Part shown: piece after piece, positions 1 through 64,000 of the stretch
Layout of the letters: every line of letters starts with the position of its first letter
How positions within the stretch are numbered: position 1 is the first letter of the stretch
Source: a virus
Length of the DNA stretch: 64,000 bases
IMG/VR virus record: IMGVR_UViG_3300027800_000004
Span: 12,345 to 76,344 of that record
Strand: one strand, 5' to 3'
Made by a program: the position numbers and the translations under genes
Notes under the pieces: model-generated
Told to the model about the DNA's origin: nothing
Database searches by the model: none
The model's input: only the letters and a program-made list of their open reading frames with translations

Positions 1-3000
1 TGCTCGTCTGTAACGGTGCTTAATAATCCCATTGAAAGGAACTTCTCTCCGTCAATATCAATGACCGGCTTCTTTAGTGTCAGTGATGATGCCTCTGTCT
101 CACCATCTGGAGTATATACGATGTACTTATAATCGTTCTTACGATCAAGTATGTTTGGCTTATACTGGTCCGGGAACTGTGGCTCTGCGGCAGGCGTTAC
201 TTTTGGTGCCTCTTTTTCTGGAGTAATTGTAACGGGTTCCTCTCCCTTGCCAATAAACTCATCAACACTCTTATCGAAGATCTCACCGATGCTCAGATCC
301 TTTATCTCCTTTGTAGGATTGTTAATCTTTCCCCAAGCAAGTTCAACGATGTCGTTTATATCTTCTTGACTGAAATCACCCTTGGCCTTAATACGGCTCT
401 CGATCTCCGGCATTGATTCAAGGATATAATCCTGCAGCTCTTTCTCAAACTTTAAACCTAACTGCTTTTTGGCATATTCGATCTTAGCAATCTCATCCCG
501 GTATGCAGCTCTCTCTTTTCTGCCCTCTCTTCCCTGGAACTTCTCTGCCTGTTTCTCTATATCTGCGATCTGCTTATCATAAGCCTCTGTTTGCTTTGTA
601 AGCGTTTCCTGTGCCTTGACAAGATTACCCAGAAAATCCTTTGCCGGTGTCTCCATGATCTTGCCCGGCTCTCCGTAAGTATATTCCTTTTTGAGTTTTT
701 CCGGAAGTTCAACCGGCTCCATGCCGGCTTTCTTCATCTCGGCTCCCTCTGCCTCCAGTTGCTTTAGCCTCTTCTCTATTTTCGTAGGCTCTGGTGTCTT
801 GACATAGAACGCACCTGTTGACTTTCCAAGTCCTTTTGCGGGTGGAGGCCCTGCCGGTAATGCCTGGAAATCCTTGCCGTAATAACCTTTCTCTGCAAGG
901 ACCTCATTGAATACCTGTAATCTCTCGTAATGGTTCTCAAGTCTTAATGCAAGTTCAAGTCTGCTGCCAACTTTATAGTAAATGTCAGCCTTGACATCTT
1001 CGGCCAGAGCCTTTACACTCTTGCCTGTCTCGATATCTATCAGATCAAATCCAACTACTGTGCCTCTCTTGGTCTTTAATACTTCATTCACTTCATAATA
1101 CACATCATCCATCTGAACAACATCCATCGGTTTAACATCTTTTAACGATGATGTTTTCAGAGTAACAAATCCGTCAAATGCCGGATCGTTATTCATGTTC
1201 TCCAGCACCTTGATGGCATCCCTGTTGGCATCAACGGCCATTCTGAGAACGCTTACCGGCATTTTTTTGGCATATTCCTCTGTCTCTGCAATCCTTTGCA
1301 TCTTCAGATCTTTACCAGTGATAGGTTCCTTGGTCATATCCAGCCACCGGTAGAGTTCTTTTGCAGTATCAGTATATCCTTTTTCGTCTGCAGTTCTGGC
1401 AGCATTGAATACCTTGGCTCTCATTTTAGGATTGAAATATCCTGTCCAAGATGCGCCTCCGCTTTTACCCCACTTGGCTCCAAGGGGTGCTGTCATGGCT
1501 TTTTGGCTCCCGGTAGTCAAGGCTCCCATGCCTCCGAAGAAGATACCATTGACAGTAAGTTCCATCAGGACCCTTTTCGTTACCTCATCGAGATTAGGAT
1601 AGAGATTATTCATCTCTTCTTTGATCGTGCTATCAGAGAGTAGCGCATTTGCCATCGCTGATGTAGCTAATCCGGCCTCCATACCCACCGTTGCACCTAC
1701 GGCACTCTTATATGCCATATCAATGAACGGTTGCAGGATATTGCCCCATTTGCCCCTTAATTTGACTTCTGGCAGAAATAGATGTGCGGTATTGATACCG
1801 GTCATAAAGCCTGGTGTCATACCCATCATCCCTGTGAAGGCTGCTTCATCTATGGCAGATGAGATAACTAAACCCTTAAGTTTACTCACACTGGTTGGTT
1901 TGACCTCGCTGATCACCTTCCATCCGGTAGGCACCGGGTCTGCAAACCTCAATGTTCTGGTAAGAGGCTTACCGGCCTCTTTCAATACAGGGTTCTCAAT
2001 TATCTTCGTGCCATACCTTAATTTACTGATTAATGGTGCAGACTTCAATACGTTTGTGGCACCACCTATGAGCATAAGCATCGGAAGGTCTGCCATAAGA
2101 CTTCCGGAAAACGACATGGTTTGCTCAAGGAACCCCGGAGTTATCTGGTCAATCTCTTCGTCTGTCCAGCCTATACCTTCCCTCATGCCAAGTTCACCCA
2201 TCTTCTGAAGGATAGTCTGCTCCGTTACCCTGCCTGATATTGGTGTTTCTTGTTTGGATATCCCCTTAAGGATTGCATCGCCCATGACCTCAAACTGATA
2301 TTTGGCATCCTTCTTAATGTCCATAGGGCCTTCGTTGGCATAGTACATCCTAGATGCAGCTTCAAACATAGCTGTCTTTTCGTACTTCATCTTTTGGGCG
2401 TTCTCCATTGCCGGAGAGATTGGGGCCGGCCTAAACCCTACTGTCCGGGCAGCCTGTTGTGGATCAGCATAGGGTGTTGATGCTTCTTTATACTGTTTTT
2501 CAAGCCTTGCATATTCCTCATCCCAAAACTTCTTCTCAACAAACGCATCATTGACGATCTGGTGCAGCCTTTCCTTATCTGAAGGATTACTCGTTATTGA
2601 TCCAGTAATGTTTTTATCAGTATCAATACTCTCATTAAAATCATTGATTTCTTTTTCAAGGTCTTTCTGCACCTTGATAAGATCAATCTGGGCCTTTTTC
2701 CACTCATCTACCTCCGGACTGGTGGCGATTAATGCTCCCTTCAAAGAGTCCTGTGCGGCCTTCCTCAGTTCCTCGACTTCAGCATAAGCCTCCATCAACT
2801 GATCCTGTTTGAGATCGAGTTGTTCTTTCTTCTTTGATAATGGATGGTCCGGTGATGATGCTATTGCACCATTGCGGAGTTGCTCCATGTACTTATTGAT
2901 AAGAGCCAACTGATCTGCATCGGCCTCTGTCTCCGGCTGTAATTTCCTCTGGCCGGTAACGGGGTCAATGAACGTGCCTGGTTTGGCATCTTTGACATAA

Positions 3001-3746
3001 GGTTGTGCTTCCTGTTGTACTGCCTGTTCGAGTTTTATGGGATCCCATTTCTCCTTTAACTTATCAACCATGCTTCTGTTGGCAGTATAATGAAGCATGT
3101 CCAGTAACCGGTTACGGTCCTCTTTCGGAATACCCTGCTCCTTAAGGTATTTCTCAACCTTCTTCTTTTCTCCAAACCCTTCGGTCAGGACATATTGTTC
3201 GGGATTGGTCTTGATATAGTTATAGTCCGGATGCTCAAGCAATTTGGGGATTACTCCGGCTATCTTTTCTTCATTTGCGCGGACTGCCTGAAATGCTTCC
3301 GCGGACTTATTGAGATAAGTATCACTGATTACCGGCTTGATTGCGTCTTGCCGGGCATAGAATTGATCGTAGATTTGCGATTTGTCCACAAAATCTGGAT
3401 AATCCAGTTCCGGAACGACTGGCTCTTGTTCTTTTTTTTTTGACAGACTGAGTTTAGCGATATTACTATCAATGAACTTTTGCCTTAATTCCTTGATGGT
3501 GTTTACATCTTTAAGGCCCATCTCATTATAATAGGGTGTTGAGATACTGTCAAAAAACTTCCCAAGAGTATTGCGCTGACTTACTGAGTCCTGGCGATAT
3601 AACCGTTCATCAGCAAAGAACTGGTCCTTATCTCTCTGGTAAAGGTCTTTTTTTACCTTAAGAACATCAGGAGTATAATCTTGTGTCGGCTGATCAACCG
3701 GAAGCTCCGGTGCCGCCACTTCTTCTTTTTTGCGCTTTTTATCCAT
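1..3746 (-). CDS. Very large virion/ejected (cargo) protein, partial (runs off the left edge, >1240 aa)
   Basis: Not in the ORF track. ATG at 3746 (MDKKRKKEEVAAPELPVDQP...); the same frame is open at the window edge (...DIDGEKFLSMGLLSTVTDE), though not every codon between was checked. It follows two smaller cargo-type genes, as in crAss-like phages. No RNA-polymerase motif recognised in the visible part. Confidence 0.75.
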   Translation of the reverse strand, partial: MDKKRKKEEVAAPELPVDQPTQDYTPDVLKVKKDLYQRDKDQFFADERLYRQDSVSQRNTLGKFFDSISTPYYNEMGLKDVNTIKELRQKFIDSNIAKLSLSKKKEQEPVVPELDYPDFVDKSQIYDQFYARQDAIKPVISDTYLNKSAEAFQAVRANEEKIAGVIPKLLEHPDYNYIKTNPEQYVLTEGFGEKKKVEKYLKEQGIPKEDRNRLLDMLHYTANRSMVDKLKEKWDPIKLEQAVQQEAQPYVKDAKPGTFIDPVTGQRKLQPETEADADQLALINKYMEQLRNGAIASSPDHPLSKKKEQLDLKQDQLMEAYAEVEELRKAAQDSLKGALIATSPEVDEWKKAQIDLIKVQKDLEKEINDFNESIDTDKNITGSITSNPSDKERLHQIVNDAFVEKKFWDEEYARLEKQYKEASTPYADPQQAARTVGFRPAPISPAMENAQKMKYEKTAMFEAASRMYYANEGPMDIKKDAKYQFEVMGDAILKGISKQETPISGRVTEQTILQKMGELGMREGIGWTDEEIDQITPGFLEQTMSFSGSLMADLPMLMLIGGATNVLKSAPLISKLRYGTKIIENPVLKEAGKPLTRTLRFADPVPTGWKVISEVKPTSVSKLKGLVISSAIDEAAFTGMMGMTPGFMTGINTAHLFLPEVKLRGKWGNILQPFIDMAYKSAVGATVGMEAGLATSAMANALLSDSTIKEEMNNLYPNLDEVTKRVLMELTVNGIFFGGMGALTTGSQKAMTAPLGAKWGKSGGASWTGYFNPKMRAKVFNAARTADEKGYTDTAKELYRWLDMTKEPITGKDLKMQRIAETEEYAKKMPVSVLRMAVDANRDAIKVLENMNNDPAFDGFVTLKTSSLKDVKPMDVVQMDDVYYEVNEVLKTKRGTVVGFDLIDIETGKSVKALAEDVKADIYYKVGSRLELALRLENHYERLQVFNEVLAEKGYYGKDFQALPAGPPPAKGLGKSTGAFYVKTPEPTKIEKRLKQLEAEGAEMKKAGMEPVELPEKLKKEYTYGEPGKIMETPAKDFLGNLVKAQETLTKQTEAYDKQIADIEKQAEKFQGREGRKERAAYRDEIAKIEYAKKQLGLKFEKELQDYILESMPEIESRIKAKGDFSQEDINDIVELAWGKINNPTKEIKDLSIGEIFDKSVDEFIGKGEEPVTITPEKEAPKVTPAAEPQFPDQYKPNILDRKNDYKYIVYTPDGETEASSLTLKKPVIDIDGEKFLSMGLLSTVTDE

Positions 3747-3748
3747 GT

Positions 3749-5389
3749 CTATTGTTCAAGGGCCTTGAATAGATCCTCGGTGGTTTTCGTTTTATCCTCA
3801 AACAAATTATTGATTTTGGACGTACTATTCAACTGTGTCTCCATATCATTGATGTACTTGTCATACGGGGTCCAATCTTGCTTATTCTCTTTTGCTGCCG
3901 TAAAGAGATCCTGTTTTACCTCATCATAAGGTACAATGGATGTTTCTGTATAAGACTGCGTTCTTCCAGAGGAATCTGGCATGTAAATATTGAATTGATC
4001 TCCCAACGATGCTGCCTGTCCTTCCTTGACCTGTTTGTACGACAATCCAAAGTGAATGTATGGTTTGTACTGTATCTGGTGAGGCGGAGCCATGCCCTGT
4101 TCCCTGGCACTGGCGTTCTCAAGTCTTATCTGCTCAAGAACATGCAATGGTATCCTCTCACCTGGCTTGATTGTCTCGGTAATCATCTCCGTACCCCTGG
4201 GATCCTTGACCTTTATTGCCATTGCTTTTGTGGCAACCGGGTACATGTTTGCCTCTACCGGAACTGCCGGGATTGCCTTGCCCTTGCCTTCTACCTGGCC
4301 GGTGATAGCATTTATGTTATTGGCAGAACCCATGATAGTTATGTTCTTAAACCCAAAGGTTGCTGCAATAGGTATGCGTCCAACACCCTCATAGGGTACA
4401 ACTTTGTCACCACTCTTGCTTGATGTGTTGTAGTAGATATCCCTGACCTGCGGTTGGACAGGGTAATTGCCCGTAGTATCTTTCTCTGGAATACCATAGC
4501 CGGCTCCCATACCCCCTGTTCCGGAAATCCCCTGCTCATAACCTTTCTTTACCGGATATTCTGGACCGTAATTCTGCATGATCCAATCCTCTTTGTTCAT
4601 CACTCCCTTTTCCGGATCGGCCTCAAACATCTTATCTACGGCATTCTTTATGTTTGTAGGTGCGGCCTTATATGCCTTGAGGATACCGGCTTTTGCTCTT
4701 GCAGGATCAACACCTTCCCAGGTTGACTTGCCCCATTTACCAGTAGTCTCGTCAATAATAAATCTACTGACGGTCTTATCTGTGCCAGGAACAAATTTCG
4801 GTATAGCCGCTTGAAAATATTTACCGGCATCCACCGGCCTTGCCTTACCAACAATAAGTTCTTTTGACAACGGACTTCTTCCAAGAACGCCACCCTCTGC
4901 TTTCATCCATTTATCAATCTGTTCCTGTGTTGCATTAATGTCAATGTCTCTCTCTTCTTCTGGTTTCCCGGCCTGTTGATTTATTATTTTTTCAACATCG
5001 CCAATCGTTGCTTTCTCCTGCTGCCAGACATCGTGTTTCTGTTTAATGTCTGCCAACTTTGTTCTGAATGCTTTTGCAATCTTCCTCTCTGCTCCGCTGG
5101 AAGGATCGTAGATGTTATATCCTTTACTTCCAAGTTCTACATATTGATCTTTAAGATTTTCAAGTTCACCACTTATCTCATCATAGCCCTGCTGATCTTC
5201 CCATCCCTTGATGTCAAGGTCAATGAGTTTCTTCCCGGCCTCAAAGTCCTTATCTCTTTTTTCCTTGAGTGCCTGACCATATTGTAGCCTTTCAAGCCGT
5301 ACTCTTTGTACTGCCTGTACCGGATCGTATGATGATGGCCCGAAAAATGGTGCCGCTACAAAGCCGGGATCTATTTTACCGTTTGCCAT
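3749..5389 (-). CDS. Putative ejected/internal virion protein (546 aa)
   Basis: Long ORF with a helical, charged N-terminal half; lies downstream of the muzzle and the small cargo gene. Confidence 0.6.
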   Translation of the reverse strand: MANGKIDPGFVAAPFFGPSSYDPVQAVQRVRLERLQYGQALKEKRDKDFEAGKKLIDLDIKGWEDQQGYDEISGELENLKDQYVELGSKGYNIYDPSSGAERKIAKAFRTKLADIKQKHDVWQQEKATIGDVEKIINQQAGKPEEERDIDINATQEQIDKWMKAEGGVLGRSPLSKELIVGKARPVDAGKYFQAAIPKFVPGTDKTVSRFIIDETTGKWGKSTWEGVDPARAKAGILKAYKAAPTNIKNAVDKMFEADPEKGVMNKEDWIMQNYGPEYPVKKGYEQGISGTGGMGAGYGIPEKDTTGNYPVQPQVRDIYYNTSSKSGDKVVPYEGVGRIPIAATFGFKNITIMGSANNINAITGQVEGKGKAIPAVPVEANMYPVATKAMAIKVKDPRGTEMITETIKPGERIPLHVLEQIRLENASAREQGMAPPHQIQYKPYIHFGLSYKQVKEGQAASLGDQFNIYMPDSSGRTQSYTETSIVPYDEVKQDLFTAAKENKQDWTPYDKYINDMETQLNSTSKINNLFEDKTKTTEDLFKALEQ

Positions 5390-5398
5390 TTCTATTAA

Positions 5399-6088
5399 TT
5401 ATTTAATTCCGAAAGCCGGAACATTAAGTGTTGTATTTTGCTTTTTGGTAATCTGAGCAATAATATCTGCCAAGTCTTTCTCGGAAACTGCTGATCCTCC
5501 TGTCCCTTTTCCTAATAATGAGGAAAGGATGTCCGTATTCTGCGTGGCAGTAGCAACGCCCCCGATATTCTTTACTGCCGCCATGACGTTCTGCCCACCG
5601 GACTCTCTCAATGCCTGTGCTGCCTGTGCTGCCTGTAAGTATGGCATTTCCTTATTCCAGTAGTCAACTCGTCTTTCTTCCTGATAAACTGGTCCCTGCA
5701 GAACATCCATGTACTGACCCTGTGCCTGGTATCTCTGCTGTGCTGCCTGTGCTGCCATCTGAGTATAGTTCTTTTGCTGACCAAGAACAAGTTTATCGAG
5801 CAATCCATAAGCCTCTGCACCGGATCCAAGTTGTGATGCTGCCCTCAGTCCTGATGCGGTTGCTCCGGCAATCTCATTGCGATAGATCTCCCCTCCGGGA
5901 ATATCCTGGTCAAGTTGACGGGCATAGGCATATCCCTGAAGGTCCTTTATGGACTGTGAGGTTGTTGCTTTTGGTCGGGGATATTGCTCTTCAAGTTTAT
6001 CTGCCTTCTTCTCCTGAAACGCACCCCAGATACCTTGTACTGCGGATGTCGCTGCCCCTATTAATGCTGCTATTGTTACTGGATCCAT
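5399..6088 (-). CDS. Putative ejection/cargo protein with Gly/Ala-rich hydrophobic N-terminus (229 aa)
   Basis: MDPVTIAALIGAATSAVQGIWG start and Ala/Gln-rich helices, typical of the podophage pilot/ejection gene that follows the stabilization protein. Confidence 0.65.
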   Translation of the reverse strand: MDPVTIAALIGAATSAVQGIWGAFQEKKADKLEEQYPRPKATTSQSIKDLQGYAYARQLDQDIPGGEIYRNEIAGATASGLRAASQLGSGAEAYGLLDKLVLGQQKNYTQMAAQAAQQRYQAQGQYMDVLQGPVYQEERRVDYWNKEMPYLQAAQAAQALRESGGQNVMAAVKNIGGVATATQNTDILSSLLGKGTGGSAVSEKDLADIIAQITKKQNTTLNVPAFGIK

Positions 6089-6100
6089 GATATTGTCTTT

Positions 6101-8779
6101 TTAGCCACTTCTTTCACTGTCTGTTGATAAAACTATTACTGAGTAAATCCTTACTTTTTCATCGTGTTCCTCCGTTCTCAATCTTACATAGCAATATCTT
6201 CCTCTTATCTCTCTCCCGTTCATCGTCCTGGCGTTCATTGTTGCAAAGTTACCAGGACTATTCTCATCCTTGAGTATTCTGCCATAATAAATGCCCTCCG
6301 ACTTATTCCAAACAGCAACATACGTTTCCATAAGCACATAAGAGGCTTCATAGGGAATTAGGATATATCTGCTATTGCAATCAAACTGATGATCGGCATA
6401 GACGGCTAGAGAATTGAAAACCTTATTCTTTTCAGGATTGACATTGCTGACAAACTGAACATCACCTACCGTTGGAACCTTTGCCCATTCAAGCCAACCC
6501 TGTCCCTCATCCACATTCATTATGTAAAGTTTCTGACGATACATGTGGGCAAACCATATTCCCAGATGAACATAAGATTCTGTCTGTTGATCTATCCTGG
6601 TTATCCACCGGCCATGATGTTCGCTGAAGATCGCTCCCCAGACTACTCCGTTCATGTTCCAGTTAACCCAGATCTCATTATGCTCTACATTGGCACCAGA
6701 ATTAACCAGTAATAAGCGAGATCCACCTTGAAGCGTTATCCATGCTGAAAGATCCCGGAACCATCTCTTCATCTTATAGTCAGAGATAGGTAGTTGTCCA
6801 TTGGGTGCTGAACGTATGTATTTACCTTCGCTATTATCCCAATAATACAAGTTCCTATCATTAACCAAAACACTGTCCGGGTGCTGGCAGCCATAATTTG
6901 TTGACTCTTCCCTTGATGTGCCAAGAAGATTCTGAACCAAAGTGTAATTGCTTAATCCTCCATCGGCACTGAATGTCTGCACCCTGTTGATATAGATGCT
7001 TGTTTCTTTGTACATCTGAAGGACCTTGAGAGTAAATCCTATTTCTCTCAATGCAGTTATGTCTCCATTCTTTCTTGGTAAATCAACAAAGTCATTATAC
7101 ATGAATAGGGCAATATTGTTTACCTGAGTACCCTCAAGCAGTCTGCCTCCGTTTCTTATTCTCTCATGCAATGCTACCTGTTGCTGACTCACATCCCATA
7201 AGAATGGCCAACCCTGAGAGGTTAAGGCTGTCTGAAGATCCCACCAGTCACTCGGAGCAATGCTTTCTGCATAAAATGGCACTACGTTTACCGTTCCGGA
7301 TTCATAGTTCAGTCTGAAATACTTCCAGCAATCATTGGCTGTATTAAATATCTGTGCCTTTGTTGTGGTATTTCCATAAAGATCTATTACTTGGTCTATG
7401 TCTCCTTTATGATATTTATTGCCATTTGCGTCAATACCTATCTCAAAGACCATCCCTGTACCATAGAATATGGTTGTTCCCAGACCTTTTCGTGGCCTAT
7501 AAACTTCTACGAGAATATCATTTGCACCCTCAACCCATTCCGTAGGGGCATTTACGGCCTGTACGATAAGCCACTCGCCTCCAACCGCATCACCATACAT
7601 GGTACTGGTTCTCTCAATCTCATAATCGAAGTTTTCCTCAAATTCCGTAACATCACCAGAACCAGTATCTATTGTGCCGATAAGCCTTAATCTATCTCCA
7701 TGCTCCCATATATAGTCAGGAACTTTCCATCGGAGATTATTAATTCTTGTTTCATCCAAGGTATCCTGAATCATTACTGCCCATCTGTCATGAGTAAGAT
7801 CCTTGATGTCATTGATCCTAATCTGAAGGAAATAATCCATAGATATATTTCCGGAATAAACAATCTCGTAAGTTGTTGCCCAATCCGGGGGCCGGTGATT
7901 TATGTTAAAAGTGAGATAAGCAATAGTTGTTGTAAGAACATCCGGTAATCCATTTGGATTACCTTTCATATACCAGGGCAAATAAATATCGAAGTCATCT
8001 GTCTTAATGACTGAGCATCTTCTTGCTATTTCATCTTTATATACAAGTCCAAAGCCATGAACTGCACCATACTTCAATACTGGATACTTTGTGACAGTTC
8101 CATAAGAAGTGTAATATGCGCTAACCTCATAGCCATAATCCGGGAAAACATCAGTAAAGTTTCCTTCGCTTGGTGGTGGAAATGTATGATAAACTCTATC
8201 TAATGGCCAGAAATCAAGCCAGAATGGATATACAACCGGATCTGCATCTGAAGTTACTCTTGAGGGTCCCCAATTAGGATGAGCCAACATTGCAGCGTTT
8301 AGACCTACCGTCACATCATACCAGTTGTCTCCTGCTTGGGCCACATAAGATACAATATATGCGATGTCATTCTTTGTATCATCAACTCTTAGATAATAAA
8401 CATCACCGGAAGTAACAGGATTTGGTATAAGAACATGGGCGGAGACATAAAATCGAGTGTTTCTTGTTATTTCTCCTCCTGGCGTTGGATCCCAAGAATA
8501 TGGAGGTTTTCTTTGTGAAATATAAACATCCAGATTAATCGTGGTAAAATCTACTGATATGTCCGAATAATCAACATCAACCGACATATCTGGCTTAATA
8601 GTATCATACCCTTCAGTTATCTTTCCAAATACAACCGCATTGCCGGATATCAACTCCATGTGTCCAGCTTTTATTGGCACATAGGTAAAGGGTATGGCTA
8701 TCGCTTCGGCAGCGATTTGTTCTTTAATCCTGTCGTTGTAAAACTTTATGTCAATATCTTGATTATGTCCGTAAAGCAT
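6101..8779 (-). CDS. Tail stabilization (muzzle, P22 gp10-like) protein, C-terminal fragment (892 aa)
   Basis: Starts mid-domain (KFYND...VPIKAGHMELISGNAVVFGKITEGYD), followed by FGLVYKDEIARR, NGDITALRE, YGCQHPDSV, YYWDNSEGK, KNKVFNSLAV and NGREIRGRY motifs typical of crAss-like stabilization proteins. Confidence 0.8.
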   Translation of the reverse strand: MLYGHNQDIDIKFYNDRIKEQIAAEAIAIPFTYVPIKAGHMELISGNAVVFGKITEGYDTIKPDMSVDVDYSDISVDFTTINLDVYISQRKPPYSWDPTPGGEITRNTRFYVSAHVLIPNPVTSGDVYYLRVDDTKNDIAYIVSYVAQAGDNWYDVTVGLNAAMLAHPNWGPSRVTSDADPVVYPFWLDFWPLDRVYHTFPPPSEGNFTDVFPDYGYEVSAYYTSYGTVTKYPVLKYGAVHGFGLVYKDEIARRCSVIKTDDFDIYLPWYMKGNPNGLPDVLTTTIAYLTFNINHRPPDWATTYEIVYSGNISMDYFLQIRINDIKDLTHDRWAVMIQDTLDETRINNLRWKVPDYIWEHGDRLRLIGTIDTGSGDVTEFEENFDYEIERTSTMYGDAVGGEWLIVQAVNAPTEWVEGANDILVEVYRPRKGLGTTIFYGTGMVFEIGIDANGNKYHKGDIDQVIDLYGNTTTKAQIFNTANDCWKYFRLNYESGTVNVVPFYAESIAPSDWWDLQTALTSQGWPFLWDVSQQQVALHERIRNGGRLLEGTQVNNIALFMYNDFVDLPRKNGDITALREIGFTLKVLQMYKETSIYINRVQTFSADGGLSNYTLVQNLLGTSREESTNYGCQHPDSVLVNDRNLYYWDNSEGKYIRSAPNGQLPISDYKMKRWFRDLSAWITLQGGSRLLLVNSGANVEHNEIWVNWNMNGVVWGAIFSEHHGRWITRIDQQTESYVHLGIWFAHMYRQKLYIMNVDEGQGWLEWAKVPTVGDVQFVSNVNPEKNKVFNSLAVYADHQFDCNSRYILIPYEASYVLMETYVAVWNKSEGIYYGRILKDENSPGNFATMNARTMNGREIRGRYCYVRLRTEEHDEKVRIYSVIVLSTDSERSG

Positions 8780-8786
8780 CTGACAT

Positions 8787-9212
8787 TTAACTTACATAGA
8801 TTATCCCAAGTGAGTTCCATTCTATCGTTGAAGTGCCGTTTGTGACAATCTGGTTAGTGGTAAAATCAATGATACATCTTATTGGAGATGTTGACAAACT
8901 TCCTCCTACAAACGCATAGACACATCCATAGCGGTAACTTAGTGTTGCCGAAGGACCTATAACAACATTGGCCGCATCGAGGAAAGCATTGTTCCCATCA
9001 TAGGATTGCACTCTTCCGGTAATAGGCATACCTTCTACTGGATAAGGTCCACTGGCTGCGATCCTCCTGTCTACAACACCACTCTGTCCTGCGAATTGGT
9101 GTTGTGCGGGATCGGGTGTATATTGGTCATTAAGAAGCATAAGTCTTAAATCTTCTGCTACCCAGGCATCAACTATTGCCTTTTTTACAAATCTTGGTAC
9201 TACGCTTGCCAT
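8787..9212 (-). CDS. Small tail-associated structural protein (141 aa)
   Basis: Pattern DLRLMLL...FLDAANV...IIDF...NGTSTIEWNSLGII seen in small phage tail/fibre-attachment proteins. Confidence 0.55.
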   Translation of the reverse strand: MASVVPRFVKKAIVDAWVAEDLRLMLLNDQYTPDPAQHQFAGQSGVVDRRIAASGPYPVEGMPITGRVQSYDGNNAFLDAANVVIGPSATLSYRYGCVYAFVGGSLSTSPIRCIIDFTTNQIVTNGTSTIEWNSLGIIYVS

Positions 9213-9228
9213 GATATTTCGTTTTTAA

Positions 9229-18857: not shown

Positions 18858-19426
18858 TTTATTGTGAATGTATCATTATCGCTAACCCATGTAATCACTC
18901 TTCCACCATATCCGGTAGTGGCATGTGCAGGAGAGGTCCATGTCAGCATCATCTTTTCATTATATTGATTATCTGATCTCAGACTGTCCGGTACTGAACT
19001 CCAATCATAATTGGCATCAAAAAATGCCTCTTGCTCCGCTACCATTTTGTCTGCCTGATCGTACATATTATTTATCTTGATCCAATTATCAGCAAGTAAA
19101 TCTCCGGTAGGAGTAATTACGGGTGGTTGTGAATCTTTTGCTGTTACCGTAAAACTAACTTCACTAAAATTATTAAATGCGTCCGTCGCTCTAATCACTA
19201 CCGTAACCACAGGATTTGTAATGCTCAAAATAGTGCCAGGAGCCGGTGTCTGAACCACGCTCTTAATGCTACAATTATCGGTCACAATAACCATTGGTAC
19301 ATAGTTAGGTAGTGGAGCTTCACAATTTGCCCCAACCATAACATACTGTGGAGGTATCTGCGAAAGCAGACATGTACAACTGCTTGCAAGAAGCATAACC
19401 GCAAAAAGAATTGTTAGTTTTTTCAT
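18854..19426 (-). CDS. Putative lipoprotein with an HYR/Ig-like domain (190 aa)
   Basis: Lipobox-like LLASSC; VTDNCS...VVQTPAPGT...ATDAFNN...FTVT..D..PPVI matches an HYR-type repeat. Confidence 0.65.
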   Translation of the reverse strand: MKKLTILFAVMLLASSCTCLLSQIPPQYVMVGANCEAPLPNYVPMVIVTDNCSIKSVVQTPAPGTILSITNPVVTVVIRATDAFNNFSEVSFTVTAKDSQPPVITPTGDLLADNWIKINNMYDQADKMVAEQEAFFDANYDWSSVPDSLRSDNQYNEKMMLTWTSPAHATTGYGGRVITWVSDNDTFTIK

Positions 19427-19430
19427 TATC

Positions 19431-19877
19431 TTATCGTATTATTAGTTTGAATTTTGGTGGAAGAATTGTTCTTAATAAATCCATTGCCTTGGTGCTATCC
19501 TGTACGTCTATGTTTCCGTCATTGTTTATGTCAAAAAACTTTAATCCTACAAGGATACATCCAAGGGTATCAACTTTTCTCAGGTCTTTCATAATGGCTC
19601 TTTCCAGTAGCATTTTTTCAGATGCGTAGTTGCCAATATGAATGATTATATTAGACCGGTTTGGTACATCCTTTACAAGAAAACATATTCCAAATTTCTG
19701 AGAATGTATGCGTTCGCACTCGTATTCACCTGGGGGGATGCAGGAAATATCTTTGTGATTTTCAAGGTACGGCAGTTCCAGGCTCTTGACCTGGGCAACT
19801 ACCGTATCCTCGTCAATCACCAAGAAACAGCCTTGTGTCTGCTTCTCAAGATAAGATCTGCCAATTACTGCGAACAT
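19431..19877 (-). CDS. DUF5675-family protein (lysis-cassette position)
   Basis: SLELPY, SCIPPGEY, DVPNRSNIIIHIGN and DTLGCILVG motifs. Confidence 0.75.
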   Translation of the reverse strand: MFAVIGRSYLEKQTQGCFLVIDEDTVVAQVKSLELPYLENHKDISCIPPGEYECERIHSQKFGICFLVKDVPNRSNIIIHIGNYASEKMLLERAIMKDLRKVDTLGCILVGLKFFDINNDGNIDVQDSTKAMDLLRTILPPKFKLIIR

Positions 19878-20083
19878 TATACAGGCTCGCTTTGCTTAAA
19901 GAATATCCCGATCAATGCAACAACCCCGGCAATTACCGATGAAATAAGGGGTAAGGCCTGTGAAGATTGTTCGGGTGTAACAATGCCGAAACCTACAAGA
20001 ACTGCAAACACAAGTGCGATAATTGATAATACTGTCTGCATCCAAGTTGCAGACCATTCTCTTTTTGTACTTTTTGCTTTCAT
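19877..20083 (-). CDS. Putative holin (2 TM, 68 aa)
   Basis: Two hydrophobic segments, basic N-terminus, adjacent to DUF5675. Confidence 0.6.
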   Translation of the reverse strand: MKAKSTKREWSATWMQTVLSIIALVFAVLVGFGIVTPEQSSQALPLISSVIAGVVALIGIFFKQSEPV

Positions 20084-20093
20084 AATTTAACTT

Positions 20094-20849
20094 TTAAGTG
20101 AATACTAATCTATTTTGAAGATCAATGTTTCCTTCTATTGTAGGATGTTGATCGAAGTTTTTATTTGGAAGGTAAAGACACACCTGTTCAAACCATTTGC
20201 GATAAGTAAAGTTCCTGTCCAGACAGTTCCAGAAATAGAATGAAAACGCACCGTTAAAAACTCCGTTAATTTCCGCATCGGCAGAAGTTTCATTCTCTGC
20301 ACAGGCAGAAAAAATAATAACGTCACCCATAGGATGTATTGCCTTTTTTATCCTGTTGTATGAAGGCAAACATTTTTTTGGAGGCATAAAACGAGCCTTG
20401 CTATTCAATGCTCTTGGCTTATTCCCTGAGAAGCAACTGTCGAGAATTAATACGAAAGTAACACCTTGGGGAATGTCTTTTAGCAATTCTTCAGTTTCAT
20501 CGTCAATGAAGTTCCCGTCATAAAGATAAAGTGTTTCGTCCACGCCGTCAGGCTCATCCCCGTGAACATCCTTCACATAACTTCCGTGACCGCTGTAAGC
20601 GACTATTATTATGTCACCAGAAACAGCGTTTTGTTTTGCATAAAGCACTTGATCTCTGAGTGTGCGCCTTGTTACATCACTATCCTTAAACGGTCTTATC
20701 TGAAAGTCGGGTATTTGACTTGCTGCCAGCAGCATATCATTATTACATCCGTTCAGATCGTTTTTTGAGCCTTTGTAGTCGTTAATTGATAGCAATATTG
20801 CGACCTTATTTGAGTGTTCCCACGCTATCGGTTTTCTTTTGAAGCACAT
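20094..20849 (-). CDS. Metacaspase / peptidase C14 (251 aa)
   Basis: INDY.G...LNGCNND, YSGHGS (catalytic His), DEPDGVDETL, ILDSCFSG (catalytic Cys), SACAENETSADA, GAFS and QHP motifs. Confidence 0.9.
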   Translation of the reverse strand: MCFKRKPIAWEHSNKVAILLSINDYKGSKNDLNGCNNDMLLAASQIPDFQIRPFKDSDVTRRTLRDQVLYAKQNAVSGDIIIVAYSGHGSYVKDVHGDEPDGVDETLYLYDGNFIDDETEELLKDIPQGVTFVLILDSCFSGNKPRALNSKARFMPPKKCLPSYNRIKKAIHPMGDVIIFSACAENETSADAEINGVFNGAFSFYFWNCLDRNFTYRKWFEQVCLYLPNKNFDQHPTIEGNIDLQNRLVFT

Positions 20850-21256
20850 TATTTTAACGCATTAACAATATTCCATAACTCGCGCAGTCCAAAATAGTCC
20901 AGTAACCCTACGATAATCGCCACCGATCCAATAAATATCAACAATAACGCCCACCAATTCTTTTTCATCCATTGGTAAGGTTTGTGGCTTCCGGTTTTAA
21001 CGTGTTCTTTAAACTCTAGAACAACTTCTGCCCTCTTGTTGCTTTCTCTCTGTAACTCCGCGACAGTGCCGTTCAGTTCTTTAAGATGTTCCTTTATGTC
21101 TTTAAGATCTTTGTTTGTTATCCATGCAGTTGCCGCAAGATCTTTATGCACACCCTTTATGCCGTCTGTTATAGCATTACGGATATCATTATGAGCATTT
21201 AGATTGTTTAATTGAATGTCCTCTACGGCTTTAAATATAAGAGTTAGATCTGCCAT
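20849..21256 (-). CDS. Coiled-coil protein with C-terminal TM helix (135 aa)
   Basis: IKEHLKELNGTVAEL coil followed by WWALLLIFIGSVAIIVGLL. Confidence 0.55.
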   Translation of the reverse strand: MADLTLIFKAVEDIQLNNLNAHNDIRNAITDGIKGVHKDLAATAWITNKDLKDIKEHLKELNGTVAELQRESNKRAEVVLEFKEHVKTGSHKPYQWMKKNWWALLLIFIGSVAIIVGLLDYFGLRELWNIVNALK

Positions 21257-21628
21257 TTATATCGCTTGATTAATTGTGTACCAATATTCAAATCCATCAT
21301 ATAGAAAAACAACAATGTTTACAACGCCGGCTGTCTCTACATAGGCGAATGAACTGTTAGATTTACGAAATCCATTGAAGACTGGTATGTGTGTTCCATC
21401 TCCAATCAGTCTATAAATTGCCCCAAAACCGGGAATAGGTGTTAACACTATGCTTGGCGCGAGCGTGTCGTTTGTAATTAATGTATGTTCACAAACAGTA
21501 CATCCTCTATTAAATGGAATAGCTACATTATATGATGCTGTCTGTGCATATAAATCGCCAAAATTATTTGCCAATTTTGCTGTTAGAGCTACACCATTAT
21601 CTCCTACTAATACCGTTTGATTTGCCAT
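21257..21628 (-). CDS. Small fibre/adaptor structural protein (123 aa)
   Basis: N-terminal GDNG...KLANNFGDLY virion-attachment-type motif; beta-rich C-terminus. Confidence 0.5.
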   Translation of the reverse strand: MANQTVLVGDNGVALTAKLANNFGDLYAQTASYNVAIPFNRGCTVCEHTLITNDTLAPSIVLTPIPGFGAIYRLIGDGTHIPVFNGFRKSNSSFAYVETAGVVNIVVFLYDGFEYWYTINQAI

Positions 21629-21639
21629 ATTCTATTTGC

Positions 21640-24600
21640 TTATGTTAATAACTCTAGTGTTGCCGATAATGCGTTTGTGAGTTCATAAGATAATTCATTC
21701 TGAGTAATCCATAAAACATCTTTATCCTCATTATAAGATATTAATGTTGTAGTTGAAGATTCATAAGTTCCTGTTCCACAAACAAATTCGTATGTCAACG
21801 TACTTGGATTAATCCTTAAAACTGAAGGCACAACTGTTTCACCCCCTCCGTTAACATAAGATATTCTATTTCTAATTCCACTAAATATTATGCCATTGCT
21901 TGTTATTGCATGGTTATCTTTCATTTTATAATTTGAATACCAATCACCAAATCCAGTTTTAGCATCTACCGCATTAGTGGCACATGGAATAAGTAACTTA
22001 TCAAACTCGGTAAAATCTATAAATCCAAAAGGCATTCGGGCTATAAGTGTTGATTTGTGAATAATATATATTGGAATACACCAATAACCGCCACTGAGTT
22101 CTACCGTTATATCTGAAGAAACTAAGTATTCTTGATAAAACATTATGTAATCTCCGCATAATACCAGTCTTCCAAAATATTGTCTTCCAAGCCATGCGGC
22201 ATCTCGTATTTCAATATTAAAATATATTGATTTGTTATTAAGATCACTCGCGCTGACAACACTTCTTATATCAACAATCTTTACTATTGGATATTGGTTT
22301 ATAAGATCTTCGGTTCCTGTGTGTAAAACTCCAAGACTATCAGCAAATGAACAATTCATCATTGCACGAATCTCTGTTCTAAATAGTCCAATAAATAAAT
22401 AATCACCATCATTTCCAAGACCAGACTGCATAAATTGGTCACTCGATTTTAATAATGTAATCAATCTGTCCCTTGCCTCATTATCGCTTTCACCAGACTC
22501 TTTATAGATATTAATCCAACTTAAAACCGCTGTCTCTACGGCTGCATTAGAGTAGTTAGCACCCGTTAATCCAAGTTGATTATACCTTAGATCATAAGAA
22601 TAGGCAAAATTTATATCATAGGCACAATCAATTTTTGTATCAACCAAAATCCCTGTACCCAGATAATTTAACCAATCAATAACGCCAAATACTATTCCGT
22701 CCATATAAGAAAGTTGTCTTCGATGTTGTGCTGTATAGTATAATAATGGACTATTAAGAGACATAAAAGTCATATCCAATACGGAAATTGTTTGTTTCTT
22801 AATATTTGCTCCGGATGTATTAAGGCCATTTATGAAATCTACTATTATTATTGTACCTGGATAACCAATCAATATTAAATATCTATCATTTACCAATAAA
22901 CTTGATTCTATACTAATAGGATTGGGTAGGTATGTTTTTTCCGTAAGATCATTAAGATTATAAATAAGTAATGGCTCATATCTGGTTCCGATAACTAAAA
23001 CAATGTCCTCAACTTCGTAAACATTTTCAGGATATCCATAAATAGCAGTTAAATTATTTAATTCAGTTATTCTTACGAAGATGTGATTAATGTCATTAAA
23101 ACTTTTTATCTCGGCAGTATAAATATTTTGATTTAGTTCTTTAATATCTATAGCTAAATAAAGAATATCAAAAACATTCAAATATTCAAAATCCTCATAA
23201 TCATAATAATTGTCTTCATCGGTTAAGTCTAATATTTCTATTGTTCCTCCCTTATCTGTATCATTTAACTCTCTTATAAGAAATCCTAGCGGGTTAGTGT
23301 CTGGATCATAATAAAAAGAAGGATCACTAGTATCTACATAAACAAACTTACTTCCATACGGCTGGATTGCATGATCTCCTCTAGGAAAGCATTCATTCCC
23401 TTGATAATCCTCTATTATTGCCATCCATGTATCACTATCATCATATCCATATTGATTATGGAAATTGCATAGATAATATGATACACTAGCACTATTTTCA
23501 AAATAATAATCTTCTCTTGTAATTATTCCTCTTGTAATATGATTAAATCTATGTTTATCTAGTAGGTCGGGATGGAGGAAATCACCTGTCTCTCTGTCAA
23601 TATAGTGAGCATACATAGGTCTGGAAATACCCTCATAAGATGCCATCATCAGATATTTATTAACCTGGGCGGCACCAAAACCATAAAATAAACCTACTGC
23701 CCACCAATTTTCATCATACGACGCTTCACTAGTAAATACTGTTGTACAATTATGTGGTACTGCCGACAAGCTAGTAAATGATTCAATATCCGTAATATGT
23801 GAACCCATGTCTAAGGCCTCATACGGAGAGTCGGTGTTTGATACAAGTATAAAAGCATTAATAATATTATTTAAGTCGGCAAGGCACCATCTATCCTCTC
23901 CGGAATAATAACATCTATAAAATACACGAAGATAAATACTTGCTGTTCCTTCATTTATTTTACTATCATCTTCATGTACATAAATTCTGTCAAATTTTAT
24001 AGTAGTACCTGATGTTCCTACAAGTTGAGGCAGTGTGGCATTTGCAATAATAGTAGCCTTGATATTATCAAACAACATATCATTTGCTCCAGATCCGTGC
24101 GTAGAGGCTTTAATGTACTTGCCAGTAAAAATTGACAATGCAAACGTAAATGTAAATTTTATTCCAAATTTTCGTACAGCAACTCTTTCAAGTTCCTCGT
24201 CCGTATTATCAAAAACATATTTCCATTGGTTTTCAACAACGGAATACTCACCTATGCTTGGACTATTAGTCCACCCATGCAGAGGAATTATCAAATTCCC
24301 ATCTTCAGAAATACCCGTTGATTGATATGTGCCGCGACGAGGCTCTATAAAATTAAATAAATACGGAGAACCGATGCCCCACCCATACGGCCTATCGTAC
24401 GTTGAATTTTTAAGTACATCTAAGAGAGTAAGTTCAAATTTCTCGTTTTTAGTAAAATCCCAAATGTAAATAGTTGGGTCAAAAGTCCCGTTTTGTGGTG
24501 CTATAAAATTTCCTAATAGATTACTATTATGAAGATTATATATTGCCTCATTTTCACTAGATCTAACTGGCACTGTAAAAAGTTTTGGAAAAAGTGAATC

Positions 24601-24717
24601 TGGAAAAATAGTGAAATATTGACCATTTGAAAGTTGAATAACGCAGACATACCTACCATTAAAATCGTATAAATTAACCGCAGAAATTCCAAGTGATAAT
24701 AATAGTTTATAACTCAT
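21640..24717 (-). CDS. Large beta-rich hypothetical protein, candidate receptor-binding/fibre (1025 aa)
   Basis: Long ORF in an AT-rich stretch, Tyr/Ile/Asn-rich; no family recognised. Confidence 0.5.
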   Translation of the reverse strand: MSYKLLLSLGISAVNLYDFNGRYVCVIQLSNGQYFTIFPDSLFPKLFTVPVRSSENEAIYNLHNSNLLGNFIAPQNGTFDPTIYIWDFTKNEKFELTLLDVLKNSTYDRPYGWGIGSPYLFNFIEPRRGTYQSTGISEDGNLIIPLHGWTNSPSIGEYSVVENQWKYVFDNTDEELERVAVRKFGIKFTFTFALSIFTGKYIKASTHGSGANDMLFDNIKATIIANATLPQLVGTSGTTIKFDRIYVHEDDSKINEGTASIYLRVFYRCYYSGEDRWCLADLNNIINAFILVSNTDSPYEALDMGSHITDIESFTSLSAVPHNCTTVFTSEASYDENWWAVGLFYGFGAAQVNKYLMMASYEGISRPMYAHYIDRETGDFLHPDLLDKHRFNHITRGIITREDYYFENSASVSYYLCNFHNQYGYDDSDTWMAIIEDYQGNECFPRGDHAIQPYGSKFVYVDTSDPSFYYDPDTNPLGFLIRELNDTDKGGTIEILDLTDEDNYYDYEDFEYLNVFDILYLAIDIKELNQNIYTAEIKSFNDINHIFVRITELNNLTAIYGYPENVYEVEDIVLVIGTRYEPLLIYNLNDLTEKTYLPNPISIESSLLVNDRYLILIGYPGTIIIVDFINGLNTSGANIKKQTISVLDMTFMSLNSPLLYYTAQHRRQLSYMDGIVFGVIDWLNYLGTGILVDTKIDCAYDINFAYSYDLRYNQLGLTGANYSNAAVETAVLSWINIYKESGESDNEARDRLITLLKSSDQFMQSGLGNDGDYLFIGLFRTEIRAMMNCSFADSLGVLHTGTEDLINQYPIVKIVDIRSVVSASDLNNKSIYFNIEIRDAAWLGRQYFGRLVLCGDYIMFYQEYLVSSDITVELSGGYWCIPIYIIHKSTLIARMPFGFIDFTEFDKLLIPCATNAVDAKTGFGDWYSNYKMKDNHAITSNGIIFSGIRNRISYVNGGGETVVPSVLRINPSTLTYEFVCGTGTYESSTTTLISYNEDKDVLWITQNELSYELTNALSATLELLT

Positions 24718-25487
24718 ATTATTTGCGTTATATTGATAATTCCTAATTCGTCAAGTTTTACCACATTAAAAGTAAGAATAGATGCTGTTGTTAGCGTTGT
24801 ATATCTCTGTGTTAAACCATCAATGTAAGTATTACCATCCTGACAAACTGTTTCTATGTTTGTATGGTCATAGTTAATATACCAATAAAATATTATATCA
24901 AACAGATTATTAATAGCATAATTAAAATTAGCTTGGAAATGGATTTTTACATTAAAATTACATGGAGCAGTAAGGTTAGTAAGTCTAATATTTAAAATCT
25001 TATGTCTAAGCGATTGAGCAAAATTAGTTTGGCGATAAATAATATCATAATGTAATTTTGATGGATAGTAGTTTGGTATAATTATATTTAGTTCAGTAAG
25101 TTCCGGATAAATCATCATATTGCTTCCAAAATAATGACTAATCACCGGGGATATAATAAAAGGTTCTAGATCAAAACACAATATCTTTCCGTATGCAAGG
25201 TTTCTTTTTATTTCTCCATCAATATAAACAGTATCTCCGGGCATAGTGATTAATAACTTATCCTGTGGTGCTGTTATGGTAAAAGTCCTTGGATCTAATA
25301 CATTGAAGAGAGTTAAGTTTGGCTCAATAGGTAATGAAATTATGTCAACCTGGGCCTCAATAGAATAGGTTTCAATACTTATCCCATTGAAAAAGGTATA
25401 ATATACTACATTACCCGCAAGGACCGATTTGCCCGGATAATATTCACGAGTACCGCTTACTAACCAGTTTTTGAGAAGTATGCTCAT
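24714..25487 (-). CDS. Hypothetical protein (257 aa)
   Basis: AT-rich ORF coupled to both neighbours. Confidence 0.5.
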   Translation of the reverse strand: MSILLKNWLVSGTREYYPGKSVLAGNVVYYTFFNGISIETYSIEAQVDIISLPIEPNLTLFNVLDPRTFTITAPQDKLLITMPGDTVYIDGEIKRNLAYGKILCFDLEPFIISPVISHYFGSNMMIYPELTELNIIIPNYYPSKLHYDIIYRQTNFAQSLRHKILNIRLTNLTAPCNFNVKIHFQANFNYAINNLFDIIFYWYINYDHTNIETVCQDGNTYIDGLTQRYTTLTTASILTFNVVKLDELGIINITQII

Positions 25488-26852
25488 TTATAATAATCCC
25501 CCATCTACTATGATCCAAAGATCATCCGCTATAAGAGACGCTCTTGCCGCTTGGCCACCTCCTGCGACTGAATACTTACTAGCAATTTGAAATGTTAATG
25601 AGTTTGCAACATCTCCTGCTGCCCATGCAATAAGTGTTGCGTCATAATTAGTAGAAGTTCCTGGTAGATTAATATCAGATGTAACGGAAACTATGTTTGA
25701 GAGATTTGTTGCAGATGCAAGAGAAAATCCTGCCAATGACTGTTTAAAACTAGTGCAAAACCTAAGCATAGATGTAAAATCGGTCACTAGAGATGTATTA
25801 AAATGCAATACACTACCATTAAATAATGCACAAAACTGGAACATCCTATTCATATCGGTCACATGGGACGTATTTGGATTATCAATATAATTAGCTGTTA
25901 AATTAAGGCAGCCATTAAAAACTGAAACCGTTGTTGACCACTTAATATTCCCCCATTGATCAAGACTAGTTGGCTTTGCACGGTCGGTTCCAGTTTCCGC
26001 ATAAGCAAAACATGAAAGAGAACCCCTTATCTTCACCTGGTAGATTCCTGGTGCAGCATAAACATGTGTTTTTGTCCCTGTTGTGGTAAATGTTTCTTCA
26101 CCGCCTCCAGCACCCCAGTCAATATAATAATTTCCTGCGTCTTTAGCGGTAACGGGTAAAATAAAGGTATTGTTTGCGCTACCAGGCAGAGCAGTGTTAA
26201 TAGTCATCTTAAAATAGGTGTCAATGATATTGCTCTCAATACTTTCTATCACACCATTATATGCTACTACATAGAAATAATATAACTCTCCTGCGGTTAA
26301 TCCTGTGGCAGTATAAGTATTAACATTTGCGAGCGTAGTTCCTTTCTCAATATAATTTAATCCACCATCCGTAGAGATGTAAATACGATAACCTGTTTCG
26401 CTTGAAGAAAGGTCTGTCCAAGATAAATCTACCTCCGTATCTCTATAAACTATGGCATAAAGATCTATTGGTCCAAAGAAAGCTGTTACTGTAAAATTGA
26501 CAAAACTAGATGCCTGATCTCCAGAAATATTTTTAATGGGATTTAAAGCCGGCCTAGTATAACTAACTGAGATAACACCTACATCACTAAATGGAACTGT
26601 TGTAGTAAGTGTAACTACTGCACCGAGAATGTTAACACTCCCAATGGTTTTTCCGGCAATAACAAATGCCGTTGTTGCAGGTATGCTTGTTATATCAAGA
26701 ATCTGATCAAAAGTTATATTAACTTTATCTAAATCTGTATTGGCTATCTCAGCAGATAAAGGATAAGGTCCTGATACAATAGTCCTATTGGCCTTTATGC
26801 GGCCACTTGATAGTATTCCCATTTCACTTATTCCTATTTGTTTGAGTCCCAT
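25488..26852 (-). CDS. Adhesin/head-fibre-like protein: SwmB-like + FN3 + PKD-like + DUF285/BspA-type repeats (454 aa)
   Basis: NITFDQIL..TSIPATTAF; DLSWTD...ETGYRIY...TGLTAG..YYFYVVAYN (FN3); IDWG...THVYAAPG.YQVKI; NTSHVTDMNRMF repeats; NYDATLIAW...W.IVDGG end. Confidence 0.75.
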   Translation of the reverse strand: MGLKQIGISEMGILSSGRIKANRTIVSGPYPLSAEIANTDLDKVNITFDQILDITSIPATTAFVIAGKTIGSVNILGAVVTLTTTVPFSDVGVISVSYTRPALNPIKNISGDQASSFVNFTVTAFFGPIDLYAIVYRDTEVDLSWTDLSSSETGYRIYISTDGGLNYIEKGTTLANVNTYTATGLTAGELYYFYVVAYNGVIESIESNIIDTYFKMTINTALPGSANNTFILPVTAKDAGNYYIDWGAGGGEETFTTTGTKTHVYAAPGIYQVKIRGSLSCFAYAETGTDRAKPTSLDQWGNIKWSTTVSVFNGCLNLTANYIDNPNTSHVTDMNRMFQFCALFNGSVLHFNTSLVTDFTSMLRFCTSFKQSLAGFSLASATNLSNIVSVTSDINLPGTSTNYDATLIAWAAGDVANSLTFQIASKYSVAGGGQAARASLIADDLWIIVDGGLL

Positions 26853-26858
26853 GACCGG

Positions 26859-27185
26859 TTATTTTAAGAACCAGACCTTGAAGAGTCCCAATGTAGGGAC
26901 CAGCTTTGTGTATCTACCTTCAAAGATGCAGTATTGAGGATATGTGTAACCGAGATATTTTGGGTTTACAACCCTAGATACGCCTGGTCTGCCGCCTTTT
27001 GCAATGACGTACTCCTCCTCCATCTCGTCCATCGTATCGCCATTCTCATCAAGACACATAAATGCCGTGACTATTTTTCCAGTAAAATCGTGTGCTGCCG
27101 GGGAGATGATGTCCCATACTTCGGGTGTTCCTGCTCCTCCATTGCCTATTGCAACGTCATTTTTGTTTGTCTGAAAGCCACTCAT
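26859..27185 (-). CDS. Small structural protein, possible head-fibre base (108 aa)
   Basis: C-terminal YP....FEGRYTKLVPTLG pattern; sits directly upstream of a fibre gene starting MGL. Confidence 0.45.
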   Translation of the reverse strand: MSGFQTNKNDVAIGNGGAGTPEVWDIISPAAHDFTGKIVTAFMCLDENGDTMDEMEEEYVIAKGGRPGVSRVVNPKYLGYTYPQYCIFEGRYTKLVPTLGLFKVWFLK

Positions 27186-27225
27186 GGTAGTCTATTTTTT
27201 TGTTAAAGTTATAAAAAGCATCAAA

Positions 27226-27301
27226 TATAAAGACAGCGGATGTGCTATTATCCGCTGCCAACAATTTCTATATGAAAGAACATGGTTGTATTTATACAAC
27301 C
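27226..27301 (-). ncRNA. Candidate 3'UTR-derived small RNA: 5' hairpin, anti-AUG seed, terminator
   Basis: Perfect inverted repeat GGTTGTA/TACAACC (27284-27301), then GUUCUUUCAUAUAG, then a CAGCGGAU/AUCCGCUG stem with a short U-tract; TATATTTG promoter-like box at 27222-27229. Confidence 0.45.
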
Positions 27302-28176
27302 GCTTTCGCTCTCTTCGTTTTTCCAATAAGATCCACTGTCTCCTGAAATTCCTTGTTTCCCATGTAGTAATCATACATGGCATCGTTGGGATCCGCTGAC
27401 GGAGGAACCTTTATTATCTTGGTGGCCTTCTTGCCTTCCTCAAGCCAGAGCCATTCCTTCTTCACCACATCGTATTTAAGGTATCCCTTATCAACGATCT
27501 CCTGTATCTTTCCCCTGATGACGATCAGTTCTTCCATATTCGTCATCTCCATGAACTTCTGATGACCGTGTTGCGGGTCACGCATGACCTGGTGTTCTAT
27601 GGCCATCTTTACCTGGGCAAAGGTGAGGTTATCAACATTCTTGATGAAATAGGCTTTGGCCAGTGCCCTTAATCTCTCTTCTGAAAGTCCAAAGTCTTTG
27701 TTCCAGATCATTGTCTTTACACCTGAGATCAGGGATTCTCTTTCTGCCTTTCTCTCTGCATCCGTGATCAGGTCCTCAAACATGAACTTGATAGTTTTGC
27801 CCTGGTTCTCTCCACCCTTGCAATACTGTGACTTGGTGTAAAGGAACCACACCAACTCGATATCCGTTTCCTCAAACGGTCTGCGGCCATTAAAACGAAA
27901 GTTCTTTGGTGTATATTTTTTCAGTCCGTGTTCTTTGATGATCACGTTCTCTGCATATCTCCACTGATCTGTGCCTAACTTTGTCTTGACTGTTGCTGTC
28001 AACGGCCAGGACATTGAGTTTGGTTTATCCGGGAGTTTATTCTGCTTTGATCTGCTCGGAACAATACGTTCCGGAGGGTAGATAATTGTCAACGGCCACT
28101 TTCCATGAAAGCGTTCATTGATTGTTTTCACATCTGTTGGTGCCAACTTGTACGGTTCTTCATTCTTGTATAACAT
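27292..28176 (-). CDS. Conserved crAss-like protein downstream of the major capsid gene (about 294 aa)
   Basis: Position after the MCP terminator; WRYAEN and FMFED...AE motifs. Start moved to ATG 28176 because the longer ORF overlaps the terminator. Confidence 0.6.
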   Translation of the reverse strand: MLYKNEEPYKLAPTDVKTINERFHGKWPLTIIYPPERIVPSRSKQNKLPDKPNSMSWPLTATVKTKLGTDQWRYAENVIIKEHGLKKYTPKNFRFNGRRPFEETDIELVWFLYTKSQYCKGGENQGKTIKFMFEDLITDAERKAERESLISGVKTMIWNKDFGLSEERLRALAKAYFIKNVDNLTFAQVKMAIEHQVMRDPQHGHQKFMEMTNMEELIVIRGKIQEIVDKGYLKYDVVKKEWLWLEEGKKATKIIKVPPSADPNDAMYDYYMGNKEFQETVDLIGKTKRAKAVV

Positions 28177-28203
28177 AGCCTTTAAGTATTGGTTTAAAAA
28201 ATC

Positions 28204-28238
28204 AAAAAGGAGAGAGGTTTTTAAGCCTCTCACCTTTT
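28204..28238 (-). terminator. Intrinsic terminator after the major capsid gene
   Basis: AAAAGG.GAGAGG / CCTCTC.CCTTTT stem with flanking U-tract. Confidence 0.7.
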
Positions 28239-28247
28239 ATGTTAAAG

Positions 28248-29621
28248 TTAGACTTCCATCAAAACGAACTGGTTGCCTCCACGGAAATGCGCTCCAATAT
28301 GCGCACGCATGTAGGTGTACCTGCTGTCAAACTCAGTTACCTTCAGTCCTTCACCGGCACCGCCAACCTGCCAGACTTCCATCCTGCGGTTGTACTTGCC
28401 AAGGCCACGATAGCGGCATCCAATAGATGACACCATGTTGCCAGATACAGGATCCTTACGTTTGTTGATAGGCATCCAGATACCCATTCTCGGAGCCTCA
28501 TAACCTGTGGCACCGTAAAGTTTTGGGTTATTGAATACGCCCATCCTCTTCATAAGGAACGTCCTCTCGGACTTCGTGAGGTAGGTGAAGTTCACTGAAG
28601 CACTCAGAGCTTCGTTGTTGTTGAAAAGAACACTGTTGGTGGCCTGTTTCGTATAATTGATATTGGTGTTTGCGAAATACGTTACAAGTCCATTCTCAAT
28701 GTCCTGATGGAGAGATATACCCAAAAGACCAAGGATGTAGTTTCCTGCATGTTCACGGTCCAGGGTATTATCCATTTCATCAAATTCGTCAACATCAAAT
28801 GCTCCTTGAGCATAGGTCTGCTCGTTCCCTACTCGTCTGATGTAAGGAATCATACCTTCAGTGGTCTTTATTGGCCGGCCCGTGTCCGGGTCTATCAGTC
28901 CTGCGTTGGTAGTGATCTTGTTCCACAGCAATGCTCCGTCAATTTTCAGAGCCATGCGATAGTCAATATCTACCTGTCCAAGAAAATAGTATGCAGGGAT
29001 AGCCTGTCCACGACTGGTCACGTTGAACCATGTCTGGTTGACCATTTCTGTTCCGGTGTAACCGATGGTTTCCTTGATGATCTGAGCCACGTTGTCATAC
29101 CTCCAAACGCCACGAATGGCACCATCTGGCTGACCTGACCCTTCTGACCATGCATCTGTGAAAATCACAAGTTCTTCACCTGCGGCAAGAGCCGGGAACT
29201 GGTCTGATACCTCGTTAGGCTCAACGGTAAGAACCGGTGCGCCAGGAACGGTAGTGTCAATGTCAATGATCGAACCCGGAACTTCATTTGGGAATAGGAT
29301 CTGATCCCAAAGTCTTGGATAGAAGTTATTATTCACATCAAGGTCCTGTGCATCCAGGGTGAAGGAGATAGGATCTCCTACAGCCGGTTGTACAACGGGA
29401 TCAAGGACATGTATAATCTCATGTATCCTGTTCTCTTCCCAATGTCCGTATTCGTCAAGTGATACCTGTTCCTCAAATCCCATTGATCTGAGTAACTGGA
29501 AATACGATGCTCCCTGATCGCCAAAGCGACTGAAAAGCACGTTCAGATTCTCCGGTTTATGAATATCAAATCCGGATACAATGTCTGAGGCATATATTTG
29601 TGCGATTGCTTCTGGTCCCAT
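28248..29621 (-). CDS. Major capsid protein (457 aa)
   Basis: DEYGHWEE, WSEGSGQP, NVAQIIKE, TTEGMIPYI, YRGLGKYNRRM and GGNQFVL motifs; portal-scaffold-MCP gene order. Confidence 0.85.
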   Translation of the reverse strand: MGPEAIAQIYASDIVSGFDIHKPENLNVLFSRFGDQGASYFQLLRSMGFEEQVSLDEYGHWEENRIHEIIHVLDPVVQPAVGDPISFTLDAQDLDVNNNFYPRLWDQILFPNEVPGSIIDIDTTVPGAPVLTVEPNEVSDQFPALAAGEELVIFTDAWSEGSGQPDGAIRGVWRYDNVAQIIKETIGYTGTEMVNQTWFNVTSRGQAIPAYYFLGQVDIDYRMALKIDGALLWNKITTNAGLIDPDTGRPIKTTEGMIPYIRRVGNEQTYAQGAFDVDEFDEMDNTLDREHAGNYILGLLGISLHQDIENGLVTYFANTNINYTKQATNSVLFNNNEALSASVNFTYLTKSERTFLMKRMGVFNNPKLYGATGYEAPRMGIWMPINKRKDPVSGNMVSSIGCRYRGLGKYNRRMEVWQVGGAGEGLKVTEFDSRYTYMRAHIGAHFRGGNQFVLMEV

Positions 29622-29671
29622 TTTATAGGATGTTAATTGTTAAACATAAATATTTGCCTCTCACTCTACTG

Positions 29672-30817
29672 TTATCTCCGGTCCATCTCAGCCTGGAATG
29701 CCTTCTTCTTGGCCTCTTCTTCTTCGTTTATGTCTCCACGATCTACGAGAGGCTGATCATCACCGCCCAATTTTGATGGGTTGTGATAATACTTTAAACT
29801 TTCCTCTTTTGTCAGACTTCTTGCCTTCTCAAAAATAGCATGATTGGCAAGTGCTTCATTTCTGGCCTTGATTTCAGAATACATAAATCTTGCTATTATG
29901 TCAATGTTTTTCTCATTAGCTTCCATCTGGTTGCTGATAGCAAAATCCAATGCGTCTTTCTGAACGGCCTTTAATGTTTCAGGGGGTACAACAAAGTTTA
30001 TAATAGGTTCTTTGCTGTTCGGCAGGAAATAGGGTATCGTAGATAACTTCTCTCCCATTGCCTTGTTTGCCCTGTCCCAGATAGTGTTTGCCTGGGTAGT
30101 CTGTTCTGGAGTCCATTGAATGATCTTTGGCTGCTCTGGTTCCGGTTCGGGGATAGTCAATTTCCCCTTTAATGCTAGAAGCATTGCTTTAGCCTTGGCT
30201 CCCTCTTGGGCAAGGCCAATTTTGTTTACTTCCAGATCTTCTTCGTCCACTTGTGAAGGATCCACATTATAGGTTTTCTCTATATGCTTGCGAAGTTGTG
30301 GCTCCTTTACTATGAGTTCCGGGTTTTCCAACTGTCTTGCCAGGATAATTGCGTTCATGTAGTCCATGTTCGCAATGTCAGATCCGTGCAAGCGGTTGAA
30401 TACATCAAAACTCTTGATGCCTGTCGTTCTTACAAACTCGTTGAACAAAGCCACATCATCGTTTGCAAAGTTCGATTTCGGTTTTGTCGCAAGTTTGCCG
30501 GAGAGATCGTTCTTCTCTGCGGTAAGTGCGTCAACCTGTTGTCTCAACTGGTCGGCCTCTTTAAGTCTTTCAGGAATATTGATTTTTTTCAACTCTTCAA
30601 CTGATGAAAACTGATCACCGAAAATCTCTTTCAGTATGCCAGTCGCATCAGCCGGGGGTGCTGCTTCGCTCTTGGGTGGTACCGGCGGTTGTGCCGGTGG
30701 TTGAGGTGGTGCCGGTTCTCCGGCAATTTGCCGCATGATATCCTCTGGATCCACGCCCTCAATACCTTTTAACGCATCTAATTCTGCTTCTCTGCCTTGT
30801 AATCCTGGTTTTGTCAT
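29672..30817 (-). CDS. Probable capsid scaffolding protein (381 aa)
   Basis: Acidic/Pro-rich N-terminus with coiled coil; lies between portal and MCP. Confidence 0.65.
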   Translation of the reverse strand: MTKPGLQGREAELDALKGIEGVDPEDIMRQIAGEPAPPQPPAQPPVPPKSEAAPPADATGILKEIFGDQFSSVEELKKINIPERLKEADQLRQQVDALTAEKNDLSGKLATKPKSNFANDDVALFNEFVRTTGIKSFDVFNRLHGSDIANMDYMNAIILARQLENPELIVKEPQLRKHIEKTYNVDPSQVDEEDLEVNKIGLAQEGAKAKAMLLALKGKLTIPEPEPEQPKIIQWTPEQTTQANTIWDRANKAMGEKLSTIPYFLPNSKEPIINFVVPPETLKAVQKDALDFAISNQMEANEKNIDIIARFMYSEIKARNEALANHAIFEKARSLTKEESLKYYHNPSKLGGDDQPLVDRGDINEEEEAKKKAFQAEMDRR

Positions 30818-30834
30818 AGCAATGAGTTTAGTTA

Positions 30835-30842
30835 CAAATATA
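30835..30842 (-). promoter_or_regulatory. Bacteroidota-type -7 promoter box TATATTTG upstream of scaffold/MCP
   Basis: Matches TAnnTTTG in a short intergenic gap. Confidence 0.45.
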
Positions 30843-30847
30843 GTTTA

Positions 30848-33154
30848 TTATGCCGATTGTGCTACTGGTGCCTGTGATGCTACTGCAGTCTTTTCGATGG
30901 CGTTCATCGTTGACTGAAGAGCAATCTTTTCTTTCTCCCTGGTGTGATTCAGACCTGCGTATTTCTCTTCCAATTCTTTTAACGCAGTCTCAAACCTAAT
31001 CTTTTCGTCAGTCTCAAACCTAATCTTTTCAAGTTCACCCTTCTGCTTTGACTGTATGCCTTCCAATTCTCTTTGCTTGTCCAGCATCATATTTTCTCGC
31101 TGAAGCTGCAACTGCTGTTCTTTATTTTTTGTACTCCGATAGTTGAGAAATGCTTCTGCATATTTGAGATTTCCGTTCTCAAGTAATCTCTCTATAAGCA
31201 AAAAGTCAGGTAACTCGATTCCTTTGTTGCCATCCCTGTCAGTTGCCATAGCCGCTATCGCTGCCTGGCGAATGGTTTCTTTTCGTTTCTCGGTAGGTTT
31301 GGCCTCGTACTTGATATAGTAATTGGCATCAACGACATCGGCTCCAACACTGATGATCTGTACTCCGGCCCTGCCCAGAACCGGTACATAGCCATCGTAT
31401 GCCTTCTTGTTGTGCTTTATGAGTAACTGCATACGAAGACATACATTCTTTGCCACCCTCTCTTTTGTCGTGATATAAGCGTTATAGATAGGCCGTAAGG
31501 CATTGTTTGTAGCAGCAATAGCCAGTTCTGATCCGCCAACGGATTGTTCCGGATTCGGATTAGACGCATCTGCGACTTGGTTGACACCTGTTACCTCCCT
31601 GATGAAGTTGATATACAGGTCAAAGATCTTAATAAACTCATCAAGCTGCTGGCCCAGACCTCCACTGAGTTCCTGAATAGGCCGGTAGCCTCCCGGTATG
31701 TTTGGCTGACCCTTGTGGGTCGTGGCTTTGTAGAGTAAGTCTCCACTCTGCTTCCGGATCTTCAATATTTCCAAAGGCTCCATCTTGTTACCGCCAAGTT
31801 TCATATTCTGAAGGGCGGTGTATTCGATAGAGATACCGGGAGGGGCGGCCATCGCCAGCGCATTTTGCAGCTTAATGTGAGCCAGTGCTATCTGGTGCAA
31901 GCACGGCTCGGCAGACATAACGATTGACTTATCTGGTCTTTTATAGAAATGATAGGATAATGCTACCTCTTTACCCTCTGGCCTGGGTATGTCGTGTTGT
32001 AGGCCGAAATCATACATAACGTCTGTTCCAATAACCCACTTAGCCTTGTAAACGACATGAATATCATAGACATTTGTTTTCTTCTTCTCTGTGTCTCTGA
32101 CCATTCCCCAATCTTCTTCATAAGTAAGATCTTCGCCATATTGTGTTTTCCTGGTAGTCCAGTATTCGCTATTGACTGACTTCCATTCAAAATCCAGGAC
32201 ATCAATTTTGAAATTACCCCATTTATAAGTAGCATCCTCGCAAGAAACACCTATGTCAAGATCGCTGAGAGTAATGTTACCATTAATCCCGTTGTATTGT
32301 TTTGCCAGTTTATTAATAACTGTCCGGTCAACACTTGGATCCTGCTTAATGATCGTTTCTACGGTTTCCTGCACAATCTCCCCGGCATATCTCATGTTCC
32401 TGTGATCGTAGGAACTGGAATACTGGCCTACAAACATGGCGGGATCCACGTACCTGGTCTTTACCTTTCCAACATAGTTGTCCGTATAGTCTTTTACACA
32501 AATGGCGTTGAATGTAACCATGTCACGGACCATCTTCATCTTTGTCTGTTTCCAATCGGAGATGTAAAAGGTATAATCAAGACCCTCTTCCATCTCTGTC
32601 TCCCGGCTCAACTTAAAGCCTCCCATGCTTGTGTAGAGATCCAGTTCCTCAACACTCTCCGGCATAAACTTCTTTCTTTTTTCCAGGCCCAGGCCGGCTT
32701 CGATCTCATTCACCATATCTGCAAACTGCATGTCAAATGCGGTACGCAACTTCTGTTCTTCTTTTTCCTTGCTGCTTTTTGGGTCAACGGCTGTGGCTAC
32801 AACCTGATGCTCTGTCTGCTCCATCATGCCCTCGATCACGCGCATGAACTTTGGCATTACTGAGAATACGTCAAAGTCCACGTTCATGTATCCTTCCATA
32901 GCACCATCTTCCTCACTCTCATCCAGAAGGATCTTTTGATACTTCAAAACATTCTGGTTGCCGTTGGCTAGGTCACGGAGTTCCTGTATCTCTTTAAGTC
33001 TGTTGTAGGGAATACATGTGAGGTTTTTCAACCATTGCGAGACAATGGCCTCGGCCCATTTTTTTGCCCAACTCTTCCCCTTCTTTTTCGGATTAATATT
33101 ATCGTCTGGGAACGGATATGAGCCTGTGCTATACTGGTCGTATGGTACTACCAT
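30848..33154 (-). CDS. Portal protein (768 aa)
   Basis: Size and position after TerL; LANGNQNVLKY, VMPKFMRVIEG, YVDPA, YAGE, YKAKWVIGT and IREVTGVN motifs. Confidence 0.88.
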   Translation of the reverse strand: MVVPYDQYSTGSYPFPDDNINPKKKGKSWAKKWAEAIVSQWLKNLTCIPYNRLKEIQELRDLANGNQNVLKYQKILLDESEEDGAMEGYMNVDFDVFSVMPKFMRVIEGMMEQTEHQVVATAVDPKSSKEKEEQKLRTAFDMQFADMVNEIEAGLGLEKRKKFMPESVEELDLYTSMGGFKLSRETEMEEGLDYTFYISDWKQTKMKMVRDMVTFNAICVKDYTDNYVGKVKTRYVDPAMFVGQYSSSYDHRNMRYAGEIVQETVETIIKQDPSVDRTVINKLAKQYNGINGNITLSDLDIGVSCEDATYKWGNFKIDVLDFEWKSVNSEYWTTRKTQYGEDLTYEEDWGMVRDTEKKKTNVYDIHVVYKAKWVIGTDVMYDFGLQHDIPRPEGKEVALSYHFYKRPDKSIVMSAEPCLHQIALAHIKLQNALAMAAPPGISIEYTALQNMKLGGNKMEPLEILKIRKQSGDLLYKATTHKGQPNIPGGYRPIQELSGGLGQQLDEFIKIFDLYINFIREVTGVNQVADASNPNPEQSVGGSELAIAATNNALRPIYNAYITTKERVAKNVCLRMQLLIKHNKKAYDGYVPVLGRAGVQIISVGADVVDANYYIKYEAKPTEKRKETIRQAAIAAMATDRDGNKGIELPDFLLIERLLENGNLKYAEAFLNYRSTKNKEQQLQLQRENMMLDKQRELEGIQSKQKGELEKIRFETDEKIRFETALKELEEKYAGLNHTREKEKIALQSTMNAIEKTAVASQAPVAQSA

Positions 33155-33182
33155 TCTTAAAAATTTTTATAAAGTTAGATTT

Positions 33183-35423
33183 TTATTTCGGCTTGTAATA
33201 TCTTTTCTTGATGTAAGCGTCTATCTCGTATTCCTGTTCATCCAACTTCGCCATCTCATCATAGATGCCGTGTGTGCCAAGCAACGCATATCCGCCTGCC
33301 GTAAACAGGTCATAGTTAGTCATATCTTCCGGCCCCTCAATGTCTCTACATTCTTCCAGGACTTCGATATGTTTTTCCGTATCTGCCTCGTTCTCTATCC
33401 AGGTCATCCATTCGGTGAAGATATCCTGTTTGATCTTTTCGCTGGTCTGCCCTCCGGGTGTCTTGCCAAACTCAAAGGTTTTTGGATCCACTTTGTAGAG
33501 CAAGTATCCACCATATCCTCTTTCATCAAAATAATCCCAGAGAAACGGTACGTTTATTTCCGGAAACATCTGTACTCCGTAATAGACGCACATCTTTATC
33601 ATGTCCTCGCCATATTCATTCTTGTCAAATGTCCTGTTGGCATAGGTACATGCGAAGTTGCGCCTCAGACTGAAATCGCCATCCTTAAGTTTTCCTTTCT
33701 TAACAACGGCACCGCCACCCTTTGATTTGCGGTTCCCCTCTGTCTTATTGAACTTAAACGGGTCCCCTCCGGCCACACCCCATTGAGTGTTCCCTGGCAT
33801 CCATGTCTCTTCGTCCTCGCTCCAATATTTGCGATTTGCCTCTCTCTCTTCAAGTTGGTGGCTTACAACGAATTTTCCAGTAGGCTTTAGACGAAAAACG
33901 ACATCCGAATCTCTTTTGTTATCCTTCCACTCAAAATCTCCCCTGGTTGTCATTGCACGGCTGAATGACAGGTCATCAATGTATGTCTCCAACTTATTCA
34001 TATTGAATCCGGATGACTTTGCTGCTGTGCGGAAACACTCTGCAAACCTTATCGGGTATAGCCGGATCTCTTCCGAAAGACCTTCCTGGTCTCCGGCATC
34101 TATATAACCTTTCCTTCGGTTTAGAAGATATTCTCTGGCTCCGATCTTATGTCCGATATACTCTGCCTGGCGTTTATTTGGTGTTCCGACAACACTCATC
34201 CCATACTCGTCAATGAATCCCTGTAACCCATCGTCCGCAGGAATGAATAAGACTGCCAGTCCGGATCTCGTTTGCCCGTTTGGAGTCCTGATGTAGTAAT
34301 CACTCATCATGCACTGATGTTTGAATACACGGCCACCACCACGCTCCATCTCGCCAACGGTTGAGGTTTTTATAGTATATCCAATGATCTCAGATCCCAT
34401 GACCAGACACTCTTTGACAACCGTGTGCCGGTCCCAACACGACAGACCTTTCTTTAATTTACCAACCTCGTCATCGTGATGGAAGTACAGTTTATCTCCG
34501 TCATAGGCTGACGGATCGGCCATTTCGTAGTTTATGCCAGACTCAAGACCCAGTTCTGATGTTGACAATGCTCCCCGGCTTGACAATCTCTTTGCCGGTG
34601 GAGAGAAGGATAGTTCTGATTTTGGAGAGGTAGATCCTTCATAGTTAGGTTTGAAGAAGAATGGCAGTTTTTTCCAGGGTCCTACAAGGTGTCTCAGGAA
34701 GCATTTGCGGGACTGTTCATCATTCATGGATTGGATGCCTCCCCAGGCTCCCATCGTGCGACTGATGATCTCGTAGTTGATACACTCGGCCTTATATGTG
34801 GCTCCTTCCCTACGGTGTTTGGGATAATTGAACCCGTAAAACAATCTTTTGCCAAACTCTATCCACTCATATTCCCCGGCATTGTTCTTTACCGCAAACC
34901 CCTTTCCATCGCATCTGGGTGCTTTTGTCTCATTAAAGATCTTTCGTGCAAATAAGAAGAACCTGCGGTCTCTGTCCCTGTATTTTGGCAGTCCAACGTC
35001 AATGTTCCACCACGCGCAATAGAAATAGTGCCATCCATCTATGTATGTCGGCACCCCGTTGTTAAAGAACCAGTATCCATTGAGCCTGTAATACCAGGAT
35101 TTTTTCATAAACTCTATCTCATGCTCGTAGATATCCTTGTTATTCTCTATCTCGGCCCAGATCTCGTCAAGGGTTTCATATTTTATCTGAAGTTCCTTGA
35201 GTTTTTTTGACAGTCTTGGCGGTTGCCATTTCTGTTCTGCAGCCGGTAGGCCAAATCCGTCTATCAGATGATAGTCCGGTGCTTCAGGAAGATCTATTTT
35301 TATCGGGATAAGATCTTTGTCATCCTTATTTACCCATACAAATCTGTCCGCATAGTCATACTGCGCCAATATTGTTGGATTAACCTCTCTGCCATATCTC
35401 TTTAAGAGTTGTAGTGGCCCCAT
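33183..35423 (-). CDS. terL: Terminase large subunit (746 aa)
   Basis: GYWFFNNG.PTYIDG.HYFY, YPKHRREGAT (Walker-A variant), YDGDKL...DEVGK, TSTVGEM and GGDPF nuclease motifs. Confidence 0.92.
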   Translation of the reverse strand: MGPLQLLKRYGREVNPTILAQYDYADRFVWVNKDDKDLIPIKIDLPEAPDYHLIDGFGLPAAEQKWQPPRLSKKLKELQIKYETLDEIWAEIENNKDIYEHEIEFMKKSWYYRLNGYWFFNNGVPTYIDGWHYFYCAWWNIDVGLPKYRDRDRRFFLFARKIFNETKAPRCDGKGFAVKNNAGEYEWIEFGKRLFYGFNYPKHRREGATYKAECINYEIISRTMGAWGGIQSMNDEQSRKCFLRHLVGPWKKLPFFFKPNYEGSTSPKSELSFSPPAKRLSSRGALSTSELGLESGINYEMADPSAYDGDKLYFHHDDEVGKLKKGLSCWDRHTVVKECLVMGSEIIGYTIKTSTVGEMERGGGRVFKHQCMMSDYYIRTPNGQTRSGLAVLFIPADDGLQGFIDEYGMSVVGTPNKRQAEYIGHKIGAREYLLNRRKGYIDAGDQEGLSEEIRLYPIRFAECFRTAAKSSGFNMNKLETYIDDLSFSRAMTTRGDFEWKDNKRDSDVVFRLKPTGKFVVSHQLEEREANRKYWSEDEETWMPGNTQWGVAGGDPFKFNKTEGNRKSKGGGAVVKKGKLKDGDFSLRRNFACTYANRTFDKNEYGEDMIKMCVYYGVQMFPEINVPFLWDYFDERGYGGYLLYKVDPKTFEFGKTPGGQTSEKIKQDIFTEWMTWIENEADTEKHIEVLEECRDIEGPEDMTNYDLFTAGGYALLGTHGIYDEMAKLDEQEYEIDAYIKKRYYKPK

Positions 35424-35425
35424 GA

Positions 35426-36019
35426 CTAGTTATGGACAAAAAGTGGTTTCTCTATATGGATAATCTTCAATGCCATTTTTCTGCATAATGCACCACATTC
35501 TACGGCAAATGTACCATCTGCCGAGTGGTTTGTGTTTTTAAAGCCAATCTTCTTTGCAATATCCAATCTGGTTATAAAGGATCCCATGTCAATGTAGTCT
35601 ATTCTTAACTGTGACTGAAGGACTCCGTACTGAAGATATGAATGAAGGGTGTCGCAAAAGACAAGTCCTACACGGGTAGTACAGAGCCTCAGCATCATCT
35701 CTACAAATTTCGGAACATAATAGTTGTCATCATTGGTTATGAGAAGATAGTCTGAGTGGTTGAATGGCAGTTTTTTTAACTGCAAGTCTCTGTTAGGATG
35801 GCCAAAGCTGCCATTTACAGATGGCGTTTCTATAAAAGTTATCCTTTTATCCTGTTCATATTCGCGCATGTATATTATCATTTCATCCGGTGCCGGTCCG
35901 TCATGAACGACATACAATCTCCATCGCGGATCTGTCTGAAGCTGCAAACTGGTTATGAGAATACGCAAAGGCAATGTCCTTTGATAAACCGTGCAGATTA
36001 TATGTAAAATGCCGGTCAT
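35426..36019 (-). CDS. Glycosyltransferase family 2-like (197 aa)
   Basis: VVHDGP, GHPNR, TNDDNYY (DxD) and IDMGSF motifs. Confidence 0.8.
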   Translation of the reverse strand: MTGILHIICTVYQRTLPLRILITSLQLQTDPRWRLYVVHDGPAPDEMIIYMREYEQDKRITFIETPSVNGSFGHPNRDLQLKKLPFNHSDYLLITNDDNYYVPKFVEMMLRLCTTRVGLVFCDTLHSYLQYGVLQSQLRIDYIDMGSFITRLDIAKKIGFKNTNHSADGTFAVECGALCRKMALKIIHIEKPLFVHN

Positions 36020-36729
36020 CTTTTTCGGTAGTTATTCTCTGGATAAACGAGGTTATAATGCCCTCTTCCGGATATCAACCTCTCTTTGCTGTTGTATCCG
36101 GAGTTGTGTATTTCAAAGGCTTTTGCCTCCTTGTTTGAGCCGATCCAGAACTCTCTTTTAAAACGCCAGGGATCATCGAGATAGGAATGGTCAAGTGTGT
36201 TGATATAATCTGTTCTTGCCCACCAAAAGTTTCCGGAGAAATGCGGCCAGTATCCCAGGGGAGTATCTTTATTCCACATCACTCCGCAGCAATCATATCC
36301 TTTCTCAAGAATCTTTATGCTGTCACACCATTTTTCTATGGCAAAATATTCCATATATCTTCTCCATGATTCTGTTGGTGCGGTGAGTTGAGTAATGCCT
36401 TTAGTGTGAAAATAGCAAACATAGTCTCCGGGGTTTTTTGCCGAATAGTCTCTTATAAACTTTAAAGTATCGGACTCATCTTTGTTATCGTCATAGACCA
36501 TGATGGTGATCTTAGAACTATCCATCGCGCTATCAATCTTTCCACAGAACCACCTTAACCACTCCAGATGCTTGGAAGACTTTTCTGTTTTCGGATTAAT
36601 TACCCCAATATAAAATTTGTCACATGCTTCTAACAGGCCCGAATTGATTACGTTCTCCATCTGGTCGGTAATCATGTCAACACAATGATCTATCAGATAC
36701 ACATGATAGGCAGCAACGATCTTTTTCAT
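36016..36729 (-). CDS. Putative glycosyltransferase-like protein (237 aa)
   Basis: ESDTL, YFHTKG, WRRYMEYF, HFSGNFWWAR.DYI..L and EFWIG motifs; paralogue of 37928..38482. Confidence 0.55.
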   Translation of the reverse strand: MKKIVAAYHVYLIDHCVDMITDQMENVINSGLLEACDKFYIGVINPKTEKSSKHLEWLRWFCGKIDSAMDSSKITIMVYDDNKDESDTLKFIRDYSAKNPGDYVCYFHTKGITQLTAPTESWRRYMEYFAIEKWCDSIKILEKGYDCCGVMWNKDTPLGYWPHFSGNFWWARTDYINTLDHSYLDDPWRFKREFWIGSNKEAKAFEIHNSGYNSKERLISGRGHYNLVYPENNYRKR

Positions 36730-37949
36730 AATATCTTGATATCGGGAAACATTACAATGAATTTTCCATCATACTGACCTTTTAAAGACTCGATGATGTA
36801 ATCACGAAAGTTATGAGCCAGGATAAGGATGTAGTCAATATGGTTGTCTTTTAAAACATCCCGGCTGACTACCTCTATGCCGGTGCCTGGCACGAACTTA
36901 TTTTGTTTGAAAGGGGTATCATCAATGATGAACTTCATAATGGAATAGTCAATTCCGCAAGTGTTTAGAAACACACAACCCTTTGCGGCCGCACCAAACC
37001 CTGCGATGACCTTTCCCTGAGAGATCAGGTCCGCAATGAACTTCTGAAACTCCTCAATCTTCTGGTGTGTTCGTTTGCCCCATTTTATGCAATACTCTTC
37101 CGTAAGTGTCTTTTCAAGATTGAGAAAAGATGCTATGGTGGTATCCGGTGTTCGTGATGATGTTTTCTTGGCACTCAAGACCCGGAGGGTGCCGGCGTGC
37201 ATGTCGTGGTAAGAAACATTGATGACCTTTAACCCTTCCTGGTCAAGCAGATCTATGATGTTTTGCAGACAGTAGTAGTACACATGTTCGTGATAGATCT
37301 GGTCGTAGTTGTCGTTGGCAAGGGTTGTGAGGATATATGGAAACTCCAAGCACCATATTCCATCGTTTGTGAGTGACTGCCGGATCCCGCGGACGAAAGA
37401 CCTGATAGGTTCGGTATGCTGAAATACGTTTGTTGAGGTGATAAGTTTTGCCTTATATGGCAATCTGATCTTATCGTCAAAATACTCGCAGATATATTCG
37501 ATGCTGATCTCCTTATTGATGTCAATGAAGCTGCGGCTGCAATCAATGTTGATGTATGTTGGGGACCGGTTCTCTTTCTTAAACTCCAAAAGAAGGCTTC
37601 CATCATTGCCGCCAATATCCACAACAATATCATCCTTCTGCAATGTGATAAACCACGACAGGTAATCATACATGTTGGCGCAATGGTCCAGGTATGGCTT
37701 GTTGACTCCGGAACGGTAAAGATAGTTCAGAAAGATGCCGTCCCGGTCAACACACTCGGTCAGGCTGGTCAACTTACTTTCCGGGAAGAATTGAATAGCC
37801 AGGGGAAATTTTTCGCAGTCAAGAGATTCTTGCATTGTCAGGCAAAGGTTATTTACCAATGGCACTTTGCCCAGGTTAAGGTATTCTACGGACTCCTTAC
37901 TTCCACTAATTGGACATTGGGTTATTTTCATGGTTTTGAGTATATCCAA
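36726..37949 (-). CDS. SAM-dependent NDP-sugar C-methyltransferase-like protein (407 aa)
   Basis: LNLGKVPLVN, YLYRSG, DIGGNDGSLL, NVFQH, YDQIYHEH..YY, GFGAAAKG, DDTPFKQNKFVPG and ILAHNF motifs. Confidence 0.88.
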   Translation of the reverse strand: MDILKTMKITQCPISGSKESVEYLNLGKVPLVNNLCLTMQESLDCEKFPLAIQFFPESKLTSLTECVDRDGIFLNYLYRSGVNKPYLDHCANMYDYLSWFITLQKDDIVVDIGGNDGSLLLEFKKENRSPTYINIDCSRSFIDINKEISIEYICEYFDDKIRLPYKAKLITSTNVFQHTEPIRSFVRGIRQSLTNDGIWCLEFPYILTTLANDNYDQIYHEHVYYYCLQNIIDLLDQEGLKVINVSYHDMHAGTLRVLSAKKTSSRTPDTTIASFLNLEKTLTEEYCIKWGKRTHQKIEEFQKFIADLISQGKVIAGFGAAAKGCVFLNTCGIDYSIMKFIIDDTPFKQNKFVPGTGIEVVSRDVLKDNHIDYILILAHNFRDYIIESLKGQYDGKFIVMFPDIKIL

Positions 37950-38482
37950 TATTCTGCATTAAAGCGATCTGTCTGATCTATTTCGGAAAGTGGTTTTAGC
38001 CGTGATAATCTTTTACGATCAAACCAAAAGTAATTTCCGGAAAATCTTTTGGGTATAGACAGGTAGTTTACCGAAGAGATATCATATCCTGTTTCAATAA
38101 GATCCTTATGATGCTGCCACTGACTGAGCATTATGAAATTAAGAAACATCCTCTCTTTCGTCTGCATGGTATCTTTTGGCCTGGTTACACCTTTGAGATG
38201 AAAATAGAAACCAACATAATTACTGGGGTCCTGCTCTATAAGTTTCAATGTGGCAAACTCATATTCAAGAGGATTTGTTGTTTGATAGCATAATGCAAAC
38301 TTCATTTTTGGATATAATAATTGCATTAATTTATCAATATCTTGTTGTGATCCAATACATCCCATCTTAATCTCGGCACAACTATCGTAGAGATGGGATG
38401 CAACCAATATATTCAACTGTTCATTTACGATAGCCTCCCAGTTGTTGATGAGGTACAGATGCCAATAGCCTTTTATAATCAT
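37928..38482 (-). CDS. Putative glycosyltransferase-like protein, paralogue of 36016..36729 (184 aa)
   Basis: YEFATL, YFHLKG, FSGNYFW and RFNAEYWI motifs. Confidence 0.55.
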   Translation of the reverse strand: MIIKGYWHLYLINNWEAIVNEQLNILVASHLYDSCAEIKMGCIGSQQDIDKLMQLLYPKMKFALCYQTTNPLEYEFATLKLIEQDPSNYVGFYFHLKGVTRPKDTMQTKERMFLNFIMLSQWQHHKDLIETGYDISSVNYLSIPKRFSGNYFWFDRKRLSRLKPLSEIDQTDRFNAEYWIYSKP

Positions 38483-39117
38483 GTGTCCTTGATTGAGATT
38501 GGTGATTCTCCGTTCTGTGTTTTTTTCGCAATATCCTCCGGTCTTAACTGCAATCGCTCATCCTCCATGTAACGTAGGATCTCATCCTTGAGATATGGAT
38601 TGTTATCCTGGTTGAGTATTTCCATAAGCGTATCTTCCAACTCCGTCTGAATATTTCGCGCGTCACCGATTTGCTTTGTAGATCCTCCCATGATATCCAG
38701 CATGATTGAGTAGTAGGATGTCTCGATGCTAACAAGGAAAGCATATTTAAAATTTCTGTGGAGTCTGACATATTCTACTATTTTTTGATTTACAATTCTG
38801 TTTCTTCCTTTCAGTAGATCTTCTATTGGTGGCGCAAAGATACCTCCTCCGGTGTCTTCAAATCCTACATCGTGGGCCACCTCAATCTTTCTCTTCAGGA
38901 CATCGGAGTATTTCTTCCGGTAGGGGGAGTTCTTATCATACATGCAAAGGATATATTTCAACAATAGATCGTTGTCGATGCCCTCTCCGGGATCCAGCCG
39001 GAACGCGCGGACCTTGGCCAACTCCTTGTAAAACTTCAGCACACCGGATCCCTCCGGTACCCTGGCCGGATTATACATCATCTGGGAAAACTCTCTCTCG
39101 TTGAACTGGCTCTTCAT
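38479..39117 (-). CDS. Conserved hypothetical protein, candidate terminase small subunit (212 aa)
   Basis: KYILCMYDKNSP motif, helical; upstream of TerL once the glyco cluster is discounted. Confidence 0.45.
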   Translation of the reverse strand: MKSQFNEREFSQMMYNPARVPEGSGVLKFYKELAKVRAFRLDPGEGIDNDLLLKYILCMYDKNSPYRKKYSDVLKRKIEVAHDVGFEDTGGGIFAPPIEDLLKGRNRIVNQKIVEYVRLHRNFKYAFLVSIETSYYSIMLDIMGGSTKQIGDARNIQTELEDTLMEILNQDNNPYLKDEILRYMEDERLQLRPEDIAKKTQNGESPISIKDT

Positions 39118-39812
39118 AGTTTTGCAAAGATATATCTGCGCTGAACTCTCCAGTATTTATTCCCTCCGTCAATGTTTGCATGAAGGTCATACTCCAATGG
39201 CAGATCAGTAATCTTCTTCATCACAACCATGTCTCCCGGATTGATAGATACCCCTTCATCCGTATGCCCGTCCACATAAGCCTCATTTGGCCGGCCTAGG
39301 TATTTTACTTTTCCGTAAACAACTCCGGTAAGCGATTTTTTATCAGAACGAAACATGGTCAGGCCAACCTTCTCCATCCTCTTATCCTGGGCATTGATCT
39401 CCGGACTGTCACATGGCTCGATCAGACAGTAACCATTGATAGGAACTATTATCCCATCTCTTACTGCGGCAAAGATATTCTGGTATTGTGTCCAGATGTA
39501 TTTCTGGCCATCCTCTACAATGGCTCTCATTGTTTCCGGACGCAATGCGTTGACAACGGCCAGGTAATAGATCACAACCCTGTCACCTAACCTGAGTTCA
39601 AGAGGTGTTTTCCAGGGCATCCCTATGTTTGGGATCCCAGTATAAGAAAGTCTTTTGGGAAGACCGTAGACAATACCTGTAACCGTTGCATGTTTCTCAA
39701 CCTCGAAGGTGGTATCAATGTATAGTTCGGTTCCATTCTTAAGTTTAATCAGATCATTGTCCTTGTCTAATCTTATCATTACGAAGTTGCCGAATGTTTG
39801 CTTGTGCTGCAT
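39114..39812 (-). CDS. Tandem GroES-like co-chaperonin domain protein (232 aa)
   Basis: Two GroES-like units (LKNGTELYID...GIV...LRLGDRV and PINGYCLIEP...GKVKYLG...INPGDMVV). Confidence 0.65.
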   Translation of the reverse strand: MQHKQTFGNFVMIRLDKDNDLIKLKNGTELYIDTTFEVEKHATVTGIVYGLPKRLSYTGIPNIGMPWKTPLELRLGDRVVIYYLAVVNALRPETMRAIVEDGQKYIWTQYQNIFAAVRDGIIVPINGYCLIEPCDSPEINAQDKRMEKVGLTMFRSDKKSLTGVVYGKVKYLGRPNEAYVDGHTDEGVSINPGDMVVMKKITDLPLEYDLHANIDGGNKYWRVQRRYIFAKL

Positions 39813-40101
39813 AATCCTTGTTCTTAATTGCTATTGTCTGTCCGTTAATTTCCTCAAACCTTATCTGTCCTTTCTTCTCAAGCGTTTTAAAACGGTTAGC
39901 CATCGCCCTTTTATTCTTGCGTGACATGTTTTTAAACATGAGCAGTTCTGTCTTTCTGAGATTAATGTTCTGGCCGTTGTATTTGATTACCACATAGTCG
40001 TTGATAACCTCTGTTGCCTTTGGCGGTTCCGGACGAGATACTGGTTTGGTCCACAACCAGTATCTTATCCTTCTCCATAACTTTTTCAGAAAAGTTACCA
40101 T
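39754..40101 (-). CDS. Hypothetical basic protein (115 aa)
   Basis: ORF coupled to both neighbours. Confidence 0.5.
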   Translation of the reverse strand: MVTFLKKLWRRIRYWLWTKPVSRPEPPKATEVINDYVVIKYNGQNINLRKTELLMFKNMSRKNKRAMANRFKTLEKKGQIRFEEINGQTIAIKNKDYAAQANIRQLRNDKIRQGQ

Positions 40102-40418
40102 ACCGGAGGTTTTTGAGATTTAAACTTTACGTTCAGATCTGCAATTTCCTTCTCGCCTTCGGCAACCACCTTGGGATTATCGCTCTGCATCTTCGCGCGC
40201 GCAACAGCCATTGTGGTTTTGATGTCATCCATCGTAAGCCGTTTCTCCGGCTCTGGTGGTACAGGAATAAATTTTGGTTTTTCTTCCACTGCTGGAGCCG
40301 GCACCGATAATTCCTTTACGATGTCTTTCTTCACAACGGGTTTTTTTGCCACTGTCTTTTTCACTACCACCGGAGGCGGTGTTACTTTTTTCTGTGTCAG
40401 TTCTTTTTTCTTTGTCAT
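40095..40418 (-). CDS. Lys/Pro-rich hypothetical protein (about 107 aa)
   Basis: Likely start at ATG 40418 after an AAAATCAAGAGTT leader; TAAATTTG box at 40443-40450. Confidence 0.55.
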   Translation of the reverse strand: MTKKKELTQKKVTPPPVVVKKTVAKKPVVKKDIVKELSVPAPAVEEKPKFIPVPPEPEKRLTMDDIKTTMAVARAKMQSDNPKVVAEGEKEIADLNVKFKSQKPPVW

Positions 40419-40452
40419 AACTCTTGATTTTAATTGGTCAGTCAAATTTATG

Positions 40453-40533
40453 AAAAAACCCCCTCATTGGAAAAACGAGGGGGCCGTTCTTGCTATGAAC
40501 AAGAAAGCAGAACATACAGTCGGCATCTGTATG
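40453..40533 (-). ncRNA. Candidate stand-alone small RNA (about 80 nt, three hairpins) with anti-AUG loop
   Basis: TAACTTTG box at 40538-40545; hairpin CAUACAG/CUGUAUG; hairpin UUCUUGU-UCAUA-GCAAGAA; terminator CCCCCUC/GAGGGGG + U6. Confidence 0.6.
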
Positions 40534-40590
40534 GTGTCAAAGTTATATCTTTTTCCTTGTTCCATTAAATTTTCAGGTAAGTATGTTTTA

Positions 40591-41097
40591 CTATCGTTCA
40601 CCGGTTAATAGATCTGCACGAAATTGTTCCAACTCTTTCTCCAATCTTTCATCCTCAATTTTTTTTCTTTTTTCAAAATCAGCAAAAGATTCTTCTTTCT
40701 TATCATTCTTAATCATTCTTGTTTGTTGTTGGTTGTTTGTTGATTGATTGTTAATTGGTGTGTTAGTTTGTTTGTTGGCATCGCTTTCCTCGATTTGATA
40801 AGCATCATAGTTGCAAATAGTTATAATACTATATTTGTTTGTTGATTTGATTGTTATTTCGCCTGTTGATTTTAGACGGCCTAAACTCGTTCTAATTGAC
40901 TGGTAACTGACACCAGTTGCGCGTTTGATGCTATTTAAACTGCTGATTGTTGATGCTTTGTTGACCATAATGCCTTTCCACTTCTTATCTTTATGATTCA
41001 CAGTGAGTAATAGGTAGAGAAAAATTCGGAAAGTATTGTCGTCTTGAAACCACTCCCAATTCAGTATTTTTCTGTGTATTTTAATCCATCCTTCCAT
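40591..41097 (-). CDS. Phage replication-initiator/replisome-organizer-like winged-helix protein (about 168 aa)
   Basis: MEGWIKIHRKILNWEW...FLYLLL.VNHKDKKW.G, YSIITICNYDAYQ and an NKQ/TN-rich linker; start set at ATG 41097. Confidence 0.75.
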   Translation of the reverse strand: MEGWIKIHRKILNWEWFQDDNTFRIFLYLLLTVNHKDKKWKGIMVNKASTISSLNSIKRATGVSYQSIRTSLGRLKSTGEITIKSTNKYSIITICNYDAYQIEESDANKQTNTPINNQSTNNQQQTRMIKNDKKEESFADFEKRKKIEDERLEKELEQFRADLLTGER

Positions 41098-41203
41098 AGT
41101 CACACTTTTAAAGGAGAGGCGTTCCCCCCAGGGGTGTGACATCCGCGTTTGGCAACAGCAGATCCCTGGGGAGTAGCCTCAGTATTTTATTGATAGTCAC
41201 ACT
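41096..41203 (-). promoter_or_regulatory. GC-rich structured leader flanked by the 11-bp direct repeat ATAGTCACACT
   Basis: Repeats at 41096-41106 and 41193-41203; long stem GAGGC..CCCCAGGG / CCCTGGGG..GCCTC between them. Confidence 0.5.
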
Positions 41204-42077
41204 ATTTTTTATCCTGCAGAAGTCCATTCTTCTTGCAAAACCTTGTTACTCGTTTATAAAGTTCCGGTTCCTCAAGCTGTAAGCGCATATTCACCCTGCG
41301 CATCATCGTGTAATCCCTCTTTGTGGTCCCCCATAGATGAGTATATTTTAACTTATCAGGGATCACGGTGACATCTTCTGCAATAACCTTGACCTTCTTG
41401 CGGAGATTGTGCATCTTGATAAGGCTGGCAGCGAAATACTGCTCATGGAAGAGGTTCTGGTGGATCAGTACGCCCTTATGTTTTCGGAAAAAGATATCCT
41501 GGTTCTCTTCGGCAAAGATGTATTCCGCGGAACACTCAATCCACTCCTTAAAGAACTCCAACTTATTACCCCCACAGATCCCGCAGTTGTAGGCAAAGTC
41601 CAAAACTTCGTTATCAACAATTTTCTGAGGCTTTACCGGAGCATCAGCGAAACATGGCCGCATCATGTCGTAATACTTATAGCCGTCCAATTCCATTGGC
41701 TCATGGCTCTGGAAGCAAAGATCAGCCTTGAGGATACGTTTGGGCAGAGGATCCCAGAGAAACACATCATTGTCAATATGCACGAAAGGTACTTCCTGTT
41801 CGTTATAAGCAAGGAGTTTGCCATACGCCCAGAAGAAGGCCGACACTCGGTTCATCTCCTTCAACTTGTCGTTATAATGGGTTACTGGTAGGCCGATCTG
41901 TTTAAACATCTCGATAGCCCAGGGAGTGCTGACCATGTGGACCTCTTTAAAATGTCTTGAGGCACACCATACAGCCAGTGCGGTAGTGTATAGGAAGTCC
42001 GAATACTTTACGAATCCGCACTTGTTTACAAAATCTTCATCAGAATTGAAATAGGAAAAAACCACTCTGTTTATCAT
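41202..42077 (-). CDS. DUF6734-like / nucleotide-sugar transferase-like protein (291 aa)
   Basis: FWAYGKL.AY, PFVHIDNDVFLW (DxD), YNCGICGG, EQYF and YTHLWG motifs. Confidence 0.65.
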   Translation of the reverse strand: MINRVVFSYFNSDEDFVNKCGFVKYSDFLYTTALAVWCASRHFKEVHMVSTPWAIEMFKQIGLPVTHYNDKLKEMNRVSAFFWAYGKLLAYNEQEVPFVHIDNDVFLWDPLPKRILKADLCFQSHEPMELDGYKYYDMMRPCFADAPVKPQKIVDNEVLDFAYNCGICGGNKLEFFKEWIECSAEYIFAEENQDIFFRKHKGVLIHQNLFHEQYFAASLIKMHNLRKKVKVIAEDVTVIPDKLKYTHLWGTTKRDYTMMRRVNMRLQLEEPELYKRVTRFCKKNGLLQDKK

Positions 42078-42095
42078 AATTGCCGATATTAGGAT

Positions 42096-42156
42096 AAAAA
42101 AAGGGGGAGGGTTAGAAAGTCAGGTCAGACCCTCCCCGGAAACATGGAAAAAAGTA
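42096..42156 (-). ncRNA. Terminator with upstream anti-AUG tract; candidate 3'UTR small RNA
   Basis: UUUUUUCCAUGUUU followed by a GGGGAGGGU/ACCCUCCCC stem (16-nt loop) and U7. Confidence 0.45.
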
Positions 42157-42402
42157 TTAAACAAAAAGACCGCCAATGGCGTCACCCAGGTAATAACCCG
42201 TAGTGTTAGCATATCCACCGCAAAGGATGTCAACTGCCGTATCGAAACGCCACCGCAGTTCATTCTTATCAATGACTTGGGTTACGCATTTGTGGATGTG
42301 GTGATACTGATCACCGTCCTTGTATCCCTCCGGCTGGTAGTCCAGCTTCTCGGTTGCGAGAATTTTGAGGTCTATTTTTCCCTGAACATAATTTATTGCC
42401 AT
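42157..42402 (-). CDS. Small protein, paralogue A (81 aa)
   Basis: C-terminal 24 aa identical to 42433..42693. Confidence 0.75.
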   Translation of the reverse strand: MAINYVQGKIDLKILATEKLDYQPEGYKDGDQYHHIHKCVTQVIDKNELRWRFDTAVDILCGGYANTTGYYLGDAIGGLFV

Positions 42403-42432
42403 TTCTTTATTTTTTTAAAGAGTTAAACATCA

Positions 42433-42693
42433 TTAAACAAACAAGCCACCGATTGCATCTCCAAGATAGTAGCCAGTGGTATTGGCATAACCGCCACAGA
42501 GTATATCAATGGCTGTTGCCCACCTCCATCTCCAGTCATTGTAGTCCATGTTGATTGGACGGCATTTATGATCCTGGTTCCATTGCTGTTCGTGGTGTTC
42601 AACACCTTGTCTCGTCTGAGGATTAGACTTGTCCACCTCCAGGCACACCTTGGCATGAAGGTCTATATATGATCTCACATAAGTAGTTGCCAT
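42433..42693 (-). CDS. Small protein, paralogue B (86 aa)
   Basis: C-terminal DILCGGYANTTGYYLGDAIGGLFV identical to 42157..42402. Confidence 0.75.
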   Translation of the reverse strand: MATTYVRSYIDLHAKVCLEVDKSNPQTRQGVEHHEQQWNQDHKCRPINMDYNDWRWRWATAIDILCGGYANTTGYYLGDAIGGLFV

Positions 42694-42711
42694 TTTCTTA
42701 AGTATTAGTTA

Positions 42712-43290
42712 TTAAATTAGTGGAATTTCGATGTGTTTGATGATGCCATAGGCAATCTTGTTGCCGTCATTGCCAAAAGGAACAACATACAGATCAAGTC
42801 CACCTAACAGGGCCACATCCATATTGGCCGTGATCTTTTCAGTTGTCGTACTGGTAACAGGCGTTTCTGCTGCTGCAACAGTTAGTGCAGAGGAGAAGGA
42901 CGGATCTGTATCTACAAGAAAACCACAGGTAGTTGCAACATTATTGCTCTCTACTTTTGCGGAAAAATACAGCGTCATTGTATCTGTATCAAGGATGAGA
43001 TCTCCCATCCATACTTCTACCGGTGGCAACGTAGCCAGTTCCCATCCTCTCGTCAAAACAAGGTAAGCATCAGCATATCTTCCCTGATACTCATTCAAAA
43101 GAAGTTCCATCATCGGAAGATCCTTTACAAACTTCTCCTGTTGACGCTCACGGCCGGGACGTTTCTGTATTGCCCCCTTGTTTGTGTCCCAGGTGATTCT
43201 CTCTTCCAGAAAACTAAACCGGGTCTTTATCCTCACATTTCTCAGATGTGAGGCGGTACCCTGTCTGGATCCAATCGTAATTCTTGCCAT
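42712..43290 (-). CDS. Hypothetical protein with C-terminal Ig/FN3-like domain; possible distant third paralogue (192 aa)
   Basis: NEYQGRYADAYLVLTRGW weakly resembles NELRWRFDTAVDILCGGY; beta-rich C-terminus. Confidence 0.5.
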   Translation of the reverse strand: MARITIGSRQGTASHLRNVRIKTRFSFLEERITWDTNKGAIQKRPGRERQQEKFVKDLPMMELLLNEYQGRYADAYLVLTRGWELATLPPVEVWMGDLILDTDTMTLYFSAKVESNNVATTCGFLVDTDPSFSSALTVAAAETPVTSTTTEKITANMDVALLGGLDLYVVPFGNDGNKIAYGIIKHIEIPLI

Positions 43291-43337
43291 TTTTCACTTG
43301 GTTTTAAATGGTTACACTCAAAATTATCGTTATAAAG

Positions 43338-43739
43338 TTAAGTCTTTTTCCGTAGTAGGGCGTAGATGTTCTTATTTTCTTCATCATCTACCGATCTCTC
43401 ACAGATAATGAATGTGAATCTATCAGGACAGGTTGCCCCTGCCGGTCGTGATGTAACAGTCCAGGTCTTATCCATCACCAACGAAGCCAGATCTACCGAA
43501 TTAAACACCGCGCCACCTCTTCCATTCTTTCTTAATCGGTAGGTACTGCCTACTGAAATAAAAAACTCACTGGGGACATCTCCCTGAAAGACATCCACCA
43601 GTGAGCCGTGACGAACATTTAATCTGACTAACGCCACATTTGACAGTATGACCACCCCACGCCTGGTAAATGATATCGTGGCTAACTTATTATGGCTCTT
43701 GTTGGCCAATCCCTCCCTGGTCAACCGAACAAATTTCAT
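43338..43739 (-). CDS. Hypothetical protein (133 aa)
   Basis: ORF within the operon. Confidence 0.55.
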   Translation of the reverse strand: MKFVRLTREGLANKSHNKLATISFTRRGVVILSNVALVRLNVRHGSLVDVFQGDVPSEFFISVGSTYRLRKNGRGGAVFNSVDLASLVMDKTWTVTSRPAGATCPDRFTFIICERSVDDEENKNIYALLRKKT

Positions 43740-43945
43740 CTCCCATCAAATATCTTACCCCAGATATTCTCGTTGTAGTGCCTCTTTGGATTAAATTGGT
43801 TCTTTTTGTGCAGCTTTGGGTAATCTGCCCTCTCTTTGGCAGCCTTTGTGTCATTGTACGCAGCACACTTGCTCGTAGCAGTACGGTAACTTGAACACGA
43901 CATCAGTAACAATGTCATCACAATTAATAACGCGATCTTTTTCAT
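43736..43945 (-). CDS. Small lipoprotein (69 aa)
   Basis: MKKIALLIVMTLLLMSC lipobox; KCAAY motif. Confidence 0.65.
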   Translation of the reverse strand: MKKIALLIVMTLLLMSCSSYRTATSKCAAYNDTKAAKERADYPKLHKKNQFNPKRHYNENIWGKIFDGR

Positions 43946-43957
43946 AGCAATATGGTT

Positions 43958-44284
43958 TTAGGTGTTATCTTCATTCTTTACAACAGGTGGCATAACCTTA
44001 ATCTCCGGTCCCTTCTGTTCGGTCTTATCCACCTGCCCGGATACTAATCGTAGCAACTGATCAACCTCCACCCCTTCCCTGGCTACTATCACCAGGTACC
44101 AGTACAAGACATTACTCATGCTGATGATCTTGCTCATCCTCTCATACTCCCCTCCAAACTTATTCCGGGGATCCAGACTTAAATTCATCAGTAACATGGC
44201 ATCATGCAGCTTGTTTAGGACATCCTTGCCATCTTCTGCCTTTAACTCCTTCATCTGTGCAACCAACTCTTCTACTGTTCTCAT
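43958..44284 (-). CDS. Hypothetical protein (108 aa)
   Basis: ORF with AACTAAAAACTAAGAGAT leader. Confidence 0.55.
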   Translation of the reverse strand: MRTVEELVAQMKELKAEDGKDVLNKLHDAMLLMNLSLDPRNKFGGEYERMSKIISMSNVLYWYLVIVAREGVEVDQLLRLVSGQVDKTEQKGPEIKVMPPVVKNEDNT

Positions 44285-44296
44285 ATCTCTTAGTTT

Positions 44297-44578
44297 TTAG
44301 TTCCTGTTATATCCACTCATCCTTTCCCTTCCATTTACCCTCTGCTTTCCCTTATACAGCGTAAAACTACGAAAGATCATATAATCCCCCTCTACTAATA
44401 CATCCCTCTTCTTCCTGCTGAATATGTACGTTAACCGGTCCCTCTTTATTCCCGTCATCCCTTCCAGTGTTACCAGGTTCGTGCAATTACTCACCATACA
44501 GTCTGTCAAATCATCCGTTATCGCCTTTCCCCCCAGGCAAACTACTGTGTAAATCCTCTGTATCCTCTTCCGGTTCAT
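44297..44578 (-). CDS. Hypothetical protein (93 aa)
   Basis: First gene downstream of the TAGCTTTG box. Confidence 0.55.
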   Translation of the reverse strand: MNRKRIQRIYTVVCLGGKAITDDLTDCMVSNCTNLVTLEGMTGIKRDRLTYIFSRKKRDVLVEGDYMIFRSFTLYKGKQRVNGRERMSGYNRN

Positions 44579-44623
44579 AATCGTGTAAAATCAGCCATTA
44601 CAACTTAGCGGCCCGTACACTTG

Positions 44624-44631
44624 CAAAGCTA
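44624..44631 (-). promoter_or_regulatory. -7 promoter box TAGCTTTG for the leftward operon
   Basis: TAnnTTTG match followed by CA, about 45 nt upstream of ATG 44578. Confidence 0.5.
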
Positions 44632-44639
44632 ATTTAATT

Positions 44640-45139
44640 TACGACATAGGACTACGCAAAATGGTAAAAAGTTATTAACAAGTAATTAATTTTATACCAA
44701 AGTGAGCGTCTGCCTGCGGTCTATGTATATATTTCAGGCTCGGTCGCGCGAACCCAAATCGGATTTGCGTACCCGCCCCCCCTGCCTGGGCCTCTCCAGG
44801 CGTTTTGTGTCCGTGCCTTTAAAGTGGTTCTGCCCTGTCCAACAACAAAATAAAGCGTTCTGACCTGTTGTTGATAGGGTAGGGGAGAGGATCTATAAAC
44901 ACAATGCCTTCATGTTCTATTTAACATAATGATAATTATGGGCAATGTAGTCAGCCATCATGTCATGCCTGTCTGAGTGTGTCATCCCTGCATCCTGTGA
45001 GCCTGTAAATGTGGCCTCTTTTGTGCTTGATACAATTCAATGAACGTACATAATGAATGGTGTGGATGATGCGTTAAATGGGTTGAAATGCTTAAATTTG
45101 CGTGTTAAATGGGTTGTTAACCTCTTGAGAGTTGCATAA
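44640..45139. other. Non-coding strand-switch region, possible genome terminus/packaging site
   Basis: Longest gene-free stretch; GC-rich patch with ACCCGCCCCCCC near 44771; repeat GTTAAATGGGTTG twice near 45073 and 45104; TAAATTTG box at 45093-45100. Confidence 0.4.
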
Positions 45140-45691
45140 ATGAATGAGAACCTGTCCCCTGCGCCATCCTTGCCTCCTTCTCTGGCTTATCTGTATTCAA
45201 ACCTATCAATGGAAGAACAAAGGGTCTTTCATAAGGTGTTCAATAGTATGTGGGGTGTTGTTGCTCCCTTGAAGCGGTTCGTTCATCATGGTGGTGTCAT
45301 GTATGCCTATTGGGTTGCTGATAAACTGCGTGAAGAACATAACCTCACCAATGTGGAGTTATCCCTGCTCATGTATTTGTATCATGTGTCTGGTGGTGGC
45401 AGACAGGTCATTGATGGTGTAGATCTCCTCGCTGCTCCCTCCTTCCCCTGCTCGTATAACTATTGGATGGTGTTGTCCGGTCAGTTTAAACAACGTGGTT
45501 ATATCGTGCGTTCTGTTCGTAACCCTGCTAAACCATATACATCTGGGTATCGTGCAAAGGGAATGAGATACATAAGACTAACCGACAAAGCAATTAACTT
45601 GATACATGATATGGATAGAGAGTTGTACAGGCGGTTGCGGTCTTGTACGTTCAACGATGTGGTGTGTGGATATGGAAAAGGGCAGATATAA
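45140..45691 (+). CDS. Winged-helix (MarR-like) DNA-binding protein (183 aa)
   Basis: HNLTNVELSLLMYLY...QFKQRGYIVR...IRLTDKA pattern. Confidence 0.55.
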   Translation: MNENLSPAPSLPPSLAYLYSNLSMEEQRVFHKVFNSMWGVVAPLKRFVHHGGVMYAYWVADKLREEHNLTNVELSLLMYLYHVSGGGRQVIDGVDLLAAPSFPCSYNYWMVLSGQFKQRGYIVRSVRNPAKPYTSGYRAKGMRYIRLTDKAINLIHDMDRELYRRLRSCTFNDVVCGYGKGQI

Positions 45692-45724
45692 CTCTGCCCT
45701 CTGTCCTGTGGTCTTATTTGAGGT

Positions 45725-46090
45725 TTAAATAACTCCCATTGCAATCCCCTGTTTCAGCATGTACTCTGAACTGCACCAATGTATTTGATTAATGATAACA
45801 TTGATGTTCGTCTTGTGGTCTGCTTCATTGCCTTCATCATCCATGCCAATAATCATTGACTTGCCAAGAATAGCATATACAAAGCCATTGAACATCCATC
45901 CGGCCTGTGGTGCATCCTCATTGAACTCAATCCATGCCTCTTCGTTGCAGTATAGCACATCTCTGTTAGGATAAGTGATAGGTGCTTCAATCATGTGGCA
46001 GTCTAAGAGCCTGTAAATGTCCTTGAGGCTTCCGGTTGTTTCAACCTGTGTTACTTCCTTTGTGTCTGGGTTAATTAAAATTGCTTTCAT
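45725..46090 (-). CDS. DUF3846-like protein (121 aa)
   Basis: MKAILINP...SLKDIYRLLDC..IE...LYCNEE...ILGK..IIG.DDEG pattern. Confidence 0.6.
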   Translation of the reverse strand: MKAILINPDTKEVTQVETTGSLKDIYRLLDCHMIEAPITYPNRDVLYCNEEAWIEFNEDAPQAGWMFNGFVYAILGKSMIIGMDDEGNEADHKTNINVIINQIHWCSSEYMLKQGIAMGVI

Positions 46091-46102
46091 TGTCGTGTGT
46101 GT

Positions 46103-46348
46103 TTATAGGTTATTAATCAGTTGCATTAATTCATCCGGTTTGCGGTCATCCTTGACGTTGTTACAGGCAAGTGCATAGAATATTGAACTCCCCATAACAA
46201 GATTGTCATAGGGGTCAATAATAGGGTCAATGGTCTTAATCTCATTGACATTTAACCATGTTGATTTTGGTTCGGTTGTCTTGAAATAGCGTTCTTCTTT
46301 TGAGTGCCATATCCATGACCATGTACATTTAAGAATGTGTGTTCTCAT
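46103..46348 (-). CDS. Hypothetical protein (about 81 aa)
   Basis: Likely ATG at 46348; leader contains AAACACAC. Confidence 0.45.
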   Translation of the reverse strand: MRTHILKCTWSWIWHSKEERYFKTTEPKSTWLNVNEIKTIDPIIDPYDNLVMGSSIFYALACNNVKDDRKPDELMQLINNL

Positions 46349-46352
46349 CTCC

Positions 46353-46598
46353 TTATTTATTAGTGTGTTTGACTTCAATTATAGCCTTCCAACATGAGTC
46401 GCAAACATAGTCAGAAGGGTATGGGTCTATGCAGTTCTGAAATGCCACCCATTGTTCGGGCGTGTACTCTGGGATTGCCTCCTGTTCTCTCCGGTAGTCA
46501 CCTACAAATGACATGATTAACAGGGTAATGAATAAGGCCAACGTAACAACGATTAGGCCGATGTTCATCTGTTCTTCTACGTTCTTGGTTTTCATCAT
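46353..46598 (-). CDS. Small membrane protein with CxxC (81 aa)
   Basis: One TM helix and CDSC; leader AACACACACTAAAACACG. Confidence 0.5.
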   Translation of the reverse strand: MMKTKNVEEQMNIGLIVVTLALFITLLIMSFVGDYRREQEAIPEYTPEQWVAFQNCIDPYPSDYVCDSCWKAIIEVKHTNK

Positions 46599-46619
46599 CT
46601 TGCGTGTTTTAGTGTGTGT

Positions 46620-46769
46620 TCTGCGTTGTTTGATACTGCAATATTATACTATATAATAACACGAACAAATTTATTTTGACGAATAGTTCGTTTTTTTTGA
46701 CGAACGGATTTGTTGGTTTAATATATTAGTGTATCTTCACATCGTATTAATAACATAATAACACACACA
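46620..46769. promoter_or_regulatory. Divergent early promoter region with TTTTGACGAA direct repeat
   Basis: AT-rich gap between divergent operons; TTTTGACGAA occurs twice near 46674 and 46695. Confidence 0.5.
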
Positions 46770-47429
46770 ATGAACACACGACAATTAGAATTGCAAGAAC
46801 CAGATGCTAAACTGCTCTACATGGGTAAGTCAGCATTGTCAGACAGGGACATTATGTCTTTAATTCTGGCAGGGAGTGACAACAAGAACAAGGCTGACAA
46901 GGTATTGAAAGCCTCAGATTTCAATTTTGATAGTATGTCAAAGTATTGTTACACCGATTTGAAAGCGTTCGGATTATCCCATTTACAGGCCGTTCGCTGC
47001 ATTGCAGTTATTGAGTTCGCCAAGCGGTTGAATATACACAGGGTTGACGAACAGACACAAATTAGGTCAAGTTCAGACATCTTTGCTTACATGTCCCCCA
47101 TCCTCTCAGACCTTGACCATGAGGAATTTTGGGCAATCCTGTTGAACAGGGCAAACCGCATCATTAAGCGTGTCAAAATCTCACAGGGTGGCATAGCGGG
47201 AACGGTCACCGACATCCGCATATTGTTCAAACATGCCATTAATGACCTTGCCTGTGGCCTTGTGGTATGCCATAACCATCCCTCTGGCAATACCTCTCCC
47301 TCTGATAGTGACATCCGCATAACTCAGAAGATTAAGGAGACAGGGAACATTATGGACATACAGGTATTAGACCATGTAATTATCGCCAAGAGTGAACACT
47401 ATTCCTTTGCAGATAACGGAACGCTATAA
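46770..47429 (+). CDS. radC: RadC-family JAB/MPN-domain protein (219 aa)
   Basis: G..ALSD, HEEFWAILLNRANRII, SQGGIAGTVTD.R, HNHPSG...PS.SD and LDHVII motifs. Confidence 0.92.
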   Translation: MNTRQLELQEPDAKLLYMGKSALSDRDIMSLILAGSDNKNKADKVLKASDFNFDSMSKYCYTDLKAFGLSHLQAVRCIAVIEFAKRLNIHRVDEQTQIRSSSDIFAYMSPILSDLDHEEFWAILLNRANRIIKRVKISQGGIAGTVTDIRILFKHAINDLACGLVVCHNHPSGNTSPSDSDIRITQKIKETGNIMDIQVLDHVIIAKSEHYSFADNGTL

Positions 47430-47451
47430 CACTAACTAACACACAAATAAC

Positions 47452-47775
47452 ATGGAAACAATTTACATTTTCAACTACTCACCGAAGGCCATTGTTGTCG
47501 TGGGTGACACCAAGCCAATTCACGGACTACTCAAGAACGCAGGGGGCAAATGGAACGCCCGATTAACCGATTTAAGGACAGGGAACAAGTTTGGAGGTTG
47601 GGTATATCATCATACTCGTTTGGCTTCCATACAGGCCACATTAACGGCCAATGCAATCAAGTTCGCAATGGAGAGGCCGTCAAGCCTCTCCTCCCTCTCA
47701 TCCACAGGTCGGGATTATATCCAAGACCCTGCTGAAATAGATGCTGACAACTTTTGCCAACGTAACAATATCTGA
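47452..47775 (+). CDS. Hypothetical protein (107 aa)
   Basis: YSPKAIVVVGDTKPI...LK..GGKWN..L...GWVY, a pattern recurrent in phage proteins. Confidence 0.6.
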   Translation: METIYIFNYSPKAIVVVGDTKPIHGLLKNAGGKWNARLTDLRTGNKFGGWVYHHTRLASIQATLTANAIKFAMERPSSLSSLSSTGRDYIQDPAEIDADNFCQRNNI

Positions 47776-47777
47776 AC

Positions 47778-48161
47778 ATGGCACAGACAGGACTATTCAC
47801 AGGCGAAGAGATGCGTGGTACAGGTCAGATGAACATGCTGAACTCCATAGACCACCAAGAGGACAGGATTAAAAGCCTCCGCAAACAGGTACACCATTAC
47901 CATTATGATGCAGGGCATGGATGGTTAGAGGTGGAACTTGCTGACCTTTCAAAATTAGGCATAAGCCATGCTATCTCCGGTTTCTCATTCAGACATGGTG
48001 ACAAAGCATATTTGGAAGAAGATAGCGATGCGGTTCTCTATATTAACACACTCTTCCCGAACCGACATGTTGACCCCGAATATCCGATATTTCAAGACCA
48101 CATGAGGGGTATAAATGATGGTGACAACTCACACATCAGAAGATACGCACACTACAAATAA
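47778..48161 (+). CDS. Conserved phage hypothetical protein (127 aa)
   Basis: DAGHGWLEV...ISGFS...YLEEDSDA...SHIRRY motif pattern. Confidence 0.6.
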   Translation: MAQTGLFTGEEMRGTGQMNMLNSIDHQEDRIKSLRKQVHHYHYDAGHGWLEVELADLSKLGISHAISGFSFRHGDKAYLEEDSDAVLYINTLFPNRHVDPEYPIFQDHMRGINDGDNSHIRRYAHYK

Positions 48162-48211
48162 CATGAACAACGCCTCCCTGCTACGGCAGGGGGGCATAAA
48201 AACAAAAGACA

Positions 48212-48409
48212 ATGGCAATACTTATTAGAATTGGAGACAGAGTACAACGCAATCAAGTCGGTGACTATACTCATGGCCGTAGAGGAGATGTTGTTGATAT
48301 TAATGGTGAAAGACTGAGGGTAAAATGGGATATGTTCCCAAGTGGTGTAATGATGAAAACCCCTGTTCGTACATGGGTGAATGTAAAGAGACTTGTTAAA
48401 ATAGGATAA
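48212..48409 (+). CDS. Small SH3/KOW-like protein (65 aa)
   Basis: IRIGDRV...GRRGDVVDI...RVKWD pattern. Confidence 0.5.
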   Translation: MAILIRIGDRVQRNQVGDYTHGRRGDVVDINGERLRVKWDMFPSGVMMKTPVRTWVNVKRLVKIG

Positions 48410-48418
48410 CACACAAAC

Positions 48419-48661
48419 ATGAAAAAAACATATCATATATCAACCTACAAAGAGGTTTTTATTGAAGCAACCACCAAAAAAGAATGTATTGCTATAATGA
48501 AGCAATATGAGCAAAAGGGGTGGAAAGCTGATAAGCCTATTAGAAAAGGAGATTGGGATAGTTCTGGTTTAATTTACTATGTATTTATGAGTAAAGAAAC
48601 AGGCGGATATATCAATGCTCCTCCTACCGACATAACTGCGAACCCTCATACATTTAATTAA
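48419..48661 (+). CDS. Hypothetical protein (80 aa)
   Basis: ORF with AACACACAAAC leader. Confidence 0.55.
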   Translation: MKKTYHISTYKEVFIEATTKKECIAIMKQYEQKGWKADKPIRKGDWDSSGLIYYVFMSKETGGYINAPPTDITANPHTFN

Positions 48662-48684
48662 TAAATCTTTAAACACACAAAACA

Positions 48685-49959
48685 ATGACAACTACACAGA
48701 TTAGTACCAAAGACAACCGCACACCTATCTATTACATAGGTCTTGTGCGTGAAGGCCGTAAACTCATCATACAGGCCAAAGAAAGCGTTGATGAGTTATC
48801 ATGTGAGATAACTGACTACTTAGGGCCAAGACAGGTAAGCAAGGCCACGATTGAGGCAAATAAGACCATCCTTCTGGAAGGCTTTAAGGCCGACCCGAAA
48901 TACCGCAACTGCGACATGGTTGAGGTACAAGAGCCGGAAGAGGTTTACACAAGGCCGGAGGTCACAAAGTTCAAACAGATAGCATACCTTGAGCAGATGC
49001 AAAAGAAAATGATGGACTTAAACCAAAGTATGCACGACTTAAACATGCTTTGGCAGAAGGATATGCAGTTTGACTTGGATATGAACGATTATCTTGCCAA
49101 CCAATACCCTTTTAACTTCTCTTTTGATGACCTTGTTATAGAGGCTGATGTTTGGTATCAGAAAGGTTGGGTTGCTTTAAATCAAAAGATAAAGGTATTG
49201 CAGGGGTATCCGGCTGATAAGGTGTACGGCACACAGAATAACGAGCAGAAGGTTGAAGAGCCTTCTGCTCCCTACTACACTCCCGAAGAGGCACAGGGCA
49301 AATGGATATGCGCCTACGATACAATGTGCGGTGGATGGGATTGTGTCCGCTATTCCGGTGGTGACAAAGATGGCTATCCTGTCCTGTATGGCAGTAAGAG
49401 AGAGGTTGAGGCTGATGATTTCTTTGATGGTGAGGATGACTTTGCAATATTGGCTACTGAGTTCATTGAAGGCCGCAAGGCTTTCTTTGGTGCTAATGGC
49501 CTACACATTGAAGGCATACCCATAGTTAAAGGCTACCGGATTAAGGGCAACAAGACAACCATGAGGGCAGAAGAACCGGAGGCAAAGTATGAGATTAAGG
49601 TTGCAAAGGCATGGCAGAGTTCGGAGTTCTTCCCAAATGGCCTTGACATCATTGCTCTGGAGTTAGATTACAGGGACAGAATAAAATTACTTGGTGCAAT
49701 AGAAAAGTGCAAATTGTATGGCTATGACCATATAGCCGTTCATGCAGGGAGAGGAGCAGAATATCTCACAAATGAGGGAGATGAGGTTGAGTTTTACACC
49801 GATGTTGAGTATTTTAAAGTATTCAATGATTGTGTATATTTCTATGCACAGAGCAAGTATGATAGCGGTTGCCAAGTTGAAAGCGAACGCATTGTAATTA
49901 CAAACAACTTGGCTATTGAGTTACCCGACCATGTTGAATACGAAGTTGAACAACAATAA
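48685..49959 (+). CDS. Mosaic hypothetical protein (424 aa)
   Basis: Long ORF with AACACACAAAAC leader. Confidence 0.6.
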   Translation: MTTTQISTKDNRTPIYYIGLVREGRKLIIQAKESVDELSCEITDYLGPRQVSKATIEANKTILLEGFKADPKYRNCDMVEVQEPEEVYTRPEVTKFKQIAYLEQMQKKMMDLNQSMHDLNMLWQKDMQFDLDMNDYLANQYPFNFSFDDLVIEADVWYQKGWVALNQKIKVLQGYPADKVYGTQNNEQKVEEPSAPYYTPEEAQGKWICAYDTMCGGWDCVRYSGGDKDGYPVLYGSKREVEADDFFDGEDDFAILATEFIEGRKAFFGANGLHIEGIPIVKGYRIKGNKTTMRAEEPEAKYEIKVAKAWQSSEFFPNGLDIIALELDYRDRIKLLGAIEKCKLYGYDHIAVHAGRGAEYLTNEGDEVEFYTDVEYFKVFNDCVYFYAQSKYDSGCQVESERIVITNNLAIELPDHVEYEVEQQ

Positions 49960-49970
49960 TAACACACACC

Positions 49971-50444
49971 ATGAAAGCAACAGAGACATTTAAAGGCGTT
50001 ATCAAGGCTTATTGCGATGAGAGGGCGTTATCAGATTTCCCCTTCTCTGAGGCATTAAAGAAGGCCGATAGGAACATTGAGGATTGTGTTACATACATTC
50101 TCAATGAGGTCAAGAAAAGCGGATGCGAAGGCTTTGCTGACCAAGAGATATTCAACATGGCAGTACACTACTATGAGGCCGAAAAGGTTGAGATAGGGGA
50201 TAAGTCTATTAGTGCCAACGTGGTGGTGAACCATCATATTGACAAGCCAAAGCCAACTGCCATTGCCAAGTCAGACAAGAAGGCTTCCGCACCCAAGACA
50301 GAGAAGAAGGCAGATACCAAGCCAACCATTGCTCCGATGAGTGTCATCAAGAATATTACAGATAAGTATTTTGATGCCAAGAAGGAGGAAGAACCAAAGA
50401 AGGATGGGGATAAGCCTCAGTTCATTCAAACCTCATTATTCTGA
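49971..50444 (+). CDS. pcfK: PcfK-like protein (157 aa)
   Basis: MKATETFK..IKAY...IEDCVTYILNEVKKSGC.GFAD.EI..MAVHYY...QTSLF pattern. Confidence 0.85.
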   Translation: MKATETFKGVIKAYCDERALSDFPFSEALKKADRNIEDCVTYILNEVKKSGCEGFADQEIFNMAVHYYEAEKVEIGDKSISANVVVNHHIDKPKPTAIAKSDKKASAPKTEKKADTKPTIAPMSVIKNITDKYFDAKKEEEPKKDGDKPQFIQTSLF

Positions 50445-50448
50445 TACC

Positions 50449-51744
50449 ATGAGGCCAAAGACAGAGATACAGAAGGAAGTTGACAGATATAGTCACCACC
50501 TTCACAAATTCACGGCAGAACAGAAGAGGTATGCCTACGACAATGTGTTTACTGCCCATGTCTATAAGACAAAGGACAAGGCCACCTGTCTGACATGCGG
50601 TCATACATGGGAGGATGCTACCGATAAGGCAAGTCTTCTCCATTCTATTGGCGGTTATACCTGTCCCAAGTGTGCCAGGCACTTGACCGCCCTCCCCACC
50701 ATGCAACGTACCCTGCATGACAAGGGGTACATTCATCAGTTCATCACATTCAAGAACTACCAAGTGGTTCGGACATGCTTTATAAAGCGTTCGTGCAAGG
50801 CAGGGCAGAAGGTAGAGTACAATTTCAATGAGATCATTCAGCATTGGATAAGAGAGGATGGTAAGCACGTTGTCCGTTCTGTCCTGTATCAAGCAATGGG
50901 ATATAACGCAGACGCATGGTGTCTGGGTACAGACATAGATATAAGAGGTGATGCAGATAAGTATTATCAACATGCCAAGAACGTATTCCCCAACAAGAGC
51001 ATATTGAAGGTCATCCGCAGAAATGGCTACAAAGGTGGTTTCCATGACCTCCACCCTGCTTATTTCTTCCATGTGATACTGACCTACCCGATGGCTGAAA
51101 CACTCTTAAAAGCCAAGCAATACACCTTATTGAGTTATTGGAGTGTCAATCGCATTAAGGAACTTGAGAAGTATTGGCCTCAGATTAAGATTTGCATCCG
51201 CAATAACTACATCATTAAGGATGTTGGAACATGGTTTGACCAACTTGAACTGCTTGAATACTTTGGCAAGGACATCTTCTCCCCTGCGTTTATCTGCTCC
51301 CCCACCCTCAAGAACGACCATCAGAGGCTCATTGACAAGAAAGAGAAGATCATGGAGGGCAAGAGGATTGCCGAACTCAAGGGCATGATAGCGAAGGCCA
51401 ATATACACTACCGCAAGAGCAAGGAGAAGTATTTCAATCTCCGGTTCTCCAATGGCAACGTGGATGTTGTTGTTCTCAACAATGTGATGGAGTTCTATTT
51501 GGAGGGCAAGGCACACCATCATTGTGTGTTCACCAATGAGTATTACAAGAACGAGGATAGCCTTATCCTGTCAGCACAGAGACAGGGCGAGAGGCTTGAG
51601 ACTATTGAACTCTCCCTGCGTGAGATGAGAATACTCCAAGCAAGAGGTCTTCAGAACAAGGAAACCAAGCACCACAAGGAGATCATTAAACTTGTTGAAC
51701 AGAACATTGGAACAATCCGTAAATTAGCACAGAGAGTAGCATGA
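50449..51744 (+). CDS. pcfJ: PcfJ-like protein (about 431 aa)
   Basis: MRPKT start, CLTCGH/CPKC, AETLLKAKQ, EFYLEGKAHHHCV and ETIEL...QARG motifs; start set at ATG 50449. Confidence 0.85.
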   Translation: MRPKTEIQKEVDRYSHHLHKFTAEQKRYAYDNVFTAHVYKTKDKATCLTCGHTWEDATDKASLLHSIGGYTCPKCARHLTALPTMQRTLHDKGYIHQFITFKNYQVVRTCFIKRSCKAGQKVEYNFNEIIQHWIREDGKHVVRSVLYQAMGYNADAWCLGTDIDIRGDADKYYQHAKNVFPNKSILKVIRRNGYKGGFHDLHPAYFFHVILTYPMAETLLKAKQYTLLSYWSVNRIKELEKYWPQIKICIRNNYIIKDVGTWFDQLELLEYFGKDIFSPAFICSPTLKNDHQRLIDKKEKIMEGKRIAELKGMIAKANIHYRKSKEKYFNLRFSNGNVDVVVLNNVMEFYLEGKAHHHCVFTNEYYKNEDSLILSAQRQGERLETIELSLREMRILQARGLQNKETKHHKEIIKLVEQNIGTIRKLAQRVA

Positions 51745-51950
51745 GTTGGGAACAGAACATACTAACCGCCCAAGTATCTGTAAACAGATGTGGCTGGGCA
51801 TTGAACGTGCGTTCATTTAATAACAATGAAAGTGATTTCAAGAACATAGATGAACGTAACGGGTATATAAAGCAAGAGGCAAGAGAGGCTATTAAAGTCC
51901 TTTCACAAGCACTTGTAGAACTTGAAAATCAATTAAATTTCGTACCATGA
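51741..51950 (+). CDS. Hypothetical protein (69 aa)
   Basis: ATGA-coupled ORF. Confidence 0.5.
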   Translation: MSWEQNILTAQVSVNRCGWALNVRSFNNNESDFKNIDERNGYIKQEAREAIKVLSQALVELENQLNFVP

Positions 51951-52168
51951 AAACGCCAATAGAAATACTCTTAGACAACTTGGATTACACGCCAACAAAC
52001 GCAGAGCCAAATAAGGAAGGACTGCCCTATGTCACCCACGAAGGTAAACTACAACTTGGCGATATTACTATCAGTGTATTGGTATTGAGTACAGGCCAAA
52101 GGATAATACCCAAAGAAGAAATAGAACGACTATTTGGGAAGGACATACAACTAAATAAGACACCATGA
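51947..52168 (+). CDS. Hypothetical protein (73 aa)
   Basis: LPYVTHEGKLQLGDITI.V.VLSTGQRII resembles the N-terminus of P63C-type phage proteins. Confidence 0.55.
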   Translation: MKTPIEILLDNLDYTPTNAEPNKEGLPYVTHEGKLQLGDITISVLVLSTGQRIIPKEEIERLFGKDIQLNKTP

Positions 52169-52419
52169 ACAGGGACAAGAAATATCTGGTGTACTTCACA
52201 CTACAGAAAGACGAAAAGGACAGGTACAGGGTTCTGATATCTGGAAGAGAAACGGATGTGTACATGACCAAGCATGATATTATGAAGGTCTTGACCGCAT
52301 CTCAGTTTAAGGAGTTCGTAAAAGAAATGGGTATCTTTGAGATTGAACACAGGGTTCTTGAACCATATCTCAAGCATGAGCCACAGACAAATCACAAAGA
52401 CCGGTGGAAGCCGGTATGA
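52165..52419 (+). CDS. Hypothetical protein (84 aa)
   Basis: ATGA-coupled ORF. Confidence 0.5.
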   Translation: MNRDKKYLVYFTLQKDEKDRYRVLISGRETDVYMTKHDIMKVLTASQFKEFVKEMGIFEIEHRVLEPYLKHEPQTNHKDRWKPV

Positions 52420-52490
52420 CATAACTCAAACCTTCGGGGATGAGAGAAGGAGGACAGGTTTTTGTGTGTTCCCTGTTCTCCTTCATTTTT
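52420..52490 (+). ncRNA. Terminator/candidate small RNA whose 13-nt loop is antisense to the early-gene AACACACA motif
   Basis: Stem GAAGGAGGACAGG (52446-52458) / CCTGTTCTCCTTC (52472-52484), loop TTTTTGTGTGTTC, then ATTTTT. Confidence 0.6.
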
Positions 52491-52526
52491 AAGCAATCAA
52501 ATAACCATCAAATAAAAACTAAAGAC

Positions 52527-52805
52527 ATGAGAGAGTTAACAAAAGTACAAGACAAGATTGAAGAGATGGCTAAAAAAGAACTTGCCAATGAAATCCTCAA
52601 ACTTGATTCAGAGTTCAGAGATTTGATACGGAAGTACAACCACATTACCTGTGATGTAACTATTAAGGTACAGGACAAGGATGGAAAATGTTCAATGCCA
52701 TACCTCGTTCAACTCATCAGAAATGAGGCTTTGGTTGAAAGCATCAAGGACAAATACTTGCCGGGGTATGTAGATGTAATGGTCACTAAACTACTTCAAA
52801 AATGA
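52527..52805 (+). CDS. Hypothetical protein (about 92 aa)
   Basis: Start reset to ATG 52527 (AAAAACTAAAGAC leader) because the longer ORF overlaps the terminator. Confidence 0.5.
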   Translation: MRELTKVQDKIEEMAKKELANEILKLDSEFRDLIRKYNHITCDVTIKVQDKDGKCSMPYLVQLIRNEALVESIKDKYLPGYVDVMVTKLLQK

Positions 52806-53044
52806 AATGCCCATACACCGACAAAGTAAACGCCTGTGTCTATCTTGATGAGATGACAGAGGATGACCGGAGATATGAATGTCCGGACTGCCCCCACTAC
52901 GAGCCAAGATCGTACTACGACAGGCCAGAGGAAGAGAGTTTCATAATCTCAGTCCTATCAGTAGCCTTTATTACAATAATCCTGATGGGTTTTGCGTATA
53001 TTGGCATCAGAATAGTTAAGATCGCAATCCAATGGTTTCAATGA
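52802..53044 (+). CDS. Small Cys-rich membrane protein (80 aa)
   Basis: CP...C...CPDCPHY plus a C-terminal TM helix. Confidence 0.5.
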   Translation: MKCPYTDKVNACVYLDEMTEDDRRYECPDCPHYEPRSYYDRPEEESFIISVLSVAFITIILMGFAYIGIRIVKIAIQWFQ

Positions 53045-53316
53045 GAAGGCACAGAAAGGCCAAGTTCCCGAAAGAATTTCATGCTCCACAAAAGATGAAG
53101 ATTATCCGTGTAGATTACCACACCCAGATAGAAGTGCCGGAGAACATGCCAGACGATGTAGCCATTGAACGATTTAACTTGAGGAGGAGAGCAGGTCAAC
53201 GAATAGGTAATGTGCCGTCAGAGGTCTTAAAAGAGGCAAAAGAAGAAGGGATAGAGCCTGTGATAGACGTTATCCCTTCCGAGGACAGTCCCCTCATCGA
53301 AGAAGAGGACGATTAG
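53032..53316 (+). CDS. Hypothetical protein (up to 94 aa)
   Basis: Last plus-strand ORF before the convergent terminator. Confidence 0.5.
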   Translation: MVSMRRHRKAKFPKEFHAPQKMKIIRVDYHTQIEVPENMPDDVAIERFNLRRRAGQRIGNVPSEVLKEAKEEGIEPVIDVIPSEDSPLIEEEDD

Positions 53317-53324
53317 CATAGCGA

Positions 53325-53352
53325 GAGGCGGTTATTTTTTACCGCCTTTTCC
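53325..53352 (+). terminator. Intrinsic terminator at the convergence point
   Basis: AGGCGGT/ACCGCCT stem followed by TTT. Confidence 0.65.
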
Positions 53353-53398
53353 TTTTCCTTTTTTCTTACCACCACATTTTTCGCAAGTCATAGCATTG

Positions 53399-54484
53399 TT
53401 ATTTGGTTAATTCATCTGTGCTTCCCAATGAATTGATCTGAAAGTGAAGATCAAAAGACAGGACAGGTGCGGAAGCATTACCGCCTGTATTATATGGACA
53501 AGTGCCGGTAAATTGAAGACTGGCATTTGATGTGTCTCTGTAAATCCGGAATTGGATGATGTCAGAAAGCGTACTGCCAACGGGAGCAAGAATAGGTAAA
53601 GAGTAAGAAATCTGATGAATGGTCGTGCCAGGAGTGTAAGGGAAGGCCAGACTATTGCATTTCAAGAATGTCCAAGCCGTTACTTTTGCTGCTGCGTTAA
53701 TCTGCCACCGATATTGAAATAGAAAGTTTGGAATATAGTTCTTTGCTTGCATCCAATGAATGTGAGGATAAACAGATACGGACAAATCCTTATCATGGTT
53801 AAGCTGCACGTTCTTATAAATCATGTCAGCCAAGGCAGGGTTAGCATTATAAGCCGCATTGAAATCAAAATCAACCGTACTTTCTGTTATGTTAAGAGTA
53901 ATGCCAGCACCGCTTCTCTGGATAGACAGAGCATCCCCTAATTCATCTCGCCAAGGCCGTGCATCTCCCTCCATTACCTGATGTCCGGTAGCATCAAACT
54001 CCGTTGTGTCTGGTGCATCTCCCATGATCTGATGATCGGTAATACCATAACCATCAATAGTCGTTGGCTTACCTGTAATGTTATCCCAGGCGATTGTATC
54101 TTCATCGCTGAATTTGGTAATGTATTCCATGCTTAAGCCAACAGCAACTAAAGAGTTATAGCCATTTGCCATAGCAACACCAACCTTTAAGTATGATGTC
54201 TCAGAACCAGATAATGCCCTTGCAGTTCCTCTTATCCCACCATCTCCCGAAATTAAAGATCGGATGACATCTCCTTGTTTACATCTGCCATTGATGAAAA
54301 CAAAGACCAAGCCAGAGGTTACTACTTCACAGAGAAGGCCATTTGATATGCCTCCCTCAGTAATAACACCGAGCATCTTCTGTTCGTTATTGCCAAGCAA
54401 GGCAAAGGAGTTTTTTTGGACAGGATTAACCTTCACAAGCCGACCAAGAACCGAACTATTTCCGGTAGCGTTAATGACCTTCAT
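53399..54484 (-). CDS. Structural-type protein (DUF2190-like N-terminus, fibre-like linker, beta-sandwich C-terminus; 361 aa)
   Basis: GVITEGG...CEVVTSG; WDNITGKPTTIDGYGITD fibre motif; QLNHD...YPHIHW...FDLHFQINSLGS. Confidence 0.55.
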   Translation of the reverse strand: MKVINATGNSSVLGRLVKVNPVQKNSFALLGNNEQKMLGVITEGGISNGLLCEVVTSGLVFVFINGRCKQGDVIRSLISGDGGIRGTARALSGSETSYLKVGVAMANGYNSLVAVGLSMEYITKFSDEDTIAWDNITGKPTTIDGYGITDHQIMGDAPDTTEFDATGHQVMEGDARPWRDELGDALSIQRSGAGITLNITESTVDFDFNAAYNANPALADMIYKNVQLNHDKDLSVSVYPHIHWMQAKNYIPNFLFQYRWQINAAAKVTAWTFLKCNSLAFPYTPGTTIHQISYSLPILAPVGSTLSDIIQFRIYRDTSNASLQFTGTCPYNTGGNASAPVLSFDLHFQINSLGSTDELTK

Positions 54485-54992
54485 CGAATGTTGGATTTTC
54501 TTTGGTTAAAAGTTTTTTACACTCATCAAGGTACATGGTATTTAGTTTGGTGATGATCACATGTACCTCTTCCGGAGAGTATTTAATACCGATTAAAAGA
54601 CCCTTGTGTGAAGGGAAGTATTTCTTATACTCTGCCTTGAGTTCTTCCTTCAGAGCCTCTAATTTGGCCCAATCAGCCTTGTTTATGCCCCCAGATGCCG
54701 CCTCAACCTCTTTAGAATACAATATTCGCGCTTCTTCCGTACCATCATCGTAAAGGGCATGCTCTCCGGGCGTAAGGAGAACGATATTCTTAAGGTAGTT
54801 GCGAAAATACGGGAATTTGTTCTGCCCTTTGGCTAAAACGTGGGCAAACATATTAAAGAAGAGGGGTGTAGCCTCATAACTGCGAAGCCAGAAGCCAGTA
54901 ATGAAGGATTTCTTTGGTCTGGTGATCCAGACAATCCGAAAGGTTGCTCTTAAACTGAGATCAATCGGAATGATAGTATTTTCTTTTTCCAT
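54471..54992 (-). CDS. HNH-like nuclease-fold protein (173 aa)
   Basis: KSFITG...FAHVLAKG...FPYFR....NIVLLT..EH..YD pattern. Confidence 0.5.
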   Translation of the reverse strand: MEKENTIIPIDLSLRATFRIVWITRPKKSFITGFWLRSYEATPLFFNMFAHVLAKGQNKFPYFRNYLKNIVLLTPGEHALYDDGTEEARILYSKEVEAASGGINKADWAKLEALKEELKAEYKKYFPSHKGLLIGIKYSPEEVHVIITKLNTMYLDECKKLLTKENPTFDEGH

Positions 54993-55005
54993 AATTCAAA
55001 GATAT

Positions 55006-55070
55006 AAAAAAGGAGGCCACACCATCTCAGTGAAGCCTCCCTTAACTAAAAACAGTAAGTAAGAGTTATC
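55006..55070 (-). ncRNA. Candidate stand-alone small RNA (about 65 nt) with anti-leader seed
   Basis: TAACTTTG box at 55075-55082; CUCUUACUUACUGUUUUUAGUU; GGAGGC/GCCUCC terminator + U6; second box TATCTTTG at 54997-55004. Confidence 0.55.
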
Positions 55071-55083
55071 GGGTCAAAGTTAG

Positions 55084-56559
55084 TTAATTTCTGTTTAACA
55101 ACTCGCATACCTCCGCTATTGTTGCGAACTGGCAGAAGGCTTCCTTATTTGCATAATGGGCAAACTGCGGAAGATCTCTTTGTAATTCAATAAACCTCTC
55201 GTTATTCAGAGATGGAGTTAATCCGGAGAGAACATGGTACAACTCTTTCTTCGTTGCAAAGTCTCTTTCGTTGCCCTTATTGAAGGCCGGCACAAACAAT
55301 TTGTACTTGTTCAACTCTGTGCTGCTTGGCTGAATGAGTTCATCCTTAACATTAGTATCTGCCTCCGGGGTCGGATTAATATACATTTTCTCTTCTGGTG
55401 TCAATGCAGCTTCTTCAAACGGCTTGAGATATTCCCTCAGAGTACCTTCCTGATGTGCAAAGATGATCTCACGGAGTTTCTTGTTGGTATTCTTCCCAGG
55501 AATGAGCATAAGAGCCTCTGACAACTCACTGTCTTCTTTGATTATCTTAAGGAGATCCTCTGTCTCCATGTCTGTCATTTGGGCAATAGTAAGTTTCCGA
55601 AACGCCTGGTCAGGTGTTATAGGATTTTTATGAATATCTTCCTTTGTCCCAAATTCGTGTCCCCTTTCCATTTCATCCACAAGAGGTCCAACTTCATGTG
55701 GTCCTTCATAAACAGGCATCTCTTCAATAGGTGTTGGTGGTATAAAAACCGGAGGAGGAGTTACCGAAACATTGGTTGCATCAACAGGCGCAAAGTCCGG
55801 AGCCTTGATCTTGTCAACTGCTCTTTCCGTGATCTTTCTGCTTCTTCCCTCTGCAAAACTCCTGTCCGGGATCTGCAAGGACACACCATTACCCTGGTCA
55901 ATCACAACCGTCTGGTCAACCGGCATGTCAGTCGCTTCTTCCGTAGTGTAGATGCCGGCCATGACATCAGGGAACAAGTCACGCGCAATAAATCCCAATG
56001 CCCGGTAGTTAATCATTCGTGCCGGATATTTGTACCAAGACGATGACTTGTACTTCCACCCATCCTGTCCATTGACCTGTTGCTGAGTAATCCACAAACC
56101 GGCTCTCTTGGCATTTGCAACAGAGAATGATCGTGTCAAGGTCTGTCCATTGTCAGATCTCGCTGCCGTAATCATAACAATGAAATTCTCTTGTTCGATA
56201 GAACCCTCTTCTTTCTCAACCCAGGATCCGGATTTAAGTTTTCCGGAATTGAAGATCATGCTCTTTGCCAGGTCCCCTTTGATAGAAAGCAAACCATTGA
56301 CAGGAATGATATGCTGCAATGCTGTCAGAGGCGGCAACTGCAACTGATATCCCTGTATCAGAACCGCAACAACTGATGCGGTCTTGCCCTTATCAAAGTC
56401 CGGCTTTCCATCCGGTAGTTTCTCATAGAAGTGGTTCGGGACCAACTTACTCTTCAGTAAGATGTTCGCAAAGTTCTCCATCTTCTCAACTGTCTCGTAG
56501 GCATCCTCCACGAATTTCGGAAGCCTCGTTTCTGCTTTCACTAATACATTGTCGCTCAT
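55084..56559 (-). CDS. RecT/Red-beta-like single-strand annealing protein with long C-terminal extension (491 aa)
   Basis: LLKSKLVP, GYQLQLPPLTALQHI..VNG, FSVANAKRAGL and W.KYPARM..YRALGF.ARD.FPDV..GIYT.EE motifs. Confidence 0.85.
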   Translation of the reverse strand: MSDNVLVKAETRLPKFVEDAYETVEKMENFANILLKSKLVPNHFYEKLPDGKPDFDKGKTASVVAVLIQGYQLQLPPLTALQHIIPVNGLLSIKGDLAKSMIFNSGKLKSGSWVEKEEGSIEQENFIVMITAARSDNGQTLTRSFSVANAKRAGLWITQQQVNGQDGWKYKSSSWYKYPARMINYRALGFIARDLFPDVMAGIYTTEEATDMPVDQTVVIDQGNGVSLQIPDRSFAEGRSRKITERAVDKIKAPDFAPVDATNVSVTPPPVFIPPTPIEEMPVYEGPHEVGPLVDEMERGHEFGTKEDIHKNPITPDQAFRKLTIAQMTDMETEDLLKIIKEDSELSEALMLIPGKNTNKKLREIIFAHQEGTLREYLKPFEEAALTPEEKMYINPTPEADTNVKDELIQPSSTELNKYKLFVPAFNKGNERDFATKKELYHVLSGLTPSLNNERFIELQRDLPQFAHYANKEAFCQFATIAEVCELLNRN

Positions 56560-56576
56560 AATCTATTTTTAAAGTG

Positions 56577-56837
56577 TTATTTATTGTTTTCTTCATTTTC
56601 TATCTGCCAAAGGTGGTGACAGTAAGGATGTAGGTTCACAAACTCCGGCTTTGGTGGGAATATCTGTGCCATAGTCACGTTATCTGGTAGAAATAAGTAC
56701 CTGGCTTTCTTAATCTCGTTGTATGACGGAGATGCTGATGGTGTACTGATAGACAAATGCCACAAGCCATTGTCAATGCTGACTATGATATAGCACCTGC
56801 CCATTCTAAATGTTCCGGTCTTAAATTCCTTTTCCAT
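56577..56837 (-). CDS. Conserved phage hypothetical protein (86 aa)
   Basis: WHLSIS...PSYNEIK.AR..F...QIFPPK.EFVN.HPYC.HLW pattern. Confidence 0.7.
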   Translation of the reverse strand: MEKEFKTGTFRMGRCYIIVSIDNGLWHLSISTPSASPSYNEIKKARYLFLPDNVTMAQIFPPKPEFVNLHPYCHHLWQIENEENNK

Positions 56838-57180
56838 CGTTGTATTTCCATTGGTTATTCTTCACTCCCCAGATACTCCTGACCTGTTTTTCTTTATCGC
56901 CCTTGATTAATAAATCCATATCAGTTAAGTTGGTGATACATCTTCTTACTGTGGTAATCAACATGTATTTCATTTCTGGCATACCTTGATCCTCTCCGGT
57001 CCAGGCTTGAATATCATGTGGAGTGAACCATCTGTTTGGCTCTCGCTTGAAGATCTCAAGGATCTGGTCCTGTTGAGTCACCGCCTTCCGTTTGGCCTCC
57101 TTCAACTCTTCTCCCTCAATAGGTATAGAGTTATGAAAGTCTATCTCTTTCTGCTCTTCCATCGCTATTCCTTGTAACAC
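56821..57180 (-). CDS. Winged-helix protein (up to 119 aa)
   Basis: QQDQILEIF...FTP...ITTVRRCITNLT pattern. Confidence 0.6.
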   Translation of the reverse strand: MLQGIAMEEQKEIDFHNSIPIEGEELKEAKRKAVTQQDQILEIFKREPNRWFTPHDIQAWTGEDQGMPEMKYMLITTVRRCITNLTDMDLLIKGDKEKQVRSIWGVKNNQWKYNDGKGI

Positions 57181-57455
57181 GATATACCATCAAGTGAAAG
57201 GTAGATCCTCTCCCTGCCATCCTTTATAGATGATCGTGCCTTCAGGGCAAAATTGACCGTTACCCAATCATTCCTCTGGATGGTGTCAATCTGCTGCATA
57301 CTCTCGTTGATGAACTCAAATTCTACCTTGTTGGCATACTTGCCGTTCATAACCTCCATGACCAGGACCCGCTTGGCAAACTTGTCAAACTGCATCTTTG
57401 GCTGGATGTCAATAACCTTTCCGGAAATTGAAAAATTGTTCGTCTGTACTTTCAT
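57165..57455 (-). CDS. DUF3127 OB-fold (SSB-like) protein (96 aa)
   Basis: ISGKVIDI...FAKR.LV...Y...VEFEF...VTVNF.LK.R...YLSL pattern. Confidence 0.75.
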   Translation of the reverse strand: MKVQTNNFSISGKVIDIQPKMQFDKFAKRVLVMEVMNGKYANKVEFEFINESMQQIDTIQRNDWVTVNFALKARSSIKDGRERIYLSLDGISCYKE

Positions 57456-57473
57456 TTCGCTCGTCTTTTAGTT

Positions 57474-57905
57474 TTACATTAATGTTTGAATTGTTATCTC
57501 AGTCCGGGGTTTCTCCGAATATAGTTTTCTCCCTACTACTTGGCAAATCAGACTGTCATCCCGATAAAAGATCTTATTAAGTGCATCCTGCACAAACTTT
57601 ATTAAATTGTCAATATCAGGCTTTGATGAACACCATTCAGGTGCGGTTGCCTTAATCTTGCCGATATTCTTGCCAGTGCCATAGTGTCCTTTAGGTCTCC
57701 TCATATAAAAATTAATCTCAAGCATGATCGGTTCGTCAATGGGTGTCGCAGGTGCATCCTGTTGCAGTATTGAGGCAAATGTTTCCTTAACCTTCTTGGC
57801 CGGATCGTATGTCTGAACGTGCATACGAACACCGGTTCCCATTGTGTAATGCCTGTGTCGTGGTTGTGCTGACGGCTCTCCCAGGACTGTGAGTTTAATT
57901 GTCAT
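57474..57905 (-). CDS. rusA: RusA-family Holliday junction resolvase (143 aa)
   Basis: GEPSAQPRHR and KPDIDNLIKFVQDALN...DDS.I...KLYSEKPR motifs. Confidence 0.92.
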   Translation of the reverse strand: MTIKLTVLGEPSAQPRHRHYTMGTGVRMHVQTYDPAKKVKETFASILQQDAPATPIDEPIMLEINFYMRRPKGHYGTGKNIGKIKATAPEWCSSKPDIDNLIKFVQDALNKIFYRDDSLICQVVGRKLYSEKPRTEITIQTLM

Positions 57906-58019
57906 TTGCTTCTTTTTTGTCTCTGTTAATTAGTATTGCCGCACACAACGCAAACCCTACATAAAAGCCAATTATAAAAACGCCAATTATTGTTGCTGTC
58001 ATTTCTTTATGTTTTTAAG

Positions 58020-58433
58020 TTATGGTTGCCATACAATACCTGTTCCGTTGCAACTCCGACACGTTTCAGGTGTTATTGAAGTTGATGACCAATCACCGCT
58101 GGTTTGATTATAAAAACCATTTGGTACTTTCCCGTTGCCTCTGCATACAGGGCAAACTACTGCGGTTTTCTTTTCTTCTGTAACGGGGTCGGCATAATAA
58201 GCTCTTATCGCTTCGGGTATATCACTCCGATGCCAACAAGCTCTTGTCGCAACTTCCTCATAATGACTTAACGCTTCTCTCATTAAGTCTTTTCTTGGAG
58301 TTTGGTTTGATGTTTCTTCTGCTGCCATGTTATTTTCAGTATAAAAATCAGGAGGTTTCATTTTTAAGTCATCAACAGATGGCTTATAGTTTTTCAGAAA
58401 TTCTAACTCTCTCGGATCATCCATGTTTGACAT
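58020..58433 (-). CDS. Protein with C-terminal DnaJ-type zinc finger (137 aa)
   Basis: CPVCRGNG...CRSCNGTG. Confidence 0.65.
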   Translation of the reverse strand: MSNMDDPRELEFLKNYKPSVDDLKMKPPDFYTENNMAAEETSNQTPRKDLMREALSHYEEVATRACWHRSDIPEAIRAYYADPVTEEKKTAVVCPVCRGNGKVPNGFYNQTSGDWSSTSITPETCRSCNGTGIVWQP

Positions 58434-58641
58434 ATTTACGGGTTATAACATCAGGCTTGTATTTGCCCTGCATTTGCTCAATAACCTCTCGCAATGTTAA
58501 TTCAAGCATACCTATTAACTCAAGGGGTGTAAAGCCATCACAAGTTCGGTTAAGGCTCATAGAACCATCCTCATATTTGATTTGCTCAATATGATAGATA
58601 CTTTTTGAAACTACTTTATTCTTATTCGCTGTTTTAGTCAT
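58417..58641 (-). CDS. Hypothetical protein (74 aa)
   Basis: RTCDGFTPLELIGMLE; ORF within the operon. Confidence 0.55.
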   Translation of the reverse strand: MTKTANKNKVVSKSIYHIEQIKYEDGSMSLNRTCDGFTPLELIGMLELTLREVIEQMQGKYKPDVITRKYVKHG

Positions 58642-58654
58642 GGCTTATATTTAT

Positions 58655-58918
58655 TTAGTCATAAATTATTTTTGCTACATCCCAGGCAGTCTTAGCACTT
58701 AATCTCCGCTTATAAAGCCTATCCAGAAAGGTTAATTTATCTATCCCCTTGTAGTAATTAAGTCTCCATACAAGTGATAAAAACATCTTTATGCGTTTTA
58801 TCTTTCTCTGCCTCTTTGGGGTTAAATCAACAATTTCATCACCAAAAACCTCCTTCATTTTGGCAATAAAGAGGGCCGAATCATTCTCGTTCCCCATAGT
58901 AAAAATGTACTTCTTCAT
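58655..58918 (-). CDS. Hypothetical protein (87 aa)
   Basis: ORF within the operon. Confidence 0.5.
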   Translation of the reverse strand: MKKYIFTMGNENDSALFIAKMKEVFGDEIVDLTPKRQRKIKRIKMFLSLVWRLNYYKGIDKLTFLDRLYKRRLSAKTAWDVAKIIYD

Positions 58919-58919
58919 C

Positions 58920-59216
58920 TCATTCCTCTTTTAAGTTAACTCCCAATACTCTTAACTGATCCGGAGTGAACATCTCTATTGCTCCAGTCTTAATATTCTG
59001 GCACAGGCCAACAGTATAGTGAACAGGCACAAGATTACCATAGCTATCAGGAAGTAAATCAAACTTAAGACCCCAATGTAAAAGGATGTAGTTCTCCTTC
59101 TTATCCTCTCCATCTTCCTCATACGTTACCTCAACTATTGTCCTTATTCTGCTCATCTGCTGCGTATTTCCAAATATGTCCTCTCTTGCTTGGCCTGTTA
59201 TACCAAATGGAGTCAT
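58920..59216 (-). CDS. Hypothetical protein (up to 98 aa; real start probably MSRIRT)
   Basis: ORF within the operon. Confidence 0.5.
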   Translation of the reverse strand: MTPFGITGQAREDIFGNTQQMSRIRTIVEVTYEEDGEDKKENYILLHWGLKFDLLPDSYGNLVPVHYTVGLCQNIKTGAIEMFTPDQLRVLGVNLKEE

Positions 59217-59475
59217 AGATTACATCCTTGCTGCACTTTAACTCTTTGGCTGCCACTACCGCACTCTCATATCTGCCAAGGACCTTCATTGATAAATCAT
59301 ATTGTATCACTGGCTTATTATGGTGCTTTACAAGATGATTTCCTCTTTCATCCCACCCTGCCTGGTACATCCAATCAAGATATACCCTCATCCTCTCCTC
59401 GTTCTCTTCCGACAGGATCCCCTCCGTGTACATTGAGGCAATCATCTTGTTAATGGCCTTTTCCTTCATCATCAC
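59131..59475 (-). CDS. NUMOD1-type DNA-binding domain protein (114 aa)
   Basis: KPVIQYDL.....RYES...AAKEL......I.......GHIWKY pattern. Confidence 0.75.
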   Translation of the reverse strand: MMMKEKAINKMIASMYTEGILSEENEERMRVYLDWMYQAGWDERGNHLVKHHNKPVIQYDLSMKVLGRYESAVVAAKELKCSKDVIYDSIWYNRPSKRGHIWKYAADEQNKDNS

Positions 59476-60575
59476 CAGTTGTTTTGCTTAATCTTCGCAA
59501 ATTCGGCCTCCACCTTCTCTTCTGCGGGACTTTCTTTGATGCGGACAGTAAATGTACGGTTCTTGGCTCCCTTGCGCTCTGCCCAGGTAATATTGCCCGA
59601 TTTGCCAAAGTCAATAACTTCCACACCATAGCGGTTCATGTCACGGAGCAATAAGTTCTGGATCCCGGTTCTCTCTGCCTCTACCCTGGTCTTTAACCTT
59701 CTGAGGAAAGTATCTCTTCTGCAGAGATCAAATTGGTCTATTGTTCCTTCAATAGTCTCTCTCTCCTTGAAGAAGCGTTCGTTCATAAATTCCTGGTACG
59801 CCTCTGAGTTATCCGGGTCCGGCTCATGCTTCTGTATGACAGCATCCCATTTCTCCACTTCCGGTATGTTGGCAATCATCTGCGCCACACCTTTTCTCTC
59901 AAATGCTTCTTTGGCCGGCAATACCCTGTTTTCCCAGAAAGCCTTTGAGATCTCAATGATCCTCTCACATAGGGCCTCATCCCTCTGGATCTTCTCCACC
60001 TTAAAGACATTGCCATCCTGAAGGATCGCTATCTCAGCATAATCACTCTCAATGATAATCATGTACTGATGAACCTGAGCCAGATAGGAGATTGGAATGC
60101 CGTCTTGCCACATCTGCGCCGACCAGTATGACAAGGTTTTGACTTCCAATACTCCTTCTGTACTCAGTGGTTCACCCGTAATAAGGTTTACGCCACCCTT
60201 CATGTTGATTACCCGGTCAAGACTCGCAAACAGCCAGGGATACTTGGGATTGACAATATAGCCGTTAATATTGCGGCAATCCCTTACGATCTTGTCGTTC
60301 TTAAAGTTCTCGATGTAGCCATCATCGGTTCCATCATAATACTTCCAAATTTCTGCTATCTCGTCCTCAAGTTTACGGCCCCAGAACATCTTTGAGTTAT
60401 CCTCCATTCTTGGTTGAATAGTGCCTACTTTTTCATGGAACAAACGGACTGCCGTGTCATATTTGTTCAAACCAAGAATAGTTGAAACTTCCGATCCTCC
60501 GATACCATTTTTGCGAAAGTCATACCATTCCTGTGAATGAGGTTCTATGCGTGTGATAATAAGATCTGATTTCAT
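59472..60575 (-). CDS. YqaJ/lambda-exonuclease-family recombination nuclease (367 aa)
   Basis: EW..FRKNGIGGSE..ILGLNKY, WGRKLE, ASLDR, LEVKT and YLAQVHQYM motifs. Confidence 0.92.
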   Translation of the reverse strand: MKSDLIITRIEPHSQEWYDFRKNGIGGSEVSTILGLNKYDTAVRLFHEKVGTIQPRMEDNSKMFWGRKLEDEIAEIWKYYDGTDDGYIENFKNDKIVRDCRNINGYIVNPKYPWLFASLDRVINMKGGVNLITGEPLSTEGVLEVKTLSYWSAQMWQDGIPISYLAQVHQYMIIIESDYAEIAILQDGNVFKVEKIQRDEALCERIIEISKAFWENRVLPAKEAFERKGVAQMIANIPEVEKWDAVIQKHEPDPDNSEAYQEFMNERFFKERETIEGTIDQFDLCRRDTFLRRLKTRVEAERTGIQNLLLRDMNRYGVEVIDFGKSGNITWAERKGAKNRTFTVRIKESPAEEKVEAEFAKIKQNNW

Positions 60576-61195
60576 ATAGGATTCATTGTTTTAAGTATCA
60601 TTCTAATTTCCCAAGGGAGTTTATCCAACCCCATAATCTCCATTGGCTGATCGCCATTCATTTTGAACCATAATGGGAGAAAATAGAACTCCGTGCCATC
60701 TGCGCTGCGAATAACAGATCCTATTTTGCGGAGTGCTGACCGGAGATCCTCTTTGTCCTCATTAACAAGAATTGGAGGTATATCATTCTCTGCCTTTGCA
60801 TCTGCCATCTCCTTCTCTATTTCTTCAAACGTGGGGATATTTGGTTCTTCCCATTTTTTCTGTTCTTCATCAAGTGTATGCTTGATTTGCGCCTTGTCAA
60901 GATCATTCTGAGCATTGTCAACGAACTCCTCAACGCTCTTAACCTCAATCACACTTCCCCTATGCACAAAAATTCCGTCCATAAATGTCGTGATTGGCTT
61001 CTTTGATTCGTACCAAGGCTTTATCTTGTCCCAGATCTTATCCGGGACCGCCTTGAGGTTATTTCCAAGCTTGATCATTGAGACATATCCCTGGTTAATT
61101 CCAAGGTGGTCCTGTGCCATTCTCTGAGAGATTTTCTCTTCCTCCAAGGCATCTCTGAGCTTGATGTGGATGTCATTTTTTTCTTTTGGTGTCAT
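60572..61195 (-). CDS. Hypothetical protein with N-terminal HTH (207 aa)
   Basis: ISQRMAQDHLGINQGYVSMI. Confidence 0.55.
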   Translation of the reverse strand: MTPKEKNDIHIKLRDALEEEKISQRMAQDHLGINQGYVSMIKLGNNLKAVPDKIWDKIKPWYESKKPITTFMDGIFVHRGSVIEVKSVEEFVDNAQNDLDKAQIKHTLDEEQKKWEEPNIPTFEEIEKEMADAKAENDIPPILVNEDKEDLRSALRKIGSVIRSADGTEFYFLPLWFKMNGDQPMEIMGLDKLPWEIRMILKTMNPI

Positions 61196-61611
61196 TTTAT
61201 AGGTGGTTTAAAGTTTAACTTCAATGGCTCAAGGATAAAGTATATCTGCTCAAAGATCTCCCCCAGAATTTTGGCCTGTTCCGACATCAATTCGGCCTCT
61301 TGCCTTCCATTGTTGGAAATCTGATTGTACCACATCTGATAAAGACCAGAGAGCCGGTCTATCATACCCTCATGTTGTTTTACCAACTTCATACCCTTTG
61401 TGTGAAACTCCCGGAGAAACTTGTATCGGTGTTCCATAGCGTCATACCTGGCCTTTGCAGCCAATTTCTGCTCATCATCCTTCCACTTGTAGTTCGGGTC
61501 ATTCATTATCACAAATGCCTCATCAACCTTTGTTGACAGGAAATGAACCTCTTTCTGCTCAAACTCGTCCAGGATCTTCGCAAACTCGTAGTTATTTACC
61601 AATTCTTCCAT
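61192..61611 (-). CDS. Hypothetical helical protein (139 aa)
   Basis: ORF within the operon. Confidence 0.55.
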   Translation of the reverse strand: MEELVNNYEFAKILDEFEQKEVHFLSTKVDEAFVIMNDPNYKWKDDEQKLAAKARYDAMEHRYKFLREFHTKGMKLVKQHEGMIDRLSGLYQMWYNQISNNGRQEAELMSEQAKILGEIFEQIYFILEPLKLNFKPPIK

Positions 61612-62177
61612 TACCTTATTCTTTTAAAATCTATAACCCATACCCAGGGATTTAATACCCATGATCCTTTGCCGTTAATGCTTTCCCATATATCAATATA
61701 TGTGGCAAATCCATCATGAACCAATCCATTATGTGAACAACCCTCTAATATGCAATCAGTAAGTGTAATATCATGTAATCTCTGTGCCTTGATATCAATT
61801 ACTTCAAGTTTGATCCGGCAGGCTAATTTGGGCATGAAGATTGAAGGTTTCCACTTAAAAAGATGATGATTAGCATCTGGTACGTCTGCTTTGAAAAGCC
61901 ACTTAGTTCCGAACAATAGTTCCTCATTAAAATCAGATAGATACCATGTTTCTCTCACCCAGAGAATATCACCAACCTCCCATCGTGCTGTGTCTTTCAG
62001 GTACATCGGGATATCCCATCCATCGTGAATATCAAACATGACATTACCAATAAACACATGGCCACTATCCTCGTCATAAACAGGTTGTGGTTTACATATT
62101 CTCCTGGTCTGGTCCTTTCTACCTTCCAGAATAGCACGGACCATCGGTGTGCTAAATAATATCGGTTTCTCTGTCAT
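61611..62177 (-). CDS. ASCH/PUA-like phage protein (188 aa)
   Basis: EKPILFSTPMVRAILEGRK.QTRR, GDILWVRETW, WKPSIFMP and NPWVWVIDF motifs. Confidence 0.85.
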   Translation of the reverse strand: MTEKPILFSTPMVRAILEGRKDQTRRICKPQPVYDEDSGHVFIGNVMFDIHDGWDIPMYLKDTARWEVGDILWVRETWYLSDFNEELLFGTKWLFKADVPDANHHLFKWKPSIFMPKLACRIKLEVIDIKAQRLHDITLTDCILEGCSHNGLVHDGFATYIDIWESINGKGSWVLNPWVWVIDFKRIR

Positions 62178-62425
62178 TCTATGTAAAAGATTTTATCCTC
62201 AAATACAATGTGAAAATCCACGTTCTCTATCTTGATGATACTGGCTACCTTCCTGGCATAATGCACACGATTGCCAACACCAACCTCAGTACATGCGTGT
62301 CCGACCTTCACTACCCTTCCGGTGTTTGGCGGTTCCTTCGTGGTTTTGGGAATGATTATTCCACCATCTGTCTTTTCCGGTAACGCATCCGGCTTGATTA
62401 ATACTGCTTTTCCAAGTAATTCCAT
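62174..62425 (-). CDS. groES: Co-chaperonin GroES (83 aa)
   Basis: LLGKAVLIKP...EKTDGGIIIP...GRVVKVG...VGVGNRV.Y pattern. Confidence 0.85.
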   Translation of the reverse strand: MELLGKAVLIKPDALPEKTDGGIIIPKTTKEPPNTGRVVKVGHACTEVGVGNRVHYARKVASIIKIENVDFHIVFEDKIFYIE

Positions 62426-62426
62426 A

Positions 62427-62714
62427 TCAGTTCGGTTCTATTATTAATATTTCCTGCTTGACATACCATCCTACCATCAGATAGTATGATCTCCATATCT
62501 CATCGCACATGGCACACAGATAATGCTGCGTGGTAGGATCATCTATGACCTCAAAGAGAACATATCCCAAAAGGATGTTGTTATCCTCTGCAATCAGATC
62601 GCCACAGCGATCACATGTAATTCCCTTGCCTACTATCTCGTCCATGTCAGAATGGTAATGGGTCCTTTTTATCAGTGGGAGTAATGTCAAAATCATCTCC
62701 CCGGTCAACCTCAT
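62427..62714 (-). CDS. Small zinc-ribbon protein (real start probably MDEIVGK)
   Basis: CDRC...LCAMC. Confidence 0.5.
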   Translation of the reverse strand: MRLTGEMILTLLPLIKRTHYHSDMDEIVGKGITCDRCGDLIAEDNNILLGYVLFEVIDDPTTQHYLCAMCDEIWRSYYLMVGWYVKQEILIIEPN

Positions 62715-64000
62715 ATCTCTCCTTAACAGTTACCGGTTGCTCCTTACTCTTTTTTACATCTTCCTTCTCTTCCTTCTCGGTGTACTCTGTAAATGTTCCA
62801 CCTTTATTGAAATCCATCTTTAACTTAACCCTGTCCTCACACCCAAGTTCCTCAAACCGGATCTTCTCTGTGCGAATAATTGTTGGGGCCTTGCTGTCCA
62901 CAACATACTTGTCATCTTCATCTGTGGTATCGGTTATCTGGTCCTTTGGTTTCATCTTTAGCTTATTTCGATGCACCAGTATTCCAATATCAGCTTTCTC
63001 CTTCCATGCAGAGGATCCTTTGATGTCATAAAGAGATGGCATCTTATAATTCATGTTCGATTGCATGTCAATCTTTCTGGGGTGAACTATGATAATGCCA
63101 TGTACATTATATGTATCGTTGAAATTAATAAGGTAGTCCAGTTGTTGTGAGATGAAGGTTGTCTCGGTCATCCATTTCGGCTGCTCATGCTCGATTTTAT
63201 TCCAGGCATCAATCACATAGCCGAAGATGTCCTCAGTCTTTTTAAGGTGTATCAGATACTCCAGAATAGAATTGAGGGTATTGATTTGATTGACCTGTAT
63301 CTTGCCGTTGAATGTCTCAAAGTTGTTCCTGTCCGGAGACACAACGAAGAAATGCTTGGCCATGAAAGTAATTGTTTTATTCCGCTGCTCTTCTGTCATG
63401 GAGTTTGTGGTACCTTCTTCAAATCTCTGTCCTGCCAATACTTCCGCCAGCTTTGCAAATTCCCTTGATACAGGTCTGTTCTCTGGTGTAAACAACGCCC
63501 ACTTAATGTTCTTGTTGTGACGCACAAACTGAGCCAGATACCACCGGATGAAAACCGACTTGCCTGATCCTGGCACTCCTGTCACAAAGGTTATATGCTT
63601 TGGCTTTAATGTGAATAACCTATCAATATAAGGGTATCCAATGCCCAGACCAGGCGTAAAACCGTGCTTGGCCAGAGTATTCATCTCTTCAATGACATCA
63701 TAGGGCCTTATGATACCCTTGACAGCGAAGGATGATAGGTTGTTGTAACATTCATCTACTCCGGCTTTACCAAGTGCCGGCAGTCCTTTCTTGACATCTC
63801 CGTTATAAACCTCGTTGATATCCTTATATCCTGTCGGATAATTGATGTACTTACATCTCACCTTGCCAAAGAAATGAACCAGGTGTTCTCTCAGGAACTT
63901 ACCGGCCTCATCATTATCGGTTGAAAATATCAACTGGTCCACGTTGTCCGGGTGGAAGAAGCTCTGTACATACGGATCCTCCGCATACGCAAACTCTTCT
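62647..64000 (-). CDS. Primase-helicase (T7 gp4/Twinkle-like), partial (N-terminus beyond the window)
   Basis: TOPRIM DNDEAG and KDINE; Walker A TGVPGSGKS; IDAWNKIEH, HPRK and YDIKGS..W..KAD motifs; frame is open to the window edge. Confidence 0.9.
   Translation of the reverse strand, partial: EEFAYAEDPYVQSFFHPDNVDQLIFSTDNDEAGKFLREHLVHFFGKVRCKYINYPTGYKDINEVYNGDVKKGLPALGKAGVDECYNNLSSFAVKGIIRPYDVIEEMNTLAKHGFTPGLGIGYPYIDRLFTLKPKHITFVTGVPGSGKSVFIRWYLAQFVRHNKNIKWALFTPENRPVSREFAKLAEVLAGQRFEEGTTNSMTEEQRNKTITFMAKHFFVVSPDRNNFETFNGKIQVNQINTLNSILEYLIHLKKTEDIFGYVIDAWNKIEHEQPKWMTETTFISQQLDYLINFNDTYNVHGIIIVHPRKIDMQSNMNYKMPSLYDIKGSSAWKEKADIGILVHRNKLKMKPKDQITDTTDEDDKYVVDSKAPTIIRTEKIRFEELGCEDRVKLKMDFNKGGTFTEYTEKEEKEDVKKSKEQPVTVKERYEVDRGDDFDITPTDKKDPLPF

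Follow-up and report, generated by a model that had tools for sequence, protein, structure and literature searches.

The tail muzzle of a freshwater crAss-like phage is, with good probability, a working structure made of three polypeptides instead of one. The muzzle is the hallmark tail-tip protein of crassviruses, of which only a single-chain form has been described, at ~1 MDa per hexamer (PMC10172136). In Bacteroides phage crAss001 it is gp44, one chain of 1371 aa (PDB 7QOK, 7QOL; PMC10172136). We analysed a 64,000-nucleotide stretch of an IMG/VR virus record, referred to here as the window, and compared its muzzle locus with 29 further related loci. These were obtained with an alignment query; a single-protein query returned none. 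The window encodes the locus in five tightly packed ORFs, all on the minus strand, and the muzzle-derived stretches lie in three of them (ORF-A, ORF-B and ORF-E). Proteins of relatives that correspond to ORF-A, and to ORF-B together with its cargo, are called A' and B'. The features of the locus are as follows.

15209..15985, minus strand: upstream virion protein, 258 aa (phrog_13977; weak SU10_adaptor match)
13209..15209, minus strand: ORF-A, 666 aa, stop at 13209-13211
15036..15209, minus strand: ORF-A aa 1-58, muzzle N-terminal segment, ~gp44 1-58 (BLASTP to P0085; family profile against gp44)
14580..15020, minus strand: ORF-A aa 64-210, N-terminal four-fifths of a FISUMP (Fib_succ_major) domain, inserted in the muzzle (PF09603; own HMM)
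13212..14579, minus strand: ORF-A aa 211-666, variable cargo with a WGDG-motif stretch, leucine-rich repeats and a C-terminal domain (LRR_4, LRR_8)
12022..13206, minus strand: ORF-B, 394 aa, TAA at 12022-12024
13099..13206, minus strand: ORF-B aa 1-36, apparent final two strands of the FISUMP domain of ORF-A, ending in an SVRLL motif (hhalign)
12205..13065, minus strand: ORF-B aa 48-334, second muzzle piece, ~gp44 62-313, first propeller blades and IG1 region (BLASTP, phrog_14478, hhalign)
12025..12204, minus strand: ORF-B aa 335-394, linker and start of the cargo module (sequence; comparison with relative L007)
9229..12018, minus strand: ORF-C, 929 aa
11089..12018, minus strand: ORF-C aa 1-310, first beta-helix-like domain (paralogue at 17733..18857)
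9829..11064, minus strand: ORF-C aa 319-730, Pel9A-like right-handed beta-helix (PF22842)
9232..9798, minus strand: ORF-C aa 741-929, BACON-like module and C-terminal beta domain (alignments to L007 B' and P0169)
8787..9212, minus strand: gene D, 141 aa, probable small tail/fibre accessory protein (phrog_644; AF2 model; structural matches)
6101..8779, minus strand: ORF-E, 892 aa, third and largest muzzle piece, ~gp44 318-1371, IG2, crass domain, remaining propeller blades and C-terminal domain (BLASTP, Foldseek, VIA, hhalign)

An initial annotation of this DNA had proposed that the muzzle lies in three ordered pieces, namely the first ~56 aa of ORF-A, aa ~48-325 of ORF-B and all of ORF-E. Our alignments agree, with aa 1-58 and aa 48-334 for the first two pieces, and show all three to be collinear with a single-chain homologue of 1288 aa, P0085, and with gp44. 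In BLASTP searches ORF-A aa 12-58 align with P0085 12-58 (E 9e-9), ORF-B aa 54-334 with 71-413 (E 9e-39) and ORF-E aa 3-891 with 407-1287 (E 4e-130). ORF-B and ORF-E also match phrog_14478 (1474 profile positions) at positions 164-278 and 964-1134, respectively, and the N-terminal muzzle stretch of ORF-A (aa 1-58) is conserved across all A' proteins. Comparison with the crAss001 muzzle, proposed earlier as a check, shows that the family profile matches gp44 residues 1-313 (hhalign probability 95.7, E 1e-8) and 1054-1367 (probability 96.9, E 1.7e-10); the middle (crass) region gave no significant hhalign match to gp44 (probability 2.7). The homology to gp44 is visible only by hhalign and fold search. 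ORF-E and ORF-B had no tblastn match at 1e-5 among 50,697 INPHARED phages, and phmmer searches with ORF-A, ORF-B and ORF-E, as well as with the E-family profile, found no muzzle among PDB sequences. The muzzle C-terminal family crAss_MUZ_C (PF25729) scores 30.7 bits in the relative P0090 and only 14 bits in ORF-E. The ORF-E model (pLDDT 62, low confidence in segments 1-59 and 510-632) has the crAss001 muzzle chains 7qol_P and 7qok_A as its best Foldseek matches (E 1e-6), and VIA aligns model residues 56-887 to muzzle chain 318-1371 with Z 9.3 over 476 residues, with low TM-scores in these comparisons. Members of the gp44 family have one polypeptide per subunit; here there are three ORFs, and the stops between them recur in four assemblies and in relatives.

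In gp44 the IG2 domain is inserted in propeller blade 3 (PMC10172136). The border between ORF-B and ORF-E maps to about gp44 residues 313-318 in remote alignments of 15-20% identity, which is where IG2 enters this blade, so the beta-propeller appears to be divided over two chains. This division bears on the idea that the pieces have parted company, with E alone forming the tail-tip plug and A' and B' having become ordinary fibres whose muzzle segments anchor them elsewhere on the tail. E does hold about two thirds of the muzzle, gate-bearing blades included, and the cargo-bearing proteins behave like tail fibres. However, the gp44 mapping places blades 1-2 and part of blade 3 in B' only, which would leave E by itself with an open propeller. 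In the E model, low confidence falls on the segments expected to touch B', and the muzzle-derived stretches are the most conserved parts of A' and B'. We therefore consider such a division of labour without reassembly unlikely, though it is the least improbable of the alternatives weighed here.

The second divided domain is FISUMP, which appears to be complete only across two chains, as the ORF-A part plus ORF-B aa 1-36. PF09603 matches ORF-A aa 82-204 with 65.8 bits (cut-off 33.9), covering only profile positions 1-153 of 187. Against our own FISUMP HMM, built from 23 complete copies, the ORF-A portion matches positions 21-159, and residues 3-36 of over 50 B' proteins match positions 160-192. 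Individual B' N-termini score weakly against the FISUMP end (0-8 bits), and the relationship becomes convincing only through profile comparison and the constant register. When the B' N-termini are compared with complete FISUMP copies by hhalign, they align to columns 162-197 of 197 with a probability of 89.9 and P 2e-7, compared to P >0.66 for four control segments. Single B' N-termini likewise give only weak phmmer matches to A' proteins, yet these are consistent in position; ORF-B aa 1-60 alone has no match in Pfam. The earlier proposals that the FISUMP domain inside the muzzle is itself interrupted by cargo and a stop, and that gene borders cut through domains, are thus borne out for FISUMP over A and B and, by the gp44 mapping, for the propeller over B and E. 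The interrupting cargo had been described as PKD-LRR. Its leucine-rich repeats are recognised by Pfam (LRR_4 and LRR_8) and match LRR proteins in the PDB, while the PKD part lacks Pfam support.

The order A'-B'-D-E occurs in 14 of the 30 related loci, the window counted. In the other 13, all from IMG/VR, it is kept at 47-62% protein identity with all ORFs intact. Relatives lacking the inserts provided the comparison that had been suggested: in 15 other loci a single ORF of 1148-1324 aa, with which the pieces are collinear, encodes the muzzle, and the sixteenth remaining locus (L014) is truncated by the end of its contig. The 258-aa virion protein is encoded directly 5' of the muzzle gene whether a relative is split or not, and keeps this position in 27 loci. 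There are also ~80 E-type and ~50 B'-type protein clusters with matching lengths; these are database proteins without DNA context, in which the split is read from the called ORFs. Because the whole clade keeps the layout, it looks like a working plug-in tail and not like a broken gene. The contrary view, that the muzzle gene is a recent pseudogene broken by insertions whose pieces no longer cooperate, can point to stops interrupting a normally single gene and to the stop between ORF-B and ORF-C, a single in-frame TAA that could be a recent nonsense change. Against it stand 13 other loci, at ~50% identity, that share the A'|B' and B'|D|E borders and have intact ORFs, the ~80 E-type clusters, four identical assemblies, and the role of the muzzle as an essential gatekeeper in crAss001 (PMC10172136). 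We regard decay as extremely improbable, in line with the initial annotation, which had judged the intact and tightly packed ORFs to be unlike it.

Natural one-chain forms of A', cargo and B' also exist (P0127, P0129, P0147 and P0131), with the same cargo end and the same strands and no stop. Fused A' and B' forms occur at least at three places in the tree, and the fused P0131 is sister to the split P0136 with support of 100. Fused forms at several places in the tree, one of them beside a split sister, suggest that the covalent and non-covalent links are interchangeable.

The cargo, which A' and B' carry at their C-terminal ends, comprises fn3, LRR, extra FISUMP, Lcl_C, BACON-like and Pel9A-like beta-helix modules. 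The muzzle and FISUMP segments are exactly the parts that are conserved, whereas the cargo varies among relatives, whose A' proteins carry fn3, a second FISUMP or Lcl_C in place of the repeats of ORF-A. The window is alone in encoding the B' cargo as a gene of its own, ORF-C. Compared to the closest relative, L007, a stop, a start and ~740 aa have been added between B393 and C741: the L007 B' protein corresponds to B1-393 plus C741-927, and its counterpart of the ORF-B tail runs straight into the C741-927 homologue. ORF-C aa 1-310 are a paralogue of a secreted 374-aa protein encoded at 17733..18857 (47% identity, E 7e-82). PF22842 matches aa 319-629 with 63.5 bits (cut-off 25.2), and the Pel9A-like domain, 34% identical to cargo fused to B in the single chain of P0156, is likely a polysaccharide lyase or depolymerase, as predicted from its sequence. 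The C-terminal module aligns, as C758-929, with P0169 414-586. For BACON (PF13004, cut-off 25) ORF-C scores 12.5 bits, compared to 29.9 for the P0169 cargo and 28.8 for L002 B', so the module is BACON-like only by homology to relatives; Pfam confirms the BACON label given earlier in the homologous cargo of relatives and not in ORF-C itself. The accompanying claim that a stop and a beta-helix cut this domain is partly supported: the insertion is seen against L007, and the break lies ~11 residues before the start of the Pfam BACON domain in relatives.

ORF-B and ORF-C share a frame and are separated by TAA and a single codon before the ATG of ORF-C (TAA-GCA-ATG). This arrangement is what would favour joining at the level of RNA or the ribosome (read-through, frameshifting, bypassing or splicing), restoring one chain at least partly, for example a B-C fusion by read-through of the TAA. 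A' and B' are also in frame in L002, L005 and L007. Across nine genomes, however, the gaps at the A'-to-B' junction range from -19 to +9 nt in all three frames, and the B'-to-D and D-to-E junctions vary too. This variation speaks against read-through or bypass. Each downstream ORF has its own ATG right at the junction, the exception being the relative L004 with GTG. Gene D and the relative-specific cargo (1.7-3.7 kb of B') stand between the muzzle stretches of B and E, and no tRNA gene, suppressor tRNA included, was found within the window. Of the three stop codons, TAA is the one for which read-through or reassignment is rarest. The conserved frame relation and junction signals expected of programmed recoding or protein splicing are absent. 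The earlier suggestion of RNA-level joining thus finds no support, and we consider it very unlikely.

The varying frames, the clade conservation and the natural fused and split variants all favour the other earlier proposal, of separate interlocking chains. A third had been DNA-level excision variants; the inserts would then be excisable or invertible cassettes, with a subpopulation carrying a restored single muzzle gene. What would favour this is a protein-level duplication of about six residues relative to P0085 (AYETNT in B and LYGHNQ in E). This short duplication is common to the whole clade in consensus sequences and is therefore old. The direct repeat flanking the 3.4-kb insert is not among the 20 largest of 48 chance-level repeat families and does not rise above chance. 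Logan contigs of four runs match window positions 5000-16500 with 0 differences and 0 indels, and show neither a joint nor a deletion form, with the limit that rare variants are lost from contigs. Programmed DNA rearrangement therefore has hardly any likelihood in our view, and the contigs reproduce the stops, whose possible origin as assembly errors the initial annotation had named as a danger to its reading.

The annotated 141-aa gene between cargo and ORF-E, gene D, accompanies the B|E split throughout: its family HMM matches in 14 of 14 split loci and in 0 of 15 unsplit loci. It matches phrog_644, and the ESM Atlas gave PF23140 as a lead at 0.87. The AF2 model (pLDDT 94.8) resembles the Bxb1 tail tip (Z 10.4), the Sf14 neck (Z 9.7), GP4 fibre I (8jou_a, Z 6.6) and other tail-tip and neck proteins at Z 8-10. 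Foldseek found no match for it in the PDB at <=0.001; VIA and BFVD gave matches. Gene D is thus probably a small tail/fibre fold that was acquired along with the B|E split, as an extra structural subunit docked there.

We propose that the muzzle is encoded as three genes because two swappable modules were inserted and later cut off by stop codons. Comparison suggests that in an ancestor of this ~75-kb phage clade both modules entered surface loops of a single-chain muzzle in frame. The first would have been a FISUMP lectin-like domain after ~residue 58, with further cargo later entering its last loop; the second would have been a linker with cargo, at the point where IG2 branches from propeller blade 3. 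Stop and start codons would then have arisen at the distal end of each cargo. Chain A' would consist of muzzle residues 1-58, most of FISUMP and cargo; chain B' of the final two FISUMP strands, the first blades and IG1 region of the muzzle, the linker and cargo; and chain E of IG2, the crass domain and the remaining blades. From comparison we infer that the chains, known here from their genes, rejoin non-covalently. B' would give A' its missing FISUMP strands, and B' and E would jointly close the seven-bladed propeller. In each of the six muzzle subunits, two C-termini would then be free and bear exchangeable receptor-binding or depolymerase modules. In the window phage the B' cargo would have turned into a gene of its own, with two beta-helix domains and the old BACON-like end.

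A broader reading, which we put forward tentatively at somewhat short of even chances, is that the muzzle serves as a plug-and-socket display platform. Split beta-domains (FISUMP in A'/B', the propeller in B'/E and perhaps a BACON-like strand in B/ORF-C) would act as non-covalent connectors, and cassettes would be swapped by recombination at two landing pads while the essential gatekeeper stays untouched. The link would have flipped repeatedly between covalent and non-covalent in evolution, and gene D would form fibre dimers on the linker like those of GP4 and A1002. A muzzle encoded in three pieces, with lectin and enzyme modules on its new C-termini, would illustrate host recognition built directly into the gatekeeper. 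The natural fused and split pairs of the same protein would be useful for studying fragment complementation and gene fission, and the two recombination-tolerant sites could guide host-range engineering in laboratory phage-host pairs. For annotation, the locus is a warning that ORFs called 'tail fibre' can belong to the muzzle when they adjoin a short 'muzzle' gene.

We found no report of a split crassvirus muzzle in the literature. Modular tail fibres and tailspikes combine conserved N-terminal anchors with exchangeable C-terminal receptor-binding or depolymerase domains. The clade of the window also pairs a conserved anchor with hypervariable distal modules (fn3, BACON, beta-helix lyase, LRR), but its anchors would be pieces of an essential muzzle and a split FISUMP instead of dedicated adaptor domains. 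Muzzle length is noted to vary through insertions into the IG2 and crass regions (PMC10172136). gp44 is homologous to the window muzzle at both ends by profile and is the best structural match of ORF-E. It differs in that the window muzzle has three chains, with FISUMP and cargo inserted at ~residues 58 and 315, and an extra gene D; the upstream 258-aa protein also has no BLASTP similarity to crAss001 gp43. The closest known case appears, by analogy, to be the split nozzle of Pseudomonas podophage A1002, with a 'nozzle-rope' (gp39), a 'nozzle-base' (gp42) and the small fibre genes gp40 and gp41 between them (PMC13730344). There, as proposed here, two polypeptides share a platform and propeller and one half displays a fibre (PMC13730344). 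The genes between the halves are of ~140-170 aa with a GP4 gp80 fold, and gene D has the equivalent position. A1002 belongs to an unrelated lineage, has its halves in swapped order and uses two chains compared to three. It has no split nested lectin domain and no enzymatic or lectin cargo fused to the halves. The A1002 structure has been solved, whereas the arrangement in the window is one that we infer.

The gene for a 258-aa virion protein lies directly upstream of five tightly packed ORFs, three of which (ORF-A, ORF-B and ORF-E) carry pieces of the muzzle, the large tail-tip protein that is a single chain, gp44, in Bacteroides phage crAss001:

15209..15985, minus strand, 258-aa virion protein
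13209..15209, minus strand, ORF-A, 666 aa
12022..13206, minus strand, ORF-B, 394 aa
9229..12018, minus strand, ORF-C, 929 aa
8787..9212, minus strand, gene D, 141 aa
6101..8779, minus strand, ORF-E, 892 aa

Two nucleotides separate the ORF-A stop from the ORF-B ATG, and seven separate the D stop from the ORF-E ATG. The ORF-B TAA is followed by GCA and the ATG of ORF-C, in the same frame as ORF-B. Pfam detects in ORF-A leucine-rich repeats and a FISUMP domain (Fib_succ_major, PF09603) that ends early, at profile position 153 of 187, and in ORF-C a Pel9A-like beta-helix. The window also encodes a portal, large terminase and capsid protein (PHROGs); the PHROG search gave no match for the large ORFs downstream of the muzzle. 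Sequencing runs containing this DNA are freshwater metagenomes throughout.

A database search with ORF-E returned ~80 clusters of 870–1066 aa, the majority (~870–960 aa) spanning the whole of ORF-E, and more distant homologues of 1100–1400 aa. One long homologue, P0085 (1288 aa), matches in order ORF-A 12–58, ORF-B 54–334 and ORF-E 3–891, so the initial annotation was correct in seeing one muzzle in three pieces. ORF-B and ORF-E also match phrog_14478 ("virion structural protein", 1474 positions) at positions 164–278 and 964–1134. Comparison with gp44 (MH675552) agrees: the N-terminal family profile reaches residues 1–313 (probability 95.7, E 1e-8) and the C-terminal part residues 1054–1367 (probability 96.9, E 1.7e-10). 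The best PDB match of the ORF-E AF2 model (pLDDT 62) is the crAss001 muzzle (E 1e-6), and VIA places model residues 56–887 on chain residues 318–1371 (Z 9.3). In gp44, IG2 (318–1021) is inserted into propeller blade 3 (PMC10172136). From these alignments, the model match and the IG2 limits, A 1–58 is predicted to be the N-terminal segment, B the first blades and IG1 region, and E the other blades together with IG2 and the crass domain; the B–E border would divide the propeller where IG2 branches off. Residues 1–59 and 510–632 of the E model, which have low confidence, would be those expected to need B. ORF-B aa 140–193 (12628..12789) matches phrog_20878 ("tail fiber protein"); at this place relatives have weak CBM_5_12-like repeats and P0085 additional copies, and it may be a carbohydrate-binding repeat inside the IG1 region.

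An alignment-based IMG/VR scan gave 29 loci, onto which window proteins and locus ORFs were mapped. Fifteen have the 258-aa gene followed by one ORF of 1148–1324 aa with B-like and E-like parts, whereas 13 have the window-like order of A' (363–1107 aa), B' (554–1226 aa), D (138–150 aa) and E (880–1009 aa), A' and B' being the ORF-A-type and ORF-B-type proteins. A sixteenth unsplit locus has one 1186-aa ORF on a contig that ends before the upstream gene. This conservation of layout excludes decay, in which a broken muzzle gene would leave non-functional pieces. The insert-bearing clade is set apart from single-chain forms in the B-core tree (99% SH-aLRT). Conservation is limited to aa 1 to ~210 of A' and aa 1 to ~350–394 of B'; the variable cargo beyond includes fn3 arrays, extra complete FISUMP copies, Lcl_C, BACON and Ig-like domains, and in P0156 a Pel9A-like beta-helix is fused to B.

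Variation extends to neighbouring sites. Some split-clade E proteins (L008–L012; 4277–7252 in L008, 10001–13030 in L011) are 991–1009 aa long, with ~100 extra aa near E residue 420 and a more divergent first half (38–41% identity); the 1030–1066-aa matches of the ORF-E search agree with this pattern. This stretch is a third variable site, within the predicted crass-domain region. The 258-aa gene upstream of the muzzle is duplicated in tandem in L005 (3491–5134) and has a ~100-aa insertion in L011 (4250–5329); L002 (4775–5587), L003 and L023 have an additional 214–270-aa ORF ahead of A'. The last ~70 aa of the ORF-A cargo (aa 601–666; 13212..13409) share 42% identity with the beginning of another, far-upstream L011 ORF (2–208), which looks like a shuffled module.

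The A–B border cuts the FISUMP domain, as had been proposed. Using an HMM made from 23 complete copies among these proteins, ORF-A-type proteins match positions 21–159, and >50 B' proteins match positions 160–192, always through residues 3–36, each single match being weak. In profile–profile comparison, B' 1–36 aligns clearly to the last 36 FISUMP columns (probability 89.9, P 2e-7), against P > 0.66 for four control segments of B. SVRLIKD at the B' start is the terminal SVRC-K/R-D motif of the family. In four proteins (P0127, P0129, P0147 and P0131), A 1–222, cargo and B form one chain. The P0131 cargo end, …SAAKLC.DL…, runs straight into …AKYYSLAYNSAE…; in L011 a stop comes after the same cargo end, ahead of MSLYAKILTLSYDSA…. 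Fused forms occur at at least three places in the B-core tree, fused P0131 and split P0136 being sisters (support 100), which implies repeated fission or re-fusion at this point. This is the strongest indirect evidence that A' and B' chains would still form one structure.

The B' of L007, the closest relative, has 584 aa equivalent to B 1–393 plus C 741–927; the window thus carries an inserted TAA-GCA-ATG and ~740 aa. The insert comprises a paralogue of a secreted 374-aa protein (17733..18857; 47% identity, E 7e-82) and the Pel9A-like helix. The 374-aa ORF begins with a signal-peptide-like stretch, and its 47% identity is to ORF-C aa 4–316; the ORF-C start coincides with the beginning of the paralogue's predicted mature part. 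An adjacent 190-aa ORF (18854..19426) has a lipoprotein-like leader and overlaps the 374-aa ORF by ATGA. L007, too, encodes this paralogue, upstream of the tail genes. A BACON-like domain had been described as interrupted here. The break is ~11 residues ahead of the point where the Pfam BACON model begins in relatives, and true cutting of the domain is uncertain.

Recoding or bypass that rejoins the pieces is unlikely: junction gaps range from –19 to +9 nt, frames also differ, one gene and variable cargo intervene between muzzle pieces, and the window has no tRNA genes. Excision variants at the DNA level, also suggested initially, find no support. Four Logan assemblies, all from freshwater metagenomes and three of them possibly the origin of this DNA, match the window over 5000–16500 with zero differences, indels or joints, and the border repeat does not exceed chance. 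The same four assemblies, with that proviso on three, reproduce the stops.

Gene D belongs to a widespread family of ~140-aa proteins (279 clusters). The D-family HMM finds one copy immediately ahead of E in all 14 split loci and none in the 15 unsplit loci. The D model (pLDDT 94.8) resembles small tail-tip, neck, baseplate and fibre proteins in structure searches, BFVD included, with matches to Bxb1 (Z 10.4), Sf14 (Z 9.7), GP4 fibre I (Z 6.6) and the Agrobacterium 7-7-1 fibre (Z 6.5) before a drop to Z 3.9. We found no description of a split crassvirus muzzle in the literature searched. The nearest precedent is the split nozzle of phage A1002, in which platform and propeller are common to two chains and small GP4-gp80-like fibre genes lie in between (PMC13730344).

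Follow-up and report, generated by a model that had tools for sequence, protein, structure and literature searches.

The five intergenic hairpin cassettes (C1 to C5) noticed in the 64,000-nt stretch of phage DNA analysed here (the window) belong to several classes and not to one. The original prediction made them a phage-wide network of small antisense RNAs of one shared design; in kind, such control is supported by comparison with relatives for C2 and C5 and, more tentatively, for C4, while C1 and C3 behave as plain terminators. The sequences probably hold an RNA layer of smaller extent, directed chiefly at the head operon. The reading that we consider reasonably probable from the sequence comparisons is a joint one: C1 and C3 are terminators, C2 and C5 would be small RNAs directed at the head operon, and the loop of C4 would pair with a group of leaders. 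The comparison of relatives shows conservation, hairpin covariation and matched changes in RNA and target; we infer the production of the RNAs, their in-vivo pairing and, for any regulation, its direction and timing. Early, middle and late expression might also be timed in this way, and host mRNAs might be targets, as was proposed.

The phage has a ~76-kb genome of the Bacteroidota type, and is crAss-like and apparently lytic; named relatives were absent from the phage collection, whether searched by DNA or by the capsid-like protein. Inspection of the sequence found the five hairpin regions where they had been announced. A terminator scan detected C1 and C2, and in C3, C4 and C5 a GC-rich stem followed by a T run was seen by eye; all five thus have the GC-rich stem-loop and U run, on the same strand and 3' of a gene, of an intrinsic (Rho-independent) terminator. 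The terminator position is kept in relatives, with compensated stems, for each of the five. Promoters of Bacteroidota carry a TAnnTTTG element and initiation there is independent of the Shine-Dalgarno sequence. The TAnnTTTG boxes reported by the original prediction are also real. Over the whole window they are 65 for 55 expected, and in the whole genome 12 of 74 boxes fall in the 3,050 intergenic bases (3.0 expected, a fourfold enrichment), all 12 being oriented toward the next gene; the reversed control pattern is intergenic in 4 of 73 cases. Intergenic enrichment and co-orientation with genes are the behaviour of the -7 element of a Bacteroidota housekeeping-type promoter, and transcription starts were deduced from this motif; a search for sequencing runs over 40,400-50,399 listed no RNA data set. 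Of the shared five-cassette design, the upstream box stood for C2 and C5 only, which at the sequence level have the promoter and the terminator of a trans-encoded small RNA around a short non-coding unit. C1, C3 and C4 have no box upstream and consist of a stop codon and then a terminator, sometimes followed by the next promoter.

Each seed had been credited with a 10-16 nt match to the start region of another gene. Matches of 10-11 nt are present, but at chance level: the longest perfect complement to any start window (-30 to +15) is 10, 10, 10, 11 and 10 nt for C1 to C5, against a mean of ~9.2 nt for dinucleotide-shuffled cassettes (P of at least the observed length 0.37, 0.36, 0.29, 0.09 and 0.32, respectively), and 26% of random genomic 70-mers attain a 10-nt complement. 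The summed match statistic for the five cassettes had P=0.027 before correction for their having been chosen by their matches; within this single genome, the seeds did not individually outdo their shuffles. The lesson as to method is that antisense matches of 10-16 nt in one genome are uninformative; relatives alone separated elements from terminators.

C1 and C3 are intrinsic terminators of the ordinary kind, located between genes that run in the same direction. In C1 (27226-27301, minus strand), the terminator (27232-27259), found by inspection and by the scan, is followed by a trailing box TATATTTG (27222-27229), and the cassette would be a terminator and then the next Bacteroidota-type promoter. 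The C3 terminator (42096-42139, minus strand, of a cassette claimed as 42096-42156) lies 5' of the DUF6734 gene; five relatives have a terminator there, with different stems, and the proposed seed is retained only in the closest relative. As target of C1, the start of gene 59472-60575 was rejected: in the relatives tested, where 75-114 start regions were compared, that of its orthologue ranked 9th to 68th. The covariation of seed and target that had been suggested as a check was seen for C2 and C5; in C1 and C3, seeds or targets are not kept while the position and the compensated stems are.

C2 (40446-40545, minus strand, promoter to terminator) has the features of a conserved small RNA gene, whose transcription we infer. 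It would be a stand-alone gene of ~85-90 nt located 3' of a DnaD-like loader gene. Its successive elements would be a promoter-like -7 box TAACTTTG (40538-40545); hairpin 1, with a 7-bp stem and the loop AUGCCGA (40513-40533; folding, terminator scan and covariation); a single-stranded pyrimidine-rich tract made of invariant alignment columns (40486-40512), closing with CAUAG and 3-6 variable bases; and an intrinsic terminator with a 12-bp stem and a U run (40451-40485; scan and folding). The anti-start segment UCAUAGCAA (40490-40498), at the 3' end of the tract, is complementary to gene 29672-30817 at its start region. Another box, TAAATTTG (40443-40450), comes after C2 and serves gene 40095-40418.

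A covariance model of C2 found one copy near the DUF6734 gene in 22 related contigs and in the window, and the intergenic region is kept in relatives whose flanking proteins are merely 45-57% identical. Every homologue has the box, as TAYCTTTG, 5-7 nt 5' of hairpin 1. All five modelled pairs of this hairpin change on both sides, with 99% of cells paired in 23 sequences; its covariation score of 0.42 (0.19 in shuffles) was attained by none of 500 shuffles, and slid controls scored 0.03-0.09. At least nine distinct stems occur across relatives, every one paired, around a nearly invariant loop, and the terminator stem also varies with its pairing maintained. C2 thus has a conserved exposed seed beside a structure supported by covariation. 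A pattern scan of metagenomes returned mostly chance matches together with ~10 genuine homologues; in bacterial genomes the pattern gave chance matches only, and hence no clue to a prophage or a host. Rfam (release 15) had zero matches in the whole window at gathering thresholds, and the best permissive match around C2 was the trpB motif, at 29 bits for a threshold of 59. Two further helices were discarded: hairpin 2, the pairing of which is mostly G-U and missing in distant members, and a long-range helix between an upstream A-rich arm and the tract, predicted in a longer RNA. Upstream of the box lies an imperfect inverted repeat of the tract, through which a longer read-through transcript could fold on itself instead.

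That the region is conserved for a peptide of 23-47 aa (ORF 40464-40565, minus strand) is hardly credible. An ORF of 23-47 codons does span C2 in every relative examined, beginning at a conserved ATG ~28 nt before the box, and it often encodes a lysine-, arginine- and glutamate-rich N-terminus together with a hydrophobic tail. Its length and C-termini are unconserved, however, the invariant loop is translated as MPT, NAD or DAD, depending on the relative, and for the tract two or more reading frames are used; these shifts of frame place the constraint at the nucleotide level and not on a protein. Moreover, the conserved blocks lack synonymous variation, whereas changes in the stem of the hairpin are perfectly compensated.

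The main target first proposed for C2, a 69-aa gene (43736-43945), had to be abandoned: no orthologue was detected in relatives, where the RNA is conserved. The candidate retained, on grounds of complementarity, is the 5'UTR and AUG UUGCUAUGA (30814-30822, minus strand) of gene 29672-30817 (minus strand). This 381-aa gene lies, by gene order, between the portal gene (30848-33154) and a capsid-like virion structural gene (28248-29621, minus strand; weak match to the SU10 major capsid protein), i.e. in the position of a scaffold gene; its product matched neither a PHROG nor a Pfam family. The promoter box of the head operon, TATATTTG (30835-30842, minus strand), is 17 nt 5' of the AUG and is kept as TAnnTTTG(T) in relatives. 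At this first gene of the operon, the tail of C2 would pair with the AUG and its short 5'UTR and, in so doing, would block the loading of ribosomes.

When AUG-anchored helices of C2 into the 5'UTR were ranked over all 43-114 genes of each genome, the orthologue of the 381-aa gene had the longest or tied-longest helix in six of nine genomes and the second-longest in a seventh. RNA and target change together: CAUAGCAA goes with UUGCUAUG in G000, CAUAGCAU with AUGCUAUG in G010, CAUAGUUAGUU with AACUAACUAUG in G008 and, counting G-U pairs, CAUGGCAGUG with CAUUGCUAUG in G003. Cognate pairs were better than permuted ones by duplex energy (P=0.0017) and by 5'UTR helix length (P=0.024), values that overstate independence since the genomes are related. 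Complementarity is thus kept through changes on both sides, with the exceptions of G007, where there is no pairing, and of G005 and G009, where it is weak.

Some observations weigh against this target or concern other partners of C2. In total duplex energy, the start of the 381-aa gene is often surpassed by those of other genes. The DUF6734 start, the top energy match in G002, G005 and G009, was rejected as a conserved target: its sequence is constrained by the protein and it pairs poorly in the present genome. Any purine-rich coding start is a good partner for the pyrimidine tract, and on average interior windows do about as well; the energy rank of the tract, significant against shuffles, was likewise set aside as mostly an unbroken pyrimidine run meeting purine-rich mRNA. 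The complement of the C2 loop, UCGGCAU, is found at the portal stop codon and 5' of the DUF6734 AUG, but over the genome as a whole this motif shows no enrichment, and the variants of the loop in G005 and G008 are unmatched.

C5 (55007-55082, minus strand), delimited by comparison, would be a second small RNA gene, of ~70 nt, 3' of a RecT-like gene. Its promoter-like -7 box, again TAACTTTG (55075-55082), overlaps the RecT-like stop codon and is present in all nine homologues. Comparison of these also defined a conserved 5' pairing segment AACUCUUACUUACUG (55053-55067) and a terminator hairpin with U run (55004-55041), the loop of which, CUGAGAUGG (55022-55030), is conserved; the predicted fold has an energy of -20.5 kcal/mol. 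Nine of 11 genomes have exactly one homologue, and each homologue has the box, the 5' segment, the GAGAU loop and the U run. The stems differ from genome to genome (e.g. GGGAGGC, CGAGG, GGGUAG, GAGACA) around the invariant GAGAU and are compensated as judged by inspection; with that proviso, C5 too has a conserved exposed seed beside its structure.

The seed first assigned to C5, GUUUUUAGUU, falls in a non-conserved spacer, and the conserved 5' end pairs elsewhere than with the target that had been named. Start regions gave no consistent orthologous match to the 5' segment and were discarded. The candidate target is a conserved site just 3' of the stop codon of the 381-aa gene (29657-29677, minus strand), upstream of the capsid-like gene; it is ~55-65 nt 5' of the capsid-like AUG and not at a start codon. 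The predicted duplex has an energy of -19.0 kcal/mol in the present genome and, over nine genomes, 5' segments and orthologous sites form duplexes of 12-17 bp at -16 to -20 kcal/mol. In every genome the site ranks within the best 0-0.6% of the windows compared, of which there were ~10,000 (in the fragment G004, ~3,900). Two types of site, CAGUAAGUAAGAG and CAGUAAUCACAAGAGG, correspond to two types of seed, and cognate pairs surpass permuted ones (P=0.002, which overstates independence, the genomes being related). Here also, complementarity is kept through changes on both sides. By hand count, the complement of the seed and the site have ~10 G-U-tolerated differences, one incompatible transition and six bulges; since the differences are mostly G-U-compatible, RNA pairing fits better than one DNA site present in two copies. 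The 5' end of C5 would thus pair with head-operon mRNA between the 381-aa and capsid genes, with processing, polarity or altered capsid translation as possible consequences.

C4 is different again. It would be the terminator of the early operon (52444-52493, plus strand; 13-bp stem and U run, from sequence and folding; -21.4 kcal/mol), whose genes have CA-rich leaders; the conserved GU-rich loop of C4, UUUUUGUGUGUUC (52459-52471), can pair with those leaders. The leader of gene 48685-49959 holds an 11-nt complement of the loop (48672-48682, plus strand), and similar leaders precede 46770, 47452, 48419 and 49971 on the plus strand and 45725-46090, 46103-46348 and 46353-46598 on the minus strand. 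GU-loop terminators on unrelated stems occur in G001, G004, G005, G008 and G010, and in six genomes in all the loop and the CA-rich leaders are found together. Leaders with a loop complement of 7 nt or more are 9 of 87 in G000 (5 of 261 interior windows) and 7 of 114 in G010 (4 of 342); the enrichment is not significant in G008. Loop and leaders are both invariant and of low complexity. The 456-aa early protein, used as query in a locus search, gave zero relatives of the early region. The match suggests feedback by the operon's own 3' end.

Two other explanations of the conserved elements have to be weighed. The cassettes could be gene punctuation only, i.e. terminators and promoters, with the matches arising by chance between U-rich flanks and A-rich, purine-rich starts. 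The chance level of the single-genome matches and the pairing of polypyrimidine tracts with many purine-rich windows agree with this, and C1 and C3 fit it fully. For C2, C4 and C5 it is already disfavoured, and as a general account we hold it very improbable: it leaves unexplained the near-invariant loops and single-stranded tracts lying over freely varying stems in these three cassettes, the promoter box directly 5' of the terminator in every relative of C2 and C5, and the lineage-specific matched changes at one orthologous site per RNA.

It is also conceivable, though unlikely, that C2 and C5 are conserved for a function in cis or on DNA, the complementarity to the head operon reflecting a shared protein-binding motif in both orientations. 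C2 could then belong to the transcript of the loader gene, as a structured 3'UTR or a signal for its processing, or could be associated with an origin, and C5 could be a leader or attenuator of the following gene. C2 does always adjoin genes of the replication-initiator type, which vary among relatives, and in a longer RNA formed by read-through the A-rich arm folds back on the tract; this arm, however, varies without compensating changes to the invariant tract, and in almost all relatives a second box comes directly after the third hairpin, making C2 a separate unit. Furthermore, the C2 match covers the AUG itself and changes together with the 5'UTR. In the relatives of C5, no second promoter stands between the terminator and the next gene, which is why C5 could be a leader or attenuator, and, towards the end of the 381-aa gene, there is a sequence in the same sense as the C5 loop, for which antisense pairing cannot account. 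Against a protein-read DNA motif, differences between seed and site are mostly G-U-compatible, with bulges in addition, and a protein reading DNA would not selectively tolerate these.

With C2 and C5 taken as small RNAs, the three elements might be parts of one RNA circuit of ~70-80-kb crAss-like phages, a more ambitious proposal that we put forward tentatively and hold to be somewhat doubtful. C2 and C5 would jointly bind the mRNA of the scaffold-position and capsid genes, C2 at the 5' end and AUG of the operon and C5 at the junction of the two genes, so that head-protein synthesis would be gated after transcription, and the C4 terminator hairpin would act back on the CA-rich early leaders. 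If so, the phages of Bacteroidota, among the most abundant of which rank the crAss-like phages, would have their first described RNA-based timing layer. To our knowledge, the timing of gene expression in crAss-like phages is largely unknown, and a literature search found no paper on small RNAs in them. From these alignments, C2 and C5 appear to be two new RNA families, whose boundaries are defined and whose seeds are conserved; for each, a single target is predicted and compensatory variants occur in nature, which makes the pairing directly testable in reporters. A lytic phage would then restrain or shape its own head operon through base pairing, in a phylum with SD-independent initiation where masking of the AUG region is especially effective.

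Among known systems, the c4 antisense RNA of phages P1 and P7, which is processed from the operon of its target, controls icd/ant and governs immunity. It resembles the present elements as a short structured phage RNA whose exposed segments pair with the translation start of a phage gene located elsewhere in the genome and repress it, with seed and target co-varying between related phages. There is no match in sequence or structure, and the Rfam scan, in which the C4 family should be represented, was empty; unlike c4, C2 and C5 have promoter boxes of their own, lie in replication and recombination modules and are aimed at the head operon. GcvB of enterobacteria pairs a G/U-rich seed with C/A-rich translation-enhancing elements of leaders and needs Hfq, generally absent from Bacteroidota. 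The GU loop of C4 facing CA leaders is alike, one seed serving many leaders that share a motif, but C4 is the terminator of the operon that it mirrors and not a separate gene, and has no Rfam match. Bacteroides small RNAs such as GibS, which are chromosomal host RNAs, mask start regions, and AUG-proximal pairing represses effectively in Bacteroidota. The likeness lies in the host phylum, with its TAnnTTTG promoters and SD-independent initiation, and in pairing at the AUG region; C2 and C5 differ in being phage-encoded and unrelated in sequence, and in having phage genes as their predicted conserved targets. Lambda OOP and P22 sar, finally, are also small phage RNAs ending at an intrinsic terminator and controlling by base pairing, but they are cis-antisense RNAs transcribed opposite their targets, whereas C2 and C5 lie 10-25 kb from their predicted targets and on the same strand.

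The window spans bases 12345-76344 of a single virus record of 76,344 bp. Its genes have A-rich leaders without Shine-Dalgarno sequences, and TAnnTTTG boxes, the Bacteroidota-type -7 promoter element, are found 12 times between genes against 3.0 expected, all 12 facing the next gene (the reversed control pattern has 4 intergenic occurrences); this box pattern makes a Bacteroidota-type host plausible. The five hairpin cassettes all sit between co-directional genes: C1 (27226-27301, minus) follows a 294-aa gene, itself downstream of a capsid-like gene (28248-29621), C2 (40453-40533, minus) comes after a DnaD-like helicase-loader gene, C3 (42096-42156, minus) lies in front of a DUF6734 gene, C4 (52420-52490, plus) is inside the plus-strand early block and C5 (55006-55070, minus) comes after a RecT-like gene. 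They were originally predicted to form a network of trans-acting antisense RNAs that mask start regions. The hairpins and boxes were present at the predicted positions. The longest perfect complements to any start window (-30 to +15) were 10, 10, 10, 11 and 10 nt for C1 to C5, against a mean of 9.2 nt for dinucleotide-shuffled cassettes (P = 0.37, 0.36, 0.29, 0.09 and 0.32 for a match at least as long), i.e. the lengths expected from composition alone; one quarter of random genomic 70-mers also reach a 10-nt match. The summed statistic gave P = 0.027, a value uncorrected for the selection of the cassettes by the original prediction itself. This one genome gives no grounds for proposing a network.

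Searching IMG/VR and metagenomes with proteins and sequence patterns gave many related contigs and ten related genomes, complete or as large fragments (G001 to G010; G000 is the present phage). In intergenic BLAST comparisons with the first five relatives, the C2 region was kept in four, and the closest relative alone gave hits for C3, C4 and C5; further copies of C4 and C5 were recovered by more sensitive searches. Matched changes in RNA and target site were found for C2 and C5, in both cases with a target other than the one originally favoured; the seed or target proposed for C1 and C3 is not kept.

Sequence comparison points to C2 as a putative small RNA gene that is conserved among the relatives. 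Between the loader gene and its downstream neighbour, the DNA is conserved far above the flanking proteins (45-57% identical). An alignment of 13 sequences shows an invariant box (TAYCTTTG), 5-8 variable nucleotides, hairpin 1 with the loop AUGCCGA, then the tract UCUGCUUUCUUGUU..CAU.GCA, which is invariant, and a third hairpin that varies. The covariance model built from it found a single copy in all related genomes but one, as well as copies in additional contigs, with scores as low as 19 bits; distant members have wholly different hairpin-1 stems, all paired, around the unchanged loop. In a 23-sequence alignment, each of the five hairpin-1 pairs varies at both positions and 99% of the cells are paired, with a covariation score of 0.42 versus 0.19 for shuffled alignments (none of 500 reaching 0.42) and at most 0.09 for slid controls; support for hairpin 2 was weak. 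The predicted fold is the expected one (-31.7 kcal/mol, z = -4.5). Since a second promoter box immediately follows hairpin 3 in most relatives, C2 looks like a separate unit. No Rfam family fits it, and it was not found in the bacterial genomes searched. A 33-codon ORF (40464-40565, minus) opens with a conserved ATG located before the box and extends through the RNA, and an ORF of 23-47 codons spans C2 from that ATG in every relative. Conservation as a peptide is nevertheless very unlikely, because the frame read through the invariant loop and tract differs between relatives and the conserved blocks contain no synonymous change; the constraint on C2 is, by all appearances, at the nucleotide level.

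The tract is followed by CAUAG with 3-6 variable bases, whose complement is found across the 5'UTR and AUG of a 381-aa gene (29672-30817, minus). This gene, the first of the head operon, is located between the portal (30848-33154) and capsid-like genes; it has its own conserved box, TATATTTG, 17 nt upstream, and its 5'UTR must therefore be short. Pairing was anchored at the AUG and extended into the 5'UTR, a side free of coding constraint, with Watson-Crick and G-U pairs permitted. The helix at the 381-aa gene was the longest, or tied for longest, of all genes in G000, G001, G002, G003, G004 and G008, and the second-longest in G010; it was weak in G005, G007 had none, and the G009 RNA lacks the CAU. 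Variable bases and target change together (CAA/UUG, CAU/AUG, UUAGUU/AACUAA and, with G-U pairs, GCAGUG/CAUUGC), and at least three of these lineage-specific compensations look independent. Cognate RNA-target pairs exceeded permuted ones with P = 0.0017 for energy and P = 0.024 for helix length, both inflated by relatedness. The 69-aa gene favoured as target by the original prediction has no orthologue in the relatives. Ranking by total energy gave a less clear picture: many purine-rich starts can pair with the tract, interior windows being on average similar to start regions, and the DUF6734 start (41202-42077, minus; AUGAUNNNGAAAGCAG type) was the top match of the tract in G002, G005 and G009, not here. 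Complements of the invariant loop occur as UCGGCAU at the portal stop codon (30850-30856, minus), 39 nt upstream of the AUG targeted by C2, and as UCGGCA immediately before the DUF6734 AUG (42080-42086, minus). Both sites are kept in several relatives; the motif shows no genome-wide enrichment and the loop variants of G005 and G008 are unmatched.

C5 is a second predicted small RNA gene, with a target other than the one originally proposed; its claimed seed, GUUUUUAGUU, falls in a non-conserved spacer. In its homologues, a TAnnTTTG box directly follows the RecT-like stop codon; 5-9 nt further on come a conserved 5' segment, the variable spacer and a terminator with a variable stem, a GAGAU-containing loop and a U run. 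A motif-plus-fold search found exactly one such unit in each of nine of the 11 genomes, the other two being fragments. The complement of the 5' segment is a conserved site that directly follows the 381-aa stop codon and lies 55-65 nt ahead of the capsid-like AUG. Each RNA is predicted to form a 12-17-bp duplex with the site of its own genome (-16 to -20 kcal/mol); this site is in the best 0-0.6% of windows in every genome (both strands, about 10,000 windows per genome, 3,859 in fragment G004). There are two clades with different site sequences and seeds matching each, and cognate pairs outdid permuted ones (P = 0.002).

Such a likeness between seed and site could also arise if both were copies of one protein-binding DNA site. 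Hand counting of the duplexes gave about 137 pairs, 10 of them G-U, six bulges or small loops and three 1x1 mismatches, just one of which is a transition of a kind not tolerated by RNA pairing. These features argue against a shared DNA site and favour RNA pairing. A motif resembling the C5 target is also present in the first codons of gene 43958-44284 (43958-43980, minus; ACAGUAGAAGAGUU), with a predicted duplex of similar energy (-19.9 kcal/mol); it is absent from the corresponding place in the closest relative. The terminator loop CUGAGAUGG (55022-55030, minus) recurs, identical and in the same sense, close to the 3' end of the 381-aa gene (29683-29691, minus), some 10 nt before the pairing site; in G004 the two positions both carry CCGAGAUGG. 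The two copies may be bound by the same protein or RNA. Only 4 nt separate the end of a second box, TATCTTTG (54992-55004, minus), from the ATG of gene 54471-54992, whose mRNA would then be leaderless; no box occupies this position in the relatives.

In the C4 hairpin (52444-52484), the 13-nt loop is complementary to AACACACA-type leaders that precede eight contiguous early genes (45725-50444, both strands). In these leaders AACACAC(A) stands 3-14 nt before the ATG, possibly as a phage-specific element that enhances translation. The corresponding modules of G001, G003, G004, G005, G008 and G010 also contain clusters of CA-rich leaders, and all of these genomes save G003 have terminators with a U(n)GUGUGU(n)U loop over unrelated stems, each downstream of genes with such leaders. 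Complements of at least 7 nt to the loop were found in 9 of 87 leaders versus 5 of 261 interior windows in G000, and in 7 of 114 versus 4 of 342 in G010; in G008 the enrichment was not clear. Loop and leaders are both invariant and so give no covariation signal. Terminator loops normally drift, so that the conservation of this one argues for a function.

We infer all the in vivo steps of the following scheme from sequence. C2 and C5, encoded in the replication and recombination modules, would each be transcribed from a promoter of its own, and both RNAs would bind the head-operon mRNA. C2 would cover the short 5'UTR and AUG of the operon's first gene and block initiation, as start-masking small RNAs usually do, a mode of action well suited to a host without Shine-Dalgarno-led initiation; C5 would bind at the junction between the 381-aa and capsid-like genes. 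Through C4, accumulating early transcripts may damp early-gene translation. P1/P7 c4, P22 sar, lambda OOP and GcvB follow a similar logic, but the Rfam search placed these elements in no known family. Text searches of the literature returned no account of small RNAs from crAss-like phages.

C1 and C3 are best described as terminators. In every relative, a strong hairpin with a U run follows the 294-aa gene at the position of C1, with stems that differ but remain paired by compensation, and a TAnnTTT-type box usually comes next. The start of gene 59472-60575, the supposed C1 target, does not stand out against the relatives' 3'UTRs (ranks 32/87, 16/102, 9/76, 11/75, 68/97, 38/102 and 56/114). 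A short YUUUCAU motif, for which no target was found, lies 5-15 nt upstream of the C1 terminator (27260-27291, minus), also in G001, G005, G008 and G010. The terminator before the DUF6734 gene is retained in five relatives with unrelated stems; the proposed C3 seed, CUUUUUUCCAUG, persists in the closest one only. Elsewhere in the window, two intergenic regions with divergent promoters (44579-45139 and 46599-46769) are conserved in several relatives and may contain further non-coding elements; the former has a terminator-like hairpin at 44783-44802 (plus) and, around 44723-44863, a small conserved ORF or RNA whose start region is kept in G001 too.

Follow-up and report, generated by a model that had tools for sequence, protein, structure and literature searches.

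A conserved terminator-like hairpin with a loop complementary to presumed early start regions: a candidate anti-leader RNA in an uncultured phage of probable Bacteroidota type

The DNA analysed here belongs to a 76,344-bp IMG/VR virus record which has direct terminal repeats and is estimated to be complete, and the window, i.e., the whole stretch of 64,000 nucleotides under study, corresponds to bases 12345 to 76344 of that record. With a G + C content of 42%, the phage encodes an SU10-like major capsid protein, beta-helix and LRR tail proteins, RecT, a YqaJ nuclease and a DnaB-like helicase. The DNA runs containing it come from freshwater and freshwater-sediment metagenomes, no RNA run being among those listed for it, and no cultured relative was found in INPHARED when this was searched by DNA and by protein. 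Throughout the genome the start regions lack a Shine-Dalgarno sequence and have A-rich sequence, and A-rich start regions without Shine-Dalgarno sequences are typical of Bacteroidia (PMC6847099). It is probably an uncultured phage of Bacteroidota type from a clade with genomes of about 72-78 kb that probably infects Bacteroidota. The sole taxonomic hint at the host that was found, and a weak one, is that a complete-looking relative of 72,687 bp (G016; L129 / G016:C255) was binned in a Prolixibacteraceae MAG.

The locus comprises two divergent gene sets and, downstream of the longer one, a terminator-like hairpin followed by further genes on the same strand:

46090-45725, minus strand: gene for a DUF3846 protein, the third of three small minus-side genes
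46348-46103, minus strand: small gene (81 aa)
46598-46353, minus strand: small gene (81 aa)
46599-46769: intergenic region from which the two early gene sets diverge, and in which the early promoters presumably lie
46770-52419, plus strand: early operon upstream of the hairpin, coding for a RadC-like JAB protein, four proteins of unknown family, a PcfK-like and a PcfJ-like protein, and with three small genes
52426-52443, plus strand: remnant of the 3' end of a gene of about 138 aa (TCAAACC...GGGGATGA)
52446-52484, plus strand: terminator-like hairpin with a 13-bp stem and an open 13-nt loop (67.7 bits with the covariance model R1, see below)
52446-52458, plus strand: 5' arm GAAGGAGGACAGG, pairing with 52472-52484
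52459-52471, plus strand: loop UUUUUGUGUGUUC (= TTTTTGTGTGTTC), the proposed anti-leader seed, with a core conserved in about 20 related hairpins
52472-52484, plus strand: 3' arm CCTGTTCTCCTTC, giving 13 pairs, one of them G-U
52485-52490, plus strand: U-tract, A and then T5, directly after the stem; a T-run stands here in every homologue too
52527-52805, 52802-53044 and 53032-53316, plus strand: three genes downstream of the hairpin
53323-53350, plus strand: canonical short-loop terminator ending the plus-strand run

The DUF3846, RadC-like JAB, PcfK-like and PcfJ-like genes lie together at 45725-51744, here in a phage, and such a gene set is typical of the leading regions of Bacteroidota conjugative elements. 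The tetranucleotide GATC, which occurs 304 times in the window or once per 210 bp, is absent from 45422-50832 (5.4 kb) and from 51681-52908 (1.2 kb), and this desert coincides with the module and reaches just beyond the hairpin. It is because of the gene set with its likeness to conjugative leading regions, the divergent layout and the GATC desert that the module is taken to be early. Within the divergent intergenic region, TTTTGACGAA is present twice (46674-46683 and 46695-46704, 21 nt apart, with an inverted TTCGT in between), and this pair may be an operator.

By direct reading, the hairpin at 52446-52484 has the 13-bp stem and the 13-nt loop described in the original prediction, and its loop is, as stated there, the exact antisense of a leader motif, the loop core UGUGUGUU being the reverse complement of AACACACA. 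RNAfold of 52420-52500 gives -28.6 kcal/mol with the loop fully open (z = -3.7; none of 200 shuffles as stable), and the loop is open in the minimum-energy as well as in the centroid fold. The G + C-rich 13-bp stem (-19.9 kcal/mol), directly followed by A and U5, agrees with an intrinsic terminator; the loop, with 13 nt here and 10-18 nt in homologues, exceeds the about 3-8 nt of short-loop terminators, and a consensus terminator scan allowing loops of 3-8 nt did not list the hairpin. The unusual loop length that had been emphasised is thus real but not unique, as other terminator-like hairpins with loops of 11-16 nt and stems of 9-10 bp, followed by a T-run, are found at 42104-42137(-), 55009-55043(-) and 40457-40485(-). 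A long terminator loop seems to be usual in this phage; the loops of these other hairpins are not GU-rich.

In turn, the assumption that the hairpin ends the main early run has to be given up, since three plus-strand genes follow and the canonical terminator lies at 53323-53350. The distance from the stem to the next ATG (52527) is 42 nt, and because this gap leaves no room for a promoter the three downstream genes must be reached by run-through, so that termination at the hairpin can only be partial. The hairpin is therefore presumably an internal leaky terminator and not the end of the plus-strand run. In most relatives (G001 L051:7842-8255; G009, G013, G012 and G004) the gene after the hairpin codes for a secreted SLT-domain transglycosylase and is followed by genes for small membrane proteins, an arrangement resembling a lysis-type cassette to which run-through at the hairpin would be the only access; this genome carries an unrelated 92-aa gene where the relatives have the transglycosylase.

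Several other accounts of the hairpin region were considered and set aside. No conserved promoter-like box was found upstream of the hairpin; TATCTTTG at 52332-52339 falls in coding sequence conserved as protein, and G001 is without such a box, so that a promoter of its own for a separate small RNA gene was rejected, the candidate box not being conserved. Likewise rejected was the loop as the leader of a minus-strand ORF at 52201-52422(-), which is antisense to a conserved plus-strand gene and has no counterpart in G001. Pairing of the loop with a downstream AAACAC into a pseudoknot is a weak candidate, present in about half of the homologues and missing both here and in G001. The hairpin is absent from Rfam 15, and cmscan of 44000-56000 at E <= 1 gave one irrelevant hit only.

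Relatives for comparison were ten long related records from capsid-based searches and further viral and metagenomic loci collected with a conserved protein of about 90 aa (53032-53316 in this genome). A search with the exact hairpin string gave no match in the viral contig set, PcfJ alone as the protein search anchor matched no relatives, and the protein of about 138 aa had no match in the genome contig set. A hairpin with a GU-repeat loop and a T-run is nevertheless present at the same place in G001, G009, G012, G013, L116 and several short contigs, and altogether it recurs at this location in about 20 related phage contigs. Its usual site is directly past the stop codon of the gene of about 138 aa, 0.6-1.4 kb upstream of the gene of about 90 aa. 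In this genome and in L116 the former gene has been lost while its final approximately 20 nt and the hairpin remain, which implies that the hairpin is independent of the protein of about 138 aa.

A covariance model, R1, built from five well-aligned copies of the hairpin finds 18 distinct copies at E <= 2e-5 among the sequences gathered in this analysis, along with two weaker matches in syntenic position, one in G007 and one in the MAG-binned contig (G016). It also recovers L116 and the loops with shorter repeats, both of which a scan for TGTGTG loops had missed. MAFFT alignments of the hairpins gave no consensus structure because stems and loops vary in length. In the R1 alignment, 94% of the cells are paired, and compensatory changes affecting both partners are seen in 10 of the 13 pairs. 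For the stem, a covariation score of 0.605 is obtained, compared with 0.206 in shuffles (0 of 500 reach 0.605) and at most 0.18 for slid partners; the alignment underlying it is fitted to the model, and an independent, loop-anchored tabulation agrees. The stem of L116, a close relative, is identical to that of this genome save for a single double change, from A-U to G-C. The two G-C pairs that close the loop do not vary across homologues. The homologous loops measure 10-18 nt and follow the pattern UUU-N(0-3)-(GU)2-4-UU(U/C), this core being kept although the stems are unrelated. Since the stem covaries while the loop core stays conserved, the comparison indicates that selection acts on the element as a folded single strand whose loop is sequence-specific. 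In particular, a loop varying freely among relatives, which had been named beforehand as the observation that would speak against the idea, was not seen among the about 20 related hairpins.

The complement of this loop is found at the starts of the early genes. The motif AACACACA occurs 12 times in the window against about 3 expected, i.e., a four-fold over-representation (2.99 +/- 1.68 in dinucleotide shuffles, with 0 of 100 shuffles reaching 12), and has zero copies in the remaining 12 kb of the genome. Ten of the 12 copies fall within 46096-52470, and eight are situated at early-gene starts, on both strands and all in sense orientation, ranging from 17 nt upstream of the ATG to the first four codons. 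Several stand in intercistronic gaps of 9-23 nt, too short for a promoter. The start-proximal matches are:

46096-46103, minus strand: leader AACACACA upstream of ATG 46090 (DUF3846 protein)
46336-46343, minus strand: copy of AACACACA within codons 2-4 of the 81-aa gene that begins at 46348
46613-46621, minus strand: leader GAACACACA (9 nt) upstream of ATG 46598 (81 aa, first minus-strand early gene)
46760-46767, plus strand: leader AACACACA before ATG 46770 (RadC-like JAB protein)
46772-46779, plus strand: second copy GAACACAC in codons 1-4 of the RadC-like gene
47438-47447, plus strand: leader AACACACAAA (10 nt) before ATG 47452
48408-48417, plus strand: leader AACACACAAA (10 nt) abutting ATG 48419
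48672-48682, plus strand: leader AACACACAAAA, an 11-nt perfect loop complement, 2 nt before ATG 48685 (424-aa protein)
49961-49968, plus strand: leader AACACACA before ATG 49971 (PcfK-like protein)

All leader matches that had been quoted (48672, 47438, 48408, 46760, 49961 and the minus-strand leaders of 46090 and 46598) are real, and the copy at 46336-46343(-) comes in addition. The loop is complementary to eight start regions over 8-11 nt. When its duplex strength was computed for 86 start regions of the genome (median -5.3 kcal/mol, sd 2.5), the six strongest, at -11.7 to -12.9 kcal/mol, all belonged to genes of the early module.

Among the other copies, that at 51523-51530(-) falls within the PcfJ gene and does not form a leader. 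There, on the transcript that also carries the hairpin, TCATTGTGTGTTC at 51519-51531 (codons HHCVF) duplicates the final 10 nt of the loop; as a second seed, TTGTGTGTTC within PcfJ (51522-51531) was rejected, since it is missing from the PcfJ of L116 and probably due to chance. Metagenomic relatives skip or replace gene cassettes of the module, with joints (48168/48671, 46100/46359 and 49475/49968) at or beside AACACACA leaders, so that gene swapping in the early module seems to break at start regions. An invertible segment between inverted copies of 8-11 bp is a weak candidate, as there are many copies on both strands and no strand-changing joints among those listed. The leader of the first early gene, TTTG-N5-TTAACCAAT-A(n)-ACACA...ATG, is conserved in G004, G008, G009, G012, L103 and G016 (e.g., L132:6245-6285), which suggests that there is a -7 box of Bacteroidota type and that the motif is carried by a 5' UTR about 25 nt long.

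Whether loop and leaders change together was assessed by taking, for every loop, its longest perfect complement among the own-genome start regions within 9 kb upstream, adding these lengths up over genomes and comparing the sum with permuted pairings. Examples of such own-genome pairs are:

G000 (this genome): loop UUUUGUGUGUU, own leader AACACACAAAA, 11 nt
G001: loop AUGUGUGUGUU, own leader AACACACACAU, 11 nt
G012: loop AUGUGUGUUUU, own leader AAAACACACAU, 11 nt
G007: loop GUUGUGUUGGUU, own leader AACCAACACA, 10 nt, against no more than 8 nt in each of the other genomes
L103: loop CUUGUGUUU, own leader AAACACAAG, 9 nt
L102: loop UUGUGUUUU, own leader AAAACACAA, 9 nt

For 12 genomes, the own-pairing sum is 114 compared with 103.2 +/- 3.5 for permuted pairings (P = 0.0024), and for the nine genomes with distinct loops it is 89 compared with 78.1 +/- 3.3 (P = 0.0008); these values come from few and related genomes, with gene starts called by a simple ORF rule and one start of G013 added by hand. 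Relatedness does not explain the excess because common ancestry alone creates no complementarity. The MAG-binned G016, obtained after the hypothesis had been formed, provides an out-of-sample case: its loop is UUUUAAGUUGUGUUUUUA, and four of its early start regions contain UAAAAACACA(A), complementary over 10-11 nt. In short form, a loop with UUGUGUUUUUA is matched here by leaders with UAAAAACACAA. The tracking extends to positions outside the shared core, as in G007 (UUGGUU/AACCAA) and G016 (UUUUUA/UAAAAA). The proposal that loop and leader motif co-vary in relatives, which had been put forward as a check, is thus borne out by both permutation results and by G016.

Both loop and leader are of low complexity (GU versus CA repeats), which makes chance complementarity commoner than for random 8-mers. 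A shuffled-loop control was significant only for this genome and L116 (about 0.01) and not for G001, G009 and G012, because U-rich shuffles match A-rich leaders. The rank correlation between the lengths of the GU run and the CA run is only suggestive (rho 0.60, P 0.05, n = 11). In G004, G013 and L099 the own loop match is just 8 nt, and some hairpin-bearing phages have one or two matching start regions only. In G008 the leader motif is present and no hairpin was found, so that the motif occurs in more phages than the hairpin and has a role of its own; it is probably primarily a strong, unstructured start region which the hairpin would exploit.

Taken as a whole, the comparative data support the view that loop and early start regions are functionally linked through their complementary sequences. 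The interpretation given in the original prediction is supported in part, its stable RNA of about 70 nt, the repression by pairing and the early-to-middle switch being putative. The reading favoured here, with a probability of roughly 0.55, is that the 3' end of the early operon encodes an anti-leader RNA, which would block initiation by pairing with early start regions. Transcripts ending or trimmed at the hairpin would leave a stable stem-loop with a U-tail, whose loop (UUU-N-(GU)n-UU) would form a duplex of 8-11 nt with the A/C-only motif which, on both of the divergent early transcripts, stands no further than about 20 nt from early-gene start codons. The duplex at the start region would then block 30S binding and initiation, or make a cleavage site. 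Translation in Bacteroidetes makes no use of Shine-Dalgarno sequences and is tuned by start-region structure and upstream adenines, and because initiation in Bacteroidia needs open, A-rich start regions such a duplex should block it (PMC6847099). Early protein synthesis would be shut off late and in a self-limiting manner, since the seed is transcribed last in an operon of about 6 kb. We infer that the element acts as an RNA, that it does so as a stable 3' fragment and in trans, that its effect is repression, and that the module is early; action as RNA is indicated by a motif that is sense-only and start-codon-proximal, with a complement that is obligatorily single-stranded. As an 11-bp helix would be strained inside a closed 13-nt loop, the true contact between loop and leader is probably shorter than 11 bp, or the stem has to open.

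A clearly less probable explanation, though the best placed of the alternatives, holds that the hairpin is a leaky terminator or stabiliser whose conserved GU-rich loop is bound or cut by a protein, either a host or phage RNA-binding protein or an RNase, that the CA-rich leaders are independent, unstructured start regions enhancing translation, and that the complementarity is a by-product of two motifs of low complexity. Such a separation of the two elements would fit the commonness of long-loop terminator-like hairpins in this genome, the weakness of the shuffled-loop controls in some genomes and the preference of Bacteroidetes for unstructured, A-rich start regions (PMC6847099), and also the apparent ability of terminator loops to act without base-pairing (PMC11979758). 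It would likewise fit G008, with its leader motif and no hairpin found. However, independent elements would not be expected to yield loop variants that track the leaders of their own genome (P = 0.0008 to 0.002), including flanking positions beyond the shared core (G007, G016), and the other long-loop hairpins of this genome are without GU-rich loops.

Somewhat less probable still is pairing in cis, in which the 3'-terminal loop folds back on the 5' leader or on internal starts of the same early mRNA, with no free small RNA, and locks translation or protects the mRNA ends. Inhibition by fold-back is known for hok mRNA, and hairpin and plus-strand targets do share one transcript; moreover, the motif of the first plus-strand gene sits in a short 5' UTR with a conserved leader (G004, G008, G009, G012, L103 and G016), and it is this gene whose start region matches in several phages that have only one or two matches. 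Against this, the divergent minus-strand transcript, which a loop acting in cis could not reach, carries three of this genome's eight targets as well as the best one of G016.

Finally, it is improbable that AACACACA is a double-stranded DNA site of a phage regulator at early starts and terminator, irrespective of orientation, since, although a single co-evolving DNA-binding protein would shift all sites together and the motif does cluster round the divergent promoter region, every one of the eight copies near a start has sense orientation and stands either 0-17 nt from the ATG or within the first codons, with several in intercistronic gaps of 9-23 nt inside the operon, the lone antisense copy is always exactly in the unpaired loop of a compensatorily kept stem, which a duplex-DNA site does not need, and no DNA-binding domain was found in the proteins of the module.

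An anti-leader RNA of the kind proposed would combine features of several known regulators. The c4 antisense RNA of phages P1 and P7, for which Rfam has a C4 family, and the CI RNA of P4 are phage immunity RNAs. Like these, the present candidate would be a phage-encoded, small structured RNA that comes from the transcript of its own targets and has a loop or seed complementary to several sites in ribosome-binding regions. It differs in showing no match in sequence or structure in the Rfam scan of 44000-56000, in that the seed would lie 3' of the targets, in the loop of the terminator-like hairpin belonging to the operon, and in that the targets would be many Shine-Dalgarno-less starts on two divergent transcripts of an early lytic module and not of an immunity system. 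With sRNAs derived from 3' UTRs such as CpxQ, DapZ and SroC, which are Hfq-dependent and in which the seed is normally single-stranded and upstream of the terminator, it would have in common that the regulator comes from the 3' end of an mRNA, shares its intrinsic terminator and has a seed conserved above its surroundings; here, in contrast, the loop of the terminator would itself be the seed, directed at cistrons further upstream in its own operon.

In S. aureus, RNAIII uses C-rich hairpin loops against Shine-Dalgarno sequences, whereas here a GU-rich loop would face CA-rich leaders without them. The loops of the intrinsic terminators of sRNAs can drive regulation, as for SdsR, RseX and ArrS on fepA, and do so 'likely without base-pairing' according to the authors (PMC11979758). 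With both cases the present one shares that the loop of an intrinsic terminator hairpin would be the active part, and it differs from fepA in that a complementarity of 8-11 nt is conserved and co-varies. In Cluster K mycobacteriophages, a short conserved motif of 13 bp, the SAS, lies just upstream of the starts of a subset of non-structural genes (PMC3203893). The likeness to the AACACACA leader motif is one of placement only, by analogy, as sequence and host differ. We know of no complementary partner element for the SAS. In phage T4, early genes are shut off post-transcriptionally by a repressor protein, RegA, and an endonuclease protein, RegB (PMC3014915). The proposed outcome is similar, with many early mRNAs silenced at their start regions via one shared short motif, but the effector here would be an RNA loop and not a protein. 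Compared with these known kinds, the new element would be a seed that sits in the loop of its target operon's own terminator and is aimed at a shared start motif without a Shine-Dalgarno sequence.

The ribosomes of Bacteroidia ignore Shine-Dalgarno sequences, and translation control in these bacteria and in their phages is little known. To this field the present analysis adds a conserved, covarying RNA hairpin outside Rfam together with an explicit set of targets, and the covariance model R1 offers a marker of the early-module boundary in an uncultured phage clade. In practical terms, hairpin and motif might be used in Bacteroidota as a compact pair of repressor and target for controlling genes. 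Should the pairing prove real, one short RNA loop would control a whole set of early genes via a motif shared by their start regions, and it would be another case of an operon's own terminator loop acting as a regulator. A more tentative extension, rather less likely than not, is that the RNA acts as a transcription-distance timer, by which both divergent early transcripts would be silenced only once the polymerase has crossed the whole operon. Such a timer, if true, would to our knowledge be the first RNA regulator of its kind in Bacteroidota phages, and would represent a general, protein-free shut-off for start regions without Shine-Dalgarno sequences that is conserved and co-evolves across an uncultured clade of Bacteroidota phages.
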